In this document: positions 1 through 64,000 of the stretch, one piece after another
Layout of the letters: each line of letters opens with the position of its first letter
Position numbering within the stretch: position 1 is the first letter of the stretch
The notes under the pieces: generated by a model
The model's input: the letters and a program-made list of their open reading frames with translations, nothing else
Told to the model about the DNA's origin: nothing
Database searches by the model: none
Made by a program: the position numbers and the translations under genes
Source: a virus
Lineage: Duplodnaviria; Caudoviricetes
Virus record (IMG/VR): IMGVR_UViG_3300035208_005676
Coordinates: 1-64,000 of that record
Length of the DNA stretch: 64,000 nucleotides
Direction: 5' to 3' (one strand)

Positions 1-907
1 TCTCGCGGAGCCCGGCAGCGGCGGCGCGGGTGGCGCTGTTCTCGTTGACCTCGGAGCCCTCTTCGCCCAGCTCACGCTGGGCCGCGGCCGCGGCCTCCAG
101 CAGCTTGATCTGGACCTCCGCGGGGTGGGCGATGATCTCCCGGAGCAGCCGGTACGAGATCCGGCCGGCGAGGCCCGCCTGGAGGGCCTCGGGGCACAGC
201 CGGCGGACCACCTGGATGTACTGGGCCACGGACCCGAGCGACATCCCGAGGCGGGCGGCGATCTCGGTTCGGGGGATGCTCAGATCCTCCATCGCCGTGA
301 GGCGCACGGCGATCATGATCGCGGGCACGCCCTTCCGCATGTGGCTGATGATGTTGCGGAACGCGATATCCGCGCTGGTCGCGGACTCGACGATCACGTT
401 CATGGTGTCGAAGCGGCTGTCTTCGGCGGACAGGCGGCGGAGCGCCTCGCGGCGGCGGAAGCCGTCCTCCAGGTAGACGTGGGGGGTGCCGCTCTCGTCG
501 AGCTGGACACCAGCAGCGGCCGGGAACCGCTGGCCTTCCACCTTGATGGAGTCGAGGAGGTCGTCGACCTTGAGGGATTCGCCTTCGTTGTGGCCGCGGA
601 CGTTGACGAAGCCCGGGAGCACTTCGATGCGGTCCAGGGGAAGCGCCACCAGCTCGGAGCGGCCCCCGCGGGCCACGCGGCGGAGCAGCCCGTCGATCGA
701 GTCGTCGATCGGCTCGGGGGGCGAGGGGGGCGGCACCTTGACCTCGGTCGGGGTGCCCGGGAGAGCGACGCCGCTGGCCTTAGCCACGGGGGACCCCTTC
801 TTCGCCTTCGCCGCGAAGGTCTCCTGGGCCTTCGCCTTCGCTGCCGCGGACATCTCCGGGGCCTTCTTCGCAGGGGCCTTCTTCGCAGGGGCCTTCTTCT
901 CCGGCAT
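1..907 (-). CDS. parB: ParB/Spo0J-family partition protein (3' end outside window; absent from ORF track)
   Basis: Manual translation from ATG at 907 (GGGAGG RBS upstream): MPEKKAPAKKAPAKKAP...LPLDRIEVLPGFVNVR...LLDSIKVEGQRFP...YLEDGFRRREA (ParB GxRR box) ...RTEIAARLGMSLGSVAQY (HTH). Frame is open to the edge. Confidence 0.85.
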   Translation of the reverse strand, partial: MPEKKAPAKKAPAKKAPEMSAAAKAKAQETFAAKAKKGSPVAKASGVALPGTPTEVKVPPPSPPEPIDDSIDGLLRRVARGGRSELVALPLDRIEVLPGFVNVRGHNEGESLKVDDLLDSIKVEGQRFPAAAGVQLDESGTPHVYLEDGFRRREALRRLSAEDSRFDTMNVIVESATSADIAFRNIISHMRKGVPAIMIAVRLTAMEDLSIPRTEIAARLGMSLGSVAQYIQVVRRLCPEALQAGLAGRISYRLLREIIAHPAEVQIKLLEAAAAAQRELGEEGSEVNENSATRAAAAGLRE

Positions 908-1304
908 GGTCGCCTCCCGTCCGTTGGTTCTCTTCCTTGGTTCCATCATAGGTACTCGCTGGGGCGGAGTCAAGATCTCTGTTGCGGATCCTCTGCAGCC
1001 CCGCGAGCAACGCGTTGTAGAGGGCGACCAGCGGGCTTCCCGCGGGAGCGACTGTCGCGTCCAGCGCGCCGCCCAGGATCGCGCGGAAATACGCGGCCAG
1101 GAAGGCCCGCTTGGCCTCCAGCATCGGCGGGCCGGTCAGGCCCACGGAGACCGTCCACAGGTAGGCTCGGCTGCCATCCGCTGCGTCGCGCATCCGGATC
1201 CCGTCCAGGCGGCTTTGCGCCCGGCCGAGCCAGCTGCGCAGCTCGGCCTCGTCGGCGTAGGTCTGGGGGAGGAGCTTTCGCTTCTGCTTCGTGGTCAGAC
1301 TCAT
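780..1304 (-). CDS. hypothetical protein
   Basis: ATGA coupling to the ruvC stop. The 3' part overlaps the parB promoter and start, so the tail is doubtful. Confidence 0.5.
   Translation of the reverse strand: MSLTTKQKRKLLPQTYADEAELRSWLGRAQSRLDGIRMRDAADGSRAYLWTVSVGLTGPPMLEAKRAFLAAYFRAILGGALDATVAPAGSPLVALYNALLAGLQRIRNRDLDSAPASTYDGTKEENQRTGGDHAGEEGPCEEGPCEEGPGDVRGSEGEGPGDLRGEGEEGVPRG
945..973 (-). promoter_or_regulatory. sigma70-type promoter for parB
   Basis: TTGACT-17 bp-TATGAT on the minus strand, about 40 bp upstream of the parB ATG. Confidence 0.7.
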
Positions 1305-1873
1305 TTCTTCTCCTGTCGGCGCATGGCGCGGGTGAGATCACTTGTTAGGGCGCAGTGGGCAACGGCAGCAGCGTCGCAGGCGTGCTCGACGAGGTCAGTC
1401 CCGCCGCGGGGGCCGAGCGGCCAGAGCGCGGCCAGCTCGGGATACCGGCTTTCCAGGGCAGCTTGCACGCCGCCTTTCGTAGCAGCAGCTCGGCCGGTGA
1501 CGATCCGCTTCAGATCCTTCGGGGCGACCTCGACGATCGGCAGATCGGCTGTTGCGGCGAAGCCTACCACGACTCCCCAGGCCGCGCCCACCTTGATTGC
1601 AGAGGCCGCGTGCCGTGGATGGCTGGCTTCCTCGGCAGCCAGGAGTACGTCCGCGAGAGAGAACGCGGCGAGCTTCGTCTCGATGATCTCGGCCAGGGCA
1701 CTGGCCAGCTCGCGGAGCCGGCGGGTGTTGTCGCTGGCCGCGCGCACCTCTCGCTTGTGCGTGGTTTTTTCCGTTACTACTGTACCGACTGCGGCGAAAC
1801 GCGTTTCGCTGTCGTGAAGCAGGATGGCCCAACCCAAATTGGCAAAGCCGGGGTCGATTCCCAGGATGATCAT
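1301..1873 (-). CDS. ruvC: Holliday junction resolvase RuvC
   Basis: ILGIDPGFANLGWA, AAEE, KRIVTGRAAATK, EHACDAAAVA motifs. Confidence 0.92.
   Translation of the reverse strand: MIILGIDPGFANLGWAILLHDSETRFAAVGTVVTEKTTHKREVRAASDNTRRLRELASALAEIIETKLAAFSLADVLLAAEEASHPRHAASAIKVGAAWGVVVGFAATADLPIVEVAPKDLKRIVTGRAAATKGGVQAALESRYPELAALWPLGPRGGTDLVEHACDAAAVAHCALTSDLTRAMRRQEKK
1794..1809. repeat. 16-bp palindrome GCGAAACGCGTTTCGC, copy 1 (in ruvC)
   Basis: exact match. Confidence 0.95.
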
Positions 1874-1876
1874 GAT

Positions 1877-2200
1877 TTAGCTCTCCAGGGGGGCGAAGGT
1901 CAAGGTCCCGTCTTTTTCGATTGTGGCGAAGCCCACGTCAGTAAAACCCGCGTGGGTCCAGCCCAAAGCGCGCATTCGCTCTGCGACAAGCGCGGCGACC
2001 TCTTCCTGTGCCTGCTGCATGTGTAACTGGTCTCGGCGTATCTGCCGCAGCGCCAGGACGAGGGGAAACAACTCCTCTCGGGGGTTTATCATTGACCCGC
2101 CGGAATCCTGAATACGTTGGAGCGTGTCTTTGATCTTTAGTCGCTGCTCTTTCGTAAAACAGGGCTCCAGGTTTGCCATGACGACGTCAACCAAGCTCAC
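1877..2200 (-). CDS. hypothetical protein
   Basis: Operon-packed ORF. GTG start just after the helicase stop. Confidence 0.6.
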   Translation of the reverse strand: MSLVDVVMANLEPCFTKEQRLKIKDTLQRIQDSGGSMINPREELFPLVLALRQIRRDQLHMQQAQEEVAALVAERMRALGWTHAGFTDVGFATIEKDGTLTFAPLES

Positions 2201-2201
2201 G

Positions 2202-3491
2202 TCAACCCCCCAGAAGAGCAGCCAGCTCCCCGCCGCCGACGAAGAAAAGACGATCCTTGGCCCGGGTAACCGCGGTGTAAAGCCAGCGGTGGGCCTCAGT
2301 CTCATCCATAACCCGCAGCAGAGTGTCCGGGGCATATACGCCCACGGTCGGCCACTCCGAGCCCTGGGCCTTGTGGCAGGTGAGCGCGTAGCCGTAGTCC
2401 ACCAGGATGGGAAGCACTCCTGACTCCCGCTTGATCTTCTGTGCCCGCGCTGGCCAGCTCAGGCCGTCCTGCTGCTGCTCGGCCGTCTGGAGGAGCAAGC
2501 TGCACTCCTGCGCGGCGGTGTCCAGTGGGGATCGAATTGTGGCCGCGTAGGTCGTGCCGCTGTGCCACCGCTGCGCGGACCCGAGGCCCAACAGATCGAC
2601 CAAGTCGCCGTTGCAGAGGTTAGCTTCCCGATGGTTGTGCGTGACGACGAGCCGCTCGCCAGGCTCGAAGGGTCTGGCCGGTGAATAATCCCGTTGTTTC
2701 CGCGCGGCCGTATTCAACTCATGCCGATCCTGGTTCCGCCAGGTGAGCACCTGAAAGTCAGGTACCCGCATCCAATCCTCGGCCTTGTCGCGGTTGTCAC
2801 GGACGATCGTCACCTTCTGCCAGTCGGCCGGCGGCGGAGCAGTCGACGAGCGCAGCGCGGTGGCCAGCGCGATGATCGGGGAACCGGCCTGTTGGCGGAC
2901 AACCTCGGTCAGGGAGCAGCGCTCCGCGCTCAGTTGGTCCATCAAGTCCTCGTCGAAGATGCTCTCCGCCCCGTACTTCTCCTTCTCTGCTGCCGAGAGT
3001 ACCGGCGGGAGCTGGAAGGAATCCCCGATGGCAACGATCGATCGCTGCCCCAGGGTCGGCGTGACCAGATCGTACAGGTCGCTCAGGACTGCTGGCGAGA
3101 TCATGCTGGACTCGTCGAGGAGCAGCGCAAAGCGAGCCGGGAGATCCTCAATGGTCCGCAGCCGGAAGCCCATGAGGTTTCCGAGGCGGTCGACCACGGG
3201 GACGTAGAGGAAAGAATGGATCGTCCGGGCGCAGCGGACCCCCAGCTCTCGAAGCCGAGCTGCGGCCCGGCCGGTGGGACAGGCGACCACGAAGTCCTCG
3301 TCGGCCCGCTGGCCGCTGTCCAGCAGGGATTCGACGATCGCGGCGAGCAGGACGCTCTTCCCGGTGCCGGCGTAGCCGCGAATGACCAGGATCCCGCCGG
3401 TGTAGAGGATGCGCGTGGCCAGGGCTGCGGCCCGGGTCTGCCCTGCAGTGAAGTCCAGTCCCTCAGGAGCGACGACAGCGACGCGCTTCAC
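2202..3491 (-). CDS. SF1B helicase, Dda/RecD-like
   Basis: GYAGTGKS, PTGRAA, DESSM, GDSFQLPPV, YALTCHKAQGSEW, YTAVTRA. Confidence 0.92.
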   Translation of the reverse strand: MKRVAVVAPEGLDFTAGQTRAAALATRILYTGGILVIRGYAGTGKSVLLAAIVESLLDSGQRADEDFVVACPTGRAAARLRELGVRCARTIHSFLYVPVVDRLGNLMGFRLRTIEDLPARFALLLDESSMISPAVLSDLYDLVTPTLGQRSIVAIGDSFQLPPVLSAAEKEKYGAESIFDEDLMDQLSAERCSLTEVVRQQAGSPIIALATALRSSTAPPPADWQKVTIVRDNRDKAEDWMRVPDFQVLTWRNQDRHELNTAARKQRDYSPARPFEPGERLVVTHNHREANLCNGDLVDLLGLGSAQRWHSGTTYAATIRSPLDTAAQECSLLLQTAEQQQDGLSWPARAQKIKRESGVLPILVDYGYALTCHKAQGSEWPTVGVYAPDTLLRVMDETEAHRWLYTAVTRAKDRLFFVGGGELAALLGG

Positions 3492-5641
3492 GACGCAACC
3501 TCCAGGCGGGACACGCCGGCCGTGGCCGCAATCGCGATCCGCTGCGGAAAGAACGCCTGAAACTCCGGGTCGTGGGTGGCCAAGAAGACCGTGCCGAGAT
3601 CTTTCGCCACCTCCTGCACCAGGCGCACCGCCTGCTCCGCTCCCAGGGAGTCGACGTGGGTCAGGGGCTCGTCGAGCACCAGGAGGTCGAGCCCCCCGTG
3701 CAGGCCGGCGGTCACGCTGCGCAGAGCGAGCAGCTCGACGAGATCCGCCCGTCGCTGCCAGCCTCCGGAGCAGCCCGCGTAGGTGCCGGATCCGTGGTCC
3801 AGCTCGACGACGGCCGCGAACTTGTCCCGCGACTCCCCGCTTTTCAGCTGGGTCTCCGTGTCGAAGCGCACGGTCAGCCGCCCATCGGAGAGCGCGTGCG
3901 CGTACCGCCGGGCTGCTCTATTCAATGCCGGAAGGATCTCGTCGAGGAGCAGCGAGCGGATCCCGGCCGGGCCGAAGCCATCGACCCAGAAGCGGAGCAG
4001 GTTGGCTTCGCCGGTCAGCTTCTGCGTGCCGATCTCGGCGTTGTCTTCCTGCGTGCGCAGCTCCAGGGCGCGCTTTTCGATCCCGGCCAGGGAGACGGTG
4101 TAGGGGTTGACGGCCGTCTCCTGCGCAACCGCGCGTGCGGTCGTGTCCGCCAGCTCCTTGACAAGGGCCTCCCGGGTCTGCCGGCTCTCCCGGGAGACGG
4201 TCAAGACCACGGTCAACCGCATTTCCAGGGAGCGGATGGCTAGCGCTAGTGGCGCGTCGGTCAGCTTGGCCAAAGTGTCTTCCTGCTCCCGCAGCTCCCC
4301 TTCCAGCGGGACACAGGCTCGCTTCGCCTCGGTCGTCTCGACCACGCCTTCCGCCAGCCGATGCTCGGTCTCGTCGATCCGTGCAACCAGAGCCTCCTGG
4401 GTGGTGACGAGCGTGGCCTTACGGGCCTCCAGCCGCTCGATCTGCTGGTCCAGCGCATCGGCGGCTCGCTCCTTGCGAGCCAGGGCGGCCTGGCGGTCCT
4501 CGCGGAGCTTCGCGAGCAGCGTCGTGTCGGTCAGCCCGTGCTCGGCGGCCTTTTCCAGGTCCACCTTGCAGGTGGGGCAGTGGTGGGTGACCTCTTCCCC
4601 GAGGGCTTCGATCTCGTCGAGCAAGGGGTCGACCTGATTGAGCAGGCCCGACAGGGTGCAGCCGATCTGCTCCACCTCCGCGCTCAGCTGCTCCCGCTGC
4701 CGCAGAAGATACTGCAGCGCGCTCCGGGTCTCCGCGGCGGCCGTATTTTTGGCAAACAGGGTGGTCTGCGCCTCGGACAGGGCGGCGCGGGCGCGCTGCG
4801 CGGCCTGCTGCAGCCCCTCGCGGAAAGCGTCCAGCTCCGCCCGCTTTGCGTCCAGCTCTGCCCGGATGATCTGGGGATCCTCGGCCGCGGCGTCTCCGAG
4901 ATCGTCCAGGGTTGCCTGGACTCGCCCGGCCTGCTGCCGGAGTCGGGTCGCCTCCTGCACCCGCCGCTGCTCCCACTCGGTCTGCGCGGTTGCGGTGCTC
5001 GCCAGCTCGCCCTGGACAGCAGCGGTCAACCGGACAAGGTTCGTCCGCTGCACCTGGAGCGCGCCCAGCTCTGCCTCGACGACACGCAGCTGCTCCGCGC
5101 CCCGGTCCCGAGCTTTGACGAACCGGTCCAGCTGCAGCATTTCGTCCAGGACGGCCTTGCGCTGCGCGTCGGTCCCGGTCGAAAACTGGTCCAGCTGGCC
5201 CTGGCCGAAGATGCAGGACGTACGGAAGGTCTCCCAGGACAGGCCGAGGAGCGTCTGGATCTGCGGGTCCAGCGTCTTCTCCGGCCCGCGCAGCGTCGGC
5301 TCGGTCCAGGATTCGCAGCAGATCTGGGCCAGATTCTTGAACTTCTTGTGCTTCCGATGCCGGGTGACCGACACCGCGCCCAAGGTCGGATGGTCCAGAA
5401 AGACGGTCACAGAGCAATCGCCAGTCTTGCCCGTCCGCTCCGGATCGTGGACCACCTCGTCTCCGCGCAGCCCGCGGATCGTCCTCCCGAACAGGCACCA
5501 GGACACGGCCTCCGAGACGGCCGCGCTCTTACCAGCCCCGTTCGGGCCGAGCACCAGGACCACGCCGCGAGCGTCGCAGTCGAGTTCGACCGACTGCCAG
5601 CTCAGGAAGTTGCGGATCTCCAGGCCGAGTACGCGGATCAT
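3488..5641 (-). CDS. sbcC: SbcC/Rad50-like ATPase (gp46-like)
   Basis: Start MIRVLGLEIRNFLS; GPNGAGKS; FGQG Q-loop; coiled coil with CPTC zinc hook; SGG signature; LDEP; THD. Confidence 0.92.
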   Translation of the reverse strand: MIRVLGLEIRNFLSWQSVELDCDARGVVLVLGPNGAGKSAAVSEAVSWCLFGRTIRGLRGDEVVHDPERTGKTGDCSVTVFLDHPTLGAVSVTRHRKHKKFKNLAQICCESWTEPTLRGPEKTLDPQIQTLLGLSWETFRTSCIFGQGQLDQFSTGTDAQRKAVLDEMLQLDRFVKARDRGAEQLRVVEAELGALQVQRTNLVRLTAAVQGELASTATAQTEWEQRRVQEATRLRQQAGRVQATLDDLGDAAAEDPQIIRAELDAKRAELDAFREGLQQAAQRARAALSEAQTTLFAKNTAAAETRSALQYLLRQREQLSAEVEQIGCTLSGLLNQVDPLLDEIEALGEEVTHHCPTCKVDLEKAAEHGLTDTTLLAKLREDRQAALARKERAADALDQQIERLEARKATLVTTQEALVARIDETEHRLAEGVVETTEAKRACVPLEGELREQEDTLAKLTDAPLALAIRSLEMRLTVVLTVSRESRQTREALVKELADTTARAVAQETAVNPYTVSLAGIEKRALELRTQEDNAEIGTQKLTGEANLLRFWVDGFGPAGIRSLLLDEILPALNRAARRYAHALSDGRLTVRFDTETQLKSGESRDKFAAVVELDHGSGTYAGCSGGWQRRADLVELLALRSVTAGLHGGLDLLVLDEPLTHVDSLGAEQAVRLVQEVAKDLGTVFLATHDPEFQAFFPQRIAIAATAGVSRLEVAS

Positions 5642-6753
5642 GGCGCGCCCCCTCCCGACAGAAGCTCTTGCCCCAGTCGCAGTACAGCGTCCCGGTCCAG
5701 ATCCGGGGCCTTGAAGTCGAGGTAGCGGGACAGGATCTCCGCGTCGGGCAAAGCTGCGGACAGGTCGGCCCGGTCCTTTTTCTGCTCCTGCTCGACGGCG
5801 GGAATCACCTCCCAGGTGGAGCTGGGTACGTCTCCCGCGGGCGGGGCCGCGGCCCGGACGAAGTCCTGCGGCCACACCTGCGCGTCGGGGGTCTCCCGGA
5901 GGTCGACGAAGTGGGGGGCGACGATCGGGCAGAAGCGAGCTTCCCACGGTGATCCGTGCATCTTCGGATTCCACTCGATCTCCCAGTAGCCCCGCTCCTC
6001 CCCCGCGTCGCCCCAGTCGAGCTGCTGCGGGGAGCCGATCTGGATGGCCAAGCGGCCTTCCCGGCTGTTGGCCGCCCAGATCGGCACAGGCACGTCTCCG
6101 CGCCAGGCCCGCGGGGAATGGAGGTGGCCGAAGAGCAAGAGCACGTCCGGAGCGGCCGCGAAGACCGGTTTGAGCATTCCCAGGGTCCAGGCGGGCTCCC
6201 CTGGGGGGATTGCGTTTCCGGGGAGATCGATTGCATTGTGCGCGAGCAATACCACAGGGCCGTCTTTGGCGGCGGAGCGCACCTGGACGTCAACTGCGTG
6301 GGCGAGGATCGCGGCGGCCGCGTCCAGATCGTCGGTATGGGGTAGGAGGATCAGTGTCACGGTGCTGACGGTGCTGTCCGAAATGGAGTAGCGGTCGATC
6401 GCCGGCTGGTCGAAGGTGAAAAACCTATTCCGGGCGATGCCGTGGAGCGCGCTCTCTCCGGTCTCCGTGCGGTCGTGGTTTCCGGCAATCCCATAGATCG
6501 AAGGTGCGCCCTGCAGGGCCTCCACCGAGGCCAGCAGGGCGGTCGTGGGGATCAAGCCGCGCTGGTGGAACCAGTCCCCCCCGAACAAGGTCAGGTCGGG
6601 CTGCCAGGGGCGGTTCCGGTCGACGTCGAGGATCTGCTGCAGGACCCCCTTGCCAGCCTGGAGGCGCGAGTTGCGCCCGGTCTCCGGGTCCAGGGTGGCC
6701 CCGGCCTTGAAGGGGTGCAGGTGGAGGTCGGAGAAGACGCGCAGGCGGATCAT
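5638..6753 (-). CDS. sbcD: SbcD/Mre11-like nuclease (gp47-like)
   Basis: SDLHLH, GGDWFH, GNHD, GHLH, GSPQQLDWGD; adjacent to sbcC. Confidence 0.9.
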   Translation of the reverse strand: MIRLRVFSDLHLHPFKAGATLDPETGRNSRLQAGKGVLQQILDVDRNRPWQPDLTLFGGDWFHQRGLIPTTALLASVEALQGAPSIYGIAGNHDRTETGESALHGIARNRFFTFDQPAIDRYSISDSTVSTVTLILLPHTDDLDAAAAILAHAVDVQVRSAAKDGPVVLLAHNAIDLPGNAIPPGEPAWTLGMLKPVFAAAPDVLLLFGHLHSPRAWRGDVPVPIWAANSREGRLAIQIGSPQQLDWGDAGEERGYWEIEWNPKMHGSPWEARFCPIVAPHFVDLRETPDAQVWPQDFVRAAAPPAGDVPSSTWEVIPAVEQEQKKDRADLSAALPDAEILSRYLDFKAPDLDRDAVLRLGQELLSGGGAP

Positions 6754-7358
6754 AGCTCACCTCGGAGGAAGTTTTCCAGCTCCAGGAGATCATCGTCTCC
6801 CTGGGTGTTGACCAGCCAGCGCTTCTGCAGCGCTTTGGCGACGGTCATGACCAGATCGACGAGGCCCTGCTGCGTGGTGACGGGGGCTGCCGATTCTTCC
6901 TGCCGCTTCTCCCACGGAGCCTTGATCTCACCCCAGGCTTCGTCTTCGACGTCGGCGCTGTCCGAAAGCAGATCGGCCCAGGTTGCGCGCAGCTCCTCGT
7001 CCCCGGCGCGGGAGGAAAGAAGATCCGTGAGATCGTCGGTCATCGCGTCGAGCGCTTCCGCGGCAGCTTCGGCCTTGGCCTCGCGGGTGACCTTCCCCTC
7101 CAGGGCTTCCTCCAGCTTCCCAGCCAGCTTTTCGATCAGCGCGTCGACAGAGGGGGCGTCGACCGCTTCCCGGGCCGTATCCCAGCGGTCTTCGATCTTC
7201 TCCAAGAGACGCTTGAAGCTATTGTCCAGGGCCGTCCGGACGCTCTCCTCGACCAACCCTGCCACGTCCTCGGAGGCAGCGTCGGTGCGCTCCACAAGGG
7301 AGTCGCAGAGATCGTCGTGACGGATCAGATCGTACTTCAGCGACGAGATCCAGCTCAT
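6750..7358 (-). CDS. hypothetical acidic protein
   Basis: AGGAGGAG RBS, coupled to sbcD. Confidence 0.7.
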   Translation of the reverse strand: MSWISSLKYDLIRHDDLCDSLVERTDAASEDVAGLVEESVRTALDNSFKRLLEKIEDRWDTAREAVDAPSVDALIEKLAGKLEEALEGKVTREAKAEAAAEALDAMTDDLTDLLSSRAGDEELRATWADLLSDSADVEDEAWGEIKAPWEKRQEESAAPVTTQQGLVDLVMTVAKALQKRWLVNTQGDDDLLELENFLRGEL

Positions 7359-7375
7359 GTTCTCCTCCTGGTCAA

Positions 7376-7409
7376 CCCTGGCCGGCGAAACGCGTTTCGC
7401 CGGCCAGGG
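7376..7409. repeat. 34-bp perfect intergenic palindrome containing copy 2 of the 16-bp motif (7385-7400)
   Basis: CCCTGGCCGGCGAAACGCGTTTCGCCGGCCAGGG. Confidence 0.95.
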
Positions 7410-7423
7410 AAGATCTCGCGCTG

Positions 7424-8659
7424 CTACTTGGCGTTGATGGCGCGACGCCGCTTGAGCCGATCCGCGATCGACAGGGAGGCCGCCTCGGAGGCGGCCGCGA
7501 CCACGGCAGGGTCAGCCGGCGGTTCCAGAATGGCCTCGACGAGGGGGGCCGGCACCGGCGGAGGCGGCGCGGCCGGCGCGGCCGGCTTCACCACCGTCAC
7601 CTTCGGCGGCTCCGCGGGGGCCGGGGCAGCGACAGGGACGGTGGCGGGAGCCGCGGGCTTCCCGAGGCCGAGCCGCCGGGCCAGGACCAGCACGTCCGCG
7701 GAGGGGGCCGCGTCCCGGGAGGGCTCTTCCTCTCCGCCACAGGCGCGGAGGAAGTTGCACTGTGCGCAGCCGGGGTGCGCGGGGTCGCGCCGATCCGACT
7801 TGAAACACACGGGAGGCGGCCCCTTGGGCGCTTCCTTGTCGGCCTTCTGCGGCCGGGTCACCGTGCCACCGGAGCAGATCGTCCGCTGGTCCGCGAGCGA
7901 CCAGCACCGCAGGACGTGCTCGGCCCAGTCGGGATCGTAGAGATTGACCACCTTGCCCTCGGGCGCGCCGAGGGGGTAGTCGTCGGGGAGCACCTTCAGC
8001 TCGTATTCCCGCTCCAGCCGCTCCCCCGACACCTTGATCTCGAATTCGCGGCCCATGCTACTGAAGAAACGCCCGGCGTAGCGGTCGTCGGTCAGGTAGC
8101 CCAGGATCTCCTCGTAGAGCCCCTTGGGCAGCTCGGCCAGGACGTAGCGACCCTGAGGCTTGTCGGCGGTGCGCAAGACCCCGTTGACCATGTACTTCCG
8201 GCCGACGCGCTCGTTGTTGCCCTGCTTGCGGGACGCGGAATTGTCCGACGCACGCAGCCCCTCCGCGATCTTGCAGAAGATGCAGTGGCGACCGAGCAAC
8301 TCCTGCTCCTCTTCCGAGCAGATCCGGCCGCGGTCGCGGCCCAGCTCGTCGAGCAGCCGGGCCAGGGCGGGATCGGCGTACTGCCCGTGGGTGACAGCCG
8401 CGCAGCGGATCCCGTCCATATTGCGCGACTTCGTGACCCCGTTCTCCTGGTAGACTTCCCGCGCGCCGTAGTTGACGAGGCCGAAGTGGTTGCCGGTCTC
8501 CCGATCGAAGACCTCCCGCTCACCCTGGCGGGGAATGAAGTCCACCGGGCGGAATTGGTAGGACTCGCCGGCCTTGAAGCGGAGAAACTCGCTGTTGCCG
8601 CCGTGACTGTCCGCCAGCTGCTTCTTGCGCGCCTTCAACTGATTGTAGTCGATGCCCAT
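7424..8659 (-). CDS. putative ssDNA-binding protein (gp32-like) with Cys clusters and Pro/Ala-rich tail
   Basis: FLRFKAGE..FR, CIFC, KYMVNG, GREFEIK..G..REY pattern; recombination-gene context. Confidence 0.55.
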   Translation of the reverse strand: MGIDYNQLKARKKQLADSHGGNSEFLRFKAGESYQFRPVDFIPRQGEREVFDRETGNHFGLVNYGAREVYQENGVTKSRNMDGIRCAAVTHGQYADPALARLLDELGRDRGRICSEEEQELLGRHCIFCKIAEGLRASDNSASRKQGNNERVGRKYMVNGVLRTADKPQGRYVLAELPKGLYEEILGYLTDDRYAGRFFSSMGREFEIKVSGERLEREYELKVLPDDYPLGAPEGKVVNLYDPDWAEHVLRCWSLADQRTICSGGTVTRPQKADKEAPKGPPPVCFKSDRRDPAHPGCAQCNFLRACGGEEEPSRDAAPSADVLVLARRLGLGKPAAPATVPVAAPAPAEPPKVTVVKPAAPAAPPPPVPAPLVEAILEPPADPAVVAAASEAASLSIADRLKRRRAINAK

Positions 8660-8722
8660 GTGTCCTGCTCCTTGCGCTGTTTCCTCGTTTCGAGGTGGTT
8701 TGCGCTCCTGTTCTTGGGCTAG

Positions 8723-9232
8723 CTATCCTCGCATGCCGATCGCCCGCCCCTTGGCGACCGCTGATTCGTTGTCCGACTCCCGCCGCTCCGAGATCGCCAG
8801 CTGGATCAGGGTGTCCCGGCGATGCTCGAAAGCCTGGACGATGTAGAGGCCGATCCGGGCGCGGCTCTTCGCGCTGTTGGCCGCCTCCACAGCCTCCTGG
8901 TAGCGGGGTGACTGCTCCAGGCGGTTCTTGACCACCTTGTCCGCGGCGGTGGCCGCGATCCCCTCGGCCTTGGTCTCCAGGCGCAGCAGCTCGGAGATCT
9001 CGCCGGAGACGCGGTCCAGGGCGGCCTCTTCCTGGTCCTTCTCCGCTTCCAACCGAGCCCGGACGGCAGCCCAGAAGGCGTACAGCCCCGCGTGACGGCT
9101 CAGGAGATCGTGCATGTTGCCGTCGCAGGAGAGCTGCGTCGTCAGGTTGACCGTGCGAGGGCCCTCCTCGGTGGTGATCCACACCCAGACGTCACCGTTC
9201 GGTTTTTCGGACATCGTGATCAGGGTCGGCAT
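8723..9232 (-). CDS. UvsY-like recombination mediator (helical)
   Basis: GLYAFWA...PRYQEA...AFEHRRDTL pattern; next to the SSB gene; GAGGAG RBS. Confidence 0.5.
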   Translation of the reverse strand: MPTLITMSEKPNGDVWVWITTEEGPRTVNLTTQLSCDGNMHDLLSRHAGLYAFWAAVRARLEAEKDQEEAALDRVSGEISELLRLETKAEGIAATAADKVVKNRLEQSPRYQEAVEAANSAKSRARIGLYIVQAFEHRRDTLIQLAISERRESDNESAVAKGRAIGMRG

Positions 9233-9860
9233 CGTGGTCCACTCCTCAACGCGGACAGAGCTGTCCGCAGCCGCCGGTCCTGCCGCGCTTCCTGCCGCAG
9301 CCGGCCCAGGCGCTCCAGATCCCGGTCGTTGTAGTCGCAGGTGAGGTTGACGCCGGAAACGCCCACCTCGTCTTCCCAAGCCAGGAGCCAGACCGGCCCG
9401 AGGATCCCGGAGAGCACACCGGCCTGGATGGCCGCGCTGGTTGTCCCTGTCTGGCGGAGCAGCAGGTGGAAGCGATAGTCGCTGTCCTGGTACTCGACGG
9501 CCAACCGCTCATGCAGATTCGCGCTCGGGGCCTCCAGGCGCAGCTGCAACCGCAGCCGCTTCCACTCGCGCCAGATCCCGATCGCACAGCCCGAGGTGAT
9601 CGCCCAGGTCGGCGGGATCGTGGTACCCCAGCGGCACAAGCAGCCGCGCGCGTCGCACATATCGAAGACGGCCAGGACAACCTCCGCGGGACGCGTACCA
9701 GCCAGCTCGCAGCGCTGGTAGAGAAGGTCGACCTCCCGGGTAGCGAAGCGGTGGGTCCGCCGGATCCCGGTGCGGCCGCTGCATAGCTCGGCGTAGAGCA
9801 GCTCGGCGCGACGGATCGCCTGGTTCCGCTGCTCCCGGGCAGCCAGCGCGGCGAAGTCAA
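9220..9860 (-). CDS. hypothetical protein (start uncertain)
   Basis: Protein-like 3' half of ORF 9220..10314 fills the operon gap. No canonical in-frame start after the upstream stop. Confidence 0.5.
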
Positions 9861-9878
9861 TCGGCGGAGGTGACCCAT

Positions 9879-10856
9879 CTACAGCTGCTTCTGCTGGCGC
9901 AGCTGCGCGAGCGCGCAGCGCACGATCTCGCGCAGCTCGGCGGACTTCTCCCAGCTTTCGAGAAGGTCCTTCAGGAGGGCGGGGCTCACCGGAGCCGTCT
10001 TCGGCGAAGGCGCGGCCGGCGGAAGCGGAGAGGGGGCGGGCTCGGCGCACGGAGGCACCTCCGGAAGCGGGAGAGTGACAGCGGGGGTGGCTTCCTCGTC
10101 GAGCATGTTGCCCTGCCAGATCGGGCAGGGGTCGCACATGGCCAGGTGCCCGGGGTCGATCCCGTCGACCCCGCTGACAAGGAAGGCTGCGACGACCCCG
10201 CTCCACCCGGCGGAAACAGGCACGCCGGTTCGGCCGCCGGCAACGGCGCGGACGGCGATCATGTTTTTCTGGAATCCACCGCGGCCGCCGGTCGGGTCGA
10301 CGCCTTCCCACCAACCACCCTCGGTTGGAATCAAGGGGACGCCGAGGTGAACAGCGATTGCGCCGCTGGCCTGGACTCCGTGCAAGAGCGACTCCAGGTT
10401 TTGTCGGCCAAGCCCGAACCAGACGCGCTTGCCTTTGCCCACCTGGGCCATCTTACGGCCCCAGGGGGGGCAACCCTCGCGCTTGCAGATCAGCTGGAAG
10501 CGGGAGAGGCTGCCATCCTTGCCGGGCACCTCGACAACCGCGGTGGCATCCGGGCCGAGGTCGTGGGGGGTCACCTGCAGGGCCAGGTCTGCCAGGAAGA
10601 TCTTGTTCGCCTTCCGTGCCACCTTGCACGCGTCCAGGATTCCGGACGGGATCCCCAGGATCCGCTTGTCGCCTTCGGGCAAGATAGGATAGGCTATGGC
10701 CGAGATCCCGTTGCAGGCCACGAGGTAGCCATCGTCGAGCCAGATCCGATCTCGACCCTCGTACTCGGCCTTCCCCTGCTTATTTACCGTGCAGGTGAAA
10801 GCCGACAAGGCTTCGACCAGCTCCACCGGGAGCTTCAACTCGTAGGACTCGGCCAC
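9879..10856 (-). CDS. hypothetical protein (weak beta-clamp-like resemblance)
   Basis: AGGAGG RBS before GTG. YLVACNG loosely recalls clamp LVATDG. Confidence 0.55.
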   Translation of the reverse strand: MAESYELKLPVELVEALSAFTCTVNKQGKAEYEGRDRIWLDDGYLVACNGISAIAYPILPEGDKRILGIPSGILDACKVARKANKIFLADLALQVTPHDLGPDATAVVEVPGKDGSLSRFQLICKREGCPPWGRKMAQVGKGKRVWFGLGRQNLESLLHGVQASGAIAVHLGVPLIPTEGGWWEGVDPTGGRGGFQKNMIAVRAVAGGRTGVPVSAGWSGVVAAFLVSGVDGIDPGHLAMCDPCPIWQGNMLDEEATPAVTLPLPEVPPCAEPAPSPLPPAAPSPKTAPVSPALLKDLLESWEKSAELREIVRCALAQLRQQKQL

Positions 10857-10958
10857 CGGGACACCTCCTGTTCCTGCTCGCACCAGATCTGTACCCCGAG
10901 AATGGAAAGTCGGCCAACAATTCGACCGGAGGCAAGCAGGGAGCCGCAAAGACGCCTC

Positions 10959-10987
10959 TTGACATCTTGCTAGAGAGTCACTAGGCT
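10959..10987 (+). promoter_or_regulatory. sigma70-type promoter of the rightward replication operon
   Basis: TTGACA-17-TAGGCT in the divergent intergenic region; near-copy at 29722. Confidence 0.7.
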
Positions 10988-11015
10988 AGTAGGGCAAGCG
11001 CCGGAGAGAGTCGCG

Positions 11016-11031
11016 GCGAAACGCGTTTCGC
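11016..11031. repeat. 16-bp palindrome copy 3 (divergent intergenic region)
   Basis: exact match. Confidence 0.95.
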
Positions 11032-11072
11032 CCCCCGGTAAAGTGACGCAGGAAGATTGCAGCGGAGGTAAA

Positions 11073-11495
11073 ATGAAGCCGAAAAAGCTACCCCAGGGCA
11101 CCGGGCTGGTTGCTGTCGGCGCTGTTGCCGTTGTTGCGGCCGGCGGGTTTTTGGCGGAGAGTGCGCCGCTGGCCCGGCTCCCGCTTTCCAAGACAATGCG
11201 GCGGCTCGGAGAGAAGGGAGATCTCCTCTGCGCCCTGCTCTCCCACGAGCAGCGCCGGGCGTTCGAGGAGGGCTTCGCCCAGGAGCGCCACCTGCTCCAC
11301 GGGATTCGCTGCTTCCGGCTGAACGGCGAGGGCGAGGTGGTTCCGGAAGGCTGGTCCAACGGCGTCAACGCCTGGGTGGACGTTGCTGCGGCGAAGACGG
11401 CGCAACTCCTGGCAGGGGAACCGGGGGACACGATCTGGCGCTGCCGGATGGCCTGGGCGCTTGTCGTCGAGGCAGCGCGGGCGGGGGGGCTCTGA
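11073..11495 (+). CDS. hypothetical protein
   Basis: GGAGGT RBS + ATG; TGATG coupling to the next gene. Confidence 0.7.
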   Translation: MKPKKLPQGTGLVAVGAVAVVAAGGFLAESAPLARLPLSKTMRRLGEKGDLLCALLSHEQRRAFEEGFAQERHLLHGIRCFRLNGEGEVVPEGWSNGVNAWVDVAAAKTAQLLAGEPGDTIWRCRMAWALVVEAARAGGL

Positions 11496-11929
11496 TGCGC
11501 CGGCCACGCTGCTACATCATCGGGCCATTTAGGGCCCAGACCGAACTGGGCCGGCGGCAGAACATTGCCGCTGCAGAGCGCACGGCGTTGAACGTGGCCG
11601 CTGTCGGCTACTTCTACCGCTGCCCGCATCTGCACAGCGCGCACTTTGACGGGCAGCTCGACGACGCATACTGGCTTGCCCTCGGGCTGGACCTGCTGAG
11701 CGAGTGCGACGTTGCCTACCTCGTCCCCGACCCCGCCTGCCCGGAAGGAATGCTGCTCGGTCGGTCCTGGCTCGACCCGACCGGAGGCTGCGTCTCGACA
11801 GGCAGCACAGCCGAGGTGGCATGGTGCTACGAGCACGGTATCCCCGTGTTCTACAACGAGAAGCAGCTCCGGAGTTTCGTCGACAACTGGAACTGTCGGG
11901 ACGCAGGGAAGCTCCCGGAAAACGAGTGA
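11495..11929 (+). CDS. DUF1937/DUF4406-type nucleoside deoxyribosyltransferase-like protein
   Basis: YIIGPF..., CPH, LLSECD, STGSTAEVAW...GIPVF. Confidence 0.7.
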   Translation: MRRPRCYIIGPFRAQTELGRRQNIAAAERTALNVAAVGYFYRCPHLHSAHFDGQLDDAYWLALGLDLLSECDVAYLVPDPACPEGMLLGRSWLDPTGGCVSTGSTAEVAWCYEHGIPVFYNEKQLRSFVDNWNCRDAGKLPENE

Positions 11930-12101
11930 ATCATGATCGAAGTTTTGCCCCGCAAACCCGCACGGCGTAAGGCCCCGCTCTTCCCCTCGCGGGCGGGTGC
12001 GCGCGCGCCTGCTATGGGGCCAGTAGGCCCTTACTTTTCTTGTCTTACTCCTGACATTCCATTCAGAGTGTATTTTCTCTGTCTTCTTGTTTTTCTTGAA
12101 A

Positions 12102-12117
12102 GCGAAACGCGTTTCGC
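12102..12117. repeat. 16-bp palindrome copy 4 (in AT/pyrimidine-rich tract)
   Basis: exact match. Confidence 0.95.
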
Positions 12118-12153
12118 GTTCATTCCTAATTTCTTTTCAAGGGTCGGCGGTTC

Positions 12154-13845
12154 ATGCTAATCCGACTTTCCGGAGACGAGATCCTCTTCTATGGCCTGCA
12201 GCGCGAAGCCGCATGGCAGGCTCATTTGCGCTACAATCCGAGCGAGAAAGCGTGGGTCGCGAAGGCCACGCCACGCTATGCGGACTTGCTGTCGCGCTTC
12301 TTCCGGTCAGAAGACCTCGGAGTGGCAAAACCTCTTGTGGATCAGCTACTTTCTTTGCAAAACCAGGAGGAAGTGGATCTGGCGCATCTCCGGGCGACGA
12401 GAGCAGACCGAGCCGAGGTCGACAAGCTCTTCGATCTCCTCCCTGGACTCGACCGGGTAGCCTTGTACCACCACCAGAAGCAGGCCATTCTGCACGGTGT
12501 TTTGTTTCCCAGATGGTGCTACTGGATGCAGATGGGCACCGGAAAGACACTGGCAGCGCTGGCTACTTTCCGGACGCTACTGGAGCAGGGGGAGGTCTCC
12601 CGGTGCCTGGTAGTAGCCCCGTCTCGGTTACTTCACGAAGCCTGGGAGAGACAGGCAAGGCAGTTTCTCGGCCTATCCGTACTGGTAGCCGAGAAGGTAC
12701 CGCTGAAACAGCGAATGCAGCTGGTTCGGGATTCCACGGAGCAGGTGGTCGTGATTTCCTACAAGGCTATCCGGAAGTTCGGCGCACAGTACGCAGCTAT
12801 CCTCCAAGCGGGAGCTTGGCTGGCAATCTTTGACGAGGCTGCGCGCTACGTTGGTGGGAAGAGCTTACAAGGGGATGCGGCCGGGCAGATCAGCGCAGCG
12901 GCGGCCCGGGTACTTTTGCTCACCGGAACACCCTTCACGGGAGACGTGGAGCGCTTCTACCGGCAGATAACGATCCTCGACCTCGGAGAGACGTTCGGAC
13001 CTTCCTGGGGTCGGTTTATTCAGCTAGCCTTGGACTGGGGTGCAACGCAGGACTACTGGGGGAAGGTTCACTGGGATAAATCGCCACCCTTCCTGGCCTA
13101 TCTTCGGGAGGGAGTGCGCCGCAACTCGGTTCAATGGGATCGGGATGAGTGCCTAGACCTTCCGGAGCGGGTGCTTCGGGATATACCTGTGACCCTGGGT
13201 CCGGAGACGGCCAAGGTCTACCACGCCGTAAAGACAGGCGGATCCGTCCCGGGTTTCGGGATTGCGCTTCCCTCTGGCGCGGTCAAGGCTCTGCGGATGG
13301 CCCAGGTAACGTCGGGTTACGTCTACCAGGAAGATCCTGACGGGGTCTACCGGGGGAAGTACCGCCGGTTGGCCGACAATACCAAGCTGGATGCGCTCCT
13401 GGAGATCCTTTCCGACGAGCTGGAAGGGGAGAAGGTGATCGTCTGGGTGCGCTGGTTAGAAGAGCTGGACGTGGTCGCCGAGGGCTTGAAGAAGAGCCGG
13501 ATTGGCTTTGTGGAGCTGTCCGGGCGGACGTCCAAGCGGGTAAGCGAGCAGCTGTCGGTCTGGCGCGCTCCGGACGGGCCTACGGTGCTGCTGGCGACTG
13601 TGCAGACCGGCGGGGAGGGCCTGACCCTCAACGAGGCGTCGGCCATGGTTTTCTTCTCGGTCGGGTACGACTGGGAGGTCTACCAGCAGGCCATCGATCG
13701 AAACTACCGGATCGGCCAGCAGAAGCGGGTCGTGGTTCTCCGGCTGGTCGCGCAGAAGACCGTGGACGTCGAGATCGTGAAGGTGCTCGCCCGGAAGGGC
13801 CGGCTGGCGGATCTGGTCCTCGGGGCTGGGGAGGGGGGCGCTTGA
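12154..13845 (+). CDS. SNF2-family helicase
   Basis: HQKQA, QMGTGKT, FDEA, LTGTP, GGEGLTL, QAIDRNYRIGQ. Confidence 0.9.
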   Translation: MLIRLSGDEILFYGLQREAAWQAHLRYNPSEKAWVAKATPRYADLLSRFFRSEDLGVAKPLVDQLLSLQNQEEVDLAHLRATRADRAEVDKLFDLLPGLDRVALYHHQKQAILHGVLFPRWCYWMQMGTGKTLAALATFRTLLEQGEVSRCLVVAPSRLLHEAWERQARQFLGLSVLVAEKVPLKQRMQLVRDSTEQVVVISYKAIRKFGAQYAAILQAGAWLAIFDEAARYVGGKSLQGDAAGQISAAAARVLLLTGTPFTGDVERFYRQITILDLGETFGPSWGRFIQLALDWGATQDYWGKVHWDKSPPFLAYLREGVRRNSVQWDRDECLDLPERVLRDIPVTLGPETAKVYHAVKTGGSVPGFGIALPSGAVKALRMAQVTSGYVYQEDPDGVYRGKYRRLADNTKLDALLEILSDELEGEKVIVWVRWLEELDVVAEGLKKSRIGFVELSGRTSKRVSEQLSVWRAPDGPTVLLATVQTGGEGLTLNEASAMVFFSVGYDWEVYQQAIDRNYRIGQQKRVVVLRLVAQKTVDVEIVKVLARKGRLADLVLGAGEGGA

Positions 13846-15221
13846 CCATCTTCGGGGAAAACTACCGCCCGGACGCGTTCGCCTTCTTGCCGGAGTTTCA
13901 GTTGCGGCTGCTCGCGCTGCTTGTCCGGGATCGTCGCTGGCTTGCCGGCCATCGGTCGGCGGTCGACTACCGCTACTGGGAAGACCCGTCCCAGGCAATC
14001 CTGGCTGAGCTGCTGCTCAGCCACTACGACCGCTACCACGTCCCGCCAGACGAGCTGGAGCTGGCTGAGGCGCTGGACTCCTACCTGGAGCGGCGGAAGG
14101 ACCGGGAGCCGCTGCGGGACCACCTGGCGGACGCGCTCCAGCAGGTTTTCGGGACCGACCTCGGGACGGTGGAGCACCTCTCCGAGAAGCTCCTGGAGTT
14201 CGCCAAGCATCAGGCCGTCAAGGCCGCAGTGATCCGGTCGGCCTCGCTGCTGCCCGAGGGGGACTACTCGGAGATCGAAGAGCTGATGCGCACCGCGCTG
14301 ACCCTCGACGTGGACCGCTCCAAGGCTGGCGAGCGGTACGCCGACCTTTATGCCCGGGTCGCGCGGATGGACTTCGCGGATCTTCGCCGGCCGGTGCCGG
14401 TGGGGATCGGCCAGCTGGACGCGGCCCTGGGCGGCGGGCTCGGGCGGACAGAGCTGGGGCTGATTGAAGGGGATACCGGACTGGGTAAGACTCTAGCCCT
14501 GATTGACTTTGCGGCCGGGGCCTGTCTCGCCGGCTACGTCGTGTTCTATGCCTCCCTGGAGGATCCGATTTCCAAGCTGACCGAGCGGCTCAATCGGCGG
14601 CTGACCGGTTGGACCCGCAAGGAGATCGAGGCCCGGAAGGAAGAGACGGTCACGCGGATTGAATCCATCCTCCGGTTCACCCGCGGGGAGATCCTGCTGG
14701 CCTGGTTTCCTCCGGACGTGACCTCTTGGGAGGTGATCCCGGAGTCGATTCGAGCCAAGGAGGCCGAGATCGGGCGGACGGTGGACCTTGTGATCGTCGA
14801 CTACTTGAACAAGGTCAAGCCGCCCCGGGACGGGCAGAAAGACCACGAAGCGGCGAAGGATCTGGCGTTGCGGATGGTGGGCTACCTCGGGGAAACGGAG
14901 AAGGCCGGTTGGTCGGCGGTGCAGGTGACGGCCGAGGGTGGCAAGGCCAAGACGGTGACCCACCAGCACGCGTTCGGCGGCCGGGCTCAGACCCATCCGG
15001 CCCGGGTGATCCTGGGGCTGAGTCAGACGGAGCAGGAGGCCGGCGCGAAGCCCTGGCCGAAGCTGCGGGTCAACATCAGCAAAAGCACGGACAGCCGGGC
15101 TCGGCGGGCGATTCCCTGCTACGTCGACTACGAGCGCTCCCGGCTGGTTCCCTACGAGGAGCAGAAGGACGAGGTCGCCGCGGGCGCGCCGCCGGTGATC
15201 GGGGAGAAGGCGAAGCCATGA
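13842..15221 (+). CDS. DnaB-like replicative helicase
   Basis: GIGQLDAALGGG, GDTGLGKT, SLE, IVDYL. Confidence 0.88.
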   Translation: MTIFGENYRPDAFAFLPEFQLRLLALLVRDRRWLAGHRSAVDYRYWEDPSQAILAELLLSHYDRYHVPPDELELAEALDSYLERRKDREPLRDHLADALQQVFGTDLGTVEHLSEKLLEFAKHQAVKAAVIRSASLLPEGDYSEIEELMRTALTLDVDRSKAGERYADLYARVARMDFADLRRPVPVGIGQLDAALGGGLGRTELGLIEGDTGLGKTLALIDFAAGACLAGYVVFYASLEDPISKLTERLNRRLTGWTRKEIEARKEETVTRIESILRFTRGEILLAWFPPDVTSWEVIPESIRAKEAEIGRTVDLVIVDYLNKVKPPRDGQKDHEAAKDLALRMVGYLGETEKAGWSAVQVTAEGGKAKTVTHQHAFGGRAQTHPARVILGLSQTEQEAGAKPWPKLRVNISKSTDSRARRAIPCYVDYERSRLVPYEEQKDEVAAGAPPVIGEKAKP

Positions 15222-15430
15222 TGACCCCACTTCAGCGCTGTGTGCTCGACGCTGTGCTCGCCTGCCCAGGGGGGATCTCCCTGGATGACCTTGCCGCGGG
15301 CTACGTCCCGGCGCGCCGGTCTCTCGCGGCAGCTCGCGCCTCTGTCCGTGACGTGCTCCACCGCCTCGGGGCCGAAGGGCTGGTCGAGTCGGTTGACGCC
15401 GGGGAGCATTGGCGGAGGGCTGAGCCGTGA
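15218..15430 (+). CDS. small winged-helix-like protein
   Basis: Coupled ORF; SVRDVLHRLGAEGLVES. Confidence 0.5.
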   Translation: MMTPLQRCVLDAVLACPGGISLDDLAAGYVPARRSLAAARASVRDVLHRLGAEGLVESVDAGEHWRRAEP

Positions 15431-16251
15431 GGGACCAGTTGCCCGTTGAAGCCCCTGCCCCGAAGAAGCGGCTGGCCGCCGAGGAGGTCACTGCCGGCCT
15501 GCGGTTGCTGCTCCGTTCCCGGTACGGCGAGGCTCGGCGCTATGCCGTCTTGGAGGAGGTGGCCGACTCGACGGGCTACGCCGCCAGCCGGTCCTGTGAC
15601 CTCGTCGCGTTCAACCTCTGGCCGTCCGACGGCCTGGAGTGGCAGGGCCACGAGATCAAGGCGTCCCGATCGGACTGGCTCAGGGAGATCAAAGACCCTG
15701 ACAAGGCCGATGCCTTCGCGATCTACTGCGACCGGTGGTGGATCGTGGCCGGCGACAAGGCAATGGTCCAGATCGGGGAGCTGCGGGAGGGCTGGGGGCT
15801 GATGGTGCCCGGCGCGAAGGGGCTGCGGGTCGTCGTCGGCGCGGCCAAGCGGGAGCCGAAGCAGGTGCCCCGGCGGCTTGTGGCGGCCATCCTGCGACGG
15901 TCGCAGGAATCCTCCCCGGGCGAGCGGGAGCGGCTGCTCCTGCGGGACCAGTTGAGCCGGGCGACTGGCGACGCGGTGCAGGAACAGCGGCGGGCAGAGC
16001 GGGAGCGGGACCGTCTACAAGGCGAGTTGGACAGCCTCCGTAAGGGCCTGGCCGACTTCGAGACAGCCAGCGGAATCAGGGTCGAAGGGTACAGCGGCAA
16101 GCGTCTGGGGGAGCAGGTAGCGCTGTTGGGGCGGACGCAGATCCCGCCCTACCGGATCAGTGAGTACCGGCGGCTGGCGACTACGGCAGAGGGTCTGGCC
16201 CGGGAGGCCAAGGAAGCGGCAGACGCGGCCGAGCTGTTTGCGGGGAGGTGA
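15427..16251 (+). CDS. MmcB-like PD-(D/E)XK nuclease with C-terminal coiled coil
   Basis: EEV...CDLVAFNLWPS...HEIKASRSDWLRE...K...CDRWWIV. Confidence 0.7.
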   Translation: MRDQLPVEAPAPKKRLAAEEVTAGLRLLLRSRYGEARRYAVLEEVADSTGYAASRSCDLVAFNLWPSDGLEWQGHEIKASRSDWLREIKDPDKADAFAIYCDRWWIVAGDKAMVQIGELREGWGLMVPGAKGLRVVVGAAKREPKQVPRRLVAAILRRSQESSPGERERLLLRDQLSRATGDAVQEQRRAERERDRLQGELDSLRKGLADFETASGIRVEGYSGKRLGEQVALLGRTQIPPYRISEYRRLATTAEGLAREAKEAADAAELFAGR

Positions 16252-16634
16252 CCGTGCGCAGGAACAGGCGGGTGGATCTCAGTCTTTTCGGAGCTGGTTG
16301 TCGCGATCTGCGTGCTGAGGCGCAGGCGCGGGACCGTGCTTTGGATCTCCTGGCCGAGTATCGTGCGCTGCTCGTGGCAGAGGCCAGGGCGATCGCGTTG
16401 CGGATCTGCCAGGAGCGCGGGCGGGTGACGTCGAGCCAGGTACTCGCGGAGCTGCGCGGTCGGGAAGACCTGGCGGCCGCGCTGGCCGCTGCCGACCCGC
16501 GGTTCATGGGAGTGGTGTTTCGCGGGGAGCCGTGGAAGCAGCTGGGGTGGGCTTCGACCGGGTCTCATCGTCGGCGGGTGCCGGTCTGGGGGCAGGGGAG
16601 CAATCTGGGCTTCCTGTTGAAGGAGGAAGGCTGA
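16248..16634 (+). CDS. hypothetical protein
   Basis: coupled ORF with GGAGG RBS. Confidence 0.65.
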   Translation: MTVRRNRRVDLSLFGAGCRDLRAEAQARDRALDLLAEYRALLVAEARAIALRICQERGRVTSSQVLAELRGREDLAAALAAADPRFMGVVFRGEPWKQLGWASTGSHRRRVPVWGQGSNLGFLLKEEG

Positions 16635-16972
16635 TGCCGTTCAAGGAGCAGCTGGCCGATGCACAGGCCAGGCGAGACTACTGGAAAGATCGGCCGCTGT
16701 CTTCTGCAGATGCCGGGGTTGCTATCAGGCTGTACGCGGCGTGGGAGACGACGGTCGGCCATTTGCAGCGGATCATTCATGCGGAGGCTTCTTTTGACGC
16801 TGCGGAGGCTGCTTACCAGGAGGCGGAGCGTGTCCGCAATGCCGCTGCTGATGCTTTGGGTCACGTTTTGACCTGTTATGAGGATTCGTACTACCAGAGT
16901 CAAGACCTGGAGAGCGCAGCGGTGCGGCTCGGGTGTACGCCGCCGGGGGAGGGTTACTGTGCGCCGGAGTGA
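16634..16972 (+). CDS. hypothetical protein
   Basis: AGGAGG RBS, TGATG coupling. Confidence 0.65.
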   Translation: MPFKEQLADAQARRDYWKDRPLSSADAGVAIRLYAAWETTVGHLQRIIHAEASFDAAEAAYQEAERVRNAAADALGHVLTCYEDSYYQSQDLESAAVRLGCTPPGEGYCAPE

Positions 16973-17942
16973 CCTTCTCCAGTCCGCTCTGGAGAGCGGC
17001 AAGCGGGAGCGCAAAGCGGGGGAGTACACGATCCTCTGTCCATTCTGCGAGGCCAGGATCGGCACGCCCGACGTGACCGGCAACCTCGGGGTGAACGTGC
17101 TCAAGGGCGCTTTCTACTGCTGGCGCTGCCACTGGGGCGGCTCGTTGCGTTACCTGCTGAAGCAGGCCGAGAAGGGCGGTCTGCTGGAGCCGGTGCGGCA
17201 GATTGATCTGCGGGCTGCGCTGCGCCCCCTGGAAAGCCTCCCTGTTGCCTCGCCGGTGGGCTTTCCGGCCTATCCCCTACCTGGGGGGTTCGTCTACCTT
17301 GCCACGGCTCCCGGGGGCTTTGGCGGGCACGCTACAGCGTACCTCCGCGGGCGGGGCGTGACCCCGGCACAGGAGCAGAAGCTCCGGCCGGGGTACACAA
17401 CGCAGGAGTCGGCCCGCGGGGAGCGGGACTGGCGCGGGCGGGTGATCTTCCCGGTCTTCCTGGGGGGCCAGGTGGTCTATTTCGTCGGCCGGTCGTGGGG
17501 GTCGGCGGAGCCGAAGGCGTTGAATCCGCCCCTGCCCGAGGGGCTGGGCAGGCCGATCTGGGGGCTCGACGCGATCCCGCTGGGGGGCGGGGTGGTGCTG
17601 TGCGAGGGGATCCTATCCGCGGCGGCCGTCCCGAACGGCGTTGCGGTGCTCGGCTCGTCGTTGACCGAGGTGCAGCTCTTCCTGCTGCTGTCCCGGATTC
17701 CGAGTCAGATCGTGGTGTTCTTTGACGCTGACGACGCCGGGAGGCAGGGTGCGCGGGACGTGGCCGAGCGACTGCGGAAGATCTGGCCAGGGGAGTTGCG
17801 GGTGGCCTCGCTCGCGGTGGAGGGGAAGGATCCGGGGGACTATCTGGGGGAGCCGGGGGTCATTGCGGAGGCGCTGCGGGGGGCGAGCCCGTTCGGGTTG
17901 ACCGACTCGCTGCGGACGCTAGCAGGGATTCGTCGGAGATAG
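16959..17942 (+). CDS. DNA primase (Zn-finger + TOPRIM)
   Basis: CPFC...CWRC, RVIFPV, FVGR, CEG, FFDADDAG, KDPGD. Confidence 0.9.
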   Translation: MRRSDLLQSALESGKRERKAGEYTILCPFCEARIGTPDVTGNLGVNVLKGAFYCWRCHWGGSLRYLLKQAEKGGLLEPVRQIDLRAALRPLESLPVASPVGFPAYPLPGGFVYLATAPGGFGGHATAYLRGRGVTPAQEQKLRPGYTTQESARGERDWRGRVIFPVFLGGQVVYFVGRSWGSAEPKALNPPLPEGLGRPIWGLDAIPLGGGVVLCEGILSAAAVPNGVAVLGSSLTEVQLFLLLSRIPSQIVVFFDADDAGRQGARDVAERLRKIWPGELRVASLAVEGKDPGDYLGEPGVIAEALRGASPFGLTDSLRTLAGIRRR

Positions 17943-17944
17943 GC

Positions 17945-17973
17945 TTGACGCTGCTTTCGGCGTGTGTTACGTT
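17945..17973 (+). promoter_or_regulatory. putative sigma70 promoter
   Basis: TTGACG-17-TACGTT before the AGGAGG RBS of 17995. Confidence 0.55.
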
Positions 17974-17994
17974 ACTCAATAGGAGGGATTCACG

Positions 17995-18267
17995 ATGGCG
18001 ACTGCGAAGGTGAAAATGGGGCGGAAGGCGCTCCCGGGGACGCGAGTCACGGAGAAAGGGGCCGGCTTCTCGGTCTGGCTTGGACAAGAGTTGCGGGATC
18101 GGTTCTTTGCGCTGGCCGCCGAGCTGAACGTCCCGCCGTCGTCGATGGCCCGGGTGGCAATGAACCTTCTGCTGGATTCCTCCGTAGATGATGAGGTCTT
18201 CAAGAATCAGGTGGCCGAAGCGGCCTCGCCCAAGCAGGGGCGTGAGCGGGTCCGGATCTCCAAGTGA
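17995..18267 (+). CDS. putative ribbon-helix-helix regulator
   Basis: FSVWLGQELRDRFFALAAELNVPPSSMARVAM. Confidence 0.55.
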   Translation: MATAKVKMGRKALPGTRVTEKGAGFSVWLGQELRDRFFALAAELNVPPSSMARVAMNLLLDSSVDDEVFKNQVAEAASPKQGRERVRISK

Positions 18268-18704
18268 GCAGCGCACTCTGGGATGCTCTGGCAGCCCCCG
18301 CGGCCCGGCTGGGGGGCGCTGCGCTCTGCGAAGACGTCCGCGCCGACGCGTGGCTCCGGCTGCAGCCGTTTCAGGAGGAGATCGACGACAAGCTCTCCTC
18401 CTGGGCCTGGCGGGCTACGCGCTGGGAAGTTTCCCGAGAGCGGCGGGCGCAGTCGCGGGAGATCCCCGCGGAGATGCTGGCCTACCCAGTCGCGCGGCCG
18501 GATCCGGAGGCTGTGCTGGTCCTGCGTCGCTTTCTGTTCCGGTGCGCTCCCGACGAGCTGGAGTTGATCCGGCACCGGTTGGACGGGCAGAGCGACATGG
18601 CGGCGGCGGTGCTGCTCTACCCGAACGCGGCGGAGCGGACGGCGCGGCGACGGTTGGCCGAGGTGGCAGCGCGGTTGCGAGCGCGAGCAGCAGCAGAGCT
18701 GTAG
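18264..18704 (+). CDS. hypothetical protein, possibly sigma-factor-like
   Basis: DVRADAWLRL (region-2-like) and C-terminal TARRRL; weak. Confidence 0.4.
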   Translation: MSSALWDALAAPAARLGGAALCEDVRADAWLRLQPFQEEIDDKLSSWAWRATRWEVSRERRAQSREIPAEMLAYPVARPDPEAVLVLRRFLFRCAPDELELIRHRLDGQSDMAAAVLLYPNAAERTARRRLAEVAARLRARAAAEL

Positions 18705-18710
18705 GGGGTA

Positions 18711-21392
18711 TTGGTGACGGTTGATCTCTGCCGAGCGCGGCCCGAGTGCCTGAAGTGCGGCCTCTGGCAGGAGGGGTGCCAGCGGCCGATGATCCACGGC
18801 CGCGGCAGTGATCATCCCGCGGTCATGTTCATTGGGCGCGATCCAGGGTACGAGGAAGACCAGATCGGACAGGTGTTTGTCGGCCCCTCTGGCTACCTGC
18901 TCGACCTGGGTTTGGCCAGCTACCAGATCGCCGAGGAGCTGGTCTATCGGACTAACATCGTCCGTTGTCGTCCGTTGGGCAACAAGCTACTCCAGGAGGC
19001 GAAACGCGTTTCGTGCTGCTCCGCCTTTCTCCTGGAAGAGATAACCCGGTTGCAGCCGCGGATTCTTGTTCCCCTGGGTGGGGTTGCTTGCGCAGCCCTG
19101 ACCGGCAAGGGGGCGATCCGGGAGATGCACGGACGCGCGCTGGAGCAAGATGGCCGGATCGTCCTGCCCATGTATCACCCTTCGGCGGTGCTCCACGATC
19201 CGTCGCTGCAGCCGGTCTTCGACCGGGACTTCGCCCTGCTGCGCAAGGTGCTGGTCTACGGGAAGGTGGACCCCGACCCGATCGACGATGGTGTCCTGAC
19301 CGACATCGGGGAGGTTCGGGCAGTCTTCGACGAGATCTTCCGGCGCGGCTACGTTGCCTTCGACTACGAAACCAATACCCTGAAGCCCTGGGAGCATCCC
19401 AGCCCGCGGATCGGGCTGCTCTCACTGTCGCTCGGGTCACACCGGGCGCGGGCGCTTCCTCTCGACCCGTGGCAGAGCCCCTGGGAATCGCCCTGGACGG
19501 TCGAACAACGGGCCGAGCTGGCTGTCCTGATCCGGCGGATGTTGACCGACCCGAAGCTCGTCCGGGAGGCGCACAACGCCCAGTACGAGCACCTGATGAC
19601 TGCCTGGTGTTTCGGGTTCGAGATGGGACTGACACAGGACAGTATGCTGGCCCATGCGCAGCTTGACGAGAACGCGGTTCACAACCTGGACGATCTCGCC
19701 TGGCGCTTCACGGATCTCGGCGGCTACAAGGAGAAGTTTCGCGACGAGCTGCCGGATCCCGACAACTTCCTCTCCGCGCCGCTTGACCGGCTGGGCTGGT
19801 ACGGCTGCCGGGACGTCGTGGTGACCGAGCGGGTGGGAGCAGCGGTGCGGGCTCAGCTCACCCCGGAGCAGCTGACCATCCTGCGGGACGTGCAAGAGCC
19901 GCTGATCCCTGTGCTGGCTGGGCTGGTCCGGGTGGGGAAGAAGGTCGACCTCGACGCGGTGAAGTGGTTGGACGCCGAGTGGACGGCTCTGGCGGATGGG
20001 ATCGAGGTGGAGCTGCGGGCCTGGCCCGAGGTGGCAGCCGCGGAGCAGGTGCTCGCGGTGCAGCGAGCAGACGCGGACGCTGCCCGAATGATGTTGGAGC
20101 TGCGCGACCTCCAGGCCGATTCGGAGAAGGCCAAGAAGACGGCCCGGCAGAAGGCGATTGCCTGGCGGCTGGAGGAGGTCGCGGCCATCAAGGCGCGGGA
20201 TCCCGCTGTTCTGGAGGTCTACCGGGAGCCCTTCAATTTCCGCAGCGACCCGCAACTCCGGGTGCTCTTCCTGGACCCAGCCTGCCTGGCCTACCCCTAT
20301 ACCCGGTTCACGACCGAGACGGGGGAGCCGAGTGTCGGGAAGGACGCGCTGGTCGTCTGGGGGGAGCATGACGAGCGGCCGCGGTTGTACCGTCGCTACC
20401 GGCGGTTGCGGACTATCCATTCTAGCTTCATTGCGCCGATGTACGAGTATCTGGCCAAGTCTTTGGATGGTTGTGTGCATGCTGGGTACAACCAGCATAT
20501 TGCACGGACTCACCGGCTGAGTAGCTCGGATCCCAACGAGCAGAATAGGCCCCGGGATGATACCTGTGCGGTGCTTGGCGCTCCACCCATCCAGGATGCG
20601 ATGTATTGCTCCCGTTTCTCGGGCGGGGAGGTTGTCAAGGCGGACTATTCGCAGCTGGAGCTGCGGGTGCTCGCGGTGGCCAGCGTGGATCTGGCGTTGC
20701 TTGCCGCGTACGAGAAGGGGCGGGATCTGCATGCGACGACGGCTCTGGGCTTTTTCGACCACCTCCGCGGGGGCGTCTCCGACGAGGTGTTCGCAGCGGC
20801 CCTGGAGAAGGCCAAGCAGCGGGAGGCTTGGAAGACAGAGCGCGGGATCGGGAAGCGGTGCAACTTCCTGACCTCCTACGGTGGGTCGGCGCAGCGGCTC
20901 CAGGCGCTCCTGGCGGAGCAGGGGCTCTTCCTCCCCTTGGAGGACTGCGAGCGGTACGTCGAGCTGTTCTTCGAGCTGTACCCGGGGGTGCGGCGCTACA
21001 TGCGTTGGGTCTCGGATCAGGCGGTGGCCGCGGGCGGGGTCGTGGTCTGCGCGGACGGGTCGCGGCGGCACCTGCCAGCCCTGATCCACGGGGAGCCGGG
21101 GGAGCGGGCGCACGCGGAGCGGGAGGCAGGGAACGTCACGATCCAGTGGCCGGCGGCGAAGCTGACGATGATCGCGTTGTCGTTGCTCGGTCAGCTGCTC
21201 CGGGAAGAGAAGATGGAGTCGCTGATCGTCGGGACCATTCACGACTCGATCCTGGTTGACTCGCCGGCCGAGGAGGCCGAGGAGGTGGCGGAGCTGGTCA
21301 AGGGGGCGATGGAGCTGGCCGCGGAAGACCCGCGGTGGATGCCGGCCGGGTGGTGGAACCCCCGGGTGCCGGTGATCGCGGACGTGGGGTGA
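18711..21392 (+). CDS. family A DNA polymerase with N-terminal family-4 UDG-like domain and 3'-5' exonuclease
   Basis: CLKCGL..GRDPG..NIVRCRP..YHPS (UDG); FDYET, HNAQYE, YGCRD (exonuclease); [27 protein letters not shown] (Phe at the F762-equivalent), HDS. Confidence 0.93.
18999..19014. repeat. palindrome copy 5 (GCGAAACGCGTTTCGT, in DNA polymerase)
   Basis: 15/16 match. Confidence 0.9.
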
Positions 21393-21394
21393 GC

Positions 21395-23536
21395 ATGAAA
21401 CGGCAGACCAAGAAGGTGTCCCCAGCAGTGGCCCAGGCCAAGGCAGTCGAGAAGGCGGTCGTGACGTCGGCCGCGGCGGAGCCCAATCCGCAGTACCTGA
21501 TCGACGTCAACAAGCGCTACGGAGCGGGGTCCGTCATGGTCCTCGGGTCGGAGGGGGTGGTTGCAGGGGTGGTCCCGATCCCTTCCGGGCTGCCTTCCCT
21601 CGACGCCGCGCTCGGGGTCGGCGGCCTCGCGGAGGGGCGGCTGGTCGAGATTTTCGGGATGGAATCTTCGGGAAAGACCTCCCTGGCGCTGATCTTCCTC
21701 GGCCAGGCGCAGAAGCTGGGCCGGCTGGCCGGCTTCATTGACGCCGAGCACGCGCTGGACCCGGCCTACGCCAAGAAGCTCGGGGTGGACGTTACCCGGC
21801 TGCTGATCTCGCAGCCGAGCTGCGGGGAGGAGGCCCTGGAGATCGCGGAGACGATGATCGTCGAGGGCGGGGTCCGGTTTATCGTCGTCGATTCCGTGGC
21901 CGCGCTGGTGCCCAAGGCCGAGATTGAAGGGGAGATGGGCGACGCGCACGTCGGCCTGCTGGCCCGACTGATGAGCCAGGCAATGCGCAAGCTCACCGGG
22001 GTCGCGTCGAAGCACGGGGCCACCGTGGTCTTCCTGAACCAGATCCGCATGAAGATCGGGGTGATGTTCGGCTGCTTCCACTACAACGCGAGGGTGACGT
22101 TGGCCGATGGCGGGAGTGAGAAAATCGGGAAGATTGTCAATCAGGAGCTTCCTGTGGAGGTGTTGTCACCCGATCCGTTGACGGGAGTTTGTTCGCGGGC
22201 AAAGGTCGTTGGATGGCACGATAACGGGAATGCTGATGGTTTTCTCCAGTTCGTTGTTGAGGGTGTTGGGGGAAATGGACGGGCATCATTCGGGGTGACT
22301 CGGAACCACATGCTTTTCGCCCCTGCCCCGGCCTTCTTTGGTATTGAGGAAGGGGGTCCAATGTGGACGGAGCGGCGGGCGGAATCTTTTAGTAGTGGTG
22401 ACCTCGTGGGGCACAAGGTGTTAGTGCAGTTTACCCCGTTGCAGCGGCAATTGGCAGTTGCATCGGTGCTCGGAGACGGGTCGCTTCGTGCGGTTAGCCG
22501 TCATACGACGGCGTTGCGCCTGGCTCACGGTCCACATCAGGTGGATTATATGCGCTGGAAGGAAGAGTTGCTTGCCGGCTGTGTTGCTTGGTCCGGCCCA
22601 CATAGGCAGAGTGGCGGGTGGTGTGTTGACTGTCGTCCGTCCAATGATATGACAGCTATCCGGCAGGAAGCATATCGACCGGACGGGTCGCGGTTGTTGT
22701 CGGGGATTGTTCTCGACGAGTTGACGTTGTTCGGAGTTGCTGTGTGGGCGATGGACGATGGTTCGTTTTCTGGTTGCTACGCGCGGTGGGGGTGCGGGAA
22801 GTTTGAGATCTCTGTTAAGAGCTATACCAACGAGGAGAGGAGTATCCTCGCCAGGCGTCTTGGGGAGCTTGGTTGTGGTGTGCCGACCGTGACCAGGGGA
22901 GGGACGTTGGTTTGGTCGGGTGCGCGTACCGAGGTCCTTATGGAGAAGATTGCGCCATTTGTTCCGTCGTGCATGGACTACAAACTGCATCCGAAGTTCC
23001 GGGGAAGGTATGTCCAGATTGACGATCAGGAGCAAGAGGATCGCTATATGCTGGTTCCGGTTCCGATTGTGGACATCTACGAAAAACCGTTGACGAGGTC
23101 GATGCGGCGCTTTGATCTCACTGTCGAGGGGAACCATACCTACCTTGTTGATGGTGTGGCTGTACATAACTCGCCCGAGACGACCACGGGCGGCAACGCG
23201 CTGCGCTTCTTTGCCTCGCAGCGGTTGGAGCTGCGCCGCGAGGCCGCGATCAAAGACGACGCGGGGCAGGCGATCGGCTCGCGGGTCAAGGTGACCGTGG
23301 TCAAAAACAAGGTCGCTGCGCCCTTCCGGACGGCCTCGGTCGACCTCCGCTATGCCTGGGGGTTGGATCGGGAGTCGGACGTGCTGGATGTGGCCGAGAA
23401 GGCCGGGATTGTCCAGCGGTCGGGGGCCTGGTACTCCTACGGGGAGGTGCGGCTGGGGCAGGGTCGGGAGCAGGCGACGGCCTACCTGCGCGAGAATCCG
23501 GCGCTGGTCGAGGAGTTGGTGGGGAAGCTGCCGTGA
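21395..23536 (+). CDS. recA: RecA recombinase with intein
   Basis: [44 protein letters not shown]|intein|[13 protein letters not shown]. Confidence 0.96.
22073..23170 (+). mobile_element. 366-aa intein with LAGLIDADG homing endonuclease (RecA-b site)
   Basis: Starts [12 protein letters not shown] block B, SVLGDGS and WAMDDGS motifs, ends VHN|S; visibly lower GC. Confidence 0.93.
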
Positions 23537-23934
23537 CAATCGTCAAGGGCAAAGCCGTGGTGCAGATCTCCCGGAGAACGAACGGGAACAACCCGGATCT
23601 TGTAACGATCATGATCCAGGACGAGAACAGCCGGTCACAGGTGGAGGCGTTTCTGACCCTGGAGCAATTCGGGTTGGTGGTCATGGGGTGTTACTTTGAT
23701 GGGGCTACCGCCGAGTGGCACAACCCAGAGCTGTTGGGTTTTGTCCGAGAGACCAAGACCGTCTATGTGACGTGGAGTGGTTCTTTCAGGACAACTCCGC
23801 AACAGCGGCAGGAGGCAATCTCCTTGTACGAGACTGAGGGGTGGAAAGGTCGGGCAGAAGACCTCGACAACGACCATAACCGGCGGGGCAACGGGACCTA
23901 CGCTGTCGGCTTTGTGCGCTGGGTGAAGCTATGA
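23533..23934 (+). CDS. hypothetical protein
   Basis: coupled ORF. Confidence 0.7.
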
Positions 23935-24221
23935 AGGTGGCGAGCAAGCTGGATGCAGACCGCGGGCGGGTTGCAGATCGGCTGGCGCAGCTGGGCTACA
24001 AGGTCGACACGGCCGACTCGGGTACCCTGCACATGCGCCTTCCCCCGCCGGCAGAGGGCGCGATCTCGATCTGCCCGCGCTGGCGCTGCGCGGAGCTGGG
24101 GTGGATCAGCTTTCCTCGGCTGGCGAGGTCGGTTGTTGGGTCCTTCAAGGGGCGAGACTGGCAGGAGCGGTTGGCGGATGCTTGCGATATGCTGGCCAAG
24201 CGGATCTTGGACGGGAGGTAG
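23931..24221 (+). CDS. hypothetical protein
   Basis: coupled ORF. Confidence 0.6.
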   Translation: MKVASKLDADRGRVADRLAQLGYKVDTADSGTLHMRLPPPAEGAISICPRWRCAELGWISFPRLARSVVGSFKGRDWQERLADACDMLAKRILDGR

Positions 24222-24225
24222 CGGT

Positions 24226-24609
24226 GTGAAGATCAAAGAGAATCACTGGCTCCCGAAGCTGATCCGCTGGCCGATCCGGGCGACGGCAATCACCCTGGGC
24301 CAGACCATCTACCTGGCCGGGCTGGCCGCGGATAATCCGGGTACGGTGCGGCATGAGGCGGTCCACACCCTGCAGTTTCAGGAGACGGGGTGGGTGCGCT
24401 TCCTGGCGATCTACGTCTGGGATTGGCTCCGCGGTTGGCGGCTGTGGGGAAGCCCGCGGCTGGCCTACCTGCAGATCCGCTTCGAGCAGGAGGCGCGGGA
24501 GGTGGCCCGGCGGACAACGCTGCTCGAAGTGATCCCGGAGTGTGTGTCGGTTCTCCGCAAGCCGTTCGGGTGGAAGCAGCTGCGCGTGGACCAGTGGGCC
24601 AAGGTCTAA
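24226..24609 (+). CDS. small HExxH zincin (DUF4157-like)
   Basis: AITLGQTIY...RHEAVHTLQ...FEQEA. Confidence 0.7.
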   Translation: MKIKENHWLPKLIRWPIRATAITLGQTIYLAGLAADNPGTVRHEAVHTLQFQETGWVRFLAIYVWDWLRGWRLWGSPRLAYLQIRFEQEAREVARRTTLLEVIPECVSVLRKPFGWKQLRVDQWAKV

Positions 24610-24619
24610 GGGGGCGAGG

Positions 24620-25027
24620 ATGCGCGAGATCAAGACTCACCACGACGGCCTGGGGTTGACTGAGCTGTGCCGCGTTTTTGCCGCCGGCAAGCCGCACCCG
24701 GTCAACGGGGCGAATCATCGCTACAAGCTCCAGCGGGATCTGACAGCGCGGGAGATCTACCTGGAGTGCGATTCCTCCCGGGCAAAGAGTGTCGGCTTCA
24801 TTCAGTTTCAATGCGGCCCGCGTGACGAACCCGACTCGACACCTGGCACCCTCGACGGCGCGGTCCTGGCCGTGCTGATTGACCGGTTGGAGAGTTTCCA
24901 GGCCGGGTCCTTTGCCTGTCCGGAGAATGAGATCGTCCTGGAGCACCTGCGAAGCGCGGCTGTTGCCCTGGTCTTTCGGGCCCGGGATCGGGCGCTGCGC
25001 GGTGTGCTCGGCAAAAATGAGAAGTAG
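24620..25027 (+). CDS. tad1: Tad1-like anti-Thoeris/anti-CBASS nucleotide sponge
   Basis: GANHRY...IQFQCGPRDE...G...L..LIDRLESFQAGSFACPEN...H...R..DR..RGVLGKNEK matches the Tad1 pattern as recalled. Confidence 0.8.
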   Translation: MREIKTHHDGLGLTELCRVFAAGKPHPVNGANHRYKLQRDLTAREIYLECDSSRAKSVGFIQFQCGPRDEPDSTPGTLDGAVLAVLIDRLESFQAGSFACPENEIVLEHLRSAAVALVFRARDRALRGVLGKNEK

Positions 25028-25060
25028 ACGAGGCAGGGGCTTCGTCCGGAGGAGGATTGC

Positions 25061-25315
25061 ATGCGAATCAAGCTCGGTGAGACGGTGGTGGAGACGGATT
25101 GCGGTGACGTGGAGCTGTCGGAGATAGGCCGCCCCGAGACGCGGCTGATCCTGCGGGTCGGGGGGGAGGTGTTTCACCTGGATGACGTTGGCGATGGTAC
25201 GCTCGCGGTCGCGGTGGGTGACCATCGTTGGACGATCGGGCGGGCGACGACTGTCTTTCAGGATCTCGGCGCGGTCGTCGTGAAGCTGGGCCCCGGCGGC
25301 TGTTCCGCCGACTGA
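25061..25315 (+). CDS. hypothetical protein
   Basis: GGAGGAGG RBS. Confidence 0.65.
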   Translation: MRIKLGETVVETDCGDVELSEIGRPETRLILRVGGEVFHLDDVGDGTLAVAVGDHRWTIGRATTVFQDLGAVVVKLGPGGCSAD

Positions 25316-25411
25316 CCAGCGCAAGGTTCTCCGACCTTCTCCGGGGATCAGGGATTCTGTTCTCCTTTCCCGTTCCCCGGAGAAGGTCTTTTGCCAGGGT
25401 GAGGGTAGGCT

Positions 25412-25651
25412 GTGCAGTTCTCGCAAGACCTTGACGAGCGGTTGCTGGCGGATGTGAGCGTGGTCCGGGGGTTGCATGAGCTGGGAGAGTCGCCGTTGGC
25501 TTTCTGGTCTGCGGTGGTTGGGCGGCTGGCTGAGCCCGGGTTGACCGCGGCCCTGGCGCAGCAGCGCTGGGAGCAGCTGCACGCGGCAGGGCACGACGAG
25601 AAAGGGTTGCCCCGGCCGGTGCGCGGCCGGGTCTGGTGGTGGGGGATGTAG
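25412..25651 (+). CDS. hypothetical protein
   Basis: operon-packed ORF. Confidence 0.5.
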   Translation: MQFSQDLDERLLADVSVVRGLHELGESPLAFWSAVVGRLAEPGLTAALAQQRWEQLHAAGHDEKGLPRPVRGRVWWWGM

Positions 25652-25652
25652 G

Positions 25653-26252
25653 ATGCGCGGAGCGAAGCAGATAGCGGCGCGCAAGGCGCGGGACAACTAC
25701 CCGACTCCTCCGGAGGTGGCCGCGTTGCTGCCGGCCCTGCTTGACCGGCGCTACCCGGGGTGGGATGATGGGTGCCTTGCGCTGCTGGAGCCCTCGGCGG
25801 GCCGGGGGAACCTGCTACAGGCGTTTGCCGGGCGGCAGATCCCGTTGCGGATCGCCGTCGAGGTGAGCGCGTCTTGCCGGCTTGACCTGGAGCAGCTGGC
25901 GGATCGGGTGCATTGCCCCGAGGACTTCCGCTTCTACGCCCCGCCTCCCGTGGGTCTGGTAGTCGCCAACCCTCCCTACCGGTACTCGTCCGTCTTTCTG
26001 CACAAGAGCCTGCGGTATCTTCGGGGGAGGGGGCTCAATCTGGCTGCCTTCCTGCTGCCGCTGTCCTTCCTGGGATCGACCGGCCGGCACAACTGGCTGC
26101 AGGAGCATCCGCTAACCGGGCTGGCCGCCCTTTCGGAGCGCCCCAGCTTCACCGGGGACGGGGGAACCGACGCGGTAGAGTATGCCTGGATGATCTGGGC
26201 TATGCGGGACGGGCAGCTGCTCTCCGACCAGCAGTGGATCGAGGTGGTCTGA
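25653..26252 (+). CDS. amino-DNA methyltransferase (m6A/m4C)
   Basis: DNYPTP, LEPSAGRG, NPPY, RPSF. Confidence 0.85.
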   Translation: MRGAKQIAARKARDNYPTPPEVAALLPALLDRRYPGWDDGCLALLEPSAGRGNLLQAFAGRQIPLRIAVEVSASCRLDLEQLADRVHCPEDFRFYAPPPVGLVVANPPYRYSSVFLHKSLRYLRGRGLNLAAFLLPLSFLGSTGRHNWLQEHPLTGLAALSERPSFTGDGGTDAVEYAWMIWAMRDGQLLSDQQWIEVV

Positions 26253-26989
26253 TGGCCTACGCGGGGAACACCCAAGCTCAGGGCCGGAAGATGCGGATCC
26301 GGAAGAAGCCCGGCCCACTCCTGCTGAAAGGGGCGGAGGGGTCGTCCATCGCGCGTGGAGTCAAGGCGAGGGAAGACAAGCGGGCGCGGGTGCGTGTGCC
26401 GGGGCCCATGCCCGCGGGTAGCTCGGTTCGGGACGTCGAGCCGCCGGGCTGCACCCCGGAGGAGTACGTCCGGGCGTACACGGCCTACAAGGCGCACCCG
26501 ACCATCCGGACGGTGGCCGAGGCGCTGGGTTGGTCGACGACGCGGGCCCGGCGGCTGGTCCTGGACGGCTACCCGGACTGGGGGATGGCCCCGCTGCTGG
26601 AGCGCTTCGCCGGCCTGGTTGAGGAGGTGACGGCCGAGGCTGATGAGAGCGATCGGGACGTCATGGCGGCGATTGCCCGGGAGGCCCGGGAGCTGCGGCT
26701 GGACGCGCTGCGGCTGCTCCGGGATGGGTTGTCGGCAGCGAAGGCCGCTGTCTTCACGGCCAATGGGGAGGTACGGCCCAAGGATCTGAAGGATCTGTAC
26801 GAGATTTACGACAAGCTGGTCCGGTTGACGTCCTTTGCGCAGGGCGGGCCCGACCAGCGCGGGGAGCTGTCCATTCCAGAGGGGAAGCTGGATACTTCGG
26901 CGATGCTGGCTAACCTGATGGCTGCGGGGATCCTGGACGAGGCTCCGCCGAGGTTGCTGGAGGCGGAATTGGCGGGCAATGAATCCTGA
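26252..26989 (+). CDS. putative terminase small subunit
   Basis: HTH (TIRTVAEALGWSTTRARR) plus helical C-terminus, directly upstream of terL. Confidence 0.55.
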   Translation: MAYAGNTQAQGRKMRIRKKPGPLLLKGAEGSSIARGVKAREDKRARVRVPGPMPAGSSVRDVEPPGCTPEEYVRAYTAYKAHPTIRTVAEALGWSTTRARRLVLDGYPDWGMAPLLERFAGLVEEVTAEADESDRDVMAAIAREARELRLDALRLLRDGLSAAKAAVFTANGEVRPKDLKDLYEIYDKLVRLTSFAQGGPDQRGELSIPEGKLDTSAMLANLMAAGILDEAPPRLLEAELAGNES

Positions 26990-29195
26990 GCAGGCCCGTG
27001 TGCAGGTGCAGCGGCTCCTCGATGGCTCCTGGCAGCACGGGGAGGACGGCTACTGGGATCGGATCTCGGCCCTGCTCGGCTACGTCAAAGCGCAGGGGGG
27101 GCTCGGGAGTCCGCGGGACACGCGGGCGCAGCTGGACTTGCGGCGGAAGCACGCCGAGATCGCGATGATTGGCTGGGCGCGGGCCGACGCCAATGACTTT
27201 GCCTCCTACGCCTATTCCTCGACGGCTACCGGCCTGCCACTGCAGCAGAGTCGGATGCACTTCCTGATGCAGCGGGCCTTCGACGTGCTGGGCAATGCGG
27301 ACGTGGGCGCGTACCGCGGGAGCGGGAAGACGTCGCAGATGATCGAGGTGCGTGGGGTCCACACGCTCGGCACCGATCCAAACCTCCAGCTCAAGCTGGT
27401 CTGTGAAGGTGGCGACACCGCGTCGGCCCGGGTGAGGGCAATTCGGAACCATATCGAGCGCAACGCGCGGATCCGGATGGTCTTTCCGAAGCTGCTGCCC
27501 ATGGTGGGGATGCCCTGGTCCGACGAGTCAATCACGGTGGCCCGGGAGACGATCTCCAAAGACCCCAGCTTCTTCGGCGCGGGCTTCAACTCGGCGGTCG
27601 TCGGCGGCCGGTGTCACATCCTCCTGGGCGACGACGTGACGCCTCCGGACGCAATGTCGTCTTCGTCCACTCGGGCGGCCGTGGAGCGGAGCTGGGAGAA
27701 CGTCTGGACCAAGATGCTGACCCCCGGCGGCCGGATCTGGTTCGCGTACACCCCCTGGCATGACCGGGACTTGACAGCGAAGATCCGGGCCAATGCGGCC
27801 TTCCGTCACCTGCTCTTTGCCGTGGGCGGGCCCCAGGGCTGCCAGCATTGCCCGGACAACAAGGGCGACCCGTGCGGGATCCCCTTCCACAACCCCTGGG
27901 CTCCGCAGCTGCACTCGGCTGAGGAGCTGTGCCGGATCTACTTGCGGGATGGCTCGCTGTCCTACTCCCGGTCGCACCAGCTGATCCCGTTGGTCGCGGA
28001 GACGTCGCTGTTTCCGCCGTCGTTGTTCACGTCGGCGGTGCGGCGCACGGATCTGATCATGGGCCGCCCCTGGCGGTGGTGGGCCAGCTACGGGATCCGG
28101 CGCGTGATCGGCGTGGACCTGGCCATGGGGGCCGGGGCCGGCGACGACTACACCGTGATCTGCGTGCTCGGCTTCGACGAGAATGGGAAGCGCTATCTCA
28201 TTGATCTGATCCGGGAGAAGACTACTGACTACCAGCGGCAGCTGCAGCTGGTCAAAGAAGCCTATTCCAAGTATCTCCCGGATATGATCTTTGCAGAAGG
28301 CACGCAATACCAGCGGGTATTCTCGTCGATTCTGGCGGCGACGACTGCTCTGCCGATCAAAGCGTTCTACCCGATGGGAGCGGGCAAGGGGCGGCGGGTG
28401 GAGGGGGCGGACAAGCGCGATCTGAAGTTTGGTGTGCCCGGCCTGCGCATTCTCTTCGAGCAGTCGAAGTTGATCCTGCCGATCGGAGACGACTACAGCT
28501 TGGAGCGGTCGGATATTCTGCAGGACGAGCTGCAGCATATCGCCATGACCGACGACGGGAAGGTGGAGGGGGTCGGGTCGCATGATGACTGCGTGATGGC
28601 CCTTTACATTGCCCACCAGGCCGCGCTGCGGCTCGGGGCGGACTTCGGGGAGGAGGTTGACCGGACCTTCGATGGCTCCCCGCTGCCAGGCAACCTGGAG
28701 GGGCTGGAAGACTCCCTGCCTGTCTCCAGCGTGCCGCTGCAGCACCCCGACCTGGGGAAGCTGATTCCCTTGGCTGCCGGGGCAGGCCAGGCGGTGCAGG
28801 TGCCGGTGAAGCGGATCCGGCCGCGCCCGGCCGAGTACGAGGAGATCTATCAGGTGCTCCGGGACCAGGAGCCGCGCCACCTGGACGCCTATGTGCGGTA
28901 TGTGGCCGCGCTCCACGAAACTCCCAAGCGGTACCAGCTGCTCGGCTCTGGCTTTCCTCCGGCGCTCGCGGGGAAGCTCGACGGCCTGCAGATCAAGTTC
29001 GGCGGAGCGTCGGTCCTGTTGGTCGCGGAGGATCTGTCGAAGCAGTTTGAGCGGGCGGTGCTGGTTGGCGACCGGCGGCAGCTCGACCATGTTGACGAGG
29101 CCCGTGTGGAGGAGTTGTTCGGGGAGGGCGACGAGGGGCTGGCAGCGCAATCGCTTCGACTGCCTGAAGGGGCAGAAGGCTGGGAGGTGCTCTGA
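26979..29195 (+). CDS. terL: terminase large subunit with C-terminal extension
   Basis: RGSGKTS, GGRCHILLGDD, TPWHDRDL, GVDLA..DDYT, HDDCVMA. Confidence 0.92.
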   Translation: MNPEQARVQVQRLLDGSWQHGEDGYWDRISALLGYVKAQGGLGSPRDTRAQLDLRRKHAEIAMIGWARADANDFASYAYSSTATGLPLQQSRMHFLMQRAFDVLGNADVGAYRGSGKTSQMIEVRGVHTLGTDPNLQLKLVCEGGDTASARVRAIRNHIERNARIRMVFPKLLPMVGMPWSDESITVARETISKDPSFFGAGFNSAVVGGRCHILLGDDVTPPDAMSSSSTRAAVERSWENVWTKMLTPGGRIWFAYTPWHDRDLTAKIRANAAFRHLLFAVGGPQGCQHCPDNKGDPCGIPFHNPWAPQLHSAEELCRIYLRDGSLSYSRSHQLIPLVAETSLFPPSLFTSAVRRTDLIMGRPWRWWASYGIRRVIGVDLAMGAGAGDDYTVICVLGFDENGKRYLIDLIREKTTDYQRQLQLVKEAYSKYLPDMIFAEGTQYQRVFSSILAATTALPIKAFYPMGAGKGRRVEGADKRDLKFGVPGLRILFEQSKLILPIGDDYSLERSDILQDELQHIAMTDDGKVEGVGSHDDCVMALYIAHQAALRLGADFGEEVDRTFDGSPLPGNLEGLEDSLPVSSVPLQHPDLGKLIPLAAGAGQAVQVPVKRIRPRPAEYEEIYQVLRDQEPRHLDAYVRYVAALHETPKRYQLLGSGFPPALAGKLDGLQIKFGGASVLLVAEDLSKQFERAVLVGDRRQLDHVDEARVEELFGEGDEGLAAQSLRLPEGAEGWEVL

Positions 29196-29425
29196 TGGGC
29201 AGGATGGCACGCGACGAAGACGACCAGGATCGCGACGAGCTGGTCGACGTCGAGTACGATCGGGTCAAGGCCGCCACGGAAGGCGCAGTCCTGTTGGATT
29301 GCGGGGGGCAGGAGATCTGGTTCCCGCGGTCGCAGGCAGATGCCCTGGAGGATCTGTCCAAGGGCGATGGGCCGGGGACGGTTGCGCTTCCCTTCTGGTT
29401 GGCGGAGGATCGTGGTCTGATCTAG
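29195..29425 (+). CDS. hypothetical protein
   Basis: TEGAVLLD...WFPRSQ...LPFWLA small phage protein pattern. Confidence 0.7.
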   Translation: MGRMARDEDDQDRDELVDVEYDRVKAATEGAVLLDCGGQEIWFPRSQADALEDLSKGDGPGTVALPFWLAEDRGLI

Positions 29426-29435
29426 GGGGTGGCCG

Positions 29436-29717
29436 ATGCATGGCGGAGCAGGGTGGCTGGACCGAGACGGTATCCTCTACCCCTGTGCGCACGGAGGGCA
29501 CGACCACCTTGCCGGCCAGCTCGGCCGGACGGTCGCCGATCTGGAGCAGGCCGGCTGGATCCGCGTGCTCGGTCCTCCCGGCGATCTTCCCGGCTCCCCG
29601 AATTGGCTGCTCGACCGCGGCCCCCCCGCGGTCGGCTTCCACGCCTGCCGCCACCCCTCCGAAGCGCAGCGAGCTTGGCTCTTGGCTGAAGGGCACGTTC
29701 TCCCCGATGACGATTAG
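29436..29717 (+). CDS. hypothetical protein (paralogue of the 31167-32135 C-terminus)
   Basis: GWL.R.G...PC....H...A......LE..GW.RV. Confidence 0.65.
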   Translation: MHGGAGWLDRDGILYPCAHGGHDHLAGQLGRTVADLEQAGWIRVLGPPGDLPGSPNWLLDRGPPAVGFHACRHPSEAQRAWLLAEGHVLPDDD

Positions 29718-29721
29718 CCTC

Positions 29722-29750
29722 TTGACTTCCTATTAGGGAGTCACTATGTT
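29722..29750 (+). promoter_or_regulatory. sigma70 promoter with embedded inverted repeat
   Basis: TTGACT-17-TATGTT; TGACTTCCTA-T-TAGGGAGTCA. Confidence 0.7.
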
Positions 29751-29802
29751 GGTAGGGGAAGGGAGGAGGAGAGGAGGCCGAGAGGCCAAGGGAGAAGGGA
29801 AG

Positions 29803-30042
29803 ATGTCATACCTCAGCACCTACTACACCTACACCGTCCGCGCCCTCTCTGGCCGCACCGGGCTTGACCATCTCCTCTCCGGGGTGGTCAACAGCTTCGT
29901 GCCCTCCTGCTACAGCACCGCCTACGCGGCGCAGCGCGGGGCCGAGCGGGCGATCCGCCGGGCCTGTCGGAAGGCCGGGCACCCCAGCCTGACCTTCGGG
30001 ATCGCCTACACCGTCCGGCAGGGGATGACCGCCGGCTTCTAG
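29803..30042 (+). CDS. hypothetical protein
   Basis: purine-rich leader; first gene after the promoter. Confidence 0.6.
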   Translation: MSYLSTYYTYTVRALSGRTGLDHLLSGVVNSFVPSCYSTAYAAQRGAERAIRRACRKAGHPSLTFGIAYTVRQGMTAGF

Positions 30043-30113
30043 TTGACTGGCCGCGGCGGGGAGCCGCAAGGGTATCTACCCGAGAGCCCGGGTGACCGGG
30101 CAGGGAGATCATT

Positions 30114-30437
30114 ATGCGGATCAACAAGATCGAAGTGCGCGACTCGGATTCACCCTGGAACGAAAACCTGGCCCCCGGCCGGTACTTCCTGGCTCTGGTC
30201 TGTGACGAGAACCGCGGGTGCGCCGAGCACTACAACCTGAGCACCCGGCCCTTCCGCACCAACCGCAGTCACGAGGTCAAGCTCCAGGGGTGGTGCGGCA
30301 CTACCAACAACGTCAGCGTCACGGCCCGCGGGGCCGTCGAGGTCTACCAGGACAAGGCCGAGCGGCTGCGGGTGCGGCACTTCGACGCACAGGCACTGCT
30401 CGATGAGGTCAGCCCCGACAACGAGCTGGCCGAGTAG
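30114..30437 (+). CDS. hypothetical protein
   Basis: GGGAG RBS; RTNRSHE...GWCGTTNN. Confidence 0.7.
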   Translation: MRINKIEVRDSDSPWNENLAPGRYFLALVCDENRGCAEHYNLSTRPFRTNRSHEVKLQGWCGTTNNVSVTARGAVEVYQDKAERLRVRHFDAQALLDEVSPDNELAE

Positions 30438-30475
30438 CTTCCGAGCAAGACCACGACAGGCAACCGGAGGACACC

Positions 30476-30934
30476 ATGCGCACCGTCGACCAGCTCGCCA
30501 AGCTCACCTACACCGTCCCGCCCGAGAACCAGGGCCAGATCGTCGAGGTCGCCTACGCGGTCGACGCGCAGGCCGATCTCGTGGTCAAGCGGACCGCGGA
30601 TCAGAGCTTCGCTCCCGGCTTCCCTGAGCGGGTGGTCTTCGAGGTCGCTGACGTGGACGAGATCGAGGGCGATTTCGAGCCCTGGAACCAGACTCCGGTG
30701 GTCACCGAGGACTGCTGGGATTCGGCCGAGTATCCCAAGCCCGAGGTGGCCTTCGCGAAGCGGACCCCCGGCCCGCGGGTCCGGTACTACCAGGGGACCG
30801 ACTTCGACGCGGTCCAGGAGGCGGTGGACGAAGCCGCGGGCAACTCCAAGTGGACGCCCGACTACACCTCGCAGCTGAGCCTGGGGCAGGGCTGGTACAG
30901 CGTGCCGCTGGTGAAGCGGGGGGCAGCAGAGTGA
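30476..30934 (+). CDS. hypothetical protein
   Basis: GGAGG RBS; YTVPPENQGQIVEVAY. Confidence 0.7.
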   Translation: MRTVDQLAKLTYTVPPENQGQIVEVAYAVDAQADLVVKRTADQSFAPGFPERVVFEVADVDEIEGDFEPWNQTPVVTEDCWDSAEYPKPEVAFAKRTPGPRVRYYQGTDFDAVQEAVDEAAGNSKWTPDYTSQLSLGQGWYSVPLVKRGAAE

Positions 30935-31170
30935 GCAGCAAGGCAGCACTTCGGCGGGATCGAGAACGGCGGCGTTTCAAGAGCCGGGAGGCGGCCTGGG
31001 ATTGTCTTCTGGGCCGCCTGTCGCCAAGGCAGCCGTTCCCTCCCCAGGGAGCCCCGGGGGCGGGGGACACCCCCCTCCCCAGCTCCGAGGGCAGCCCGGG
31101 GCTTCTCCGGCGCTTCCTCGGATGGCTCCTCGGGGAGCGGGAAACGCAAGCGCGGGGGAGGACGTCGTGA
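30931..31170 (+). CDS. hypothetical protein
   Basis: GTGA-coupled on both sides. Confidence 0.45.
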   Translation: MSSKAALRRDRERRRFKSREAAWDCLLGRLSPRQPFPPQGAPGAGDTPLPSSEGSPGLLRRFLGWLLGERETQARGRTS

Positions 31171-32135
31171 CCATTTTTTGCCGCTTCGACGCAGCCTTCG
31201 CCCGGAAGATGGCTGCCTGGCTCCGGGCCGGAGAGTACCTTGTGGACTGCGGAGCCGGGGAGGGTCACCTGGAGGAGGTTCTCCGGCGGGAGATCCTGGG
31301 GCTCCAAATGGTCTCCCTGGACCTTTTTCCGCAGGCGGATCATGTCCTGCCGAGGGACTGCGAGACGTGGGAGTGGAACGCGGCTTCCGTGCCGATCTTC
31401 GTCCGCCCCTGCCATTCCGGGTTTGTGGAGCGGACGGTGAAGCGGGCCTTCGCCCAGGGAGCCCGGCGGGCACTCTACGTCGGGAAGCACAGCGACTCCA
31501 ATTTCAACCTGGACTTGGACCTTCCCGGCCGGGATGCTGACGACCCGGACGCGTACACCTGCAAGCTGGCCTCTGTCTTCCGGGGCTGGTCCGGAGAGGA
31601 AGCGGAGCGGGTCTGGGAGCTGACGAGCCCGGCGGTTCTCTTCCAGACCTTCCGGCTGGTTCGGCAGCAGTCCTGGGGGCCGAATGGCTGGTACTGGATG
31701 CGGCTCCGGAGTGACGGCTGGTACGAGAACATTGGAGGAGGGCGGACCCCTCCGAGCGGGATGGAGGTTCGGGAGGAGGTTCAGGCCCGGGACTTTTTCG
31801 ATCAGCGGTTGGACTGGACGAAGAGCAGCCTTGTCGTCTCGGAGAGCCCGGCCGGCTGGCTCGGGAGGACCGGGGAATGGCACCCGTGCCGCCAGGAAGA
31901 CCACGATCTCTGCGCCCAGCTTGTCCTGCGTCGGAGCACCGCGGAGCTGGAGCGGGAGGGCTGGGTCCGGGTCTACGGGGCTCCGGGGACGGTTCGGATC
32001 TTCGGGGAGGCGACGACACTTTCCTGGTCCTGCCTTTCCGAGTGCCGGGAAGATGGCCTGGCCCGGGTTCGGCTCTCTCCGGAACAGCGTCTCTGGCTCG
32101 GGGAGCACGGGCACAAGGTCGAAGACTACGATTGA
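31167..32135 (+). CDS. SAM-dependent methyltransferase-like N-terminus fused to unknown domains
   Basis: LVDCGAGEGHL motif I; C-terminal repeat of the 29436 domain. Confidence 0.55.
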   Translation: MTIFCRFDAAFARKMAAWLRAGEYLVDCGAGEGHLEEVLRREILGLQMVSLDLFPQADHVLPRDCETWEWNAASVPIFVRPCHSGFVERTVKRAFAQGARRALYVGKHSDSNFNLDLDLPGRDADDPDAYTCKLASVFRGWSGEEAERVWELTSPAVLFQTFRLVRQQSWGPNGWYWMRLRSDGWYENIGGGRTPPSGMEVREEVQARDFFDQRLDWTKSSLVVSESPAGWLGRTGEWHPCRQEDHDLCAQLVLRRSTAELEREGWVRVYGAPGTVRIFGEATTLSWSCLSECREDGLARVRLSPEQRLWLGEHGHKVEDYD

Positions 32136-32149
32136 GCGAGGAGGGGCTG

Positions 32150-32464
32150 ATGGTAGCTCGGGATGTGAGCTTTTTCTCCGAGATCTCCGCCGAAGCGAAA
32201 CGCGTTTCGTCCCCCGTCCGGGAGGAGTGGGAGCGGTCGAAGGTGCGCCAGGCTGCGGCCGAGCTGCGGCCGGCTCCGAAGGTGAAGCGGCAGCGGAAGA
32301 CCCGGGCGGCCGTGGTGGCGGTGACGAAGGAAGAGCAGACGATCGCCCGCGCCGAGTGGGCCGTGCAGCAGACCAAGGAAGCGAAGCGGCCGGCGCAACC
32401 CGCGGCGCAGCCCGCGGGGCCGGTGCGGAAGACGTCCCGCTGGGCCGCGATGGAGCTGGACTGA
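32150..32464 (+). CDS. hypothetical protein
   Basis: GAGGAGG RBS. Confidence 0.6.
   Translation: MVARDVSFFSEISAEAKRVSSPVREEWERSKVRQAAAELRPAPKVKRQRKTRAAVVAVTKEEQTIARAEWAVQQTKEAKRPAQPAAQPAGPVRKTSRWAAMELD
32195..32210. repeat. palindrome copy 6 (GCGAAACGCGTTTCGT)
   Basis: 15/16 match. Confidence 0.9.
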
Positions 32465-32877
32465 TGGGCAAGCACAGCAAGATCAAAGTGCTTCCGGTGC
32501 GAGCGGCGCTGGCGGCAGCGGAGCGCGCCAGCCAGTATGGGCTGGCCGCGGTGGCGGTGCGCGAGGGGGGCAGGGTGTCCCGGGTGCAGTTCGTGTACTA
32601 CGACGACGACGACGACGTGGGGCCGCGGAGCGCTATCTGCTACGTCGGGGATCCGATGGGCAGCGCCGAGGTGGATGTGCGCCCGCGGGATCTGCTCACT
32701 GTGGGTGCAGGGCTGGCGCTGGCGATGGACTGCGGGCTGACGGTGGACGTGCATCCGGAGATGCTGGCCCGGCTCATGTACGATTCCGCTGTCCGGGAGG
32801 AGGCTCAGTCGGCGATTGCTGCCGCTACGCGTCGGTCCTGGGATCGGTACACAGACTGGCTGCGGCAACAGATCTGA
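32464..32877 (+). CDS. hypothetical protein
   Basis: TGATG coupling. Confidence 0.6.
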   Translation: MGKHSKIKVLPVRAALAAAERASQYGLAAVAVREGGRVSRVQFVYYDDDDDVGPRSAICYVGDPMGSAEVDVRPRDLLTVGAGLALAMDCGLTVDVHPEMLARLMYDSAVREEAQSAIAAATRRSWDRYTDWLRQQI

Positions 32878-32889
32878 GGGAGGTTTGCC

Positions 32890-33201
32890 GTGATCATCAA
32901 GTGCGAGCGTCGGACCCAGGTCCAGGTGGTGCAGGGGGTCTGCCAGGATCCCGACTGTACCCACCGGTGCTGGTACGGCCGATCCCGCGAGCCCTACCCG
33001 GACGATCGGCTGCAGAAGCTCACTTTCGTTCGGTTGGCTGCCTCGCTGTTCTGCCCGCGGAGCTTCGATGAGGGGTGGAAACGGGCTGAGGAGTGGTTCG
33101 CGGGTGGTGACCCCTGCCAGGACGCGACCGACGACTGCCCGCACATTTGCCCTTGCCTGGTCCGCCGGCCGGTGGCAGGGCAACCTTGTCAACCCCCTTG
33201 A
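32890..33201 (+). CDS. Cys-rich hypothetical protein
   Basis: GGGAGG RBS; 9 Cys. Confidence 0.55.
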   Translation: MIIKCERRTQVQVVQGVCQDPDCTHRCWYGRSREPYPDDRLQKLTFVRLAASLFCPRSFDEGWKRAEEWFAGGDPCQDATDDCPHICPCLVRRPVAGQPCQPP

Positions 33202-33214
33202 TTTTGGGTAGACT
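33186..33214 (+). promoter_or_regulatory. putative promoter of the polyvalent-protein cluster
   Basis: TTGTCA-17-TAGACT then AGGAGG RBS. Confidence 0.55.
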
Positions 33215-33235
33215 CCTTCCCCAGGAGGTCTGCTC

Positions 33236-35305
33236 ATGTCTTCAATCGGCCTGAACAACGGCAACGCCCCGGCCTTCACGTCGCGCAGCCGCCTTTCTCC
33301 TGACGTCCACCCCGATATGCCCCCTGAGCCCTCCGCGGACGCTGTGGGGCAGGGGCGGCCGATTGCCAGCCTCGACGACGTGACGGACGGGCTCGGGCTG
33401 CCTTCCGACGATCGGGCGCGGCTGCGCACCGGCCTGGAGGAAGCTGGGCGAGGCCCCGACGCGATCCGCAAGGCGGTCGCTGGTCCGCTGCGCGAGCTGC
33501 GGCAGTCGAGCCGGGATCCTCTGCTCGTCAAGACCGTGGGGCAGCGGTTCACCGCGTATCTGGGCAATGGGCTGATCAAGGGCAACGACCAGCCCCCCGC
33601 CGGCTTTACCCCGATCCCCAACAGTCGTCACGGCGGTTGGCACAAACAGGCCGGCGCGGGTTTTTTATACTATTACCCCGGAGTCGGTGTCACCCGGCAG
33701 AGCAAGGAGAACATGCCCGCGCAGCCGGGCATGAAGCAGACAGGACCGCAGCAGGGGCCCGGGGGGCAGCAGGGGCAGCCCCCTGGGGGGAAAGGCCAGC
33801 CAGCGGGGCAGCAGGGGGCCCAGGCGGGGCAGGAGCAGGTGGATCCCTACAAGCCGACCTCGACGAAGCGACCGGTAGCCGAGCTGCTCGGCGGGATGGA
33901 TCCCAAGGAGTTCAGCGGGCTGTCGAGGACCGACCAGGCCGCGAAGACAGCCAAGTATTCCGACGTGGCTGCCGAGATGGAACAGTACCAGCCACCCGAG
34001 CCCTACGACGGTGACTCCCACGCGGGCGCGGCGAAGTCGGCCGCAAAGCATGTGCGGCAGTTGCAGCGGGACGGGGTGTTCTGCCAGGATGCGGCGGAGC
34101 GGACGAACGCGCTGGTCGCCCGGATGGCCCAGGACGCGCAGGCCGCGAAGATCCCCTCGCAGCTCTTCGCCGCGCTGACCGCGCGCAACGTCGCGAAGCT
34201 GGCCCTGCAGGAGGCCAAAGCCGTCGAGCGGACGATCGGGGACCATGGGGTGCGGCATTGCTCCGTCAACGTCAAGCATTGCCATGAGATCATGGACGCG
34301 TTGAAAGCCGGCGGGCTCGCGGTCGAGCCCAAAGACTACCTCGCCGCGTCACAGATCATGATCGATCACGATATGGGCTACGCGATTCCGGCCATCCACG
34401 AAGGCGGCTTCGACGTGGGCGACAAGTTTCACCCGCAGGCGTCGCGGGTGCTCTGGGAGCAGCAGCCGGAGATGGGGCACATCTTCGGGGAGGACGGCGC
34501 GAAGGCGATGGCCCAGATCATCGAGGAGCACAGCGGGACGTCCCTGGACTGGGAGAAGGACCCGCTCGGCTCCGCGGTGCGGATGGCCGACAATACCCAC
34601 CTCTTCGCCGACAAGATGCCGGAGCTGCTCTTCGACTCCCGCAAGGGGGTCGAGCTGATGGCCAAGATCGCGTTGCTGAAGCAGGCCGAGGGTTTCGTCG
34701 GGAAGGAAGGGCAGAAGGCCGCGGGAAAGGATGCTGGAATCGGAGCCGCGGTCAACGATCTGCGGGACGCGCTGCGCCAGCACATTGACCAGCGCGGCGA
34801 CTTGCCGATCCAGTATCGGCAGCGGCTCCAGAAGGCCGCGGCTGAGATCGGGGCCAACACGGACGTCTTCCTGGCCTCGCGGCTCGCTGGCCGAGATCCG
34901 AAGTTTGCCTTCGACGCGAAGGAGAAGCGGATGGACCTGACCTGCGAGCATTCCGACGTCCGCGGGGCCATCGCGGACGTCTTCGGAGAAGACGAGCAGG
35001 ACAAGCAGTTTTCCAAGATGCTGGAAGACTTCGGCCTGAAGAAAGCGGATCAGGACAAGCTGAAGAGCCCGCCGCCGCCAACCCGGGTGGATATTCCTCC
35101 GGATGGGAAGGGATCGGTCGCCAGCTTCACCTGGAAGCCGAACACAAAGGCGAATGCCCACGAAAAGGAGTTCGCGGACGTGCTGCATAGCGTCCAGGCG
35201 GAGTGGAAGGCCATTCAGGGGGAGCAGGACGAGACGAAGAAGGCCGGGATGCTCGCCAAGTGGACCGGGGAGTTGACCAAGGCGCTGCGCGCCTGGCAGC
35301 GGTAG
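33236..35305 (+). CDS. HD-domain phosphohydrolase with N-terminal leader and repeat module
   Basis: DHGVRH...DHDMGY...HP...EH...RMAD; LIKG followed by PPAGFTPIPNSRHGGW...YYYP. Confidence 0.7.
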   Translation: MSSIGLNNGNAPAFTSRSRLSPDVHPDMPPEPSADAVGQGRPIASLDDVTDGLGLPSDDRARLRTGLEEAGRGPDAIRKAVAGPLRELRQSSRDPLLVKTVGQRFTAYLGNGLIKGNDQPPAGFTPIPNSRHGGWHKQAGAGFLYYYPGVGVTRQSKENMPAQPGMKQTGPQQGPGGQQGQPPGGKGQPAGQQGAQAGQEQVDPYKPTSTKRPVAELLGGMDPKEFSGLSRTDQAAKTAKYSDVAAEMEQYQPPEPYDGDSHAGAAKSAAKHVRQLQRDGVFCQDAAERTNALVARMAQDAQAAKIPSQLFAALTARNVAKLALQEAKAVERTIGDHGVRHCSVNVKHCHEIMDALKAGGLAVEPKDYLAASQIMIDHDMGYAIPAIHEGGFDVGDKFHPQASRVLWEQQPEMGHIFGEDGAKAMAQIIEEHSGTSLDWEKDPLGSAVRMADNTHLFADKMPELLFDSRKGVELMAKIALLKQAEGFVGKEGQKAAGKDAGIGAAVNDLRDALRQHIDQRGDLPIQYRQRLQKAAAEIGANTDVFLASRLAGRDPKFAFDAKEKRMDLTCEHSDVRGAIADVFGEDEQDKQFSKMLEDFGLKKADQDKLKSPPPPTRVDIPPDGKGSVASFTWKPNTKANAHEKEFADVLHSVQAEWKAIQGEQDETKKAGMLAKWTGELTKALRAWQR

Positions 35306-35306
35306 C

Positions 35307-38300
35307 GTGCGTGAGTATCCCCCCGGCACCGTGCGGCAGTGGCGCACCGGTCCTGCTCGGAAGGAAGCGGATGGCTCCTGGGTACCGTTGCCAGCCGGGG
35401 GGAAGTACCCGCAGGGGAAGGGGCTGCGGATCCTGTCGCTCTTCTCCGGGGCTGGGGGGCTCGACGAGGGGCTGCGGCGGGCGCTGCCCGATGCGAAGCA
35501 CGTCGGTTTTGCAGAGCCCGACGAGGCTGCCCGCGCGGTCTTGAAAGATCATTGGCCCGGGGTGCCGGTCCACTGGGATGCCCGCGAGCTGGCCGATCGA
35601 GCCGAGACGGGGAAGGACATCGGGCGACCTAACCTCGTGGTCGCCGGTTTTCCCTGCCAGGACGTCTCCCAGGCCGGTAAGGGTACCGGGATGGCCGGGA
35701 GCCGGACCAGCCTCTACCGGCACGCGCTCCGGATCATCCGCGCCACGAAGCCCGAGATCGTACTCTTCGAGAACGTCCCCGGTCTGCGCACCAACGGGTT
35801 GGCCCTGGTCCTCGCGGATCTGCACGCGGCCGGGTACGATGCAACCTGGGATCACGTCCCGGCCGCGGCGGTCGGGGCCCCCTCGCAGCGGGACCGGATC
35901 TTCCTGGTCGCGCACCGGCCCGGGGTGGAGCTGCACTTCGGCGGCGCGGCTCCGGAGCGGCACGGGGTACACTGGCGGCAGACGTGGAAGGAAGCGCCGG
36001 TTCTGTCGGCTGACGAGGAGGCCGGGGCAGAGGCGCTGCGGCGGCAAGGCGGGCTTCCGGTGACCTGGAAGGGTACCGGCAGCAAGGAGATCCTGCGGCT
36101 CGCCGGGAACGCGGTAGCGCCCCCCGTAGGGCACTACCTGGGGGAGATCCTGGCGGGCGCGACCGAGGGCAAGGAGCAAGCGGCCGCGGCGAAGCCCTGG
36201 CCGGCGGAGCTGCCGCGGGCCGGTGTGCTCCGCGGCGGCGGTGTCGAGGAGCGGAAGCCCGCGCATCCGCTCGGAGCCCTGCGGAACACCGCGCAGGTGG
36301 GCGACGTGGTCTTGATTCAGGACCCGGCCCCCTACAACCCGCCTGGGGAGGACGCGTACGACGGCGCGAGCGCGGTCGACGAAGCCTACCTCGGGCAGGT
36401 GGTCACGATTCAAGGGCGCGGCTCCGAGGATCAAGTGGACGTCGAGACGCCGAACGGCGACGTCGTCCCCTTGCCCTGGACGTGGCTTGCGCGGCTGCCC
36501 ACGCCGACCGCGACCGAGGGGAAGGGTGGGATCCCGGCGAGCTTGCCGGGCTTCCCGGGACAGGAGTTTGCAGCGCGCAAGCGTGGCGGCCAGCTGCGGC
36601 ACATGGTCACCGGGAGCGTCAATCACGACTTCGCAGCGTGGGCGCAAGGGTTTCCGCAAGGGTGGTTTGACGCTGTCCAGGCAGAGCAGCCGCGGGAGAA
36701 GGAAGGGGAGCAGCTGCCGCTGATCAAGGCCGGCTACCCTGTCGGTAGCGTGCGTCTTTTTCGGGCAGCTCCGGACACGAATTGTGACGATTCGGGCACA
36801 ACTTCGTTCGCTGCTCGGGAAGGCGATGCTGTTGCATACCTGGACAACCCCGGTTTTGGCGGAAGCAAGCTCTACACGGTGGTTATTTCTCCTGTTTTGA
36901 GGGAGACTCTCGACCTGATTGAGGGGGAAGCCCCGAGTTGGCTTGCCGGGGCAATTCGATCTCATGGTGCCGCCGGGAAGGTGTGGGCGCTGACCGCTTC
37001 AGAGGTAGTACGGGCCGCTTTGGCGGAGCATGGTATTCGATGGGTCAGATTTACTGACGACTTTCCTGTTGGTTGCGAGACGTGGGCTCTTGTGGGATGG
37101 GAAGACGGGTCCACCAGTGACGTTGAAGACGAAATGGAGGAGATCAAAACAGGAGGAGAAGCTGTGTCTTCGGGGCAGCGTCATTCTTCCTGGCCTCCGA
37201 CCGGCCCCGGTTGGCAGGCGATCCCGAAGGGGAAGCACGGCGGGTTTCGGCGGCGGGCCGCGGACGGCGACTGGGAGTACACCTATCCTTCGGAGCCTAG
37301 CACACTGCAGAAGGGCAAAGCCTACCCGCCCGGGACGATCCGCCAGTGGCGGGGCGGCCCGGCCCAGAAGCAGGCGGACGGGAAGTGGAAGCGGTTGGAG
37401 CCCACCGCGAAGGTGACCGCGAAGGGCCATCCCAAGATCTTCCGGTATCCGACCGAGACGGTCTATGACGTCACGCCGGCCGGGCCGGGGTTGGTGCGGC
37501 TGACCCGGGAGGGTACGCAGTACGGCCCGACCATGCCCGAGGCCAGCGTCAAGCACTTTGTCAACGACATCGCGGGCCGGGTGGAGCTGCCCCCCTCGGG
37601 CAACCCCGACATCGACGCGGTGACCTCGGGGCAGGCGAAGCTGCTGGGCAAGGGTGACGACGGGATCGCCTTCCAGGTAGGGAACAAGGTCGTCAAGGTG
37701 TCGACGACGGTCCCGTACCACCCGGAGAATCCAGGGCACCGTTCTCCCCAGGAAGCGATCGAGATGTTGCGCAGGCAGAGCGAGACGGGGAACAAGCTCG
37801 CTGATCTGGGGGTGCCGGGGATCCAACGGAGCGAGTACATCGTTCACGGGGACAAGGGCTTCCAGATCAAGTCCTGGGTCGAGATCCCGGAGAAGCTGTC
37901 GCAGGACCAGCTCGACCAGCTGCAGGAGTCGATCCTGGCCATGCACCGGGCCGGCTATTCCTTGAACGACGAGCCCCAGGGCGGGCTTGGCCCGGACGGG
38001 CGGATGGTGCAATTCGACGTGGGCAAGGCCGCGCCGACGAAGGAGTCCAGTTCGCGCTGGGACAACAGCGAGGAAGACGACCTCAGCCGGCTGCGGTACC
38101 TCTACCAGCGCAACGACGTGCCGTTCGTCCGGTTGGATCGCACGGACGGCTTGCGGTTGGTCGACAAGGCCCAGGAGATGCTGGACCGGGACAAGCCGCC
38201 GCTGCGGATGATCGGGATGATCTTGCAGGACGCGGCCGAGAAGATCGTCAAGGAAGCTCCGCGCATGGGCTCACACTGGGCTGGCAAGGCGCAGGCGGAG

Positions 38301-40649
38301 CTGGAGAGCGCGCAGTCGCTCCTGGAGCTGGTCTCGATTGACGTCCCACCGCGTGACCCGCTGGCCAAGGGCAAGAAGGCGCAGATCGGGGAGGTCCACC
38401 AGTGGCAGGACGGCCCCGCGCGGAAGGTGGCCGAAGGGAAGTGGGAAGAATTGCCCGCAGAGGGCCCCAGGACGCCCCAGAAGCGAGCGGCTCCTGCCCA
38501 CCTGCCCGGAGAGGCCGAGCGGCGGTGGGCCCGGCTGGAGGCGATCCGGAAGGCCCTTCCAGCCATCCGGCAACAGGTGGATCTCAACCTGCGGGAGAAG
38601 GGGCTGTCGAAGCAGCGGATCTCCGCGGGCGTGGTCTTCCTGCTCGACCGGTACGGGATGCGCGTCGGCAAGGAGTCGCACGCGGCGGCGACCGGGCACT
38701 TCGGCGCGTGCAGCTTGCGGCGGAAGCACGCAACCCCCGAGGGCGACGGGATCCGGCTGTCCTTCCCGGGCAAGGCCGGGGTGGCCTGGAGCCTGCTGGT
38801 TGACGACCCGGCCGAGGTTGCATTGATCCGCCGGTGCCTGGCCCAGAAGGGGACGAAGGAAGACCCGCTGTTCCGGTTCAACGATGCCGGCGCGCTCCGG
38901 CAGATCTCTGACGACCAGATCAACGCCTACCTGAAACAGATCGGCGGGGAGACGGTGATCGCGCACTCACTGCGCACCTACCGGGCAAACCAGCTGCTCG
39001 TTGAGGAGCTGGACAAGGCCGGGAATCCACCGGCAGCGAAGCGGCCCGGGGTTGTGCGACGAGCAATCGCGGCGGTGGCCAAGCAGCTGTTTCACGGCCC
39101 GGCGGCCTGCCAGAAGAGCTACCTGCACCCGGCGATTCTGGCGGCCTTCCTGGGGGGTCAGCAAATGAGCCTGGACCTGGCCAAGGGGGCGGTGGGGCCG
39201 GACGGGTACACGCCCGAGGAGCGACGGTTCCACGCGGTGCTGGACGCGATTGCGGCTCACTGGCGGGGCAAGCTGGCCAAGGGTAAGAAGGTCCCGATCG
39301 GCACCATCCACACCTGGGCCGACGAGGCGCACGCGCCGGCTTGTAGCTTGGCCGCTGCGGCCGTGGCCGGCGTGCTCGGGTTGCCGGTGGTTGAAGAAGG
39401 CTCTGGTCCTGACGAGGTGCGAAACGCGTTTCGCTTCGCCCTGGAAAAGGGGCGGGGTTTCCCGATCGGCACCGTGCGCAACTGGCGCACCGGCCCGGCA
39501 AAGAAGGTGGCCGAGGACAAGTGGGCGCAGTTGTCTCTACCGGGTCCACAGCAGGCCAGGGAAGTGTCAGCAATGCCGGCTCCGGTCGTGGCGGGCGTGA
39601 CGTGGGAGAACCTGCCGGAGAAGCTGCAGGAGGGGCTGCGGCAGTTGTTTCCGGAGCATCCTCCGGAAGACGATCCGGAGGGCTGGGGGCAGCGTGTCCA
39701 GGCGGCCAAGGATGCGATCTGGGCGGTGCTGAAGCAGTACGAGCACGAGTCGGCCGGGGAGGTTGTGCAGCGGTGGTTTGGGCTCGCAGCAGCCGCGGAC
39801 ACCTTCGGGAACGGGCTGAAGCTCTGGCAGCCGGTGGCGATCAAGCTGCAGGAGTTGCGGGACGGGCGCGGAGGGGGGGTCTCTGTCACGGGCGCGCGGG
39901 GTGACGCGGTGATTCGTCTGTTGGGCGACGCGTTCCCCGAGTGGACGCGCACGCTGGCTCCGGTGCGGTTGCACTTGCAGCCGTTGGGCAAGACGGTAGC
40001 GGAGCGGGACTATTCGTGGGAGCAGCTGGTCAAGGGGTCAAGGATCCTGGAGGGTGTGCCGGAGAAGCAGAAGCAGCTGATCATGGAGTCGGAAGGGGTC
40101 TGCAAGCGGATGCCCGACAACGGCTCCACCATCGTCTACCAGTCCGCCAAGTGGCGGGCGCTGGAGGGGGTGACCGGGGCGAAGTACCGGCGCGTTTTGT
40201 TCCACGAATATGGGCACGCAATCGACAACGCGCTCGGGCAGGCTCCTGGGCATTTGTGGCCGGAGATGGTCGCTTTGGTGGGTAAGGATCAGTGGGCCGC
40301 CCGGGAGTTCATTTCTTCCTACGGTGCGGATAATGGATCCCACGAGGATTTTGCGGAGGCCGTGGCCTGGCAGCGATCGGGGCTGTTGTTTGCCGCTCCG
40401 ACAAAGGCGTCGACCATTGAGCGCTTTCTCTCCTCTCCCGAGGCCGCCCGCGATCTGATGTGGGGCGCGCTCCAGCGGCGTGCGGAGAAGGCGGCAGCCT
40501 CGCTGCAGCAGTTCATTCCGCCCAAGCCCGCGGCGGCAGCCAAGCCGACCATGCCGGCCTACCTGATCCATCCCGACCCCGCGGTGACCGCCGCTCGCCA
40601 GGCGGATTGGGAGAAGGTGGCCGCTTGGCAGCAGGAGGGTCTGCGGTGA
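35307..40649 (+). CDS. polyvalent protein: C5-cytosine MTase + ART-like + kinase-like + topoisomerase IB + zincin peptidase
   Basis: FSGAGG/GFPCQD/ENV/RDRIF/GNAV; LGKGDDGIAF..VVKV..FDVG; RVG..FPGKAG..LRTY..H..KSY; HEYGH..SSYG..EDFAE. Confidence 0.85.
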   Translation: MREYPPGTVRQWRTGPARKEADGSWVPLPAGGKYPQGKGLRILSLFSGAGGLDEGLRRALPDAKHVGFAEPDEAARAVLKDHWPGVPVHWDARELADRAETGKDIGRPNLVVAGFPCQDVSQAGKGTGMAGSRTSLYRHALRIIRATKPEIVLFENVPGLRTNGLALVLADLHAAGYDATWDHVPAAAVGAPSQRDRIFLVAHRPGVELHFGGAAPERHGVHWRQTWKEAPVLSADEEAGAEALRRQGGLPVTWKGTGSKEILRLAGNAVAPPVGHYLGEILAGATEGKEQAAAAKPWPAELPRAGVLRGGGVEERKPAHPLGALRNTAQVGDVVLIQDPAPYNPPGEDAYDGASAVDEAYLGQVVTIQGRGSEDQVDVETPNGDVVPLPWTWLARLPTPTATEGKGGIPASLPGFPGQEFAARKRGGQLRHMVTGSVNHDFAAWAQGFPQGWFDAVQAEQPREKEGEQLPLIKAGYPVGSVRLFRAAPDTNCDDSGTTSFAAREGDAVAYLDNPGFGGSKLYTVVISPVLRETLDLIEGEAPSWLAGAIRSHGAAGKVWALTASEVVRAALAEHGIRWVRFTDDFPVGCETWALVGWEDGSTSDVEDEMEEIKTGGEAVSSGQRHSSWPPTGPGWQAIPKGKHGGFRRRAADGDWEYTYPSEPSTLQKGKAYPPGTIRQWRGGPAQKQADGKWKRLEPTAKVTAKGHPKIFRYPTETVYDVTPAGPGLVRLTREGTQYGPTMPEASVKHFVNDIAGRVELPPSGNPDIDAVTSGQAKLLGKGDDGIAFQVGNKVVKVSTTVPYHPENPGHRSPQEAIEMLRRQSETGNKLADLGVPGIQRSEYIVHGDKGFQIKSWVEIPEKLSQDQLDQLQESILAMHRAGYSLNDEPQGGLGPDGRMVQFDVGKAAPTKESSSRWDNSEEDDLSRLRYLYQRNDVPFVRLDRTDGLRLVDKAQEMLDRDKPPLRMIGMILQDAAEKIVKEAPRMGSHWAGKAQAELESAQSLLELVSIDVPPRDPLAKGKKAQIGEVHQWQDGPARKVAEGKWEELPAEGPRTPQKRAAPAHLPGEAERRWARLEAIRKALPAIRQQVDLNLREKGLSKQRISAGVVFLLDRYGMRVGKESHAAATGHFGACSLRRKHATPEGDGIRLSFPGKAGVAWSLLVDDPAEVALIRRCLAQKGTKEDPLFRFNDAGALRQISDDQINAYLKQIGGETVIAHSLRTYRANQLLVEELDKAGNPPAAKRPGVVRRAIAAVAKQLFHGPAACQKSYLHPAILAAFLGGQQMSLDLAKGAVGPDGYTPEERRFHAVLDAIAAHWRGKLAKGKKVPIGTIHTWADEAHAPACSLAAAAVAGVLGLPVVEEGSGPDEVRNAFRFALEKGRGFPIGTVRNWRTGPAKKVAEDKWAQLSLPGPQQAREVSAMPAPVVAGVTWENLPEKLQEGLRQLFPEHPPEDDPEGWGQRVQAAKDAIWAVLKQYEHESAGEVVQRWFGLAAAADTFGNGLKLWQPVAIKLQELRDGRGGGVSVTGARGDAVIRLLGDAFPEWTRTLAPVRLHLQPLGKTVAERDYSWEQLVKGSRILEGVPEKQKQLIMESEGVCKRMPDNGSTIVYQSAKWRALEGVTGAKYRRVLFHEYGHAIDNALGQAPGHLWPEMVALVGKDQWAAREFISSYGADNGSHEDFAEAVAWQRSGLLFAAPTKASTIERFLSSPEAARDLMWGALQRRAEKAAASLQQFIPPKPAAAAKPTMPAYLIHPDPAVTAARQADWEKVAAWQQEGLR
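39419..39434. repeat. 16-bp palindrome copy 7
   Basis: exact match. Confidence 0.95.
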
Positions 40650-40873
40650 AGATCCTCTACAACGGTCGCGAGGTCGCCACCCTGGAGGACGGCCAGCTCA
40701 CCACGGACTATCCTCAGCTGCACACACTCTGGGCCAACCCGCCGCCTCTGCTCGGTGGAGGTGCGGTCAACGGAGTCAACTACTCGCAGCAGCAGCAGCC
40801 GAAGACGCCGGCCGAGAAAGAGCAGGCTTTCCTGGAGGCTCTGCGTCTGGTAGGATTCAGGGTTGAGGAGTAG
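40646..40873 (+). CDS. small hypothetical protein
   Basis: GGAGGG RBS, GTGA overlap. Confidence 0.65.
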   Translation: MKILYNGREVATLEDGQLTTDYPQLHTLWANPPPLLGGGAVNGVNYSQQQQPKTPAEKEQAFLEALRLVGFRVEE

Positions 40874-40877
40874 GAAG

Positions 40878-43460
40878 ATGGCCAGCTATCCGATCGGCAC
40901 AATCCGGCAGTGGCATGGTGGTCTTTGCCGGAAGGGAGCCGATGGAAAGTGGCACCCGATCAAGCCCGAGGACGTCACCCACGAAGATCTGGATGCGACC
41001 CCGCTGCGGGGCTCTGCCGAGGAGGCTCGCCGTAAGGAGCTGTCCCCGGAAGCCTGGGCGGAGAAGCTGGCCGGCGGCAAGCTCCACAAGGGCAAGAAGG
41101 CCAACATCGGCGAGATCCGCAACTGGGCGGACGGGCCGCACAAGAAGGTCGAGGCCGGGAAGTGGACCGAGGTCGAGGGCGGGCCGAAGGACAAGGAAGC
41201 GCGCAAGCTGCGGGAGCGGGAGCAGCTGGGGCAGACCAGCATGTTTGGGGACGATATGCCAGCGCGAGGGCTTGGTGCTCGCGACGGCGACGCGCCCGCT
41301 CCAGCCAAGAAGGAAGAGCCCGCGTCCGTTCCGGCGGCCCCGGAGCCCGAAGGGAAGCGCTGGGCCAAGGAGATCGAGCGGCAGGGTGTGGCTGAGCGGT
41401 CCGCGCCGGGGGGAACGGAAGCCGCGCAGCGCGACAAGCGGCTGCAACATCAGCTGCAGGCCGAGGTCCACGGGTGGAATCAGCCCTGGCAGCGGAATAT
41501 GACGCTGGCCAACGGGAACGTGACTTACGAGATCAAACGGCTGAAGGCAATGGCTCCATCCCTCCGCAAGGAGGGCACCGTCAAGATGATCGAATCGGCC
41601 ATCGCTGCGTATGAGGCCGACGAGACGATCGGACACTTCCACGCGGACAAGCTGCGCGGGGAGCTGTCGGCGGCCTGGGAGTCTGGCCGGAGGAAGGCGG
41701 CCCCGCCCGACGCGAAAGAGCAGAAGGCGATGGCCGAGTTCACCGCGCAAGCGGAGCGGGCCAAGCAGGGTGCGGTGGTCGACGGCTTCCAGGATCGGCT
41801 CCGGACCCTGTCCGCTGCGAAGCATGGGGGGCATGCCGAGCTGGTTGCGCTGCGCGACGAGCTGCGGGCCGCTGGTCGCGAGGGGACGATCCCTCACGCG
41901 GACGCCGATCGGATGATGGACGCGGCAACCGACCTGATCGTTGCGCGTCCGTCGTTGGTTCACGGCCTGGGCGGGGAGCACGAGATCCCCTCCTTTGCGG
42001 GGTCGCGTCGGGCGGACGGGTGGCGGCGAGAGTTTGGCAGCGGGGACGCGTGGTACCACGAATGGAATGACGTGCAGCAGGTTCCCGGACATGGCGGGGC
42101 CGAGGATCGGTTGGAGCGGCACACGATCCATGTCGACCCGGACGGGGGGGCATACCTCGTAGCGGTTCACCGGGCGTTTCAGCCGAGCAGCTCGGAAAGT
42201 CCGCTGGAGCTGCACGAGCACGGGCGCGCCCGCGTCGGGACACCGGAAGAGGTGTTGCCTGCGATCGAAAGGTTGCATTCCAAGCTGGGGGAGCAGAATC
42301 AGGAGCGACTGGCACAATCCAAGCCTTTGTGGGAGCAGTGGCGCAAGTTTCGGTATGACCATGCCGAGGGGGATCCGTACTTTCGCGACAAGGAGACGCA
42401 GTTTAGCGGGCGTGTCCTGAATAAGGACTATGCCGGGGCGCAGAAGCTCCTGGAGGAGTACCAGGCTGGGGTCAAGGGTGCCGCTCGACGGGGCAAGCAG
42501 CGGACCAAGCCGGTGCGGAAGAGCCAGATCCTCGTCAAGTCCAGCATCATCCAGGCTCACGTCGGCCCTCCCCTGGTCCTGATGGCCTCCCCGGAGAATC
42601 CCCAGGTGCGGCGGTGGCAGCGGCCCAACCCAGGCGAGTCGCGGGAAGCCTTCATGGGCCGCTTCCGCGCCAACCGCGACAAAACTCTTTCTCACTGGCG
42701 CTCCCTGGCCGCGCAGGTACCTGGCCAGCGCGACCTGGAGACGGGCGAGACGATCTCCGCAGCGCGCATCGAGGACGCGCGCAAGCGGGTGGCCGAGCTG
42801 GAGGGGGAGATCGCTAACGAGCGCAAGGGCGCGGCCAAGAAGGAAGCGAAGCGTGAGGCGGCCTCCGCCGGGCTCCAGGCGGGCCTCTTCGACGCTCCCG
42901 ACGCGGCACCCAAGCATCAAGGTGGCCTGTTCGGGGACGATGTTACGCCTGCGCGGGGGCTTGATACCCGCGACGGGGATGAGCCTGCGCCAGTCAAGCG
43001 AGGGCGGAACGTCGCTTATGACGCGTGGAACGATCAGGTGAAGCTGGCCGCGCAGCCGGCCCTGACCGCAATCATCAAGAAGCTGACCGCCGCGCACCCC
43101 GGCCTGTCCGCGACGGTAGAGCACGTCCCGGGCGGGGTCGACCCCGACGAGCTGCAGGCGAAGGTCAAGACCCCCTGGGGGACTGAGCTGACCGTGCGCT
43201 ACCGGCAGAAGATGGCGGGCATGGGCACCCTGGAGATCAAGCCGGCCGCCGACGACAACCGCGCCTTGCGCGCCGTGCGGGATGCGAACGTGCCGCTGTC
43301 GATCCCGATTGCCGCGGCAACACCCCGCTCCGCGATGGAGCAGCTGGTTGGGGCGGGAAAGCACCTGGCCGCCCTGGGAAGGTCCCTGGCGCTCCAGGCG
43401 CAGGGGTCGACCCCTTCCAAGGAGACGGCCTCCACAACGGGCAGCCTGGGCCTCTTCTGA
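40878..43460 (+). CDS. large hypothetical protein carrying cluster repeat modules
   Basis: Two PIGTIRQW-type modules, LHKG and LVKS junctions, internal FGDD..ARGL..RDGD.PAP duplication. Confidence 0.75.
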   Translation: MASYPIGTIRQWHGGLCRKGADGKWHPIKPEDVTHEDLDATPLRGSAEEARRKELSPEAWAEKLAGGKLHKGKKANIGEIRNWADGPHKKVEAGKWTEVEGGPKDKEARKLREREQLGQTSMFGDDMPARGLGARDGDAPAPAKKEEPASVPAAPEPEGKRWAKEIERQGVAERSAPGGTEAAQRDKRLQHQLQAEVHGWNQPWQRNMTLANGNVTYEIKRLKAMAPSLRKEGTVKMIESAIAAYEADETIGHFHADKLRGELSAAWESGRRKAAPPDAKEQKAMAEFTAQAERAKQGAVVDGFQDRLRTLSAAKHGGHAELVALRDELRAAGREGTIPHADADRMMDAATDLIVARPSLVHGLGGEHEIPSFAGSRRADGWRREFGSGDAWYHEWNDVQQVPGHGGAEDRLERHTIHVDPDGGAYLVAVHRAFQPSSSESPLELHEHGRARVGTPEEVLPAIERLHSKLGEQNQERLAQSKPLWEQWRKFRYDHAEGDPYFRDKETQFSGRVLNKDYAGAQKLLEEYQAGVKGAARRGKQRTKPVRKSQILVKSSIIQAHVGPPLVLMASPENPQVRRWQRPNPGESREAFMGRFRANRDKTLSHWRSLAAQVPGQRDLETGETISAARIEDARKRVAELEGEIANERKGAAKKEAKREAASAGLQAGLFDAPDAAPKHQGGLFGDDVTPARGLDTRDGDEPAPVKRGRNVAYDAWNDQVKLAAQPALTAIIKKLTAAHPGLSATVEHVPGGVDPDELQAKVKTPWGTELTVRYRQKMAGMGTLEIKPAADDNRALRAVRDANVPLSIPIAAATPRSAMEQLVGAGKHLAALGRSLALQAQGSTPSKETASTTGSLGLF

Positions 43461-43481
43461 GGCCAGTGGAAAGGTGGGATC

Positions 43482-43694
43482 ATGTGCGACAACGGCTGTG
43501 CGGATTGCAGTTGCCATTCCTCCCCGCCCTTGCTCCTGGAGCAGCTGACGGAAACGGATCTGGAGCAGATCTGGCGCGCGGCCTACCCGGGGCGGGAGCG
43601 GCCCACCTCGGCGGGGTTGTTCGTCCGCGATCTCTGCGCCGCGCTGCATCGCTCCTCTGACCTCGACGGCCTGGCCAAGCGGAGCGCGACGTGA
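43482..43694 (+). CDS. small hypothetical protein
   Basis: fills the gap; GTGA-coupled to the next gene. Confidence 0.5.
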   Translation: MCDNGCADCSCHSSPPLLLEQLTETDLEQIWRAAYPGRERPTSAGLFVRDLCAALHRSSDLDGLAKRSAT

Positions 43695-46600
43695 GCGACC
43701 CGAACATCATCATCCACCCTCCGGAGGTTGCCAGTGATCCCGACATCCTGGTCAAGGGACGCAAGCCAGCTCCAACCGTTCCCTGGCCCCCTTCGGGACC
43801 CGGTTGGGAGTCGATTCCAAAGCCCCGCGGCGGACGTCACGGCATGCGTCGTCGTAAGTCTACCGGGTCCGGGTATGAGTACAGCTACATCCCAGTTGTT
43901 CCTCCTCCCCAGCTCAGCATGTTCGACAATGTTCGTCCAGCTGCCCCGGATAAGAAGAAGCGTGCCCCGCGGGCCGCTACCCCCACAGCTGGTCAGACGG
44001 ACCTCTTCGGCACCTTTGACGTGCCCGAGGCGGCCAAGCCGGCAGTGGAGCGTGCCAAGTCCACCTCCGAGAAGGTGGCCACAGCAGCGATAGCGGCCAA
44101 GCGTCCGCGCAAGGGGGCGATCTTCAACCCGGCTCCCGTGCTCAGGGTGGGCAAGGAGAAGATCCCCGCGCTCTCTGCCGGGGTGGATCGGCCTGCCCCT
44201 CTGCCCCAGCTCTCCCTGCTCGACTTCGCTCCGGAAGCGCAGCCGATCATCTACCCGGCCGAACAGGTGAAAGCGGACGTGGTGAAGGCGTCCCAAGGTC
44301 GCCCGCGCAAAACACGGTCGAGGAAGCTACTCGTCGACCCGATCGGCGCGCTGACCGACCCGGCCGACACAACCCCGGTAGCCTCGCCCGCCGAGCTGGA
44401 GTTGCCTCCGGCTGCAGTAGAGGACGTCGAGGCGCTGTTGCGCCAGGAGAAGGACGGGAAGCCCCTTCCTGACCGGGAAGTGCCCGCGGAGCCAATCCTG
44501 CCCGAGGGGAAGCGGCTGGCGGGCGAGATTGAAGCGCAAGCGGCCAAGGAGCGGGGGGAAGAGGCCGAGATCTTGCATTCCCAGTTTGGCGGGCTGCGGG
44601 GGATCGTCGAGCACGGGATCAAGGCGACGTTCGGGGGGCGTGCCGGGTGGGGGCCGGTGGCCCGGAAGACGGCCAACCAGCACGCGAAGCAAGTTCTCGC
44701 CACACTGAAAAAGGAGCAGCGGGAGGCTACTCCAGAAGAGCTAGAGATTCTGAAGGGTTACAGCGGGCATGGCGGCGTCGGGGGTGATTCCTTCGGCAAT
44801 CTCAATGAATATTTTACTCCCACCGGAATTGCTGGAGCGATCTGGGGGGCGCTGGCGGCGAGCAAGTGCGCCACGCGAGACACGCCGATCCTGGAGCCGA
44901 GCGTGGGCACCGGGGCGTTTCTGGACACCTGTCCGTTCCGGTTCGCGCAGACGGTGGGGGTGGAGCTGGACCCGACGAGCGCGGGGGTGGCCCGAGCCCT
45001 ATTCGAGCCACGCGGCGAGGGGTTTACCAAGATCGAAACGGACTGCTTTGAGCGGTTCGCGGTGCGGGATGCCCGCTACTGGCCGATCATCGTCGGCAAC
45101 CCGCCGTTCGGTGCACGGGGCAAGACTGCAGCGGCGGACCCCGAGAAGCGGGGCATGCCGGCGGAGTCGTACTTCCTGGACACCGCGGTCGACAAGCTGC
45201 TCCCGGGCGGCGTGGTGGCGATGGTGCTACCAACGCAGGTGATCTCCGGGGACGGGGAGGATCGCAAGGCATTCCGGGAGCGGCTGCTCAAGAAGGCTGA
45301 GTTGATCGGGGCCTGGCGCTTGCCTTCCGGGGCGTTTGCGCAGTCGGGTACCTCGATTGCGACAGACGTGGTTTTCCTGCGCAAGTGGCAGGGAGCGGAG
45401 GTGCTAGCCGCGCTCACGACCGACGAGCTGGCCGAGCGGGGCTACACGATTGATCCCGAGGTGCTCGCGGGCAACTACTTCCGGAAGCACCCGGGCCAGG
45501 TGTTCGGGGTCGAGCAGGAGGACGCGGAGTTCAACGGGCAGATCAAGGTCGAGGGCAAGCTGACCGCAGAGGATCTGCACCGGCTGGCCGAAGAGGCGGG
45601 CAACGCGCTGCGCGCCGGCCGGATCGCGAATAACCCGCTCACCCGCCCCATGATGGACGTAACCGAGGGGCTGAGCGCGGCACGACGGGTTGAAGTGGAG
45701 GCGGCGCGGACGGGCCCGAGCCCCTACCGGTGGGAAGAGGGGACGCTGCGCGACTTCGAGGGGATCCGCCATATCTACCGGAAAACACCGGACGGTTTCG
45801 CTTGGCGGCGGATCGACGCGGCCGAGGAGCTGGAGAACCTCTCCCCGACCGACAAGGAGCAGGTGACCGCCGCTGGGAAGATCGGCGAGGGGCTCAGTGA
45901 GCTGCAGGCGGCGATCCGCACGGGGGATGATCCCGCGAAGACTGCGGCGCTGCGGGAGCAGCTTCGGCGGGACGTGGTGACCTGGCGGGACCGGTATGGG
46001 GTGCCGGCCGGGGCCAAGAAGCTGCTGGGGAAGTTGGCCAACCAGACGGCCGCGGCGATGTTCGCCGGGTCAATCAAGCCGGACGGGGAGGTCTGCGACC
46101 TGTTGCTCCGGCAGGTGGACCCGCAGCGAGTGGCGCTGCCTGAGGGGCAGACCGAGACAGACTCGCCCGAGGTGGCGGTCGATATGGCGGCCCGGGAGGG
46201 GGACGGGATCATCAACCTGACGTCCGCGGCGCAGAACCTCGGCGGGGTGGACATCAAGCCGATCGAGGCGGTGCTGTTGGCCTCGCCGGCCTACTTCCTC
46301 GACGAGGAAGGCAACTGGCTGACGAAAGAGCGGTTCCTGTCGGGGTACGTCTACGAGCGGCGCAGCAGCTTGGCCAACATCGCGGCTGTCCTGGAGCAGG
46401 CCGCGGGGGACGCGAAGCGGGCCGCCGATCTCCTGCAGGGGATGGAGGGGCGGCAGGCGGCGGGGAAGCTGGGGCTGGCGCGCAACTTCGAGAAGGTTCT
46501 GGCGAAGATCAAGGAAGGCGTGGCCGAGCTGGACAAGGTCCGGAATGCGACCCCCTTCGAGGAGATCCGCATCACCCTGCGGGATGGCTGGGTGCCGATC

Positions 46601-49600
46601 GACGCACTCAACCGGTTTCTGCAGCGGCATTTTCATTCCCACGCCGAGCTGGTCCGGGAGGCCGGGGTCTACACCCTTTCCGTGGATGGGCGGGAGATCA
46701 AGGGTGCGGACAATGGGTTCTGGGATGGTCATATCGGCGCGAAGTGGCGGGCCGTGATCAACCTCCTGAATCGGGAGCGGCTGGGCGACAAACAGAAGGA
46801 CGCGGTCTACGGGATCGACGAAGACTACCGGCGCTTCCTGATGGAGGGCGACCGGGGCGAGTGGCGGGGGCCGGTGGAGGATGCCTACAACCGGGCCTTC
46901 CACGCGTACCGCGCCGCGGCGGTCTCGCAGGATGCGGTGCAGCTGGGCAAGGCGTGGCACTACGGCGAGAAGGTCAATGGGGAGTACGTCGGGCGGACCC
47001 CGCACGGCTATCAGTACCAGGGGATCCGTTGGCTGCAGCGACAGGGCAAGGGGATCCTGAGCGACGGCGTCGGCCTCGGGAAGACTCTGGTTGTGCTCGG
47101 TCACGCGGCGGCTGAGGCGGCGATCGCCAAGGAGAAGGGCCTGGCGCACAAGCCGCTGATCGTGGTGCCCAAGAGCCTGCTAATGAATTGGCAGGCCGAG
47201 ATCCTGGAGGTGTTGCCCCAGGCGCGGATCCTGCTGATCGGCGAGAAGATGATTCCCGACAAGAAGAATCCCGGGAAGATGGTGGGCAAGGAGCAGTCGG
47301 CCAAGGAGAAGGGTGAGGCGTGGGCGCGGGCCGCGCTGAATGACTGGGATTTCGTGCTCTGCTCCCGGGAGAGCTTCCAGGGGCTCGACCTGTCCATCGA
47401 GCACAAGATGGAACGGTGGGAGGATCTGGCTGCCGCGGAGGTTTCTGGCGCAGCCAAGGAAGAGAAGGAGTCCAAGAAGCGGGTCAAGAGCGAAGCGACC
47501 CTCGACAAGGCCAAGGCCCGCGCCAAAGCCCGTTTTGAGGCGGAGGACGCCGAGCGCAGGATCCTCGGGGCCCCGCTCTTCGAGGACGTGGGGCTGACCC
47601 ACCTGTACTTCGACGAGGGGCACGCGTTCAAGAATCTCTACGTCCCGAAGGGCGGCTACAGCGGGGTGAAGTATCTCGGATCGGCCCAGAAGGCGAAGCG
47701 CTCGGTCGACATGGATCTCAAGTGCCGGGTATTCGAGCAGTTGAATCCCGGCCGGGGGCCGATCCTGGCGACTGCCACGCCGGTCAAGAACAGCCCCTTG
47801 GAGGTCTACACGATGATGAGCCACGTTGCCCCGGAGGTTTTCACTTCTCGCGGGATCGACAACGTGGAGAGCTTCCTGGACCGCTACGCGGTGATCCGCC
47901 GGGAGGTGGTTCCGAACACGCGCGGCCAGCTGGTTGAAACGGACGTGGTTGCCGGCTTCAAGGGGCTGCGGGAGCTGCGCGACATCTGCGCCACCTACTT
48001 GATGATTCGGGACGCGAAGACGGTGGGGCTGCGGATCCCGGCGGAGGACCTGATCCCGGAGGCCGTGGATCTGACGCCGAATCAGCAAGCGACGATGGCT
48101 CGGTTGCGGCAGGTGCTAGAAGACCTGCTGAACGGGAAGATCGTCGGGGTCGACGACGACGATCTGTACGTTGACGAGTCCACCGCAATCGCGGCGGGGG
48201 CGAAGCCCGGGAGGCGAAAGAAGGGCGCGGAGGAGGACGGGGACGCGTCCAGCAGCCCGTCAGCCGGTATCACCGGGGCGATGGGCAAGCTCAACGAGCT
48301 GGAGAAGCTGGAGGACAAGAGCATCTTGCGGGTGCTCCACGCGATGCACGTCGTCAGCCTCGATCCCAGCTACGATCCGAGCATCATGGCGGACTATGCT
48401 CCCTCGCAGGAGGGCGGCCCGCCCCAGGATCTCCGCTCGCCCAAGCTGGAAAAGCTGGTTGCTAACTGCAAGGCCGCGTTGGACCTCCAGACGGCGGAAA
48501 AGCCGCGGGGGCAGGTGATCTTCTGCGACATCATCAAGGTTGAATACAAGATCCGGGACATGCTGATTGCCGCGGGGGTGCCGGCCGAGCGGATTGCGAT
48601 GATCAACGCGAAGGACGCGCCGACCATCACGGAGCGGCAAGAGCAGGCCCGGCGTTTCCAGAAGGGCGACGCGTGGGTGATCATCGGGAACACCGCGACG
48701 ATGGGGGAAGGGGTCAACCTGCAGAAGCGGGGCAGCGACATCCACCACGCGGACATCCCCTGGGATCCGGGCTCGATGGAGCAGCGCAACGGCCGCGTGG
48801 TGCGCCAGGGCAACCCGATCGACAAGGTGGGGTTGCGGACCTACCTGGGCAAAGGGAGCTTCGACGGGTACCGCCTTGCCGGGCTGTTGGGCAAGGGCCA
48901 GTGGCTCCAGCACCTGTGGCACGGGACAACCGACGAGATCGAGATCCCGGCCGAGGTGCAGGGGTTGAACCGTGACTCGCTGTTCGTGTTCGCGTCGGCC
49001 GATCCGGATGCCGCGTCGGCCGAGCTGGAGGAAGGCAAGAAGCGGCAGGCCGTCCAGAAGCGCGACGCCTTGTACCAGGCGGATCTGACCCGGTACGCGT
49101 CGCTGCGATCCATGTGGCGAGCGCACAAGGATCTGTTGCGCCAGGCGGCGACGGCGGCCGAGGATCCCAAGCGCATTGCGCCCGACGAAACCAAGGTGCA
49201 GGCGCTCGTACAGTCGATTGCGCAGTCACGGCGGATTCTGGGCGACTCCATCTACTTCCCGCACAAGGACGCGTTGACCGACGAGGCCCTGGACGGGCCC
49301 GCGGTGATCAACCCGGCAAACGGCCTGCTGATCAAGGCGGGCATGAGCCTGATGGTGCCGCGGGCGATGCGCGGGCACTCCTGGAACAAGCCTCCGACCG
49401 CGTTCCGGGTGACCGACGTGGACGCGCGGGCCGGGAAGGTGACCGGATTTTTCTACGGGTCGATCGACACCTTGGCTGACGCGCGGGAGCCGGTCACGTT
49501 GCTGATTCAGAACCTCGGGAAGGCCGCGGCGACCTTGATTGCTCCGGAGGAGGAGTCGCGGCTGATCGTAGACGAGATCGCGCGTCTGGGCCCCAGTCAG

Positions 49601-51274
49601 GTCAAGGAGCTGCCGGCCGACTTCCGCGCCGCGCATGAGGACGCTTTGCGCAGCGCGGCGCGGGCCTGGCTGCTCTCACAAGACGCGAAGGTCAGCGCGT
49701 CAAGCGAGGGTGTTTCGGTCGTTGGCTGGTCGAAGGACGCGGCGGGTGGGGTGTACCCGCAACAGCTGGAGCAGGCTGACGCGCTGCAGCTGGCCCGCAA
49801 GGGCCCCGGGGTTTTCGATCTGGTCGTGGGTGGGAAGGTCGACAAGGAGCGGCTGACCGCGTTCCGCTCGCGGCTCGCCGATTCCCTGCAGCGGGGAGTG
49901 GTCTTGCCGCAGGCCACCATAGACCTTCTGCGGGGACTGGGAGATCTGGGGCTGGTTCCCGGGGGCCTGGAGAGCTGGCTGGAAAGCGAGCTGCCCGAGG
50001 ACGTGAGCAAGGAGCAGTACGTCAACTTCCACCTGGCGGTGTACGCCGGGCTCCACCCGGGCGACGGTCGGGAGAAGAGCACGCGGGCCTGGCGGGAAGG
50101 GAAGTGGGCCGACGAGCAGAAAACGAAGCTGCAGAACAAGCAGCTCGCCTGGGCCGCGTACAAGGCCCGGGTCGGCGAGGAGACTGCGGCGGATACGCTG
50201 GTTGGTGGACTCTCGGCGCGGGCCGACTGGGTTGACCAGCCCGAGACTGCGGCGTCGGCGGACGTGACCACCGCGCGGCGGATCTTGCAAACGACCCGGG
50301 AGCAGATCGAGCTGGCAAACCGCTGGTTTGCGGTGCCGACCGCGCACCGGGATCCCCTGGTGATTCTGCGGCCGACCGGGGAGGGCGACGAGAAGGTCCC
50401 CTACACCGTGTCCGCGGTCTATTCGGCGAGCATCCTGTCTTCGTTGGCTGGTAAGGTGAACGGACAGATCTACCGGCCGGGTGCCGGCGTCAGCCGGTAT
50501 GAAACGGGGATCATCCTGGCCGACCTGGGGTTGACTCCGGAGCGGGTAGAGGCGCTGGAGCAGAAAGAGCTGGTCCGGATCAACGCCGAGCGGGAAGAGC
50601 AGCGGAAGCTGGCGGAGGCACGGGAGCAGCGGCAGCGCGAGGAGGCCGATCGGGTGCTCGCAGCGAAAGCCGAGAAGCAGAACGCGCTGTCGAAGATGCT
50701 GCGCGGGAAGGTGTGGCAGGCGACGAAGTTCGAGGATCGGGCGCAGGAGCTTTTCGCGGGGTTGTCGATTCTCGTCCGCGACCGGGAAGACGAGAAGCTG
50801 GTTGCCACGGAGCAGACTGTGTACGGGGCGACGAACGTACGGTTTGCGTTCGGCGGGCAAAAGGAGTTGTCGCCCAAGAAGGGGAGCAGTATCACCCTGA
50901 TTCGCAACGGCGGGCGCGGGCCGGCTTTCCTGAGGAGCGTCCTGGTAGGGGCAGGATGGTTTTTCGACGACAAGTGGACGAATTGGTCCGCGCCCCGGGG
51001 CATGAGTACCGACGAGCAGCGGGAGACGCTGGCGCGAGTTGCGCAGCAGCTCGCGGTGGCACAGCAGACGGCGCGGGAGTTGTCCGCAGCCGGTGTGACC
51101 GCGGAGTCGCTGGCCGGCGTGGATGTTTCGTTGCCCGGGGCGGCGGCAATGATCATCGCTGCGCAAGACGTGGTCAAGAGCTTGCCCGCCGGGGCACCTC
51201 TGCGGCCCCTCGCTGGACTTTTGGGGCGCGGCCCGGCTATCTTGGTGGGGACGCGACCGAGCGCAGGGAGGTAG
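43691..51274 (+). CDS. DarB-like N6-adenine MTase / SNF2 helicase giant protein
   Basis: YSGHGG, EYFTP, LEPSVGTG, NPPF; GVGLGKT, DEGHAFKN, TATPVKNS, GEGVNLQ, EQRNGRVVRQGN. Confidence 0.88.
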   Translation: MSDPNIIIHPPEVASDPDILVKGRKPAPTVPWPPSGPGWESIPKPRGGRHGMRRRKSTGSGYEYSYIPVVPPPQLSMFDNVRPAAPDKKKRAPRAATPTAGQTDLFGTFDVPEAAKPAVERAKSTSEKVATAAIAAKRPRKGAIFNPAPVLRVGKEKIPALSAGVDRPAPLPQLSLLDFAPEAQPIIYPAEQVKADVVKASQGRPRKTRSRKLLVDPIGALTDPADTTPVASPAELELPPAAVEDVEALLRQEKDGKPLPDREVPAEPILPEGKRLAGEIEAQAAKERGEEAEILHSQFGGLRGIVEHGIKATFGGRAGWGPVARKTANQHAKQVLATLKKEQREATPEELEILKGYSGHGGVGGDSFGNLNEYFTPTGIAGAIWGALAASKCATRDTPILEPSVGTGAFLDTCPFRFAQTVGVELDPTSAGVARALFEPRGEGFTKIETDCFERFAVRDARYWPIIVGNPPFGARGKTAAADPEKRGMPAESYFLDTAVDKLLPGGVVAMVLPTQVISGDGEDRKAFRERLLKKAELIGAWRLPSGAFAQSGTSIATDVVFLRKWQGAEVLAALTTDELAERGYTIDPEVLAGNYFRKHPGQVFGVEQEDAEFNGQIKVEGKLTAEDLHRLAEEAGNALRAGRIANNPLTRPMMDVTEGLSAARRVEVEAARTGPSPYRWEEGTLRDFEGIRHIYRKTPDGFAWRRIDAAEELENLSPTDKEQVTAAGKIGEGLSELQAAIRTGDDPAKTAALREQLRRDVVTWRDRYGVPAGAKKLLGKLANQTAAAMFAGSIKPDGEVCDLLLRQVDPQRVALPEGQTETDSPEVAVDMAAREGDGIINLTSAAQNLGGVDIKPIEAVLLASPAYFLDEEGNWLTKERFLSGYVYERRSSLANIAAVLEQAAGDAKRAADLLQGMEGRQAAGKLGLARNFEKVLAKIKEGVAELDKVRNATPFEEIRITLRDGWVPIDALNRFLQRHFHSHAELVREAGVYTLSVDGREIKGADNGFWDGHIGAKWRAVINLLNRERLGDKQKDAVYGIDEDYRRFLMEGDRGEWRGPVEDAYNRAFHAYRAAAVSQDAVQLGKAWHYGEKVNGEYVGRTPHGYQYQGIRWLQRQGKGILSDGVGLGKTLVVLGHAAAEAAIAKEKGLAHKPLIVVPKSLLMNWQAEILEVLPQARILLIGEKMIPDKKNPGKMVGKEQSAKEKGEAWARAALNDWDFVLCSRESFQGLDLSIEHKMERWEDLAAAEVSGAAKEEKESKKRVKSEATLDKAKARAKARFEAEDAERRILGAPLFEDVGLTHLYFDEGHAFKNLYVPKGGYSGVKYLGSAQKAKRSVDMDLKCRVFEQLNPGRGPILATATPVKNSPLEVYTMMSHVAPEVFTSRGIDNVESFLDRYAVIRREVVPNTRGQLVETDVVAGFKGLRELRDICATYLMIRDAKTVGLRIPAEDLIPEAVDLTPNQQATMARLRQVLEDLLNGKIVGVDDDDLYVDESTAIAAGAKPGRRKKGAEEDGDASSSPSAGITGAMGKLNELEKLEDKSILRVLHAMHVVSLDPSYDPSIMADYAPSQEGGPPQDLRSPKLEKLVANCKAALDLQTAEKPRGQVIFCDIIKVEYKIRDMLIAAGVPAERIAMINAKDAPTITERQEQARRFQKGDAWVIIGNTATMGEGVNLQKRGSDIHHADIPWDPGSMEQRNGRVVRQGNPIDKVGLRTYLGKGSFDGYRLAGLLGKGQWLQHLWHGTTDEIEIPAEVQGLNRDSLFVFASADPDAASAELEEGKKRQAVQKRDALYQADLTRYASLRSMWRAHKDLLRQAATAAEDPKRIAPDETKVQALVQSIAQSRRILGDSIYFPHKDALTDEALDGPAVINPANGLLIKAGMSLMVPRAMRGHSWNKPPTAFRVTDVDARAGKVTGFFYGSIDTLADAREPVTLLIQNLGKAAATLIAPEEESRLIVDEIARLGPSQVKELPADFRAAHEDALRSAARAWLLSQDAKVSASSEGVSVVGWSKDAAGGVYPQQLEQADALQLARKGPGVFDLVVGGKVDKERLTAFRSRLADSLQRGVVLPQATIDLLRGLGDLGLVPGGLESWLESELPEDVSKEQYVNFHLAVYAGLHPGDGREKSTRAWREGKWADEQKTKLQNKQLAWAAYKARVGEETAADTLVGGLSARADWVDQPETAASADVTTARRILQTTREQIELANRWFAVPTAHRDPLVILRPTGEGDEKVPYTVSAVYSASILSSLAGKVNGQIYRPGAGVSRYETGIILADLGLTPERVEALEQKELVRINAEREEQRKLAEAREQRQREEADRVLAAKAEKQNALSKMLRGKVWQATKFEDRAQELFAGLSILVRDREDEKLVATEQTVYGATNVRFAFGGQKELSPKKGSSITLIRNGGRGPAFLRSVLVGAGWFFDDKWTNWSAPRGMSTDEQRETLARVAQQLAVAQQTARELSAAGVTAESLAGVDVSLPGAAAMIIAAQDVVKSLPAGAPLRPLAGLLGRGPAILVGTRPSAGR

Positions 51275-51278
51275 CACC

Positions 51279-51629
51279 TTGGCGACGACCGTACCCGGAT
51301 CTGCAGCCCCCGAGGGTGTCCTGCGCAACCTTGTCCAGGCGCTTCAGACGGATCCGGTGTCCTACCGTCACTGGGGCCCGTGGTGGTGGCGGCTGAAGCG
51401 GATCCTGAAAGCGGCTGGCTATACCCGGGAGGTCTTCCAGGGGCTCGGCGAGGAGTTTCCTGACCACGAGATGCTGCACCGCTGGGATGACCTCGACGAT
51501 CGGGCCTTCCTGCTCGCGGCGCTCCTTGACCAGTACCAGAACGCGATCGCCCGCTGGCATTCGCAGTGGCAGGCGGACCCCGACCCGGAGCGGCCGGAGT
51601 ATTTCCTGCTCGACCCGGACGTGGAGTAG
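51279..51629 (+). CDS. hypothetical protein
   Basis: GGGAGG RBS; YRHWGPWWWRLK. Confidence 0.7.
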   Translation: MATTVPGSAAPEGVLRNLVQALQTDPVSYRHWGPWWWRLKRILKAAGYTREVFQGLGEEFPDHEMLHRWDDLDDRAFLLAALLDQYQNAIARWHSQWQADPDPERPEYFLLDPDVE

Positions 51630-51633
51630 GATC

Positions 51634-54192
51634 ATGGGCGAGCGTATCCCCGGCGGGCTGGCAGCGGGCAAGAAGCCTGAGGACTTCGATCCGGAGCAGC
51701 TCGCGGCCGGCGTCAGGGTCGAGGCCGAGCACACCACGGACTCGGCAGTCGCTCGCGAGATCGCGATGGACCATCTGACCGAGGACCCGGACTACTACCG
51801 GAAGTTGCGGCGGATGGAAAAGGCGCTGCGGGACGTCGGGGCCTGGCTGACGCTCGTCGAGCTGGTCCCGGAGGCCGATCTGACGAAAGCGGATCGGCAG
51901 GCCGCGCAGCACAAGTACATCATGCGCCAGCCGAGCGGCAAACCGAAGCCGAAGTGGCGCTACTGGTACAAGATGCCGGGCGGCAAGGGGGTCGTCACCC
52001 ACGACCGGCTGGTCGAAGGGGCGCGCTTCGCCGGGGCGCACAACGGCGCGGCAGGCCACTGGGAGGTGCTTTCCTCCGGAGACGACGGGGTGCTCGCTCG
52101 CCACTCCAGCGGCGCGCACGTCAAGCTGTCCCACGAGGAGTTTGCGGCCGGCGTCAACGCGCAGCACGCGGGAGCGCAGGGCGAGGCCCGGACAGAGCGG
52201 CGGCGCGAGATCATGGAGTCGTTGAAGGTGCTCCACGAGGGTGGCGGCGGCAAGGGGCAGGCGAAACGCGTTTCGCACCTGATCGAGGAGGCTGTGCGGC
52301 TCGGCTGGGTCTCGGAAAAAGAGGCGCAGCTCTACCGCAACCGGCTGCAGCCGGCGGAAGACAAGGCCGCGGCAGCCGATCCGGGAGCGAAGCTGAAAGC
52401 CGCGCTGGCCAGCGCGGCCCCGGAGCACCGGGACGCGATCCTGGCGCACATGCGCAGCCTGGAAGAGGAGCGGCAGAAGCTCGAAACGGCGGGCGCGGAG
52501 AAGCCGGCCGCCGCTCCCGCTCCGGAGCCCAAGGGCGGAGAGAAGGACAGCGGCCTCGGGCTGCGCGGCAAGTCCGACGACATGAAAACCGCGGATGCGA
52601 CGGGCAAGGGGCAGGACCAGCCCTTCCGCTACCGCCTGGTGCCGCTGGCGGACATGATCCCCTCGCACAACCCGGAGGACCAATTCCGCGAGCACCCACA
52701 GTACCCGAAGGGGGTGCAGGAGCGGCACTATGACCAGAACAAGGAGTCACAGCTGACGATCCGGCAGCGGGCCGGCGAGCTGGAGCCGCGCTTCCTGGTC
52801 AATACCAACCCGGACGCAGCCAACGGCCCGCCAATCATCGTCCCGAACGGCGTTGTCCTGGGTGGCAACAGCCGCACCATGACGTTGCAGCTCGCCTACC
52901 ACGACCATCCGGAGCAGGCGCAGAAGTACCGCGACTACATCAAGGAGCACGCGGCAACCTTCGGCTTCTCGCCCAAAGACGTCGACGCGATCGAGGATCC
53001 GGTGCTGGTCCGCGAGGTCGACGACCCCGGGACGCAGAAGGAACGGGCGTTGCTGGGCCGGCGCTACAACGAATCGTTCACTCGGGCGCTGGCTCCGCAA
53101 GAGGAGCAGGTGACGCTGGGCAAGCAGATCTCCGCGGGCACGCTGGGCAAGTTGACCGACTACACGGACATGCTGGCCGAGGCCAAGGAAGAGCCGACCT
53201 TCGAGGCGTTCCTGAGGTCCAACCGGTCGCGGCGGTTCGTCGAGTCGCTGGTCAAGGACGGGGTGATCGACGAGCGCAACCGGGATCGCTACTTGCTCCC
53301 GGCCAAGTCGGCGCACGCGGGGCTGCTCAACGAAGTCGGGCGGGTGTTCGCTTCCCAGGTGCTCATGGGCAGCATCATCGACGACGTCGACGACCTCGAC
53401 GACATCGGGAAGACCTACCGGGACCGGATCAGCTCGCAGCTGCCGGTGATCCTGGCCGCGAGCGCGAGCAACCCGAAGTTCGACCTCTCCCGGGCGCTGA
53501 AAACCGCGGTCGGCGTGCTCGCGCAGCAGGAGCGGGAAGGCAAGGCGCACCCCTGGCTGGTCCTGAAGCAGGGTGACATCGCCCGGAAGGACAAGGAGAC
53601 GGGGGCCGAGGTGGTGACCGGCGCGGGGGACTACTCCCACCCGGTCTACAAGGATTCGCTGGCGCAAGCCATGGTGGCCGTCTTCTCCCGGGCCTCGCAG
53701 AAGGCCACGGGTCCGGGGTTCCGGAAGTTTGCCGATCTGGCGACCGCGCCCTCGTCGGAGGGCGGGATGTTCGCGGACGGGCCGACTGACGAGGAGCGGG
53801 CCCTGGCCGGCATGCGCAGCGCGTTTGGCTTCACGACGGCCGATCCGCTGCGCGAGGTCGAGAACCTCGAAAACGAGCGGCTGGGCGCGAACGCGCAGGC
53901 GACGGCTGAGCGGGGCAAGGCCGCTGTGAAGCAGAAGATGACCGAGCGCGGGATCAAGACGCAGGGCGAGGTTGCGCCCAAGAAGGTCCGCAAGCCGCGG
54001 CTGGTAAAGCCCGAGCCCGAGCCGATTCCTGAGCCCGTGCGCAAGCCGCGCAAGGCAAAGGCAGCCCCGGCTCCCGAGCCTGAGCCTGAGCCCAAGCCGA
54101 CGCCGATCCGGCGGGGGCGGGGCCCGGACAAGCAACCGCGCAGGCGGCGGGAGCCGAAGATCGTTGTCACGGGGCGGAGGAAGGCGGCATGA
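51634..54192 (+). CDS. polyvalent protein: DUF5661-like N-terminus + ddrB-like ParB domain
   Basis: QLAAGVRVEAEHT..AREIAMDHLTEDPDYYRKL; YRLV..DMIPSH..QERHY..GPPII..VLGGNSR. Confidence 0.75.
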   Translation: MGERIPGGLAAGKKPEDFDPEQLAAGVRVEAEHTTDSAVAREIAMDHLTEDPDYYRKLRRMEKALRDVGAWLTLVELVPEADLTKADRQAAQHKYIMRQPSGKPKPKWRYWYKMPGGKGVVTHDRLVEGARFAGAHNGAAGHWEVLSSGDDGVLARHSSGAHVKLSHEEFAAGVNAQHAGAQGEARTERRREIMESLKVLHEGGGGKGQAKRVSHLIEEAVRLGWVSEKEAQLYRNRLQPAEDKAAAADPGAKLKAALASAAPEHRDAILAHMRSLEEERQKLETAGAEKPAAAPAPEPKGGEKDSGLGLRGKSDDMKTADATGKGQDQPFRYRLVPLADMIPSHNPEDQFREHPQYPKGVQERHYDQNKESQLTIRQRAGELEPRFLVNTNPDAANGPPIIVPNGVVLGGNSRTMTLQLAYHDHPEQAQKYRDYIKEHAATFGFSPKDVDAIEDPVLVREVDDPGTQKERALLGRRYNESFTRALAPQEEQVTLGKQISAGTLGKLTDYTDMLAEAKEEPTFEAFLRSNRSRRFVESLVKDGVIDERNRDRYLLPAKSAHAGLLNEVGRVFASQVLMGSIIDDVDDLDDIGKTYRDRISSQLPVILAASASNPKFDLSRALKTAVGVLAQQEREGKAHPWLVLKQGDIARKDKETGAEVVTGAGDYSHPVYKDSLAQAMVAVFSRASQKATGPGFRKFADLATAPSSEGGMFADGPTDEERALAGMRSAFGFTTADPLREVENLENERLGANAQATAERGKAAVKQKMTERGIKTQGEVAPKKVRKPRLVKPEPEPIPEPVRKPRKAKAAPAPEPEPEPKPTPIRRGRGPDKQPRRRREPKIVVTGRRKAA
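52261..52276. repeat. 16-bp palindrome copy 8
   Basis: exact match. Confidence 0.95.
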
Positions 54193-55421
54193 GCCTGCTA
54201 CCTCCCGACAACGAGCCGCTGGACCTGGAAAAGGGGCTTGCCGATTGGATCTTCCCGATCGCCAACGCGATCGTTGGCGGGAAGGACGTTCCCGACGCCA
54301 GCCCGGCTTCTCGTCGGTCGGTTCCCTTGCAGGCGGCCGGGCTAAAGTACGGCTCTCCGGAGCAGGCGGAGCACGCGCGGGGCCCGGGTCGGGGTCGCCT
54401 GGTCCTGCTCCCGTCGAAAACCGACCCGCGGATCCGCCGCTGGCAGGAGCCGGCCGGGGCTGCTCCGCGGGAGAAGACCCCGCGGCACAAGGGCGGAAAC
54501 GTCCCGGACGTGGGCCGGGTGATCGGGGAGGACAGCCGCAAGCGACTGGTTGCCTGGGCCCGCTCGCACCGGTACATCGGAGAGGCCGTCCGGGAGTACC
54601 CGGATCTGGAAGACCAGAAGCTCGCCGGGGTGGCGCAGGTGCTTCACCGCGAGGGGACGATCTCCCCGGATGGCTACGAGGAAGCCCCGGATCGGGAGAC
54701 GACCCCCTACGAGGGGAATCTGGTCCACTGGCGACGAGCGCTGGCCGAGCTTTCCCCTGACGATCGGCACGCGCTGTACGAGATCCATGACGCGCACCGG
54801 CGCAACTGGGTCCACGGGTCGCCAGCTGCTCCGGAATCGTCGCGGCACGTTCTGACCGGTGCTTCCGTGGGGCTGCACTCTGCAGGCCGGCGTGAGGCTT
54901 TCCCGATGGCAATGAGCCTGGGCGGAGACGACTTGGAGAAAAACATGACCAGTCACGACGCATTCGAGGATCTGTGCAAGTCGGTCGGGATCGACCCCCT
55001 CCAGAAGGGTGAAGCGGCGGGGCCTCCCCCTCCGGGCCCGCAGCGGACCCCGCCGCCCCAGGCAGGCCCCGGGGCCCCTGCACCCACCCCTCCCGGCGCG
55101 GTTCCTGCCCCGGCTGCCCCCGGGGCTGCTGGAGGCCCCTACGCCCCCCCTCCGGGGCCACCTTCGCCCCCGACCGCCGCGGCCGCGGACAAGGCCCCGC
55201 CGGGGCCGGGGGGGTTGCTGGATTCCAGCGAGGATGATGGGGTCGACCCTGAGGTCAAGAAGGCCCTGGCCGGCTGCAGGTTTTCCGACAAGGGCGCGGA
55301 CGGTTCTACCCTGGTGGGCCAGGGCGAGGGGCCGCGGCTGGCGAAGCTCCTGGAGAAGGGCGAGGAGAAGCAGTCGACGGACTTCTCGATGGCCAACGCG
55401 CTCGGGGGGAGCTGGAAGTGA
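54189..55421 (+). CDS. hypothetical Pro-rich head-associated protein
   Basis: ATGA coupling; several LxK[G/S] sites. Confidence 0.65.
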   Translation: MSLLPPDNEPLDLEKGLADWIFPIANAIVGGKDVPDASPASRRSVPLQAAGLKYGSPEQAEHARGPGRGRLVLLPSKTDPRIRRWQEPAGAAPREKTPRHKGGNVPDVGRVIGEDSRKRLVAWARSHRYIGEAVREYPDLEDQKLAGVAQVLHREGTISPDGYEEAPDRETTPYEGNLVHWRRALAELSPDDRHALYEIHDAHRRNWVHGSPAAPESSRHVLTGASVGLHSAGRREAFPMAMSLGGDDLEKNMTSHDAFEDLCKSVGIDPLQKGEAAGPPPPGPQRTPPPQAGPGAPAPTPPGAVPAPAAPGAAGGPYAPPPGPPSPPTAAAADKAPPGPGGLLDSSEDDGVDPEVKKALAGCRFSDKGADGSTLVGQGEGPRLAKLLEKGEEKQSTDFSMANALGGSWK

Positions 55422-57367
55422 TCTCCGCACGCGCCGTTGCCGCCTGGGCCGGAGGCCACTCCCGGGGGGCGGTGTCCCGGGTCGGGCGGGTCGTGACCGA
55501 TCTCACCCGCGACTTCGGCGCGGCCTTCCGGGAAGGGGCGGTGCGCTCGGCCGAGCTGAACAAGGCCGAGAAGCTGGAGGCGCGAGCCCAGATCCTCGGA
55601 ATCACCCCGGTGTTGTACCAGCAGATCGCGGAGACGCAGGGCGAAGAGCCCTTGATGGAGCGGGTGGCGCAAGAGCTGGCGATGGTGGACGCAAGCCCAC
55701 TGGTCAAGGCGATGCGCGAGGGCAACGGCCGCGAGTGGCGCGCGCTCACGGAAGACCCCTTCGAGCCGATCTCTTCCTGGGGCGGCTGGCGGGAGCGCCC
55801 GGGTCCGTTGTCGTGGGAGATGCTGCAGGGCCTCGCCTACCGGCTCGGCCCCTTCACCGCGTTTCTGCAGCTGCGGCTGAATCAGGTGCTCCTGTACGCC
55901 GTGCCCCAGGAGGACCAGCACGGGCCCGGCTTCATTGTGCGCAAGAAGGGAGCGGCCGGGAACGATCCGCGGTTGCAGTCGCAGCCGTCGAAGCAGCAGG
56001 CGCTTGAAGGGGACTCTCCGGAATCCGACGATCGGGCTCGCTGGCTCGAAAACGTGGTCGTCAACTGCGGCTTTACCCAGCGGTACGACGCCGAGACGGG
56101 GCAGACCCGGGACGGGATCTCCGACTTTCTGCGCAAGCTGGTCCGGGACTCGCTGATCTACGATCAGACGACCGTCGAGCTGCAGCGGGACCGTTCCGGG
56201 CGGCTGATTGCCTGGCGGGCGGTCGACGCGAAGAGCATCCGGCGGGCCAGTCACGACGAGAAGGTCAAAAACGAGCGCGGCGAGCCAGTGATCTACGCGC
56301 AGGTGATCAACGGCACGATCGCCGCGGACTTCTCTCCGCTGGACTTGGCCTTCCGGGTGCGCAACCCGCGCAGCGACCTCCGGGCGTTCGGCTACGGGCT
56401 CCCTGAGCTGGAAATGTGCATTTCCACTATCACGGCGCTGCTCAATGGCTTCGAGTACAACGCCCGCTACTTCACGCAGGGCGTGACCTCCAAGGGGATC
56501 GTCTCGCTGCACGGTCTGGTCCCCCGGGACCAGCTGACCGCGTTTCGGCGGTTCTGGACGGCGCTGGTCACCGGGCAGGCGAATGCCTGGCGCGCGCCGG
56601 TGCTGAACCTCCCCGACGAGAAGAGCAGCGTCAAGTGGGTCGACCTCCAGAAGAGCAACCTCGATATGGAGTGGGCCCGGTTTATGGACTGGTGCCTGAA
56701 GGTCGTCTGTGCGGTTCTGCAGGTTGCGCCGGAAGAGATCGGCTTCCAGTTCGGGAACCAGGGGCAGACCTCGTCGATCGGGGGTACGCAGTCTCCGAAA
56801 GACAAGCTGGACGCGGGGAAGGACAAGGGACTAAAGCCGCTGTTGACCTGGCTGGCTCAGGTGCTCAATGAGGAAGTGATCTGGAAGCTCGCGCCGGAGT
56901 ACGAGCTGGCTTTTGTCGGCCTGGACGCGGACAGCGAGCAAGCTCAGGTGGAGCTGCTTTCCAAGGAAGTCGGCTCCTTCCTGATGGTCGACGAGGCCCG
57001 CGCGGCCCGCAATCTGCCGCCGTTGCCCAAGAAGCTGGAAGGGCCGGGGCAGGTGATTTGCAACCCGACCTGGCTCCAGGCGTATCAGGCCGGGCGGACG
57101 GCCGCGATGGGCGCAGGTGGCATGGGAGGCATGCCGGGCGGGGGCGGCGGGGGTGGCAGCTGGCCGGGTGACGTCGGCGCGTTCGAGGACTACGCGTCGG
57201 GTGGACAGGATCAAGGGCAGGCTGGGGCGACGGCCCCCCCGGGCGGCGAGCAAGGGCAGCAGGGACAACCGGCGGCCAAGTCGTTGACCGCGGGCGCGCA
57301 GTCGGGTAGGCTGGAGAAGTCAAGTGCTCGCCGCGGGCGAGTTACGCGGTTCGAGTTTGATTTTTGA
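55418..57367 (+). CDS. portal protein
   Basis: VRDSLIYD, VDAKSIR, RNPRSD..GYGLPELE, NARYFTQG, DMEW, PEEIGF. Confidence 0.9.
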   Translation: MISARAVAAWAGGHSRGAVSRVGRVVTDLTRDFGAAFREGAVRSAELNKAEKLEARAQILGITPVLYQQIAETQGEEPLMERVAQELAMVDASPLVKAMREGNGREWRALTEDPFEPISSWGGWRERPGPLSWEMLQGLAYRLGPFTAFLQLRLNQVLLYAVPQEDQHGPGFIVRKKGAAGNDPRLQSQPSKQQALEGDSPESDDRARWLENVVVNCGFTQRYDAETGQTRDGISDFLRKLVRDSLIYDQTTVELQRDRSGRLIAWRAVDAKSIRRASHDEKVKNERGEPVIYAQVINGTIAADFSPLDLAFRVRNPRSDLRAFGYGLPELEMCISTITALLNGFEYNARYFTQGVTSKGIVSLHGLVPRDQLTAFRRFWTALVTGQANAWRAPVLNLPDEKSSVKWVDLQKSNLDMEWARFMDWCLKVVCAVLQVAPEEIGFQFGNQGQTSSIGGTQSPKDKLDAGKDKGLKPLLTWLAQVLNEEVIWKLAPEYELAFVGLDADSEQAQVELLSKEVGSFLMVDEARAARNLPPLPKKLEGPGQVICNPTWLQAYQAGRTAAMGAGGMGGMPGGGGGGGSWPGDVGAFEDYASGGQDQGQAGATAPPGGEQGQQGQPAAKSLTAGAQSGRLEKSSARRGRVTRFEFDF

Positions 57368-57368
57368 G

Positions 57369-57403
57369 CCGCGACGCCAGCTCGGGGGCTTGGTACCCGA
57401 GAC
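57369..57403 (+). promoter_or_regulatory. conserved 35-bp hairpin element, copy 1
   Basis: CCGCGACGCCAGCTCGGGGGCTTGGTACCCGAGAC; 34/35 identical to 57921-57955. Confidence 0.75.
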
Positions 57404-57430
57404 GAGTTCGACTTTTAGGAGGGTACGACC

Positions 57431-57919
57431 ATGGCGGTGGACGCGAGCGAGTACATCCAGAATCCCAACGTCGCAAACCTGAAGCCATCGCGGCTGGACA
57501 ACGAGCTGGCCTTCTGGCTGGCCGACATGCGGCGGACCCTGACCGTCGTCAACGTCCAGGGCGGGCTGCTCGTCGGCCGCTGGGTCGCGCCGTGGGCGGG
57601 TGTGATCGAAAGCATCCGCACCACGCAGCTGGCAGCGGGCGGCGGTGCTGGCGGGCAGAACAGCCTCACCCTGACGGTCGGCGGCGTCAACGCCTTCCTG
57701 GCCGCTGCGGACGGGAACACCGTCGTGGACAACGACGTGGCCGGCACGTCCGCGCTGACCGCGCCCACGGATGGCCTGACCGAGTCTCTCGACGGGATCG
57801 ATCGGTTCCACTTCGCCAAGGGCGACGTCATCGCCCTCGGAGCGGTGTCCGCTGCCGGTGCCTACGGGACCGCGCAGACCGAGATCGTGATCGCCCGCGA
57901 GTGCCCCGCGCGGGTCTGA
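57431..57919 (+). CDS. putative virion structural protein, paralogue 1
   Basis: 162 aa, Gly/Ala/Thr-rich, strong RBS, follows the portal gene. Confidence 0.65.
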   Translation: MAVDASEYIQNPNVANLKPSRLDNELAFWLADMRRTLTVVNVQGGLLVGRWVAPWAGVIESIRTTQLAAGGGAGGQNSLTLTVGGVNAFLAAADGNTVVDNDVAGTSALTAPTDGLTESLDGIDRFHFAKGDVIALGAVSAAGAYGTAQTEIVIARECPARV

Positions 57920-57920
57920 T

Positions 57921-57955
57921 CCGCGGCGCCAGCTCGGGGGCTTGGTACCCGAGAC
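57921..57955 (+). promoter_or_regulatory. conserved 35-bp hairpin element, copy 2
   Basis: see copy 1. Confidence 0.75.
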
Positions 57956-57967
57956 AGGAGGAAGATC

Positions 57968-58456
57968 ATGGCCGTAGACGTCGGTGAGTACATCCAGGGG
58001 CCCAGCGCGGCCCAGCTGAAGCCCTCGCGGCTCCACAACGAGCTGGGATTCTGGCTCAGCGATCGGCGGCGGGTGCTCTCCGCGACCCTGGCGCAGGGCG
58101 GGCTGCTCGTCGGCTACTGGATTGCTCCCTGGGCAGGGGTGATCGAGTCGGTGCAGACCACGCAGCTGGTTGCCGGGGCCGGCGGCGGCGTCGCGAACAC
58201 GATCGCCCTCGTCGTCGGCGGGGTCAGCGCGTTCACCCTCGCCGCGGACGGGGCCACGATCCTGGACAACGCGGCGGCGGGCACGTCCGCGCTGACCGCA
58301 CCCACGGCCGGCACGGTGGCCTCTCCGGACGGGGTCCTGCGGCTGCACTTCGCCAAGGGAGACACGATCTTCCTGACCGGCGTGCCCACCGCGGCCCAGT
58401 ACGGCACCGCGCGGACGGACATCGTGATCGCCCGCGAGAACACCGCGGGAGCGTGA
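57968..58456 (+). CDS. putative virion structural protein, paralogue 2
   Basis: 162 aa, colinear with paralogue 1. Confidence 0.65.
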   Translation: MAVDVGEYIQGPSAAQLKPSRLHNELGFWLSDRRRVLSATLAQGGLLVGYWIAPWAGVIESVQTTQLVAGAGGGVANTIALVVGGVSAFTLAADGATILDNAAAGTSALTAPTAGTVASPDGVLRLHFAKGDTIFLTGVPTAAQYGTARTDIVIARENTAGA

Positions 58457-58457
58457 C

Positions 58458-58706
58458 GTGCGGCTGATCGTCCAGGTGGAGCAGGGCGCGGGGGAAGACC
58501 GCAATTCCCCCGAGGCTCTGGCCGCGCTGGAGAAGGCGCTACACCAGACCGCGGCCAGCCTGCTCGGAGCATCGCTGGACCCACCCGCCGAAGGGAAGCT
58601 CCCGACGCAAGCCGCGCGGAACCTCCAGGCCCGGATCGAAGCGTACTACCAGGAGCAGCTGCTCCCGCACATGATCGAACAGATTTTGGAGGTATTGCCG
58701 CAATGA
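58458..58706 (+). CDS. hypothetical protein
   Basis: operon-packed ORF. Confidence 0.6.
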   Translation: MRLIVQVEQGAGEDRNSPEALAALEKALHQTAASLLGASLDPPAEGKLPTQAARNLQARIEAYYQEQLLPHMIEQILEVLPQ

Positions 58707-59026
58707 GTACCCCGATTGCCCCGACCGAGCCCTACTTCTCGTCCATCGGCGGGCGGAAGATGCTGGTCCTGCTGATCGCCGTGGCCTTCGCCGTGGCCGT
58801 CATCGCGGTCGCGCTGTTCCGGGCGGTGCCCACGGAGACCCTGGGGGAGGTCTTCCGCTTCCTGGAGGTGGTGATCCTCGCGTACATGGGAGCGAACGCG
58901 ATCTCGGCCGGCTCGGCCGCGGTGGCGAAAGCAGTCGGGCAGAAGCCCGCGTCCACGCCCGGGGTGGAGCTGCTCTCGCTGAAGGTGTCCGACTCCGAGG
59001 ATCTGCCCGAGAAGTCTGGCGAATGA
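58703..59026 (+). CDS. holin-like 2-TM protein
   Basis: GGRKML + two hydrophobic helices + AYMGAN. Confidence 0.55.
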   Translation: MSTPIAPTEPYFSSIGGRKMLVLLIAVAFAVAVIAVALFRAVPTETLGEVFRFLEVVILAYMGANAISAGSAAVAKAVGQKPASTPGVELLSLKVSDSEDLPEKSGE

Positions 59027-59358
59027 GCCGACGGACCCGGTGGATCCTGCTCGGGGTGGCCTGCATCTTGGCAGGTTTCTTTCTGGGCCTGGCGATCTTC
59101 GGGCGCGGGGAGTGGGGCTTTCTGGGGGTGCTCGCGGGCTTTTTCGGGCTGGCCGTCAAGCCTGAGCCGGAGATCCCCGAGGTAGAACAGCGGGTGGCGA
59201 CGGCCAAGCGGGAAGTGGCTGTAGCGCAGGAGCGGGCGAAGGAAGCGGCCCGCGAGGTGAGCGTGGATGTTGCGGAAGCTGCTACTGGTCGGGATCGCCC
59301 TCGTACTGCTCGCAGGGTGCTCGACTACCTCCGGAGCGCGAACCGCGCCGGGAAGTAG
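59023..59358 (+). CDS. membrane protein with coiled coil (i-spanin-like)
   Basis: N-terminal TM hairpin, helical C-terminus, overlaps the lipoprotein gene. Confidence 0.45.
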   Translation: MSRRTRWILLGVACILAGFFLGLAIFGRGEWGFLGVLAGFFGLAVKPEPEIPEVEQRVATAKREVAVAQERAKEAAREVSVDVAEAATGRDRPRTARRVLDYLRSANRAGK

Positions 59359-59737
59359 TTTTGCCACCGCGGCGGGCTGCTCCGAGACGTTGACCCCTGT
59401 TGCTCTGCCAGTCGTGGCCGACGAAGATCTCCGCGTCGAGCCAATGGAGGGGGTGATCTCCCCCGACCCGGCTGCCTGGACAACCCCCTTTCACGGCCAG
59501 CTTCTTTCCGATGCAGCTCTGGCGCTTTTGGAGGCGAAAGCCCGGGGCGGAGAGCTGCGCGAAGACGAGGCAGAGCGGCTGCGGGGGGTCGCCTGTCGGC
59601 TGCTCGGAGAAGTAGAGCGAGATCTGGTGCGACAACGGGCCGAGCTGGGGACGGCTCGGCGTAGTCTGGGGATGTTGGCGGCGGGGTCGGCTGGGGCGGT
59701 GCTCCTGCTTGCGATCCTCGCGGTTGCTGGGAGGTAG
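59267..59737 (+). CDS. lipoprotein with C-terminal TM (spanin-like)
   Basis: LLAG|C lipobox; C-terminal hydrophobic helix. Confidence 0.55.
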   Translation: MLRKLLLVGIALVLLAGCSTTSGARTAPGSSFATAAGCSETLTPVALPVVADEDLRVEPMEGVISPDPAAWTTPFHGQLLSDAALALLEAKARGGELREDEAERLRGVACRLLGEVERDLVRQRAELGTARRSLGMLAAGSAGAVLLLAILAVAGR

Positions 59738-59741
59738 CGGC

Positions 59742-60218
59742 ATGGGATGGATCGAAGCACACTGGCCCCTTTTCGTGGTCGCGGCCTCGCTGGCCATTCC
59801 TCTGATTCTGGCGGGGATGATGCTCGTCCGCGTGACCGGGCACGGCAACGCGACGAGCACCGGCCGGCAGAGCATCGGGGAGCAGCACATTGCCCTGCAG
59901 AACGGACGGCAGGAATGCCCGCCGGTGGTCTACACCACGATGGGCAGCCTGGCAGCGGCTGTTCAAGAGCTGCAGCGGCAGGTGGCCGAGGGCTTCCGTG
60001 AGGTGCGGGTTGACCAGAAAGAGACGCGGATGCAGCAGGCGCAGATCGCGGCCGATCTTCGGGTGGCCTCCGAGGGCTTCCGGGTGGCCGCCGAGGGCTT
60101 CCACGCGTTCTCCCGGCTGATGGAGCGATTCGACATCGAGGAAGAGACGATCCGCGTGCTCGACCGGGAGGCAGACGCGCTCGGCCGGGCGGGTGAGCGG
60201 GAGAGGGCGCACGGGTGA
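59742..60218 (+). CDS. membrane-anchored coiled-coil protein
   Basis: GGGAGG RBS; N-terminal TM. Confidence 0.6.
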   Translation: MGWIEAHWPLFVVAASLAIPLILAGMMLVRVTGHGNATSTGRQSIGEQHIALQNGRQECPPVVYTTMGSLAAAVQELQRQVAEGFREVRVDQKETRMQQAQIAADLRVASEGFRVAAEGFHAFSRLMERFDIEEETIRVLDREADALGRAGERERAHG

Positions 60219-61984
60219 TCCCGATCCGCCCGAATCGGGAGCAGCTGCGGCGGCACGTCGAGCGAGCTTCAATTACCCCCGAGGTGGCCAAGGCGATCCG
60301 GGAGATCGTCCAGCTGCACCATGAAGCTCTTGTCGAGGCGGTCTGCGGCGGGAGCATGCTCCCCGAGGCCGTGACGGCTCAGATCCGGGCTGCAGGGATC
60401 CCGCGCTGGGCCGGTCCTTCTGTCGTCGAGTCGGGGGTCGACCTGGGGATCCTCACCGCGGGCCTAAAAGACCCCTTCCAGGACGAAGTTGACCCTGACG
60501 AGCTGGCCCGGCGGATCCTGCACCAGCGGGAGTTGCCGCTGTCCTACGCAGAGGCCGTGGCTGAGCAGGAGGCCAAAGAGAAAGCGGCCATTTACTGCCG
60601 CGGCCTCGGAAACACCGTCGACAAGGAGACGCAATCGTTGATCGTCGAGACGACGGTCGAGAACCGCGCGCAGCTGGTTGACGCGATCCGCGACGAGACG
60701 GCCGAAGCAATCCACTGGCGCGAAACGCGTTTCGCAATGAAGAGTCGGCTCGGTCGGGCAACTGGCGAGTGGCACCGGGATCTGCACCGGATCGCCGAGA
60801 CGGAGCTGCACAATGCGATGCAGGCCGGGCGCGGGGCGGCAATCGAGCGCGACCACGGGGAGGGCGCGCAGGTAGCGAAGCGACCCAATCCGTCTGCCTG
60901 TCCTGCGTGTTTGAGCATGTACCTGGATGGTGACGGCAACCCGCGGATCTTCCGGCTGTCAGAGATCAAGAGCGCGAGCAACGCCCGGGATCCCCAGACG
61001 GGCAAGCCGCGAAAGCGCGCGGACTGGGTTCCCGCCTTGGAGGCGCTACACCCCCACTGTTTCCTGCCCGGGGCAGTTGTCCAGGGCCGGATTCAGCTGG
61101 CGACCCGGGCGCTGTACCACGGGGAAGCCGTTGAAATACTTACTGCTCGTGGGCACAAGCTCACCGTCACGCCGAATCACCCCGTACCGACCGCGGACGG
61201 CCGCTGGCTCCCGGCGGGAAAGGTCGCGCAGGGCGATGATCTGCTCTGCTACCTTGGCGGGCAGGAAGGGGATGGTGCGGCCCGAGTCGCGCCTCGTCCG
61301 GACCCCCGGCACGAACAGCAGAACCCAGCCCGTATCGAGGAGGTATTTGACGCGTTTGCGAAAGGCGGTCGGTGTGCGCGATTGCATGCCTCCCCGATGG
61401 ACTTCCACGGCGATGCGATCGGCCTGGAGGGCGACGTCGATGTTGTATGGCCCGCAAGCGTGCTGTTGCGAGACGGCCTCTCCCCGGTCACGGAGTGCGG
61501 TAGCGATCTCGTCTTCCCCGAAGCCGACGTTGCGGCCGTAGCCGGTGGTCTGTCGCTCAGTTGCGCGGCGGGCTCGCAGCTCGGGAGACTCGGTTTGTCC
61601 TCGGCGGCTGGCCCAGGCGCTACCGAGCTGGCGCTCGACAGCAGTCCGATCCATGCGCAGGTGCTCCCACTTGATGTACTCCTGCTCGGACTGGCTTCGG
61701 AGCTGGACACCTGCGTCGAGGAGTTTGGCCTGCAGGGTGTTCCTTGCGACGCCGGCTTCGCCGGCAAGCTGCTTGATCGATTCCCCGGAGCGGTAGCGGC
61801 GGACAAAGTCGTTCAGGTTCGGAAGTTCAATTTTTCTGGTCATGTGTACGATCTCCAGTCGGAAACTGGATGGATCGTAGCAGACGGGGTTGTAACAAGC
61901 AACTGCCGCTGCCAGCTGATCTACGTTCCCGAGGGCTGGGGCTTCGACGAAGACGGCCGGCTGGTTCCCCCGAGGCGCAGGTGA
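60215..61984 (+). CDS. MuF/SPP1 gp7-like head morphogenesis protein with intein
   Basis: RIAETELHNA, ACPAC, and HPH|intein|CRC reconstituting the HPxCRC motif. Confidence 0.88.
   Translation: MIPIRPNREQLRRHVERASITPEVAKAIREIVQLHHEALVEAVCGGSMLPEAVTAQIRAAGIPRWAGPSVVESGVDLGILTAGLKDPFQDEVDPDELARRILHQRELPLSYAEAVAEQEAKEKAAIYCRGLGNTVDKETQSLIVETTVENRAQLVDAIRDETAEAIHWRETRFAMKSRLGRATGEWHRDLHRIAETELHNAMQAGRGAAIERDHGEGAQVAKRPNPSACPACLSMYLDGDGNPRIFRLSEIKSASNARDPQTGKPRKRADWVPALEALHPHCFLPGAVVQGRIQLATRALYHGEAVEILTARGHKLTVTPNHPVPTADGRWLPAGKVAQGDDLLCYLGGQEGDGAARVAPRPDPRHEQQNPARIEEVFDAFAKGGRCARLHASPMDFHGDAIGLEGDVDVVWPASVLLRDGLSPVTECGSDLVFPEADVAAVAGGLSLSCAAGSQLGRLGLSSAAGPGATELALDSSPIHAQVLPLDVLLLGLASELDTCVEEFGLQGVPCDAGFAGKLLDRFPGAVAADKVVQVRKFNFSGHVYDLQSETGWIVADGVVTSNCRCQLIYVPEGWGFDEDGRLVPPRRR
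60720..60735. repeat. 16-bp palindrome copy 9
   Basis: exact match. Confidence 0.95.
61046..61843 (-). CDS. antisense HTH + Vsr/DUF559-like endonuclease nested in the intein
   Basis: GGAGA SD before ATG; YRSGESIKQLAGEAGVARNTL (HTH); E.EI...QHACGPYNIDVA....IAVEVH...R..YL...GWVLLFV. Confidence 0.8.
   Translation of the reverse strand: MTRKIELPNLNDFVRRYRSGESIKQLAGEAGVARNTLQAKLLDAGVQLRSQSEQEYIKWEHLRMDRTAVERQLGSAWASRRGQTESPELRARRATERQTTGYGRNVGFGEDEIATALRDRGEAVSQQHACGPYNIDVALQADRIAVEVHRGGMQSRTPTAFRKRVKYLLDTGWVLLFVPGVRTRRDSGRTIPFLPAKVAEQIIALRDLSRREPAAVRGRYGVIRRDGELVPTSSKYFNGFPVVQRPGRQLNPALDNCPGQETVGV
61058..61903 (+). mobile_element. 282-aa intein (Hint) with no recognisable sense-strand endonuclease
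   Basis: CFLPGAVV (block A), LTVTPNHP (block B), GHVYDLQS (block F), VVTSN|C (block G). Confidence 0.9.
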
Positions 61985-62184
61985 GCCCGCCGCGCGTCTG
62001 CTGTCCGGGCTGCGGCCGGAAGGTTGCGCAGGAGGACAGCGATGGAGGCGGCTGGCTGGCCCGTACATCGGTTCTGAAGGTCGGGCCGGGCGGGGAGGTC
62101 AAGATCCGCTGTCGCCACTGTGGCGGCCTGGTAGCCCTGCCCTTGACCGAACGTCGGACCCCTCCGCTCATGGTGCGGCGCTAG
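61981..62184 (+). CDS. small zinc-ribbon protein
   Basis: CPGC...IRCRHC; GTGA-coupled. Confidence 0.65.
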   Translation: MSPPRVCCPGCGRKVAQEDSDGGGWLARTSVLKVGPGGEVKIRCRHCGGLVALPLTERRTPPLMVRR

Positions 62185-62207
62185 AGTTATCGTATGCTCT
62201 ACTACTC

Positions 62208-62402
62208 GTCGCGGATCCTCCGCGCAGGTGCAGCTTCGCTGCGCTCATGCCGCGGGTTTCGGCCCCCGCGTCGGCGTTTCGACTTTCCCCCGCTGGTTCC
62301 AGCCGCCACGGAAAAATACCCTCCGCGCAGGGGTTGTCGGCTCAGGCTGCGCGTCGCGGAAAACCACCCTCCGCGCTGGGGTTGCAGACGGTCAGGCCGG
62401 TG
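62208..62402 (-). CRISPR. trailer of four variant repeats with short spacers
   Basis: Variant repeats at about 62208-62237, 62249-62283, 62305-62340 and 62353-62388; 6-bp stem kept in all. Confidence 0.7.
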
Positions 62403-62803
62403 GTCGCGGATTCGTTCCCTCCGCGCAGGTGTTGCCGGCGGCCGCAGGTGCAGACGGCGTCCGCCAACCCCAGGGTCGCGGATTTGTTCCCTCCGCGCAG
62501 GTGTTGCCGGAGTTCGGTCCCGAGCCTGTGAGCACATTCTGATGGCGTCGCGGATTTGTTCCCTCCGCGCAGGTGTTGCCGGACGCCAGCTGATCGAGCT
62601 TGCTTATGAAGGAGAGTAGTCGCGGATTTGTTCCCTCCGCGCAGGTGTTGCCGGCACTCTCATTTTCAACCATCTCCTCTTGCTTGCGAGCCAGTCGCGG
62701 ATTTGTTCCCTCCGCGCAGGTGTTGCCGGTCGATCAGCTGGCGTGCAGCGCGCCGGTCCTTCGGGAGGTCGCGGATTTGTTCCCTCCGCGCAGGTGTTGC
62801 CGG
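62403..62803 (-). CRISPR. CRISPR array: 6 x 36-nt repeats, 5 spacers of 36-39 nt
   Basis: Repeat (minus strand) CCGGCAACACCTGCGCGGAGGGAACAAATCCGCGAC at 62403 (1 mismatch), 62475, 62547, 62619, 62694, 62768. Confidence 0.97.
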
Positions 62804-62809
62804 GGCACG

Positions 62810-64000
62810 TCACGGAATACCAGGAACGGCAAGGCTTTCTGCTTCGCTTTGCGAGCGGGTCTTTTTGAGTCGACTCCACTTCGATCCGCTTTTCTGCAAC
62901 TCCTTGGAATTATTGGCCGTCGCTTTCCCGTTCGGGGTTGCCACACCTTCCCGCTCGCTTCCATAGTGGATCAGGAGTACCCGAGCCGCGTTCTCGTCTT
63001 GATCCCAGCAGGCTCCGCACCCCGGACAGACGTGGTCGACGGACGCCGCGGCGTCCCATTTTTCAGTGTGGCCGCAGAGGTGGCATTCTTGCGTGGTATA
63101 GGCCGGATCCAGTTTGACGACGGTCTTCCCGCGCATCGTGAACGCGTTGATCAGGCAGAGTCGCAGCTCGGAAGGAGCGGCGATCCGCTGTTGAAGACGC
63201 GCTGCGGGCCTTTCCACCTCTTCGGCCTCGGGAGCGATGTGCCGCTGCATCTTGCTTAGATCGAAATCCTCCAGGATCAGCGTGTTGTACTGCTCGGCCA
63301 ACCGAGCCGCGGCGACACGGTAAACTTCCCGGCGACGGCGCAGAACCTTGTCTCGCAGGTTTTCCTGCCACTGCCAGAGGTGGTAGTCCTGTTTTTCCCA
63401 GGTGTCGAGCAGAGTAAAGCCCTCGTCATCGTCGGGAAAGCGGGCCTCTCGCCAAGCTCGAATCAGGATGACGAGGTGCCCCGTAGCTTTCCAGAGGTGG
63501 ACGTAAGCAATCCCCAGATCGGCCATCCACGCAGGAATCTTGTGGACTGAGATCCACGCGATGAGGCTCTTCTGCACCTCGTTGAAGTTCTTTTTGCGGA
63601 TGCTCTGAAGGTCACTGACCTTCTGCAACCGCTCTTGAATCGGAATGTCTACTCCGATTTCTCCCAGATCCCCGTCCGATCCGACGAAGAAGCCTCCCCG
63701 GAGCGATGCCGGCTTGCCGCGCCAGCCCAGGTCGACCGCGAGGAGCCGATTTCCGGGTACGACGATCTGTTCGGGGGTCTCTAGGGAAAGGCAGAGAGAC
63801 CAGCTCGGTTTGCCCGCCAACCGGGACACCTTGACTTTGGCCCACTTGACTCGGCTGTTCGGGGGCACCGGCCGATGCAAGGTCACCGGCCAGGTGGCCC
63901 AGATCGGCTTACCTGTTGAATCCGAGGAGACGCGCAGGTGAGCGACTGTTCGCTGTTCCGGAGAGCGGCGGCGATCCCAGGCCGACGCGGGGACGGGGTC
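62810..64000 (-). CDS. compact type V effector, Cas12m (V-U1)/TnpB-related; 5' end outside window
   Basis: Frame open to the edge; WPVTLHRPVP..VKW, AVDLGWR (RuvC-I), HLWQWQ..RDK..RRR..YR, LEDFDL (RuvC-II), CHLC..CPGC, DQDENAA (RuvC-III); abuts the array. Confidence 0.85.
   Translation of the reverse strand, partial: DPVPASAWDRRRSPEQRTVAHLRVSSDSTGKPIWATWPVTLHRPVPPNSRVKWAKVKVSRLAGKPSWSLCLSLETPEQIVVPGNRLLAVDLGWRGKPASLRGGFFVGSDGDLGEIGVDIPIQERLQKVSDLQSIRKKNFNEVQKSLIAWISVHKIPAWMADLGIAYVHLWKATGHLVILIRAWREARFPDDDEGFTLLDTWEKQDYHLWQWQENLRDKVLRRRREVYRVAAARLAEQYNTLILEDFDLSKMQRHIAPEAEEVERPAARLQQRIAAPSELRLCLINAFTMRGKTVVKLDPAYTTQECHLCGHTEKWDAAASVDHVCPGCGACWDQDENAARVLLIHYGSEREGVATPNGKATANNSKELQKSGSKWSRLKKTRSQSEAESLAVPGIP

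Follow-up and report, generated by a model that had tools for sequence, protein, structure and literature searches.

Dispersed 16-bp palindromes in a lytic-type phage genome and a divergent ParB/KorB-like protein as their candidate binder

The window analysed here comprises bases 1-64000 of a 103,540-bp virus record (103.5 kb). An ENA contig that is 99.99% identical to the record reaches 5.3 kb beyond its left edge, and the genome of this uncultured phage comes to about 109 kb. The gene content includes an SPO1-like MCP, PolA and a replication/recombination module of lytic type; the phage encodes a full recombination and replication gene set together with several DNA methyltransferases, while the majority of its small proteins have no family match. 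It looks like a lytic, distant SPO1-like myovirus. A parB/korB-like gene lies at the left edge of the window, a second gene with a ParB/Srx fold lies further to the right, and a 16-bp palindrome occurs in nine copies between and within genes (Table 1).

Table 1. Palindrome copies and associated features in the window.
Feature	Position	Strand	Context
parB/korB-like gene, candidate binder	2..973	-	3' end cut by window edge; GC3 0.91
Copy 1	1794..1809		Inside RuvC-like gene (1301-1873, minus strand), about 0.8 kb upstream of parB-like start
Copy 2	7385..7400		Intergenic, between stop of SSB-like gene and ribosome-binding site of next gene
SigA-like promoter TTGACA-17-TAGGCT	10959..10987	+	Direct sequence reading; not listed by consensus scan
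Copy 3	11016..11031		Divergent control region, about 25-40 bp downstream of promoter-like element, before RBS and ATG 11073
Copy 4	12102..12117		Intergenic, AT-rich; ends 38 bp before ATG 12154 of SNF2 helicase gene
Copy 5	18999..19014		Inside UDG-PolA gene
Copy 6	32195..32210		64 nt into 110-aa gene without assigned function
Copy 7	39419..39434		Inside gene for 1753-aa polyvalent protein (C5-MTase plus topoisomerase IB)
DdrB-type gene, second ParB/Srx-fold protein, probably capsid cargo	51634..54192	+	Considered as binder, not favoured
Copy 8	52261..52276		Inside DdrB-like gene; AKRVS here, PQRVA and PERVN in orthologues
Copy 9	60720..60735		Inside MuF-like gene; RETRFA here, RETAQQ in orthologues

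The palindrome, GCGAAACGCGTTTCG[C/T], was originally predicted at nine places in the window, and all nine copies are exact and where they had been placed. Dinucleotide shuffles give an expectation of 0.00 for the 16-mer; when up to 2 mismatches are allowed in the 14-mer core, the expectation in the window is 0.26, against 9 found, all of them perfect. The k-mer count over the whole 103,540-bp record comes to 13 exact copies, with no variants carrying 1 or 2 mismatches, and a 14th copy on the ENA contig just beyond the left edge brings the total to 13 plus 1, making this the most repeated word of the genome. The base flanking the core is a purine in 26 of 26 half-sites (G 21, A 5), and the site is therefore better written as RCGAAACGCGTTTCGY. 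The rest of IMG/VR contains 71 single chance copies, so that the palindrome is private to this lineage.

By our gene calls six of the nine copies in the window fall within genes and three between them. When the genome is taken as a whole, the coding copies are read in three frames (1, 5 and 3 copies), as had been predicted for the six in the window, and the peptides AKRVS and RETRFA were confirmed. They fall in variable protein segments, where they force amino-acid replacements relative to the orthologues; selection on the sites acts at the DNA level. Intergenic copies are enriched (4 of 13, p = 0.012) and the spacing of the copies is more even than chance (p = 0.046). The suggestion that copies are denser near parB and the strand switch is weakly true, the first 19 kb holding 5 of the 13 (p = 0.07). 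The copies at 11016, 12102 and 66132 are at or near promoter-like elements, a TTGAAA hexamer abutting copy 4 on its 5' side, and the remainder, apart from intergenic copy 2, are inside genes. Copy 2 forms the centre of a 34-bp perfect palindrome (7376-7409), for which a DNA hairpin of -20.5 kcal/mol is calculated.

The full-length product of the parB/korB-like gene, P0376, has 419 aa in a sister assembly. Its sequence includes LPLDRIEV, an arginine box (EDGFRRREA) and, at about residues 165-200, an HTH; the GxRRxxA form of the box in the N-domain was matched by eye to EDGFRRREALRRL in the translation, and an ENLQR-like motif is partly kept (RNIISHMRK). The HTH_ParB model PF17762 gives E = 0.002 and 14.9 bits, below its cut-off of 22.6, and generic HTH models hit the same residues at E = 0.007-0.06. 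The ESM Atlas gives it a feature score of 0.95 and 177 shared features, 10 of the 10 best clusters being ParB_N/HTH_ParB/KorB, and for residues 41-273 the Atlas structure has a TM of 0.74, with normalisation to the model of the cluster. The ParB N-domain profiles PF02195 and TIGR00180 had no match in six-frame searches, and no PDB sequence matches P0376. The sequence thus predicts a ParB-like N-domain with an arginine box, followed by an HTH, in agreement with the phage ParB of the original prediction; the protein looks like a very divergent member of the ParB/KorB family, a membership that curated profiles do not establish. P0376 is the sole recognisable sequence-specific DNA-binding protein found, no other DNA-binding regulator being detected in Pfam/PHROGs scans (about 90 of the 99 called genes) or in six-frame searches.

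The word of this phage (G000) is present in none of its relatives, and the closest two, G001 and G002, carry zero copies. They have their own version, GCGAAT-GGG-ATTCGC, in 18 exact copies in G001 and 3 in G002, with the same outer arms GCGAA/TTCGC, a changed inner base pair and centre, and an inter-arm spacing of 3 bp in place of 4 bp. Between G000 and G001 the inner difference is A:T to T:A, which keeps the pairing. Within a one-strand gene block G001 has 10 GGG and 8 CCC copies, and the motif works independently of orientation. Its copies are spaced more evenly than chance (CV 0.45, p = 0.0004), as are those of G004 (p = 0.03). Intergenic copies are not enriched in G001 (2 of 18), and promoter control therefore cannot be the main role. 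On a G001-type left-arm fragment the equivalent control region has that lineage's own motif 18 bp upstream of TTGACA-17-TATGCT. Site positions are not conserved between lineages, and the sequences indicate a motif that is private and evolves along with its lineage.

Six relatives at a greater distance, of which CheckV rates five as at least 91% and one as 87% complete, give no match to the parB-like gene, and the same six lack an iterated palindrome of at least 13 bp, a contrast that is essentially one clade against another. The original prediction was open to refutation by relatives that carry the site and lack this parB, and none of the genomes compared is of that kind. It is worth adding that the ParB-less relatives do have hyper-abundant short words, with 8-mers at up to 150 times expectation, so ParB is not always needed for iterated words in this phage family. 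Such words, together with the several methyltransferases of the phage, are what might be expected if the palindrome had been built up by a mutational or repair drive and had no binding function, in the manner of the methyltransferase-linked HIP1 palindromes of cyanobacteria. We give this explanation scarcely any credence: a fully specified word of 14-16 bp far exceeds any methyltransferase or VSR context, there are just 13-14 copies, amino-acid changes have been forced, and the copies in G001 and G004 are more even than chance.

The palindrome could also act as a single-stranded hairpin or a cruciform, recognised by the replication, recombination or nicking machinery of the phage (primase, RuvC, SbcCD, RecA), and not as a duplex operator. 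The sites of G000, G001 and G004 can form stems of 6-7 bp with loops of 3-4 nt that are about equally stable (-5 to -6 kcal/mol), the pairing is preserved in the inner change noted above, one copy lies within the 34-bp hairpin, mixed orientation would serve both strands, and the phage has the full set of recombination and replication genes. However, within each genome it is the sequence that is invariant and not merely the pairing, variants in G001 and G002 break the pairing without compensation, and the loop is conserved both as GGG and as CCC. The stems are short and weak and no HUH or nickase gene was found, which leaves this explanation improbable. Recruitment or titration by the phage of a host protein, be it a transcription factor, a nucleoid protein or a defence sensor, would be consistent with the different words of lineages that possibly have different hosts, and with the resemblance of the promoter-like elements to host SigA-type promoters. 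Among the matches listed in a search of 185,579 species (one genome each), however, the 16-mer turns up singly and scattered, roughly as often as chance would give. The one genome among them with 8 copies has them all in copies of one IS-like repeated gene, and a host target is in our view most unlikely.

ParA (PF13614) is absent from the 103.5-kb record, control genomes being positive. The original prediction had pointed to the region beyond the left edge as the place to look for parA, and the nine genes there, downstream of parB, gave no match, though a few kb may be missing. Searches of this phage for a tyrosine integrase, a resolvase-type recombinase or an HTH of the Cro/CI type were negative, and HTH_3 is absent in a six-frame search. 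Because of these absences, and because the phage looks lytic and SPO1-like, the proposed role in partition of an extrachromosomal genome is unsupported. The idea of cognate loading sites is left with a phage ParB that has an HTH and with operator-like sites, and loses its partition role for want of a ParA. The phage-plasmid N15 likewise has several scattered copies of one inverted repeat, which are reportedly placed among lytic genes and bound by a ParB-type protein (SopB/sopC). N15 also has SopA (a ParA) and is a plasmid prophage, its sites serving partition, and none of these features is seen here.

The alternative of a genome-wide repressor with stoperators fails, because the sites are symmetric, are orientation-free in the relative (10 GGG to 8 CCC centres) and are accompanied by no repressor or integrase. 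Cluster A stoperators do resemble them in being many copies of a private site, in and between genes, that co-evolves with a phage protein, but they are asymmetric, point in the direction of transcription and come from temperate phages that have an immunity repressor; the present site is perfectly palindromic.

The site had also been described as an inside-out parS. On inspection its half-site does match GTGAAACA at 6 of 8 positions with the halves in reversed order; read directly, canonical parS (TGTTNCACGTGAAACA) is not matched by the site, on these same two counts, and an altered dimer geometry is a suggestion that rests on the pentamer GAAAC, common to half-site and parS. Like chromosomal ParB-parS and Noc-NBS, the system has perfect palindromes of 14-16 bp in several near-identical copies, with a (here candidate) binder made up of a ParB N-domain plus HTH. 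It differs from ParB-parS in the order of the half-sites, in having sites that are not confined to an origin-proximal region, and in its lack of a ParA. The sites do behave like ParB-family operators: they are perfect 16-bp palindromes, dispersed, under selection as DNA and indifferent to orientation.

Which protein would bind them is a separate matter. The DdrB-type protein, probably packaged and injected, might use the sites, so that the genome would be marked or protected on entry. A match to PF18763 (E = 1e-22) confirms its ParB/Srx N-domain, which aligns with residues 20-117 of B. subtilis ParB with Z 8.2 and rmsd 2.3 A over 95 residues. The module is found in G000, G001, G002, G004, G006 and G013, and each of these genomes has palindromic iterated words; G005, G007, G014 and G016 lack the module. 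However, ParB, Noc and C. crescentus ParB align tightly with the protein no further than the end of the N-domain, and the helical domain after it (320 aa) matches nothing in the PDB (best Z 4.4) and lacks a ParB HTH. The module is moreover a frequent building block of polyvalent proteins (10,139 matches), and an NTP-regulated DNase activity with little sequence specificity has been predicted for it (PMC5512222); this too counts against the DdrB-type protein, whose use of the sites we consider very unlikely.

Another phage-encoded dimeric DNA-binding protein, so far unrecognised, could occupy the sites for genome-wide docking, the parB-like gene being unrelated. A precedent is provided by the Cluster O mycobacteriophages, whose 70 kb contain 34 copies of a 17-bp repeat, TGTTCGG-N3-CCGAACA, with no orientation bias relative to transcription and with the word absent from the host and other phages; the possible binders put forward were three predicted DNA-binding proteins, none of them assigned (PMC4351075). 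The anatomy is the same as here: invariant inverted arms, a short centre, copies in and between genes, no dependence on orientation, and restriction to one phage group. The differences are that the Cluster O centre is variable and ours invariant, that there are 14 copies in about 109 kb here, that the phage family is another one, and that here there is a ParB-like candidate binder and a turnover of the motif among relatives. The symmetry, exactness, private evolution and even spacing of the sites would fit any co-evolving dimer, and since most of the small genes are orphans such a protein could hide among them. Against this, no candidate was found, HTH_3 included, and the small genes adjoining the intergenic sites are not regulator-like; we regard another binder as unlikely, though deserving of serious weight.

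The explanation that we tentatively prefer, at a little below an even chance, is that the palindromes are cognate double-stranded DNA sites of the phage's own ParA-less, divergent ParB/KorB-family protein. The link is circumstantial, and we infer binding of a P0376 dimer to each palindrome. At the few copies beside strong SigA-like promoters in control regions it would probably modulate the promoter, while the many genic copies, which two relatives have at more even spacing than chance, may be loading or docking points from which the protein could reach the whole genome. The protein and its site may co-evolve, which would explain why relatives have kept the outer arms and changed the inner base pair, centre and spacing.

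The mode of working would be like that of KorB at O_B operators or Noc at NBS sites. IncP plasmid RK2 has 12 O_B sites on 60 kb. KorB works as a sliding clamp that depends on CTP: it is loaded at palindromic O_B sites and from there gets to promoters at distances of up to 1.5 kb (PMC11790492). The phage resembles RK2 in having a ParB-family protein with an HTH (its binding being our inference) and identical palindromes dispersed on one replicon, some beside promoters and some far from any. Unlike RK2, the replicon here is a lytic-type phage, its sites are unrelated to O_B in sequence, and the partners of KorB, namely the ParA-type IncC for partition and the clamp-locking KorA and TrbA, have no ParA- or KorA-like counterpart that we could find. 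With no ParA partner, the arrangement is closer to the genome-wide operator network of a plasmid than to a partition centromere. Since neither a ParA nor a lysogeny gene was found, the system would probably control transcription across the genome or organise the DNA during infection, and not partition a plasmid. A bolder reading, rather unlikely as it stands, is that a lytic-type phage uses a ParA-less ParB/KorB-like clamp, loading at regularly spaced, lineage-private palindromes across genes and the whole genome, and so sets the timing of transcription or organises or shields its DNA. Co-evolution would have been fast enough for sister lineages to come to differ in one inner base of the half-site, in the centre and in the distance between half-sites (4 to 3 bp).

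ParA-less ParB-like genes are common in phages, and to our knowledge neither the DNA target nor the function is known for most of them. Here one genome holds a candidate protein together with a complete and unambiguous set of candidate sites, and the sister lineages are natural specificity variants, so that a simple binding experiment would be informative. If the link is true, the KorB-type logic of loading at a palindrome and acting at a distance would extend from plasmids to lytic phage genomes, and a class of binder would be suggested for the unexplained repeats of the Cluster O type. If it fails, the sites would be a clean case of strong DNA-level selection overriding protein sequence for another reader.

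A direct search of the window found the 16-bp palindrome GCGAAACGCGTTTCGY exactly at all nine positions listed by the original prediction, against an expectation of 0.00 copies from dinucleotide shuffles. Searching for the 14-bp core with up to two mismatches gave the same nine sites and none besides. The complete 103,540-bp IMG/VR record has 13 exact copies, and no variant of the word with one or two mismatches. A 14th copy is found on a sister contig in ENA (99.99% identical), which covers bases 1-10787 as the reverse complement and continues for 5.3 kb beyond the window's left edge; this copy is in that extension. A purine adjoins the core in 26/26 half-sites. No further conservation is seen outside this purine across the half-sites, and a search for a secondary motif beside the sites found none. 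The 16-mer tops the repeat counts for the genome, with the phage's own CRISPR repeats ranking below it, and in the rest of IMG/VR the exact word occurs 71 times, each time as a single, chance-type copy. That the word accumulates through a mutational drive is the least probable of the explanations considered.

Features of the phage genome (window coordinates except where indicated)
Feature	Position	Strand	Description
parB/korB-like ORF	2-973	minus	GC3 0.91; runs off window edge
16-mer copies	1794, 7385, 11016, 12102, 18999, 32195, 39419, 52261, 60720		exact
Copy 7385	7376-7409		centre of 34-bp perfect palindrome between SSB-like gene and next gene; DNA hairpin -20.5 kcal/mol
Copy 11016	11016		in 5' leader of first rightward gene, ~25-40 bp downstream of TTGACA-17-TAGGCT
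Copy 12102	12102		TTGAAA hexamer adjoining; 38 bp before SNF2 gene
Copy 66132	66132 (genome)		flanked by a divergent pair of promoter-like elements; 22 and 30 bp upstream of their -35 hexamers
UDG-PolA	18714-21392		UDG superfamily domain fused to N-terminus of family A DNA polymerase
RecA	21389-23536		split by intein with LAGLIDADG_2 endonuclease domain
Polyvalent block	33317-55421		giant proteins
Polyvalent 1			1753 aa; C5-MTase and topoisomerase IB
Polyvalent 2			2451 aa; DarB-like; Eco57I-type MTase and SNF2
Polyvalent 3	51634-54192		852 aa; DdrB-like; DUF5661
MuF-like gene	60215-61984		weak intein-splicing match
TnpB/Cas12-like gene	62200-64000 (to genome 64603)		Cas12f1-like TNB domain, E = 3e-13
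Left continuation	L322:10788-16094		ten small genes, one with weak DUF932 match

The palindrome copies are more regularly spaced than random points, both in the phage under study (G000, p = 0.046) and, for their own versions of the word, in its relatives G001 (CV 0.45, p = 0.0004; minimum gap 1444 bp, p = 0.00015) and G004 (p = 0.03). Four of the 13 copies in G000 are intergenic, in a genome with a non-coding fraction of 7.4% (p = 0.012). The small genes beside these intergenic copies matched nothing in Pfam or PHROGs. The intergenic copies of G001 (2/18) are not enriched, and therefore promoter control can be only part of the function. The hairpin at copy 7385 would suit a role of the sites as hairpin or single-stranded DNA signals, a reading that we consider unlikely. 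Copy 7385 is the sole copy with extended symmetry.

Capsid-based searches identified a family of phages of ~100-110 kb. Within IMG/VR, a search with PolA found no close relatives, and one with the PIF1-like helicase found relatives at 24-39% identity only; the nearest long relative comprises the 105-kb and 26-kb contigs of SRR26784071. G001 (62.6 kb), whose capsid is 71% identical, and G002 are closest to G000, and neither contains the G000 word, even allowing two mismatches. What is found there is CGAAT-GGG-ATTCG, with 18 exact copies in G001 and three in G002, together with a few degenerate copies retaining GCGAA...TTCGC, which implies that the outer arms are common to the G000 word. Compared with that word, the G001-type site has its inner pair changed from A:T to T:A, a new centre, and half-sites one base closer together. 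A further version, TTCACCAC-GG-GTGGTGAA, is found in five copies in G004 (capsid 63% identical). There is no positional conservation of the sites between G000 and G001; they fall in variable protein segments, with the encoded residues altered (RETRFA vs RETAQQ, AKRVS vs PQRVA).

In G001, 56 of 60 called genes are on one strand, including all genes that hold a copy, and within this block the asymmetric centre is GGG ten times and CCC eight times. This mixture argues for a reader that would act on the duplex and be indifferent to orientation, and a function of the word at the RNA level is disfavoured by it. At least 120 JGI metagenome contigs (L402-L521), mostly from soil and peat, contain the G001-type 17-mer AGGCGAATGGGATTCGC, which suggests that this sister lineage is widespread. 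One of these contigs, L489, is a left-arm fragment (orthologues from SbcC to gene 10 are 33-44% identical) with its own motif in the matching divergent control region, 18 bp upstream of TTGACA-17-TATGCT, and each lineage thus retains its own version of the word there.

Six-frame searching with HTH_ParB gave a match at the extreme left end of the window (E = 0.002), with a score that falls short of the cut-off. Translation of this ORF reveals LPLDRIEV, an arginine box EDGFRRREALRRL and a clear helix-turn-helix, and the full-length product, P0376, has 419 amino acids. Neither the ParB_N nor the TIGR00180 curated profile matches it, and searching PDB sequences with it found nothing. Its ESM Atlas features place it among ParB_N, HTH_ParB and KorB clusters (score 0.95, 177 shared features, the best ten all being of this kind), and the corresponding structural match covers residues 41-273 with a TM of 0.74 (normalised by the cluster's model). 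On the strength of this placement, by features and by structure, we accept P0376 as a probable divergent member of the ParB/KorB family. The original prediction of a ParB near the sites is thus borne out in the form of a ParB-like gene at the left edge, with its family membership probable. A weak tblastn match of the ParB at the metagenome locus L446 proved to be an ORF of low complexity, and its frame is wrong. In six more distant relatives (G005, G006, G007, G013, G014 and G016; five at least 91% complete by CheckV, G007 classed as a provirus) tblastn with the ParB finds no match, and no iterated palindrome of 13 bp or longer is present.

The ParB/KorB-like protein is the sole recognisable candidate reader in ~109 kb. 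We tentatively propose that the 16-mers are the cognate sites of this orphan protein, as candidate binder. The sites might be read by a different phage-encoded protein, which we regard as a rather less probable arrangement. Topoisomerase IB and the C5-methyltransferase were rejected as readers, being missing from the 62.6 kb of G001 (~65% of the genome), where the motif is nonetheless present.

The window encodes a second protein with a ParB/Srx domain (PF18763, E = 1e-22), the DdrB-type protein of 852 residues, whose AlphaFold model has pLDDT >90 for residues 300-770. When compared with B. subtilis ParB, C. crescentus ParB and Noc, the N-domains alone align (Z 8.2, rmsd 2.3 Å, 95 residues, chain residues 20-117), and for the helical domain that follows, folded separately (pLDDT 89), the PDB offers nothing above Z 4.4. 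The ParB/Srx module, with 10,139 matches, recurs commonly in polyvalent proteins as a building block; a published prediction makes it a DNase that is NTP-regulated and largely sequence-nonspecific (PMC5512222). That this protein reads the sites is very unlikely, and it was set aside as best binder candidate, its ParB match being confined to the N-domain and its C-terminal domain matching nothing.

Reading by a host factor is, if anything, slightly less probable still: among the matches listed, the bacterial scan yielded chance singles and one IS-like copy set, and no host can be deduced from the motif. The enriched genome is a Planctomycetota MAG (OY970367.1, 6.5 Mb; L193, L197, L223, L234) with the 14-mer eight times, each in a copy of a repeated ~515-aa IS-like gene; it is a coincidental carrier and gives no host signal. 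The promoter-like TTGACA-17-TANNNT elements and matches to DUF4190 and DUF6011 hint at a possible actinobacterial host. Some probability is reserved for readings not listed here.

The IMG/VR record has 66.5% G+C and no terminal repeat, and its CheckV completeness of 100% is an overestimate because the sister ENA contig extends the genome by 5.3 kb, a stretch absent from the remainder of the record. Genes were called from codon usage and scanned against Pfam. The leftward module encodes RuvC, a PIF1-like helicase, SbcC/SbcD-like proteins and an SSB-like protein, and the rightward module an SNF2 helicase, a DnaB-like helicase, primase, UDG-PolA and an intein-bearing RecA. These are followed by terminase, polyvalent 'cargo' proteins, portal and MuF, then by a TnpB/Cas12-like gene adjoining a CRISPR array, and finally by capsid, baseplate J and amidase. 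PolA and the major capsid protein share 28-31% identity with their counterparts in SPO1-like Bacillus phages, and the UDG-PolA fusion is as in the same region of SPO1-like relatives. RecA of the SRR26784071 relative is uninterrupted (353 aa). The MuF orthologues of G002 and G003 align over just ~270 residues, which would fit an insertion in both G000 and G001. The polyvalent block differs strongly in domain content even from that of G001. The TnpB/Cas12-like protein has a homologue in G001 (42% identity), and the repeats of the adjoining array are the second most repeated words of the genome.

The phage looks like a lytic myovirus. Six-frame searches found no match to ParA (AAA_31), tyrosine integrase, resolvase or HTH_3, with control genomes positive, and among the nine genes downstream of the parB-like gene, beyond the left edge where the original prediction proposed to look for parA, there is none. 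The suggested partition of an extrachromosomal prophage is therefore unsupported.

Distant family members (G006, G013, G007, G016, G014; L172-L182, L303-L320; capsids 35-39% identical) have hyper-abundant short words built on TCCRGA, which resemble HIP1. These include TTCCGGAA (155 times in the 110 kb of G006, ~150 times expectation, and 37 times in G013), TTCCAGAA/TTCTGGAA (141 times in G007) and CGTCTGGA (129 times in G016); G014 is rich in GCTGGA words. In G006 and G007 the words use all frames, with every gene on one strand, and the asymmetric word of G007 is present in both orientations.

In anatomy, the palindrome set has its closest precedent in the 17-bp repeat of Cluster O mycobacteriophages, itself unexplained (PMC4351075). 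In mechanism, the closest precedent is KorB/O_B on RK2, where KorB acts as a CTP-dependent clamp: after loading at the palindromic O_B sites it slides as far as 1.5 kb to reach promoters (PMC11790492). The anatomy of the set in these phages is that of operators read by a symmetric protein which co-evolves with its sites.

What the first reader, a model, noticed from the sequence alone, without database searches (positions are those of the whole stretch)
33236..55421. Probable capsid-cargo polyprotein system: L-x-K-[G/A/S] junctions plus shared modules across about 22 kb
Seen: unrelated enzyme domains in six large ORFs between terL and portal are delimited by the same tetrapeptide. Sites: LIKG 33572, LIKA 36720, LQKG 37305, LAKG 38361/39177/39273, LEKG 39441, LHKG 41082, LVKS 42531, LVKG 43748, LTKA 51880, LEKG 54225. 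It also occurs near C-termini (LTKA, VVKS) and in the portal itself (LVKA, LEKS). Most junctions are immediately followed by one of a few short Trp/Tyr modules. Known: prohead proteases cleave head proteins at short motifs, and DarB/MuF-associated polyvalent proteins are packaged and injected. Inference: LxK|[G/A/S] is the maturation-protease site, and the ORFs are polyproteins cut in the prohead into separately tagged effectors delivered with the DNA.
Basis: partly seen in the sequence, partly recalled or inferred. Interest (0 to 1): 0.88.

Follow-up and report, generated by a model that had tools for sequence, protein, structure and literature searches.

The report
Phage cargo polyproteins with protease-site junctions
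Six large multi-enzyme proteins of this phage carry, at the borders between their enzyme units, the same Leu-x-Lys / small-residue signal that its capsid, scaffold and head protease carry where related phages cut them, so the head protease probably trims and cuts them into separate injected enzymes; no cleavage has been measured.

Summary
All 12 listed sites are at the stated coordinates. L-x-K-[G/A/S] occurs 28 times in the six ORFs against 9.7 expected. It is not enriched in the rest of the 103.5-kb phage genome (21 against 17.9).

The motif is very probably the prohead-protease site:
- It occurs 7 times in the scaffold, once at residue 27-30 of the major capsid protein, and in the protease itself.
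- The capsid site aligns with the annotated mature N-terminus of Listeria phage A511 Cps (ALK|S).
- It is kept in SPO1 and in all 17 capsid proteins of related metagenomic phages.

In the cargo ORFs the conserved sites sit at unit borders. Most are followed by one of three short Trp/Tyr modules, and these modules also open ORFs. In relatives the same junction is an ORF start or end. An AlphaFold model of ORF A puts both conserved sites in flexible breaks. One module (T2) is found in 278 protein clusters with no Pfam match, and 70% of internal copies have the site just upstream (17% background).

Cleavage and packaging are inferred, not shown. About ten motif copies look incidental. ORF D looks like an end-trimmed pro-protein rather than a polyprotein. 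This scan has noted the same theme in at least 26 other genomes. I class it as a new variant of a known kind.

The parts
33236..35305 (+). ORF A (689 aa): N-terminal helical part, cut site, T2 module, disordered G/Q/P linker, conserved HD-like core, C-terminal cut site
   Evidence: 18 homologues; AF2 model; weak Foldseek matches to HD-GYP/PDE folds (E 0.3)
33572..33583 (+). Site A113, LIK|G
   Evidence: conserved as [LMF]xK|[GSA] in the A family; pLDDT below 50 at residues 115-117
33590..33703 (+). T2 module (PPxGFxPIPxSxxGGxHK...YxYWYPG), a three-stranded beta unit
   Evidence: strands 135-153; profile search
35273..35284 (+). Site A680, LTK|A, with a 7-aa tail after it
   Evidence: K682 and G678 are invariant in 18 homologues; in P0009/10/13-17 the same site is an internal junction; pLDDT below 50 at residues 682-689
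35307..40649 (+). ORF B (1780 aa), the main polyprotein candidate: T1 | C5 DNA methylase | unknown | T2 | unknown | topoisomerase IB | two short units | unknown | HExxH zincin-like unit
   Evidence: Pfam DNA_methylase 1.2e-34 and Topoisom_I 8e-24; sequence read
35313..35387 (+). T1 module at the N-terminus of B (YPPGTVRQWRTGPARKEADGSW)
36720..36731 (+). Site B472, LIK|A, after the methylase unit; a degenerate T1 follows
37185..37298 (+). T2 module in B (residues 627-664)
37305..37397 (+). Site B667, LQK|G, plus T1 module
38361..38453 (+). Site B1019, LAK|G, plus T1 module, opening the topoisomerase IB unit
   Evidence: Pfam Topoisom_I at residues 1074-1271; residues 1022-1293 cover about 80% of stand-alone bacterial TopoIB proteins
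39177..39188 (+). Site B1291, LAK|G, closing the topoisomerase unit
39273..39326 (+). Site B1323, LAK|G, plus truncated T1
39441..39533 (+). Site B1379, LEK|G, plus T1 module
40026..40646 (+). Site B1574, LVK|G, then a C-terminal unit with an HEYGH motif (zincin-like; possibly an MPTase-type peptidase)
   Evidence: no Pfam or NCBIfam match, so this rests on the motif alone
40863..43460 (+). ORF C (865 aa; the database gene call starts at M6): T1, cut site, T1, unknown units, T3
40878..40961 (+). T1 module at the N-terminus of C
41082..41174 (+). Site C74, LHK|G, plus T1 module
42531..42650 (+). Site C557, LVK|S, plus T3 module (LVLxxSxxxPxxRRWQRPNPGE)
   Evidence: conserved as LLVK|SS in the G001 orthologue; a T3-like stretch is also in F
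43691..51274 (+). ORF D (2527 aa): DarB-like N6 methylase plus SNF2 helicase
   Evidence: PHROG 10089 'DarB-like antirestriction' 3e-95 and PHROG 11801 5e-208; Pfam SNF2, Helicase_C, Eco57I
43748..43900 (+). Site D20, LVK|G, after a 22-aa leader, then T2 module
   Evidence: G001 orthologue has DLHK|S plus T2
51170..51181 (+). Site D2494, VVK|S, with a 31-aa C-terminal tail
   Evidence: G001 and G002 orthologues have SLSK|S plus a 13-aa tail
51487..54192 (+). ORF E (901 aa as listed; the true start is probably M50 at 51634): DUF5661, cut site, T2b module, DdrB-like ParB
   Evidence: Pfam ddrB-ParB 1.6e-22 and DUF5661 2.8e-13; sequence read
51880..51984 (+). Site E132, LTK|A, plus T2b module (HKYIxRxPxGKxKPKWRYWYKxPG)
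   Evidence: LxK|[AS] precedes the same module in three relatives
54189..55421 (+). ORF F (410 aa), overlapping E's stop and the portal's start; sites F13 LEK|G (54225), F262 LCK|S (54972), F271 LQK|G (54999), F388 LEK|G (55350)
   Evidence: F262, F271 and F388 are conserved in G001; residues 18-52 weakly resemble the capsid protein's N-arm (E 0.03 in a small database)
55418..57367 (+). Portal, with sites LVK|A (55700) just before the conserved core and LEK|S (57311) before a 15-aa tail
   Evidence: the N-terminal site is conserved in L006 and L007, the C-terminal site in L007

Best explanation
The window is the left 64 kb of a 103.5-kb, 67% G+C myovirus-type phage genome. Its head module is distantly SPO1/Herelleviridae-like.

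The phage's prohead serine protease (outside the window, genome 66250-67128; conserved His90 and Ser158) probably cuts after Lys in [L, less often I/V/M/F]-x-K|[A/S/G]. Its inferred substrates among the head proteins are:
- the scaffold, at 7 sites;
- the first 29 residues of the capsid protein;
- its own two ends;
- probably the portal's N-terminal extension.

The six ORFs between terL and portal are polyvalent, DarB/DdrB-type cargo proteins. Between them they carry a C5 methylase, a topoisomerase IB, a DarB-like methylase-helicase, a DdrB-like ParB, an HD-like enzyme, a zincin-like unit and several units of unknown function. They are most likely loaded into the prohead and cut by the same protease at the conserved LxK|[GAS] sites.
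- B would be cut into up to eight units.
- A, C, E and F would each give two to four.
- D would only lose a 22-aa leader and a 31-aa tail.

Most products would start, within 0-10 residues of the new N-terminus, with a small basic Trp/Tyr beta-module (T1, T2/T2b or T3). What the modules do is unknown. My best guess is that they bind DNA or the capsid interior, which would keep each fragment with the genome for co-ejection.

What is shown: the motif statistics, the homology, the conservation and the positions.
What is inferred: the protease specificity (by homology with A511), the packaging (from gene position and DarB/DdrB homology), the cleavage of cargo, and the role of the modules.
For: (1) Motif in head proteins:
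- The scaffold has 7 LxK|S, or 21.7 per 1000 aa.
- The capsid protein has one, ELTK|ALVAGQDINSPG, at residues 27-30.
- The protease has LLAK|ALSAGSAIVNPG at residue 198. The next 39 residues are 62% identical to the capsid protein's N-arm.

(2) Experimental anchor:
- Record X91069.1 of Listeria phage A511 annotates the mature Cps peptide from codon 24...QEDALK|SFTTGYG.
- phmmer aligns residue 25 of the related PDB chain 5lii with our A30.
- PDB chain 9row has that sequence without its first 24 residues.

(3) Conservation across the clade:
- SPO1 has ALNK|A in its capsid protein and 11 [LIVM]xK|S in its scaffold.
- Bacteroides phage DAC23 shows the same pattern.
- All 17 capsid proteins next to related portals have [LVI]xK|A at residues 20-30.
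- Their scaffolds have 168 sites against 24 expected.
- In the protease alignment His90, Ser158 and the P1 Lys200 are invariant. An N-terminal phi-x-K|[AS] site is kept, SPO1 included.

(4) Enrichment in the cargo ORFs but not in non-virion genes.

(5) Junction sites are conserved in orthologues while P2 and P1' change. Examples: LIK|G/LHK|S, LVK|G/LHK|S, LTK|A/LLK|S/LVK|A.

(6) A junction in one phage is an ORF boundary in another:
- The L006 ORF starts M-SGAPPGTIHTW, where L004 has ...CARLAK|AGAAPGTIHTW.
- The C-terminal site of A is internal in P0009/10/13-17.
- Inserted units, such as the zeta-toxin-like kinase in P0004, are bracketed by sites and open with a module.
- DUF5661 follows LTK|G in P0017 but opens our ORF E.

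(7) The AF2 model of A (pLDDT 80) has low confidence only at residues 1-40, 115-117, 162-210 and 682-689. Both conserved sites fall in these breaks.

(8) Module-anchored test:
- 149 of 212 internal T2 modules, in 147 proteins from a 1.84-billion-protein library, have [LIVMF]xK[GAS] within 25 residues upstream, against 17% for random windows of the same proteins.
- 22 further modules are at N-termini.
- For T1 in independent proteins, 6 of 7 have the site and 1 is N-terminal.

(9) L052 has five consecutive ORFs, each with a conserved 23-aa leader ending FxK|G and then a T1 module. This layout resembles a T4 capsid targeting sequence.

(10) Cargo identity: DarB-like and DdrB-ParB matches, gene position in the head module, and overlapping stops and starts of E/F/portal.
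Against: - No virion proteomics, N-terminal data or protease assay exists for this phage or any close relative.
- The A511 site reads A-L-K|S, with Leu at P2 rather than P3. The P3 rule is therefore inferred from the motif statistics only.
- P1' is mostly Ser or Ala in the head proteins but mostly Gly in this phage's cargo (15 G, 11 A, 2 S). The orthologues in G001 use Ser or Ala.
- Every relative found shares the Lys specificity. A covariation test between protease 'dialect' and junction motif was therefore not possible within the clade.
- Across the wider clade, overall motif density in cargo-like ORFs is 1.6 times expectation, against a background of 1.2-1.4. The signal lies at the junctions, not in bulk density.
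- About 30% of internal T2 modules have no site nearby. Many of those follow a QLGLFG-type motif instead.
- B carries its own HExxH unit, which could be the processing enzyme.
Confidence: 0.6

Rival explanations
1. The tetrapeptide is part of a repeated linker-plus-module unit. On this reading it serves folding or binding, it spread by duplication of cassettes, and it is never cleaved. The proteins would act as intact polyvalent chains, as reported for N4 vRNAP or P1 DarB.
For: - The P1 Lys lies mostly 0-4 residues before the T2 profile start, which is a tight coupling.
- Seven sites in B and C precede paralogous T1 copies.
- Full-length packaging of large polyvalent proteins is described in PMC5512222.
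Against: - Modules at ORF N-termini lack the L-x-K (B, C, L006; 22 T2 cases).
- The same tetrapeptide precedes four unrelated module types and DUF5661, and it ends proteins before short tails.
- It is the top-ranked pattern in scaffold, protease and capsid protein, which have no modules.
- P1' and P2 vary freely among orthologues.
Confidence: 0.15
2. The sites are cut by another peptidase rather than the prohead protease. Candidates are the zincin-like (HEYGH) unit at the end of B, or a host protease. Cutting could come before packaging or after injection, as Iyer et al. proposed for MPTase domains of polyvalent proteins.
For: - B residues 1577-1780 carry HEYGH.
- PMC5512222 proposes autoproteolysis by embedded MPTase domains and cites processing of P1 DdrB.
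Against: - The same motif marks the capsid protein N-terminus at the position that A511 annotates as the start of the mature protein. It also marks the scaffold and both ends of the protease across the clade, including phages whose loci show no such zincin unit.
- The HEYGH unit matches no Pfam or NCBIfam peptidase model.
Confidence: 0.1
3. The excess of the motif is a chance or compositional effect of Lys- and Gly/Ala-rich linkers.
For: Composition-based expectations underestimate counts by a factor of 1.2-1.4 in unrelated ORFs of the clade.
Against: - No shuffle in 1000 reaches the observed count.
- The pattern ranks first of 8000.
- 70% against 17% in the module-anchored test.
- K682 is invariant in a variable tail.
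Confidence: 0.01

Closest known systems
T4 prohead protease gp21 with the capsid targeting sequences of internal proteins IPI-III and Alt (cleavage after Glu in I/L-x-E; stated in PMC12991175 and PMC9026906)
   Same: - A head protease with a three-residue code (aliphatic-x-charged|) cuts scaffold, capsid protein, itself and packaged, injected proteins.
- D, F and the L052 proteins have short N-terminal leaders ending in the site.
   Different: - P1 is Lys, not Glu.
- The protease belongs to the SPO1-type family (PHROG 1028), not shown here to be gp21-like.
- The sites are also internal, between whole enzymes.
- A conserved module remains at the new N-terminus instead of the targeting peptide simply being removed.
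Head-protein processing in giant phiKZ-like phages (phiKZ, 201phi2-1, SPN3US; PMC10052503, PMC7411985, PMC5694885)
   Same: Many head and ejection proteins are cut by the prohead protease at one short motif.
   Different: - A different motif. From memory it is S/A/G-x-E; I did not read it in these papers.
- A different capsid lineage.
- No enzyme-by-enzyme junction code or N-terminal Trp/Tyr modules are described there, as far as I read.
Phage P1 Dar system (DarB, DdrB, DarA, Hdf; PMC12810830, PMC9024508)
   Same: - D matches the DarB-like family and E carries the DdrB-type ParB domain.
- The P1 proteins are head-packaged and co-injected.
- DarA and the P1 capsid protein are cut by the P1 protease Pro.
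   Different: - No DarA or Hdf homologue was detected here.
- The proteins here carry extra enzymes and a recurring site-plus-module grammar.
Polyvalent proteins of phages and conjugative elements (Iyer, Burroughs, Anand, de Souza, Aravind 2017, PMC5512222)
   Same: - Multi-enzyme proteins encoded next to portal and terminase genes.
- Hub domains such as SNF2 ATPase, N6 methylase and DdrB-ParB.
- An explicit polyprotein analogy.
   Different: - That paper proposes release by embedded MPTase or C-terminal assemblin-like peptidase domains.
- In the passages I searched it describes neither a trans-acting prohead-protease site at each junction nor the T1/T2 modules.
Herelleviridae capsid protein maturation (A511 Cps, record X91069.1; PDB 5lii, 9row, 9vel)
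   Same: A homologous capsid protein, with the cut after Lys at the homologous position.
   Different: - About 24-30% sequence identity.
- I found no cargo polyproteins reported for these phages.

Membership tests
Polyvalent proteins (Iyer et al. 2017) | Two or more unrelated effector or enzyme domains in one polypeptide | tested here: met
   B has a C5 methylase and a topoisomerase IB. D has an Eco57I-type methylase and an SNF2 helicase. E has DUF5661 and ddrB-ParB.
Polyvalent proteins (Iyer et al. 2017) | Encoded in a phage late or packaging context (portal-terminase) | tested here: met
   The ORFs lie between terL and portal and are co-oriented. The stops and starts of E, F and the portal overlap.
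Polyvalent proteins (Iyer et al. 2017) | Delivered into the host with the DNA | not testable with these tools
   This needs virion proteomics or injection assays.
P1 DarB / DdrB homologues | Sequence match to the DarB-like methylase-helicase and to the DdrB-type ParB domain | tested here: met
   PHROG 10089 at 3e-95 for D; Pfam PF18763 at 1.6e-22 for E.
P1 DarB / DdrB homologues | Dependence on DarA/Hdf-type capsid adaptors | tested here: not met
   No DarA or Hdf family appeared in the Pfam or PHROG scans of A-F and neighbouring ORFs. Distant homologues cannot be excluded.
Substrates of the prohead protease | Carry the site used in the phage's own capsid protein, scaffold and protease | tested here: met
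Substrates of the prohead protease | Site exposed in a flexible region | tested here: met
   Met for A only: pLDDT is below 50 at residues 115-117 and 682-689. Not modelled for B-F.
Substrates of the prohead protease | Actually cleaved in proheads | not testable with these tools
   No data.
SPO1/Herelleviridae-type prohead serine protease (PHROG 1028) | Profile match and conserved His/Ser pair | tested here: met
   PHROG 1028 at 1.5e-27. His90 and Ser158 are invariant in five proteases, SPO1 gp3.2 included. No Pfam or PDB sequence match.
T4-type capsid targeting sequence | A short N-terminal leader, shared among cargo proteins and removed at the protease site | tested here: inconclusive
   D (22 aa) and F (15 aa) have leaders ending in the site, but the two leaders are not alike. 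The five L052 proteins do share a 23-aa leader.

The most novel reading that the evidence does not exclude
A broad clade of phages with SPO1-type head modules builds its injected arsenal from cassettes written as 'phi-x-K | small residue, then a basic Trp/Tyr mini-domain, then an enzyme'.
- The cassettes can be chained into polyproteins or split into separate genes.
- The prohead protease reads the code.
- The undescribed T1/T2 mini-domains, exposed at each new N-terminus, are the functional tag. They would keep each enzyme on the DNA or capsid interior and escort it into the cell.
- The clamp-binding-like QxxLF motifs just downstream would then dock some of these enzymes on the host sliding clamp.
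Probability: 0.3. Interest if true: 0.8.

Novelty: new variant of a known kind. Interest (0 to 1): 0.64.

Why it matters
If the code holds, the products of giant phage 'polyvalent' genes can be predicted from sequence: which enzymes are released, with which ends, and which are merely trimmed.

That would turn long unannotated ORFs into lists of discrete injected effectors. Here these include a methylase, a topoisomerase IB, a DarB-like helicase-methylase, a ParB-type nuclease and an HD-like enzyme. The prediction can be tested directly with one protease and one substrate.

It would also define two or three widespread mini-domains that are not in Pfam. T2 alone is in 278 protein clusters. These could serve as markers of packaged cargo in metagenomic phages.

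Finally, it would extend the T4 and phiKZ picture of head-protein processing to whole-enzyme polyproteins in another capsid lineage.

Tried and rejected
- **Units of unknown function.** Pfam and NCBIfam scans of A116-689, B473-669, B670-1021, B1382-1576, B1577-1780, C77-559, C560-865, D1883-2527 and F16-410 found nothing credible. The 'kinase-like' and 'zincin' labels therefore rest on motifs only.
- **Protease.** No Pfam match and no PDB sequence match.
- **ORF A model.** Foldseek against the PDB gave only weak HD-GYP/PDE hits (E 0.3).
- **Two T1 modules of C.** The ESM Atlas gave no usable hit.
- **ORF C.** The homologue search returned only the protein itself, because the candidate list was saturated. 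The viral-contig scan with C560-865 found nothing.
- **Topoisomerase unit.** The search for stand-alone forms found ordinary bacterial TopoIB proteins, and none opens with a T1 module.
- **Protease 'dialect' against junction motif.** I could not test this covariation. P0104, chosen because its T2 modules lack nearby sites, turned out to come from a phage with the same Lys-specific head module. All 17 related capsid proteins also keep xK|A.
- **Literature.** Searches found no paper describing the Lys specificity of SPO1-type proteases or junction codes in polyvalent proteins. The library is limited to open-access texts.
- **Jobs not run.** I ran no complex prediction, because I make no specific binding claim. 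I did not use the second structure job, because without alignments B and C would give uninformative low-confidence models.

Full report
**Context.**
- The window is bases 1-64000 of a single 103,540-bp contig with about 67% G+C. It is a phage.
- The window encodes an SNF2-type helicase, a DnaB-like helicase, a primase, a family-A-type polymerase, a UvsX-like recombinase and terL (26979-29195). A portal lies at 55418-57367.
- Beyond the window lie a head maturation protease (genome 66250-67128, PHROG 1028, 1.5e-27), an unmatched 323-aa ORF in the scaffold position (67168-68139), the major capsid protein (68157-69671, PHROG 752, 3e-51) and a tail sheath.
- Portal and capsid protein are 28-35% identical to those of SPO1-like Bacillus phages. 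No closer cultured relative is in the phage collection.

- Six co-oriented ORFs with high GC3 fill 33236-55421.
- L.K[GAS] occurs 28 times in 7172 residues against 9.7 +/- 3.1 in shuffles.
- Among all 8000 patterns of the form a.bc, L.KG ranks first in the six ORFs. L.KS ranks first in portal + protease + scaffold + capsid protein. The remaining 20,888 residues of the genome show no excess, 21 against 17.9.

**The motif is very probably the prohead-protease site.**
- The scaffold-position protein has seven LxK|S.
- The capsid protein has exactly one site, ELTK|ALVAGQDINSPG, at residues 27-30.
- The protease has LLAK|ALSAGSAIVNPG at residue 198. It is followed by a 39-residue copy, 62% identical, of the capsid protein's N-arm.
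- GenBank record X91069.1 of Listeria phage A511 annotates the mature capsid peptide from codon 24...QEDALK|SFTTGYGITPD.
- phmmer aligns residue 25 of the related solved chain 5lii with our Ala30. Another deposited chain (9row) has that sequence without its first 24 residues.
- SPO1 has DALNK|ALEAG and eleven [LIVM]xK|S in its scaffold. Bacteroides phage DAC23 has AELQK|AMEAG and four sites in its scaffold-position protein.
- Forty-nine metagenomic portal relatives gave 17 capsid proteins, and all have [LVI]xK|A at residues 20-30. Their scaffolds carry 168 sites against 24 expected.
- In an alignment of five proteases, SPO1 gp3.2 included, His90, Ser158 and the P1 Lys200 are invariant. An N-terminal phi-x-K|[AS] site is also kept.
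- One caveat: in A511 the Leu is at P2 rather than P3, so only 'after Lys, before a small residue' is anchored experimentally.

**What the six ORFs are.**
- D matches the DarB-like antirestriction family (3e-95) and carries N6-methylase and SNF2 helicase domains.
- E has DUF5661 and the DdrB-type ParB domain (1.6e-22).
- B has a C5 cytosine methylase (1.2e-34), a type IB topoisomerase core (8e-24) and a C-terminal HEYGH unit.
- A has a conserved core with invariant His/Asp motifs and weak fold matches to HD-GYP and PDE enzymes.
- C and F match nothing.
- These are polyvalent proteins in the sense of Iyer et al. 2017 (PMC5512222). That paper proposes processing by embedded MPTase or assemblin-like domains and draws the polyprotein analogy. 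In the passages I searched it does not describe a trans-protease site code or the modules.

**The sites sit at unit borders and are followed by modules.**
- Self-comparison and direct reading define three module types:
  - T1: [YF]PxGT[IV]RxWxxGxxRKxxxGxW.
  - T2: PPxGxGWxxIPxxxxGGxRR...YxYxYP. Its variant T2b is HKYIxRxPxGKxKPKWRYWYKxPG.
  - T3: LVLxxSxxxPxxRRWQxP.
- T1 follows the sites B472 (degenerate copy), B667, B1019, B1323 (truncated copy), B1379 and C74. It also opens ORFs B and C, where no LxK precedes it.
- T2 or T2b follows A113, D20 and E132. T3 follows C557.
- The topoisomerase unit is bracketed by B1019 and B1291, and the bracketed stretch covers about 80% of stand-alone bacterial TopoIB proteins. 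The methylase ends before B472.

**Comparative evidence.**
- Portal relatives L004/G001, L006/G002 and L007/G003 (47-62% portal identity) have syntenic cargo ORFs.
- Junction sites persist while P2 and P1' change:

| Protein | This phage | Relatives |
|---|---|---|
| A | GLIK|G | GLHK|S |
| D | ILVK|G | DLHK|S |
| C | ILVK|S | LLVK|S |
| E | DLTK|A | ALLK|S, YLVK|A, LLVK|A |

- G001's B-like protein uses IYK|S and LAK|S before T1. The Gly that dominates at P1' in our phage is therefore not part of the module.
- The L006 ORF starts M-SGAPPGTIHTW, where its L004 orthologue has a 68-aa extension ending ...CARLAK|AGAAPGTIHTW.
- ORF A has 18 alignable homologues at 36-57% identity. In these:
  - Lys682 and Gly678 of the C-terminal GELTK|A are invariant, inside an otherwise variable tail.
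  - The site is the last thing before the stop in some homologues and an internal junction in others, followed by T2 and, for example, ART-PolyVal.
  - A zeta-toxin-like kinase inserted in P0004 is bracketed by LVK|S and LGK|S and opens with a T1 module.
  - The homologues carry 80 LxK[GAS] against 23.5 expected.
- Sites inside folded domains (D533, D1085, D1271, D1880, D1942, A601) are not conserved and are probably incidental.

**Structure.** An AlphaFold2 model of A, built from the 18-sequence alignment (mean pLDDT 80), has confidence below 50 only at residues 1-40, 115-117, 162-210 and 682-689. Both conserved sites fall in these flexible breaks. T2 forms three short strands at residues 135-153.

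**Generality of the modules.**
- A profile of five T2 copies, built without the cut site, found 278 proteins at E <= 0.001 among 1.84 billion cluster representatives. They are mostly 500-3300 residues long, with up to six copies each.
- In the 147 best proteins, 149 of 212 internal modules have [LIVMF]xK[GAS] within 25 residues upstream, against 17% for random windows of the same proteins. P3 is Leu in 62%. P1' is Ala 100, Ser 25, Gly 24. A further 22 modules are N-terminal.
- T1 in these independent proteins: 6 with the site, 1 N-terminal.
- No Pfam family covers T2. The carriers contain ART-PolyVal, InPase, SAM lyase and DarB-type domains.
- In locus L052, five consecutive ORFs each begin with a shared 23-aa leader (MKxRDEILKAQQDRIxHIxDxFxK|G) followed by T1. 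This is the T4 capsid-targeting layout with a module left at the new end.

**Limits.**
- Nothing here shows packaging or cleavage.
- The protease 'dialect' does not vary within the clade, so covariation could not be tested.
- Bulk motif density in cargo-like ORFs of the wider clade is only 1.6 times expectation, against a background of 1.2-1.4. The evidence lies in position and conservation.
- P1' usage differs between this phage's scaffold (Ser) and its cargo (Gly).
- D is better described as a pro-protein trimmed at both ends than as a polyprotein.
- The function of the modules is a guess. They are basic and aromatic, which would suit binding to DNA or to the acidic scaffold.

**Relation to other work in this scan.** A word search of earlier notes returned 27 findings in at least 26 other genomes describing cargo polyproteins with junction motifs that match each phage's own head proteins. 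Among them are an L-x-K dialect in an Mx1-like phage and an F-x-K dialect in an LE1-like phage. I did not test those notes and they are not independent evidence. If they hold, they would supply the covariation that this clade cannot.

**Verdict.** The protease-site reading is well supported by homology. The polyprotein-processing reading is the best explanation but is unproven, and I give it a combined confidence of about 0.6. It is a new variant of known head-protein processing, applied to polyvalent cargo, with previously undescribed N-terminal mini-domains.

Noticed in passing
window 41230-41250, 42876-42935 (ORF C); 43910-44010, 44207-44227 (ORF D); 39528-39545 (ORF B): Motifs resembling a beta-clamp-binding motif, Q..[LM]F[GD], occur five times. 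All are in disordered linkers of C and D: QTSMFG, QAGLFD, QGGLFG, QLSMFD, QTDLFG. The expected count is 0.12 there and 0.45 in the rest of the genome, where none is seen. QLSLLDF (in D) and QLSLPG (in B, right after a T1 module) are similar. In the wider T2-module set, many modules without an LxK site follow QLGLFG or QLSLFG plus a Lys/Pro/Ala linker. These could dock on the host sliding clamp or be a second junction code. The clamp-motif consensus is from memory.
   Followed up: partly
window 41259-41285 and 42948-42974 (ORF C); L001:2349-2375 (protease N-terminus): The peptide PARGL[GD]xRD occurs only three times in the genome. Two copies are in C, each right after a QxxLFGDD. The third is in the protease N-terminal region, between two phi-x-K|[AS] sites (FVK|AMPARGLGSRDEK|SEGG). 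It is unexplained. It might be a procapsid-targeting or protease-docking peptide.
   Followed up: partly
L001:2838-2960 (protease residues 194-232) against L001:4223-4339 (capsid protein residues 23-61): The C-terminal part of the protease, just after its LLAK|A site, copies the capsid protein's N-arm (62% identity over 39 residues). Several distant A-family cargo proteins end with similar K|[AS]LE[AD]GD stretches. This suggests co-assembly by mimicry of the capsid N-arm.
   Followed up: partly
window 60215-61984: A 589-aa head protein (PHROG 15127) has a weak Pfam intein-splicing match (E 6.5e-4). Another first-reader note calls it a MuF gene split by an intein.
   Followed up: no
window 62810-64000, continuing to genome 64603, minus strand; window about 62200-62770: A 597-aa ORF matches transposase (TnpB-like) PHROGs. 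Another first-reader note reads it as a Cas12m-like effector next to a CRISPR array. I did not examine it.
   Followed up: no
window 51487-51633: The first 49 codons of ORF E as listed read like out-of-frame filler (Ser/Thr/Arg-rich). The real start is probably Met50 (51634), directly before the DUF5661 unit. In homologue P0017 that unit follows an LTK|G junction.
   Followed up: partly
L052:9153-15136: A distant relative (33% portal identity) encodes five consecutive cargo ORFs. Each has the same 23-aa N-terminal leader ending FxK|G, followed by a T1 module. This is a split-gene version of the polyprotein grammar.
   Followed up: partly

Follow-up and report, generated by a model that had tools for sequence, protein, structure and literature searches.

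A probable phage polyvalent protein that combines a C5 DNA methyltransferase, a kinase fold and a type IB topoisomerase domain

Background

Phage polyvalent proteins are thought to be packed into the virion and injected with the DNA, and for those with a zincin hub it has been proposed that the zincin processes them (Iyer, Burroughs, Anand, de Souza, Aravind 2017, PMC5512222). Their prototypes are DarB and DdrB of phage P1 and the virion RNA polymerase protein of phage N4 (PMC5512222). These proteins represent a predicted and little-tested route by which phages would deliver counter-defence enzymes together with their DNA.

Enzymes of the type IB topoisomerase (Topo IB) family require neither ATP nor Mg. 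The poxvirus member of the family is packaged in the virion and supports early transcription. In some jumbo phages, Topo IB is encoded by stand-alone genes that are part of a DNA-topology set (PMC7824862). Here we describe a phage gene in which a Topo IB catalytic domain is instead part of a fusion. The window that was analysed is a stretch of 64,000 nucleotides (positions 1 to 64,000 of IMG/VR record IMGVR_UViG_3300035208_005676); the phage is uncultured and is represented by metagenome data only.

Results

The gene and its frame

The gene is one of five large ORFs located between the terminase and portal genes (Table 1), and the genome has a GC content of 67%. A single frame of 1780 aa contains a methylase, a kinase fold and a Topo IB domain together, the order in the protein being C5 methyltransferase, two further modules, kinase fold, Topo IB catalytic domain and C-terminal HExxH domain. 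The ORF is real and its GC3 is of the coding type in frame (0.73-0.97 along the frame, with 0.52-0.70 at aa 481-660). The initial annotation had described a five-enzyme fusion, a count that is not supported, as it named four enzymes itself and the fifth candidate (aa 481-625) has no confirmed enzyme match. Three of its domain calls (methylase, kinase fold and Topo IB) are solid, and its zincin is plausible. A contig from an independent metagenome assembly (L005) carries the Topo IB end, the C-terminal domain, a small ORF and the next gene in the same arrangement, which excludes as far as possible an assembly artefact as the origin of the fusion. Full-length relatives were found neither in 50,697 phage records, where the methylase part alone gave matches, nor in a pattern scan of IMG/VR. 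Matches in an index of 5.8 billion proteins were limited to the protein itself and one protein having the kinase module in common.

Table 1 Features of the gene and its surroundings (window positions; aa numbering of the 1780-aa protein)
Feature	Positions	Residues	Strand	Remarks
Terminase	26979-29195
Whole gene	35307..40649	1780 aa	+	GTG start one base past the stop of an upstream 689-aa ORF
Junction motif copy 1 (YPPGTVRQW..GP..K...G.W)	35316..35390	aa 4-28	+	N-terminal, as in the next gene
Alternative database gene call (P0002)	TTG at 35388	1753 aa		starts 27 aa later; loses the first junction motif copy
Predicted C5 cytosine DNA methyltransferase, short-TRD phage type	35418..36188	aa 38-294	+	PF00145, phrog_363, M.HhaI, motifs
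Region after the methylase, with PTPTA...GFPQGW segment (aa ~395-455)	36189..36725	aa 295-473	+	weak methylase matches
Junction motif, half copy		aa 474-486	+	ahead of the aa 481-625 module
Conserved module	36747..37181	aa 481-625	+	half junction motif ahead; atypical codon usage
Junction motif copy 2 with basic lead-in (LQKGKAYPPGTIRQW...)	37308..37406	aa 668-700	+
Predicted protein-kinase-fold module	37416..38306	aa ~704-1000	+	AF2 model, structure matches, invariant residues
Junction motif copy 3 (LAKGKKAQIGEVHQW...)	38364..38462	aa 1020-1052	+
Predicted type IB topoisomerase catalytic domain	38526..39176	aa 1074-1290	+	PF01028, 2f4q alignment
Junction motif, decayed half copy (LAKGKKVPIGTIHTW)	39279..39326	aa 1325-1340	+	shorter still in the relative P0154
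Junction motif copy 4 (LEKGRGFPIGTVRNW...)	39444..39542	aa 1380-1412	+
C-terminal domain, probable lethal-factor-like zincin core at aa ~1600-1700	39564..40646	aa 1420-1780	+	motif, weak profile matches
Next large gene, same cluster	40863..43460	865 aa	+	two full junction motif copies (aa 12, 83)
Portal	55418-57367

C5 methyltransferase and the segment behind it

Sequence comparison solidly supports aa 38-294 as a predicted intact C5 DNA methyltransferase with complete catalytic motifs. The region matched PF00145 (E 1.2e-34, Pfam profile search), phrog_363 (PHROG 363; E 2.6e-56, aa 38-291 covering profile positions 52-321 of 327) and M.HhaI (E 5e-11), and motifs I, IV, VI, VIII and X follow one another as FSGAGG, GFPCQ (Cys117), ENV, QRDR and GNAV. 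The enzyme resembles the short phage C5 methyltransferases of PHROG 363 (Mycobacterium phage Che9d gp80 and its relatives) in maintaining 33-37% identity over the whole ~255-aa enzyme and the usual motif order. Unlike them, it is fused within a probable polyvalent protein and is followed, about 130 aa downstream, by a second TRD/motif IX-like stretch with no second motif X.

This stretch had been viewed as a TRD-like part of the methylase (LPTP...GFPQGW) that comes after GNAV, with the enzyme extending over ~35420-36680. The segment does lie downstream of GNAV and the enzyme call stands, but the enzyme ends at ~36188 and a methylase with a displaced TRD was rejected, because the methylase is complete by profile without the downstream segment; in addition, the methylase similarity of the segment is weak. 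The PTPTA...GFPQGW segment resembles the TRD plus motif IX of other phage methylases, with matches to the phrog_1008 methyltransferase (E 0.034) and, by tblastn, to a methylase from an Acinetobacter phage (its C-terminal part, E 0.006). The surrounding region (aa 295-473) has no Pfam match and no homologue in the related loci, and loose-threshold Pfam and PHROG scans of the segments outside the named domains returned nothing usable.

Module aa 481-625

Homologues of this module, with 46-48% identity, are found within further large ORFs encoded by portal-related phages, as well as in L029 and L033. The GC3 of the module is 0.53 here versus 0.87-0.90 in the relatives. An assignment to ART-PolyVal (PF18760), for which an ESM Atlas lead was the only indication, was rejected as unproven: the Pfam HMM was negative and an hhalign comparison to the ART-PolyVal module of a related phage (G006) gave a probability of 1.4%.

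Kinase-fold module

Structure prediction solidly assigns a kinase fold to aa ~704-1000, with a full predicted set of ATP-binding and phosphotransfer residues. The AF2 model (39-sequence alignment) has a pLDDT of 91 and a pTM of 0.85, a Foldseek search with this model retrieved kinases only (E ~2e-6), and VIA-align gave Z 11-12 to Rio2, IRAK4 and CK1 with 170-196 residues aligned. These results bear out the kinase-like domain that had been read from a Gly loop, VVKV and FDVG at ~37640-38130. The landmarks are the Gly loop (781-786), K797, H880-x7-D888-x2-Q891 and D904-x-G906, and 39 homologues show no variation at G781, G783, G786, K797, D888, Q891, D904 or G906. As in Kinase-PolyVal and the minimal kinases Rio2, IRAK4 and CK1, the module has a Gly loop, a beta-3 Lys, a catalytic Asp and a DxG Asp. 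The H880-x7-D888 insert, a Gln in the last N-lobe strand and a family-consensus Glu before the Gly loop further echo the description of Kinase-PolyVal. Unlike Kinase-PolyVal, however, the module is negative with the PF18762 HMM, which found nothing in the genome up to E 1 and matched none of the 39 family members; a Gln at +3 stands in place of the catalytic-loop Asn. Downstream of DxG, a helical region can be aligned in part to the C-lobes of kinases, so some of the C-lobe is retained. The protein kinase of phage T7 is a functional precedent for this module.

No Pfam model matched any of the 39 family members, and the family profile found nothing significant among PDB sequences; the fold came from structure prediction alone. 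Among 1.84 billion representatives, the family comprises at least 437 clusters (50% identity) at E<=1e-3 and 179 at E<=1e-30. The module takes variable positions in proteins of 161-5251 aa, where its partners are DarA_C, GGDEF, GNAT, InPase, ddrB-ParB, PAPS reductase and LPD1, and it is present in 35 IMG/VR phage contigs. Five complete phages with the kinase module contain none of the other modules, except for the aa 481-625 module in one.

Type IB topoisomerase domain

The Topo IB domain had been proposed at ~38500-39160 on the basis of an R-K-R-H-Y catalytic set, and profile comparison confirms the proposal. PF01028 matched with E 8e-24 (84.7 bits against a curated cutoff of 23.7), and Deinococcus radiodurans TopIB (PDB 2f4q) matched with E 2.8e-19, with K1156 on K174 and Y1272 on Y289. 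The prediction of aa 1074-1290 as a type IB topoisomerase catalytic domain with a full predicted catalytic pentad (R1119, K1156, R1223, H1263 and Y1272) is solid. Like the D. radiodurans enzyme, the catalytic domain aligns over ~230 residues and has all five catalytic residues, although the fourth position is His here and Asn in the Deinococcus chain. Vaccinia topoisomerase has His at this position, as does the phage domain. A canonical N-terminal DNA-binding domain was not detected in the Topo IB part, the 2f4q alignment beginning at chain residue 72 (51 in the whole-protein run), and only ~45 residues, mostly junction motif, lie ahead of the catalytic domain. Unlike the bacterial and poxvirus enzymes, the phage domain is embedded in a 1780-aa protein with the junction motif where the N-terminal domain would be. 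A pattern scan found no close relatives in IMG/VR or in GTDB species genomes, and detectable relatives (25-27% identity) occur in 2 of 50,697 deposited phage genomes.

C-terminal HExxH domain

The sole HExxH across the five large ORFs is the HEYGH at residues 1633-1637, and sequence comparison indicates that this region is probably a lethal-factor-like zincin. The motif that the initial annotation had reported (a HEYGH zincin at ~40190-40370) is present at aa 1633, while its identity as a zincin has moderate support only. The C-terminal domain is 68% identical to that of P0154/L005 and matched the C-terminus of a syntenic protein in the G006 record by BLASTP (E 3e-6); HEYGH and E1680 (H-E-D-F-A-E) are invariant in the three homologues. 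A three-sequence profile searched against PDB gave anthrax lethal factor as six of seven matches (E 0.055-0.44) and the G006 protein has a weak ATLF match (E 0.011), none of these lethal-factor matches being significant on its own. The profile alignment pairs His, Glu, His, Tyr and Glu, and an ESM Atlas lead connects the C-terminal domain to ATLF. As in lethal factor (ATLF, PDB 1j7n/4dv8), HExxH is followed by a Tyr ~35 residues on and by a Glu in an E-x-F-A-E helix, and the candidate catalytic residues H1633, E1634, H1637, Y1672 and E1680 align to H686, E687, H690, Y728 and E735, which have the corresponding roles in lethal factor. The similarity is limited to ~60 residues.

The domain has no Pfam match, with ATLF and MPTase-PolyVal (PF18818) negative for the protein itself, and its AF2 model, with a pLDDT of 43, is too poor for a fold search. 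Comparison of its flanks with other polyvalent HExxH regions was marginal, since 103 of 2000 motif-preserving decoys scored equally well (p ~0.05). The conserved His that ends strand 2 in the common phage-type zincin is not evident here, and the Asp three residues past HExxH is Asn in the closest relative. Searches among longer and near-length proteins gave only the protein itself and one 68% relative, while a metagenome pattern scan and a two-sequence profile against PDB were empty.

A junction motif ahead of each module

A motif of ~25 aa (G-T-V/I-R/H-x-W..GP..K...G-K-W) is located ahead of each module. The window contains six full and two half copies in total, all at module borders. Internal copies have a basic K-G-K-K lead-in while N-terminal copies do not, and a G-D-W-E-Y-T-Y element (aa 654-660) lies ahead of copy 2. 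The spacing of copy 1, M-x-x-Y-P-x-G-T, is that of the N-termini of ORF 40863 and its L005 homologue. The motif also occurs in other polyvalent proteins, with E down to 8e-6, while shuffled controls gave one weak match. The motif was rejected as a DNA-level recombination repeat: the copies are 44-64% identical in DNA and their longest exact run is 12 nt. This low identity in DNA therefore points to selection on the peptide. In the AF2 model of the kinase module, the second half of the motif forms a hairpin beside the N-terminal sheet (pLDDT 79-92). Cleavage by lethal factor occurs on the N-terminal side of an aliphatic residue that lies two to three positions past a run of basic residues (PMC3153234), and the KGKK-x-x-I-G junctions fit this pattern.

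The locus in related phages

Neighbours of the gene are a DarB-like gene (Eco57I-MTase plus SNF2) and a gene with DUF5661 and ddrB-ParB, while the replication genes (helicases, primase, polymerase and recombinase) form a block of their own at 12-24 kb. The ART-PolyVal, Kinase-PolyVal and MPTase-PolyVal Pfam families have no match in this genome. The related phage G006 has a portal 62% identical to the one here and the same flanking genes, and its protein at this locus consists of motif, ART-PolyVal (above its cutoff), motif, GNAT, motif, a further stretch and a HExxH C-terminus. In G006 the C5 methylase homologue has a 540-aa frame of its own, located upstream of the terminase. Gene 40863..43460 is conserved downstream of the locus in both L005 and G006. 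The locus behaves as a variable cargo slot: related phages have other enzymes there but retain the junction motif, the C-terminal zincin and the genes on either side.

Discussion

Results from the locus and domain comparisons lead us to believe, with a probability of about 70%, that the product of the gene is a polyvalent protein of the phage type as defined in PMC5512222, with several unrelated effector enzymes in one long polypeptide. Its terminase-portal locus beside Dar-like genes and its kinase module, common to proteins with hallmark domains, argue for this reading. Like the proteins of the founding survey (PMC5512222), it has unrelated effector domains, DarB-like and ddrB-ParB-like neighbours, a phage genome with a terminase-portal packaging system, a kinase fold, a zincin and variable cargo. 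Unlike that survey, where a text search found topoisomerase and cytosine methylase only in the reference list, it includes both enzymes, and the ~25-aa junction motif was likewise not found there by text search. The initial annotation had imagined a first-minutes kit acting on incoming DNA and host defence proteins; this idea matches the published polyvalent-protein concept (PMC5512222), which it did not name, but the zincin is more likely to cut its own polyprotein than host defence proteins. Self-processing is favoured because the zincin is the constant C-terminal part while the cargo differs in the related phage.

From the genomic context we infer packaging in the virion and delivery with the DNA. 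The protein would be made late alongside its DarB-like and DdrB-ParB-like neighbours, packed into the head, and would leave the virion with the DNA. Cleavage at the junctions by the C-terminal zincin would free the modules, either inside the head or within the host. The methylase would shield the entering DNA against restriction, the topoisomerase would relax or reshape the entering genome (compare the virion-packaged poxvirus enzyme in early transcription), and the targets modified by the kinase module would be host proteins or a small molecule.

It is highly improbable that the long frame is an artefact, produced by a chimeric assembly or open merely by chance in a GC-rich sequence. Spurious long frames are frequent at 67% GC, the record is a metagenome assembly and codon usage deviates in one module; against this, GC3 is of coding type along the whole frame, four independent profile or structure matches share it, L005 runs from the Topo IB end via the C-terminal domain to the same downstream genes at 68% identity, and the in-frame junction motif recurs in the next gene and in relatives. 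A cytoplasmic, unpackaged multifunctional enzyme of DNA metabolism, which would methylate and relax replicating phage DNA with the kinase and HExxH parts as regulatory elements, also seems unlikely. Methylase and topoisomerase are ordinary replication-linked functions, the stand-alone Topo IB of some jumbo phages belongs to a DNA-topology set (PMC7824862), and the G006 methylase is a separate frame upstream of the terminase, outside the cargo protein. However, the replication block of this phage lies at 12-24 kb while the gene belongs to the terminase-portal block, where it has Dar-like neighbours, the kinase module is found together with domains that are hallmarks of injected polyvalent proteins, and cargo exchangeable between related phages is untypical of core replication enzymes.

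A more serious competitor, possible although still doubtful, accepts a polyvalent protein in which the HExxH domain does no processing and is either a host-directed effector protease or a non-catalytic encapsidation domain, the motif being a folding, docking or capsid-targeting tag. The virion RNA polymerase of N4, which has a zincin region of this type, is packaged uncleaved and depends on the region for encapsidation, and ArdC and TraC1 are transferred as full-length proteins (PMC5512222). The hairpin that the second half of the motif forms near the kinase N-terminal sheet (AF2, pLDDT 79-92) agrees with a tag, as does the presence of the motif at the true N-terminus in two genes, a position in which it would hardly serve as a cleavage site only. 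What speaks for processing is that this HExxH is the only one in the five-gene cluster and is the constant C-terminal element of a locus with variable cargo, and that a basic lead-in plus aliphatic residue occurs at internal copies only, in agreement with the way in which the nearest relative of solved structure cleaves its substrates. Polyvalent proteins with processing could be extended, as a speculative and rather improbable proposal, to a plug-and-play slot: a constant lethal-factor-like protease would cut the junctions (K-G-K-K, two to three residues, I/P-G-T-V-R-x-W...G-K-W), and the freed enzymes would share a ~25-aa N-terminal tag, the one with which the products of neighbouring genes naturally begin, and this tag would direct head packaging or exit.

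Conclusions

The gene adds two predicted domain types, a C5 methylase and a type IB topoisomerase, the latter being very rare in phages, to those that the founding survey of polyvalent proteins discusses in its main text (PMC5512222). It also brings to light a large kinase-fold family without a Pfam model (at least 437 clusters at 50% identity) and a natural cargo swap, in that a related phage has other cargo at this locus. The processing rule proposed here, a junction motif plus a lethal-factor-like protease, would, if true, explain how giant proteins are converted to working enzymes and provide a handle to predict and experimentally load phage-delivered proteins. If the plug-and-play reading is true, any enzyme behind the tag would be deliverable, and a virion-borne Topo IB would be a bacterial-virus parallel to the poxviruses.

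Reading frame and assembly

The IMG/VR phage record is 103.5 kb long and complete according to CheckV; the window is its first 64 kb, and within it the gene under study is one uninterrupted frame of 1780 aa. Its GTG start lies one base past the point where the upstream 689-aa ORF stops. The public gene call (1753 aa) begins at TTG 35388, 27 aa downstream of GTG 35307, and drops the first copy of a junction motif, a peptide of about 25 residues found at module borders (G-T-V/I-R/H-x-W..GP..K...G-K-W). The GTG start yields M-x-x-Y-P-x-G-T, matching the N-terminus of the next gene; because the TTG call loses this conserved motif, GTG was taken as the start. Long chance frames are common in this genome due to its GC content of 67%, and we consider it extremely improbable that the long frame is an artefact, either of that kind or of chimeric assembly. 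GC3 of the gene is 0.73-0.97 over its full length, except for one stretch (table). The initial annotation had named an assembly artefact as one outcome that would refute the fusion. On an independent 2.2-kb metagenome contig (L005), the frame of a 68% identical relative enters from the end of a topoisomerase IB domain and continues through the C-terminal domain, and both the small ORF and the next gene follow there as they do here. Since this contig keeps the same arrangement, it excludes, at the level of assembled sequence, a chimera for the C-terminal half of the gene (topoisomerase end onward) and contradicts the artefact for that half.

Coordinates of the gene and of surrounding features
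Feature	Location	Strand	Remark
Terminase	window 26979-29195
Flanking large ORF, 689 aa	window 33236-35305	+
Gene under study, 1780 aa	window 35307-40649	+
N-terminal stretch with the first junction-motif copy	window 35307-35390
Low-GC3 stretch (0.52-0.70)	window 36747-37286		aa 481-660
Second short element	window 37224-37292		aa 640-662
Small ORF, about 72 aa	window 40646-40864	+	between gene and next gene
Flanking large ORF (next gene), 865 aa	window 40863-43460	+
DUF5661 Pfam match (ORF)	window 51487-54192
Portal	window 55418-57367
1171-aa gene of related phage G006	L055:5423-8938	-	syntenic position

Enzymatic modules and an unassigned module

The methylase is supported by PF00145 (aa 41-208, E 1.2e-34), by PHROG 363, which spans aa 38-291 over almost the entire profile, and by a match to M.HhaI (E 5e-11). 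Motifs I (FSGAGG), IV (GFPCQ, Cys117), VI (ENV), VIII (QRDR) and X (GNAV) were all found in the usual order. Judged from these matches, it is a short mycobacteriophage-type enzyme ending near aa 294; the C5 methylase first proposed at about 35420-36680 was thus correctly recognized as an enzyme and drawn too long. The PTPTA...GFPQGW stretch does follow GNAV, as had been noticed. Its reading as a displaced target recognition domain was rejected, the likeness to C-terminal portions of phage methylases being only weak (E 0.034 and 0.006). It is treated as unassigned and may be a remnant or an additional recognition piece.

The proposed topoisomerase IB with its R-K-R-H-Y set was borne out by PF01028 (aa 1074-1271, 84.7 bits against a cutoff of 23.7) and by alignment to the D. 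radiodurans enzyme (2f4q, E 2.8e-19), which places K174 on K1156 and Y289 on Y1272. The catalytic set is complete (R1119, K1156, R1223, H1263, Y1272). The customary N-terminal domain was not detected, the 2f4q alignment starting at chain residue 72. Phage relatives are very scarce, with 2 among 50,697 records (25-27% identity); stand-alone genes occur in some jumbo phages (PMC7824862).

Searched exhaustively with HMMER, aa 295-1030 matched at least 437 clusters at E<=1e-3, 179 of them at E<=1e-30, and the best 150 matches all fell on aa ~704-960. The matching modules sit at any position along proteins of 161 to 5251 aa. In an alignment of the query with 38 short members, G781, G783, G786, K797, D888, Q891, D904 and G906 are invariant and H880 nearly so. 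The AlphaFold model built from this alignment (pLDDT 91, pTM 0.85) matched only kinases in Foldseek, a check proposed in the initial annotation, and VIA-align gave Z 11-12 over 170-196 residues against Rio2, IRAK4 and CK1; the kinase-like domain therefore holds. No Pfam model matched any member of the alignment, and the Kinase-PolyVal HMM was negative for the module. Like the polyvalent kinase clade as published, it has a His-to-Asp insert, a Gln in the last N-lobe strand and, as a family consensus, a Glu ahead of the Gly loop.

The portal relatives have counterparts of the aa 481-625 module (46-48% identity) in other large ORFs, and the module is also present in two unrelated phage contigs (L029, L033). 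An ART identity was not supported. Its GC3 of 0.53, against 0.87-0.90 in the relatives, suggests that this copy is a recent in-frame arrival from a lower-GC donor.

Junction motif and C-terminal domain

Six full copies of the junction motif (aa 7, 676, 1028 and 1388 of the gene; aa 12 and 83 of the next gene) and two half copies (aa 480 and 1332) all lie at module borders. L-x-K-G-K-K precedes the internal copies, and the two N-terminal copies directly follow the initiator Met. DNA identity among copies is only 44-64%. Other polyvalent proteins also have the motif; shuffled controls gave one weak match. Immediately ahead of copy 2 comes a second short element (K-G-K-H-G-G-F-R-R-R-A-A-D-G-D-W-E-Y-T-Y). 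Stretches of the G-x-W-x-Y-x-Y type, and also a G-P-F/Y-I-G-P-R-G-G-K-W-A-D element, are found repeatedly between the domains of further polyvalent proteins (database proteins P0021, P0022, P0029 and P0068 and loci L022 and L039).

The HEYGH motif of the proposed zincin is present and is the sole HExxH in the gene cluster. Neither Pfam nor PHROG matched the C-terminal domain, its model reached a pLDDT of only 43, and when judged against motif-preserving decoys (p ~0.05) its flanks show only a marginal likeness to the HExxH regions that other polyvalent proteins carry. Its closest relative is the single 68% identical protein on L005. The C-terminus of the G006 1171-aa gene matches ours by BLASTP (E 3e-6) across the HExxH and the E-D-x-A-E helix. 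Of the seven PDB matches to a three-sequence profile, six were to anthrax lethal factor (E 0.055-0.44), and an Atlas lead likewise pointed toward lethal factor. H1633, E1634, H1637, Y1672 and E1680 align in this profile onto residues of the lethal-factor active site. Polyvalent zincins were tied to lethal factor by HHpred in the founding paper (PMC5512222). We accordingly rate the domain as a probable lethal-factor-like zincin (about 0.6).

In database proteins P0014, P0015, P0021, P0022 and P0068 and loci L009, L021 and L022, an HExxH regular expression catches H-E-L-E-H within a repeated block (G-G-K/R-G-D...H-E-L-E-H..D...I-A-x-D-H-L-x-E-D..Y-Y-x-K-L), often immediately ahead of a junction element and kinase module. 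The block is DUF5661-like by eye, a DUF5661 Pfam match occurring solely in one window ORF (table), and should not be read as a zincin.

Related phages and classification

A portal protein search identified three related phage fragments (62% identity). The largest, G006, conserves the order ORF A, 1171-aa gene, small ORF, C, D, E and portal. Its 1171-aa gene carries ART-PolyVal (E 1.5e-14) and GNAT (E 1e-10), ends in an HELGH region that gives a weak ATLF match (E 0.011), and has the same junction motif between modules; in this phage the homologue of the C5 methylase stands apart as a 540-aa frame of its own, upstream of the terminase. The small ORF, which has no assignment, keeps its position in G006 and L005 (75 aa). 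For the flanking large ORFs neither Pfam nor PHROG gave a significant match; nevertheless, G006 conserves them at 56% identity (689-aa) and 33-46% over parts (865-aa).

Five large ORFs lie between terminase and portal, including a DarB-like MTase-SNF2 protein and a DUF5661/ddrB-ParB protein. This setting, with its Dar-like ORFs and the partners of the kinase module, places the gene with phage-type polyvalent proteins sensu Iyer et al. 2017 (PMC5512222), and delivery with the DNA is inferred solely from this placement. That the product is instead a non-packaged DNA-metabolism enzyme appears quite improbable. The probable zincin has the cluster's sole HExxH and stays constant at a locus where the cargo varies, which favours a role in processing; an action on host proteins or in encapsidation seems unlikely, though less so than a non-packaged product. 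By analogy, the junctions bear a resemblance to the lethal-factor site, in which a basic stretch is followed by two to three residues and then an aliphatic residue (PMC3153234).

This class is already known, variable architecture being its hallmark. A text search of the 2017 survey (PMC5512222) found topoisomerase and cytosine methylase in its reference list only. New here are topoisomerase IB and C5 methylase as polyvalent cargo, a kinase-fold family lacking a curated model, an apparent pairing of the junction cassette with a lethal-factor-like C-terminus, and a natural swap of cargo at one locus.
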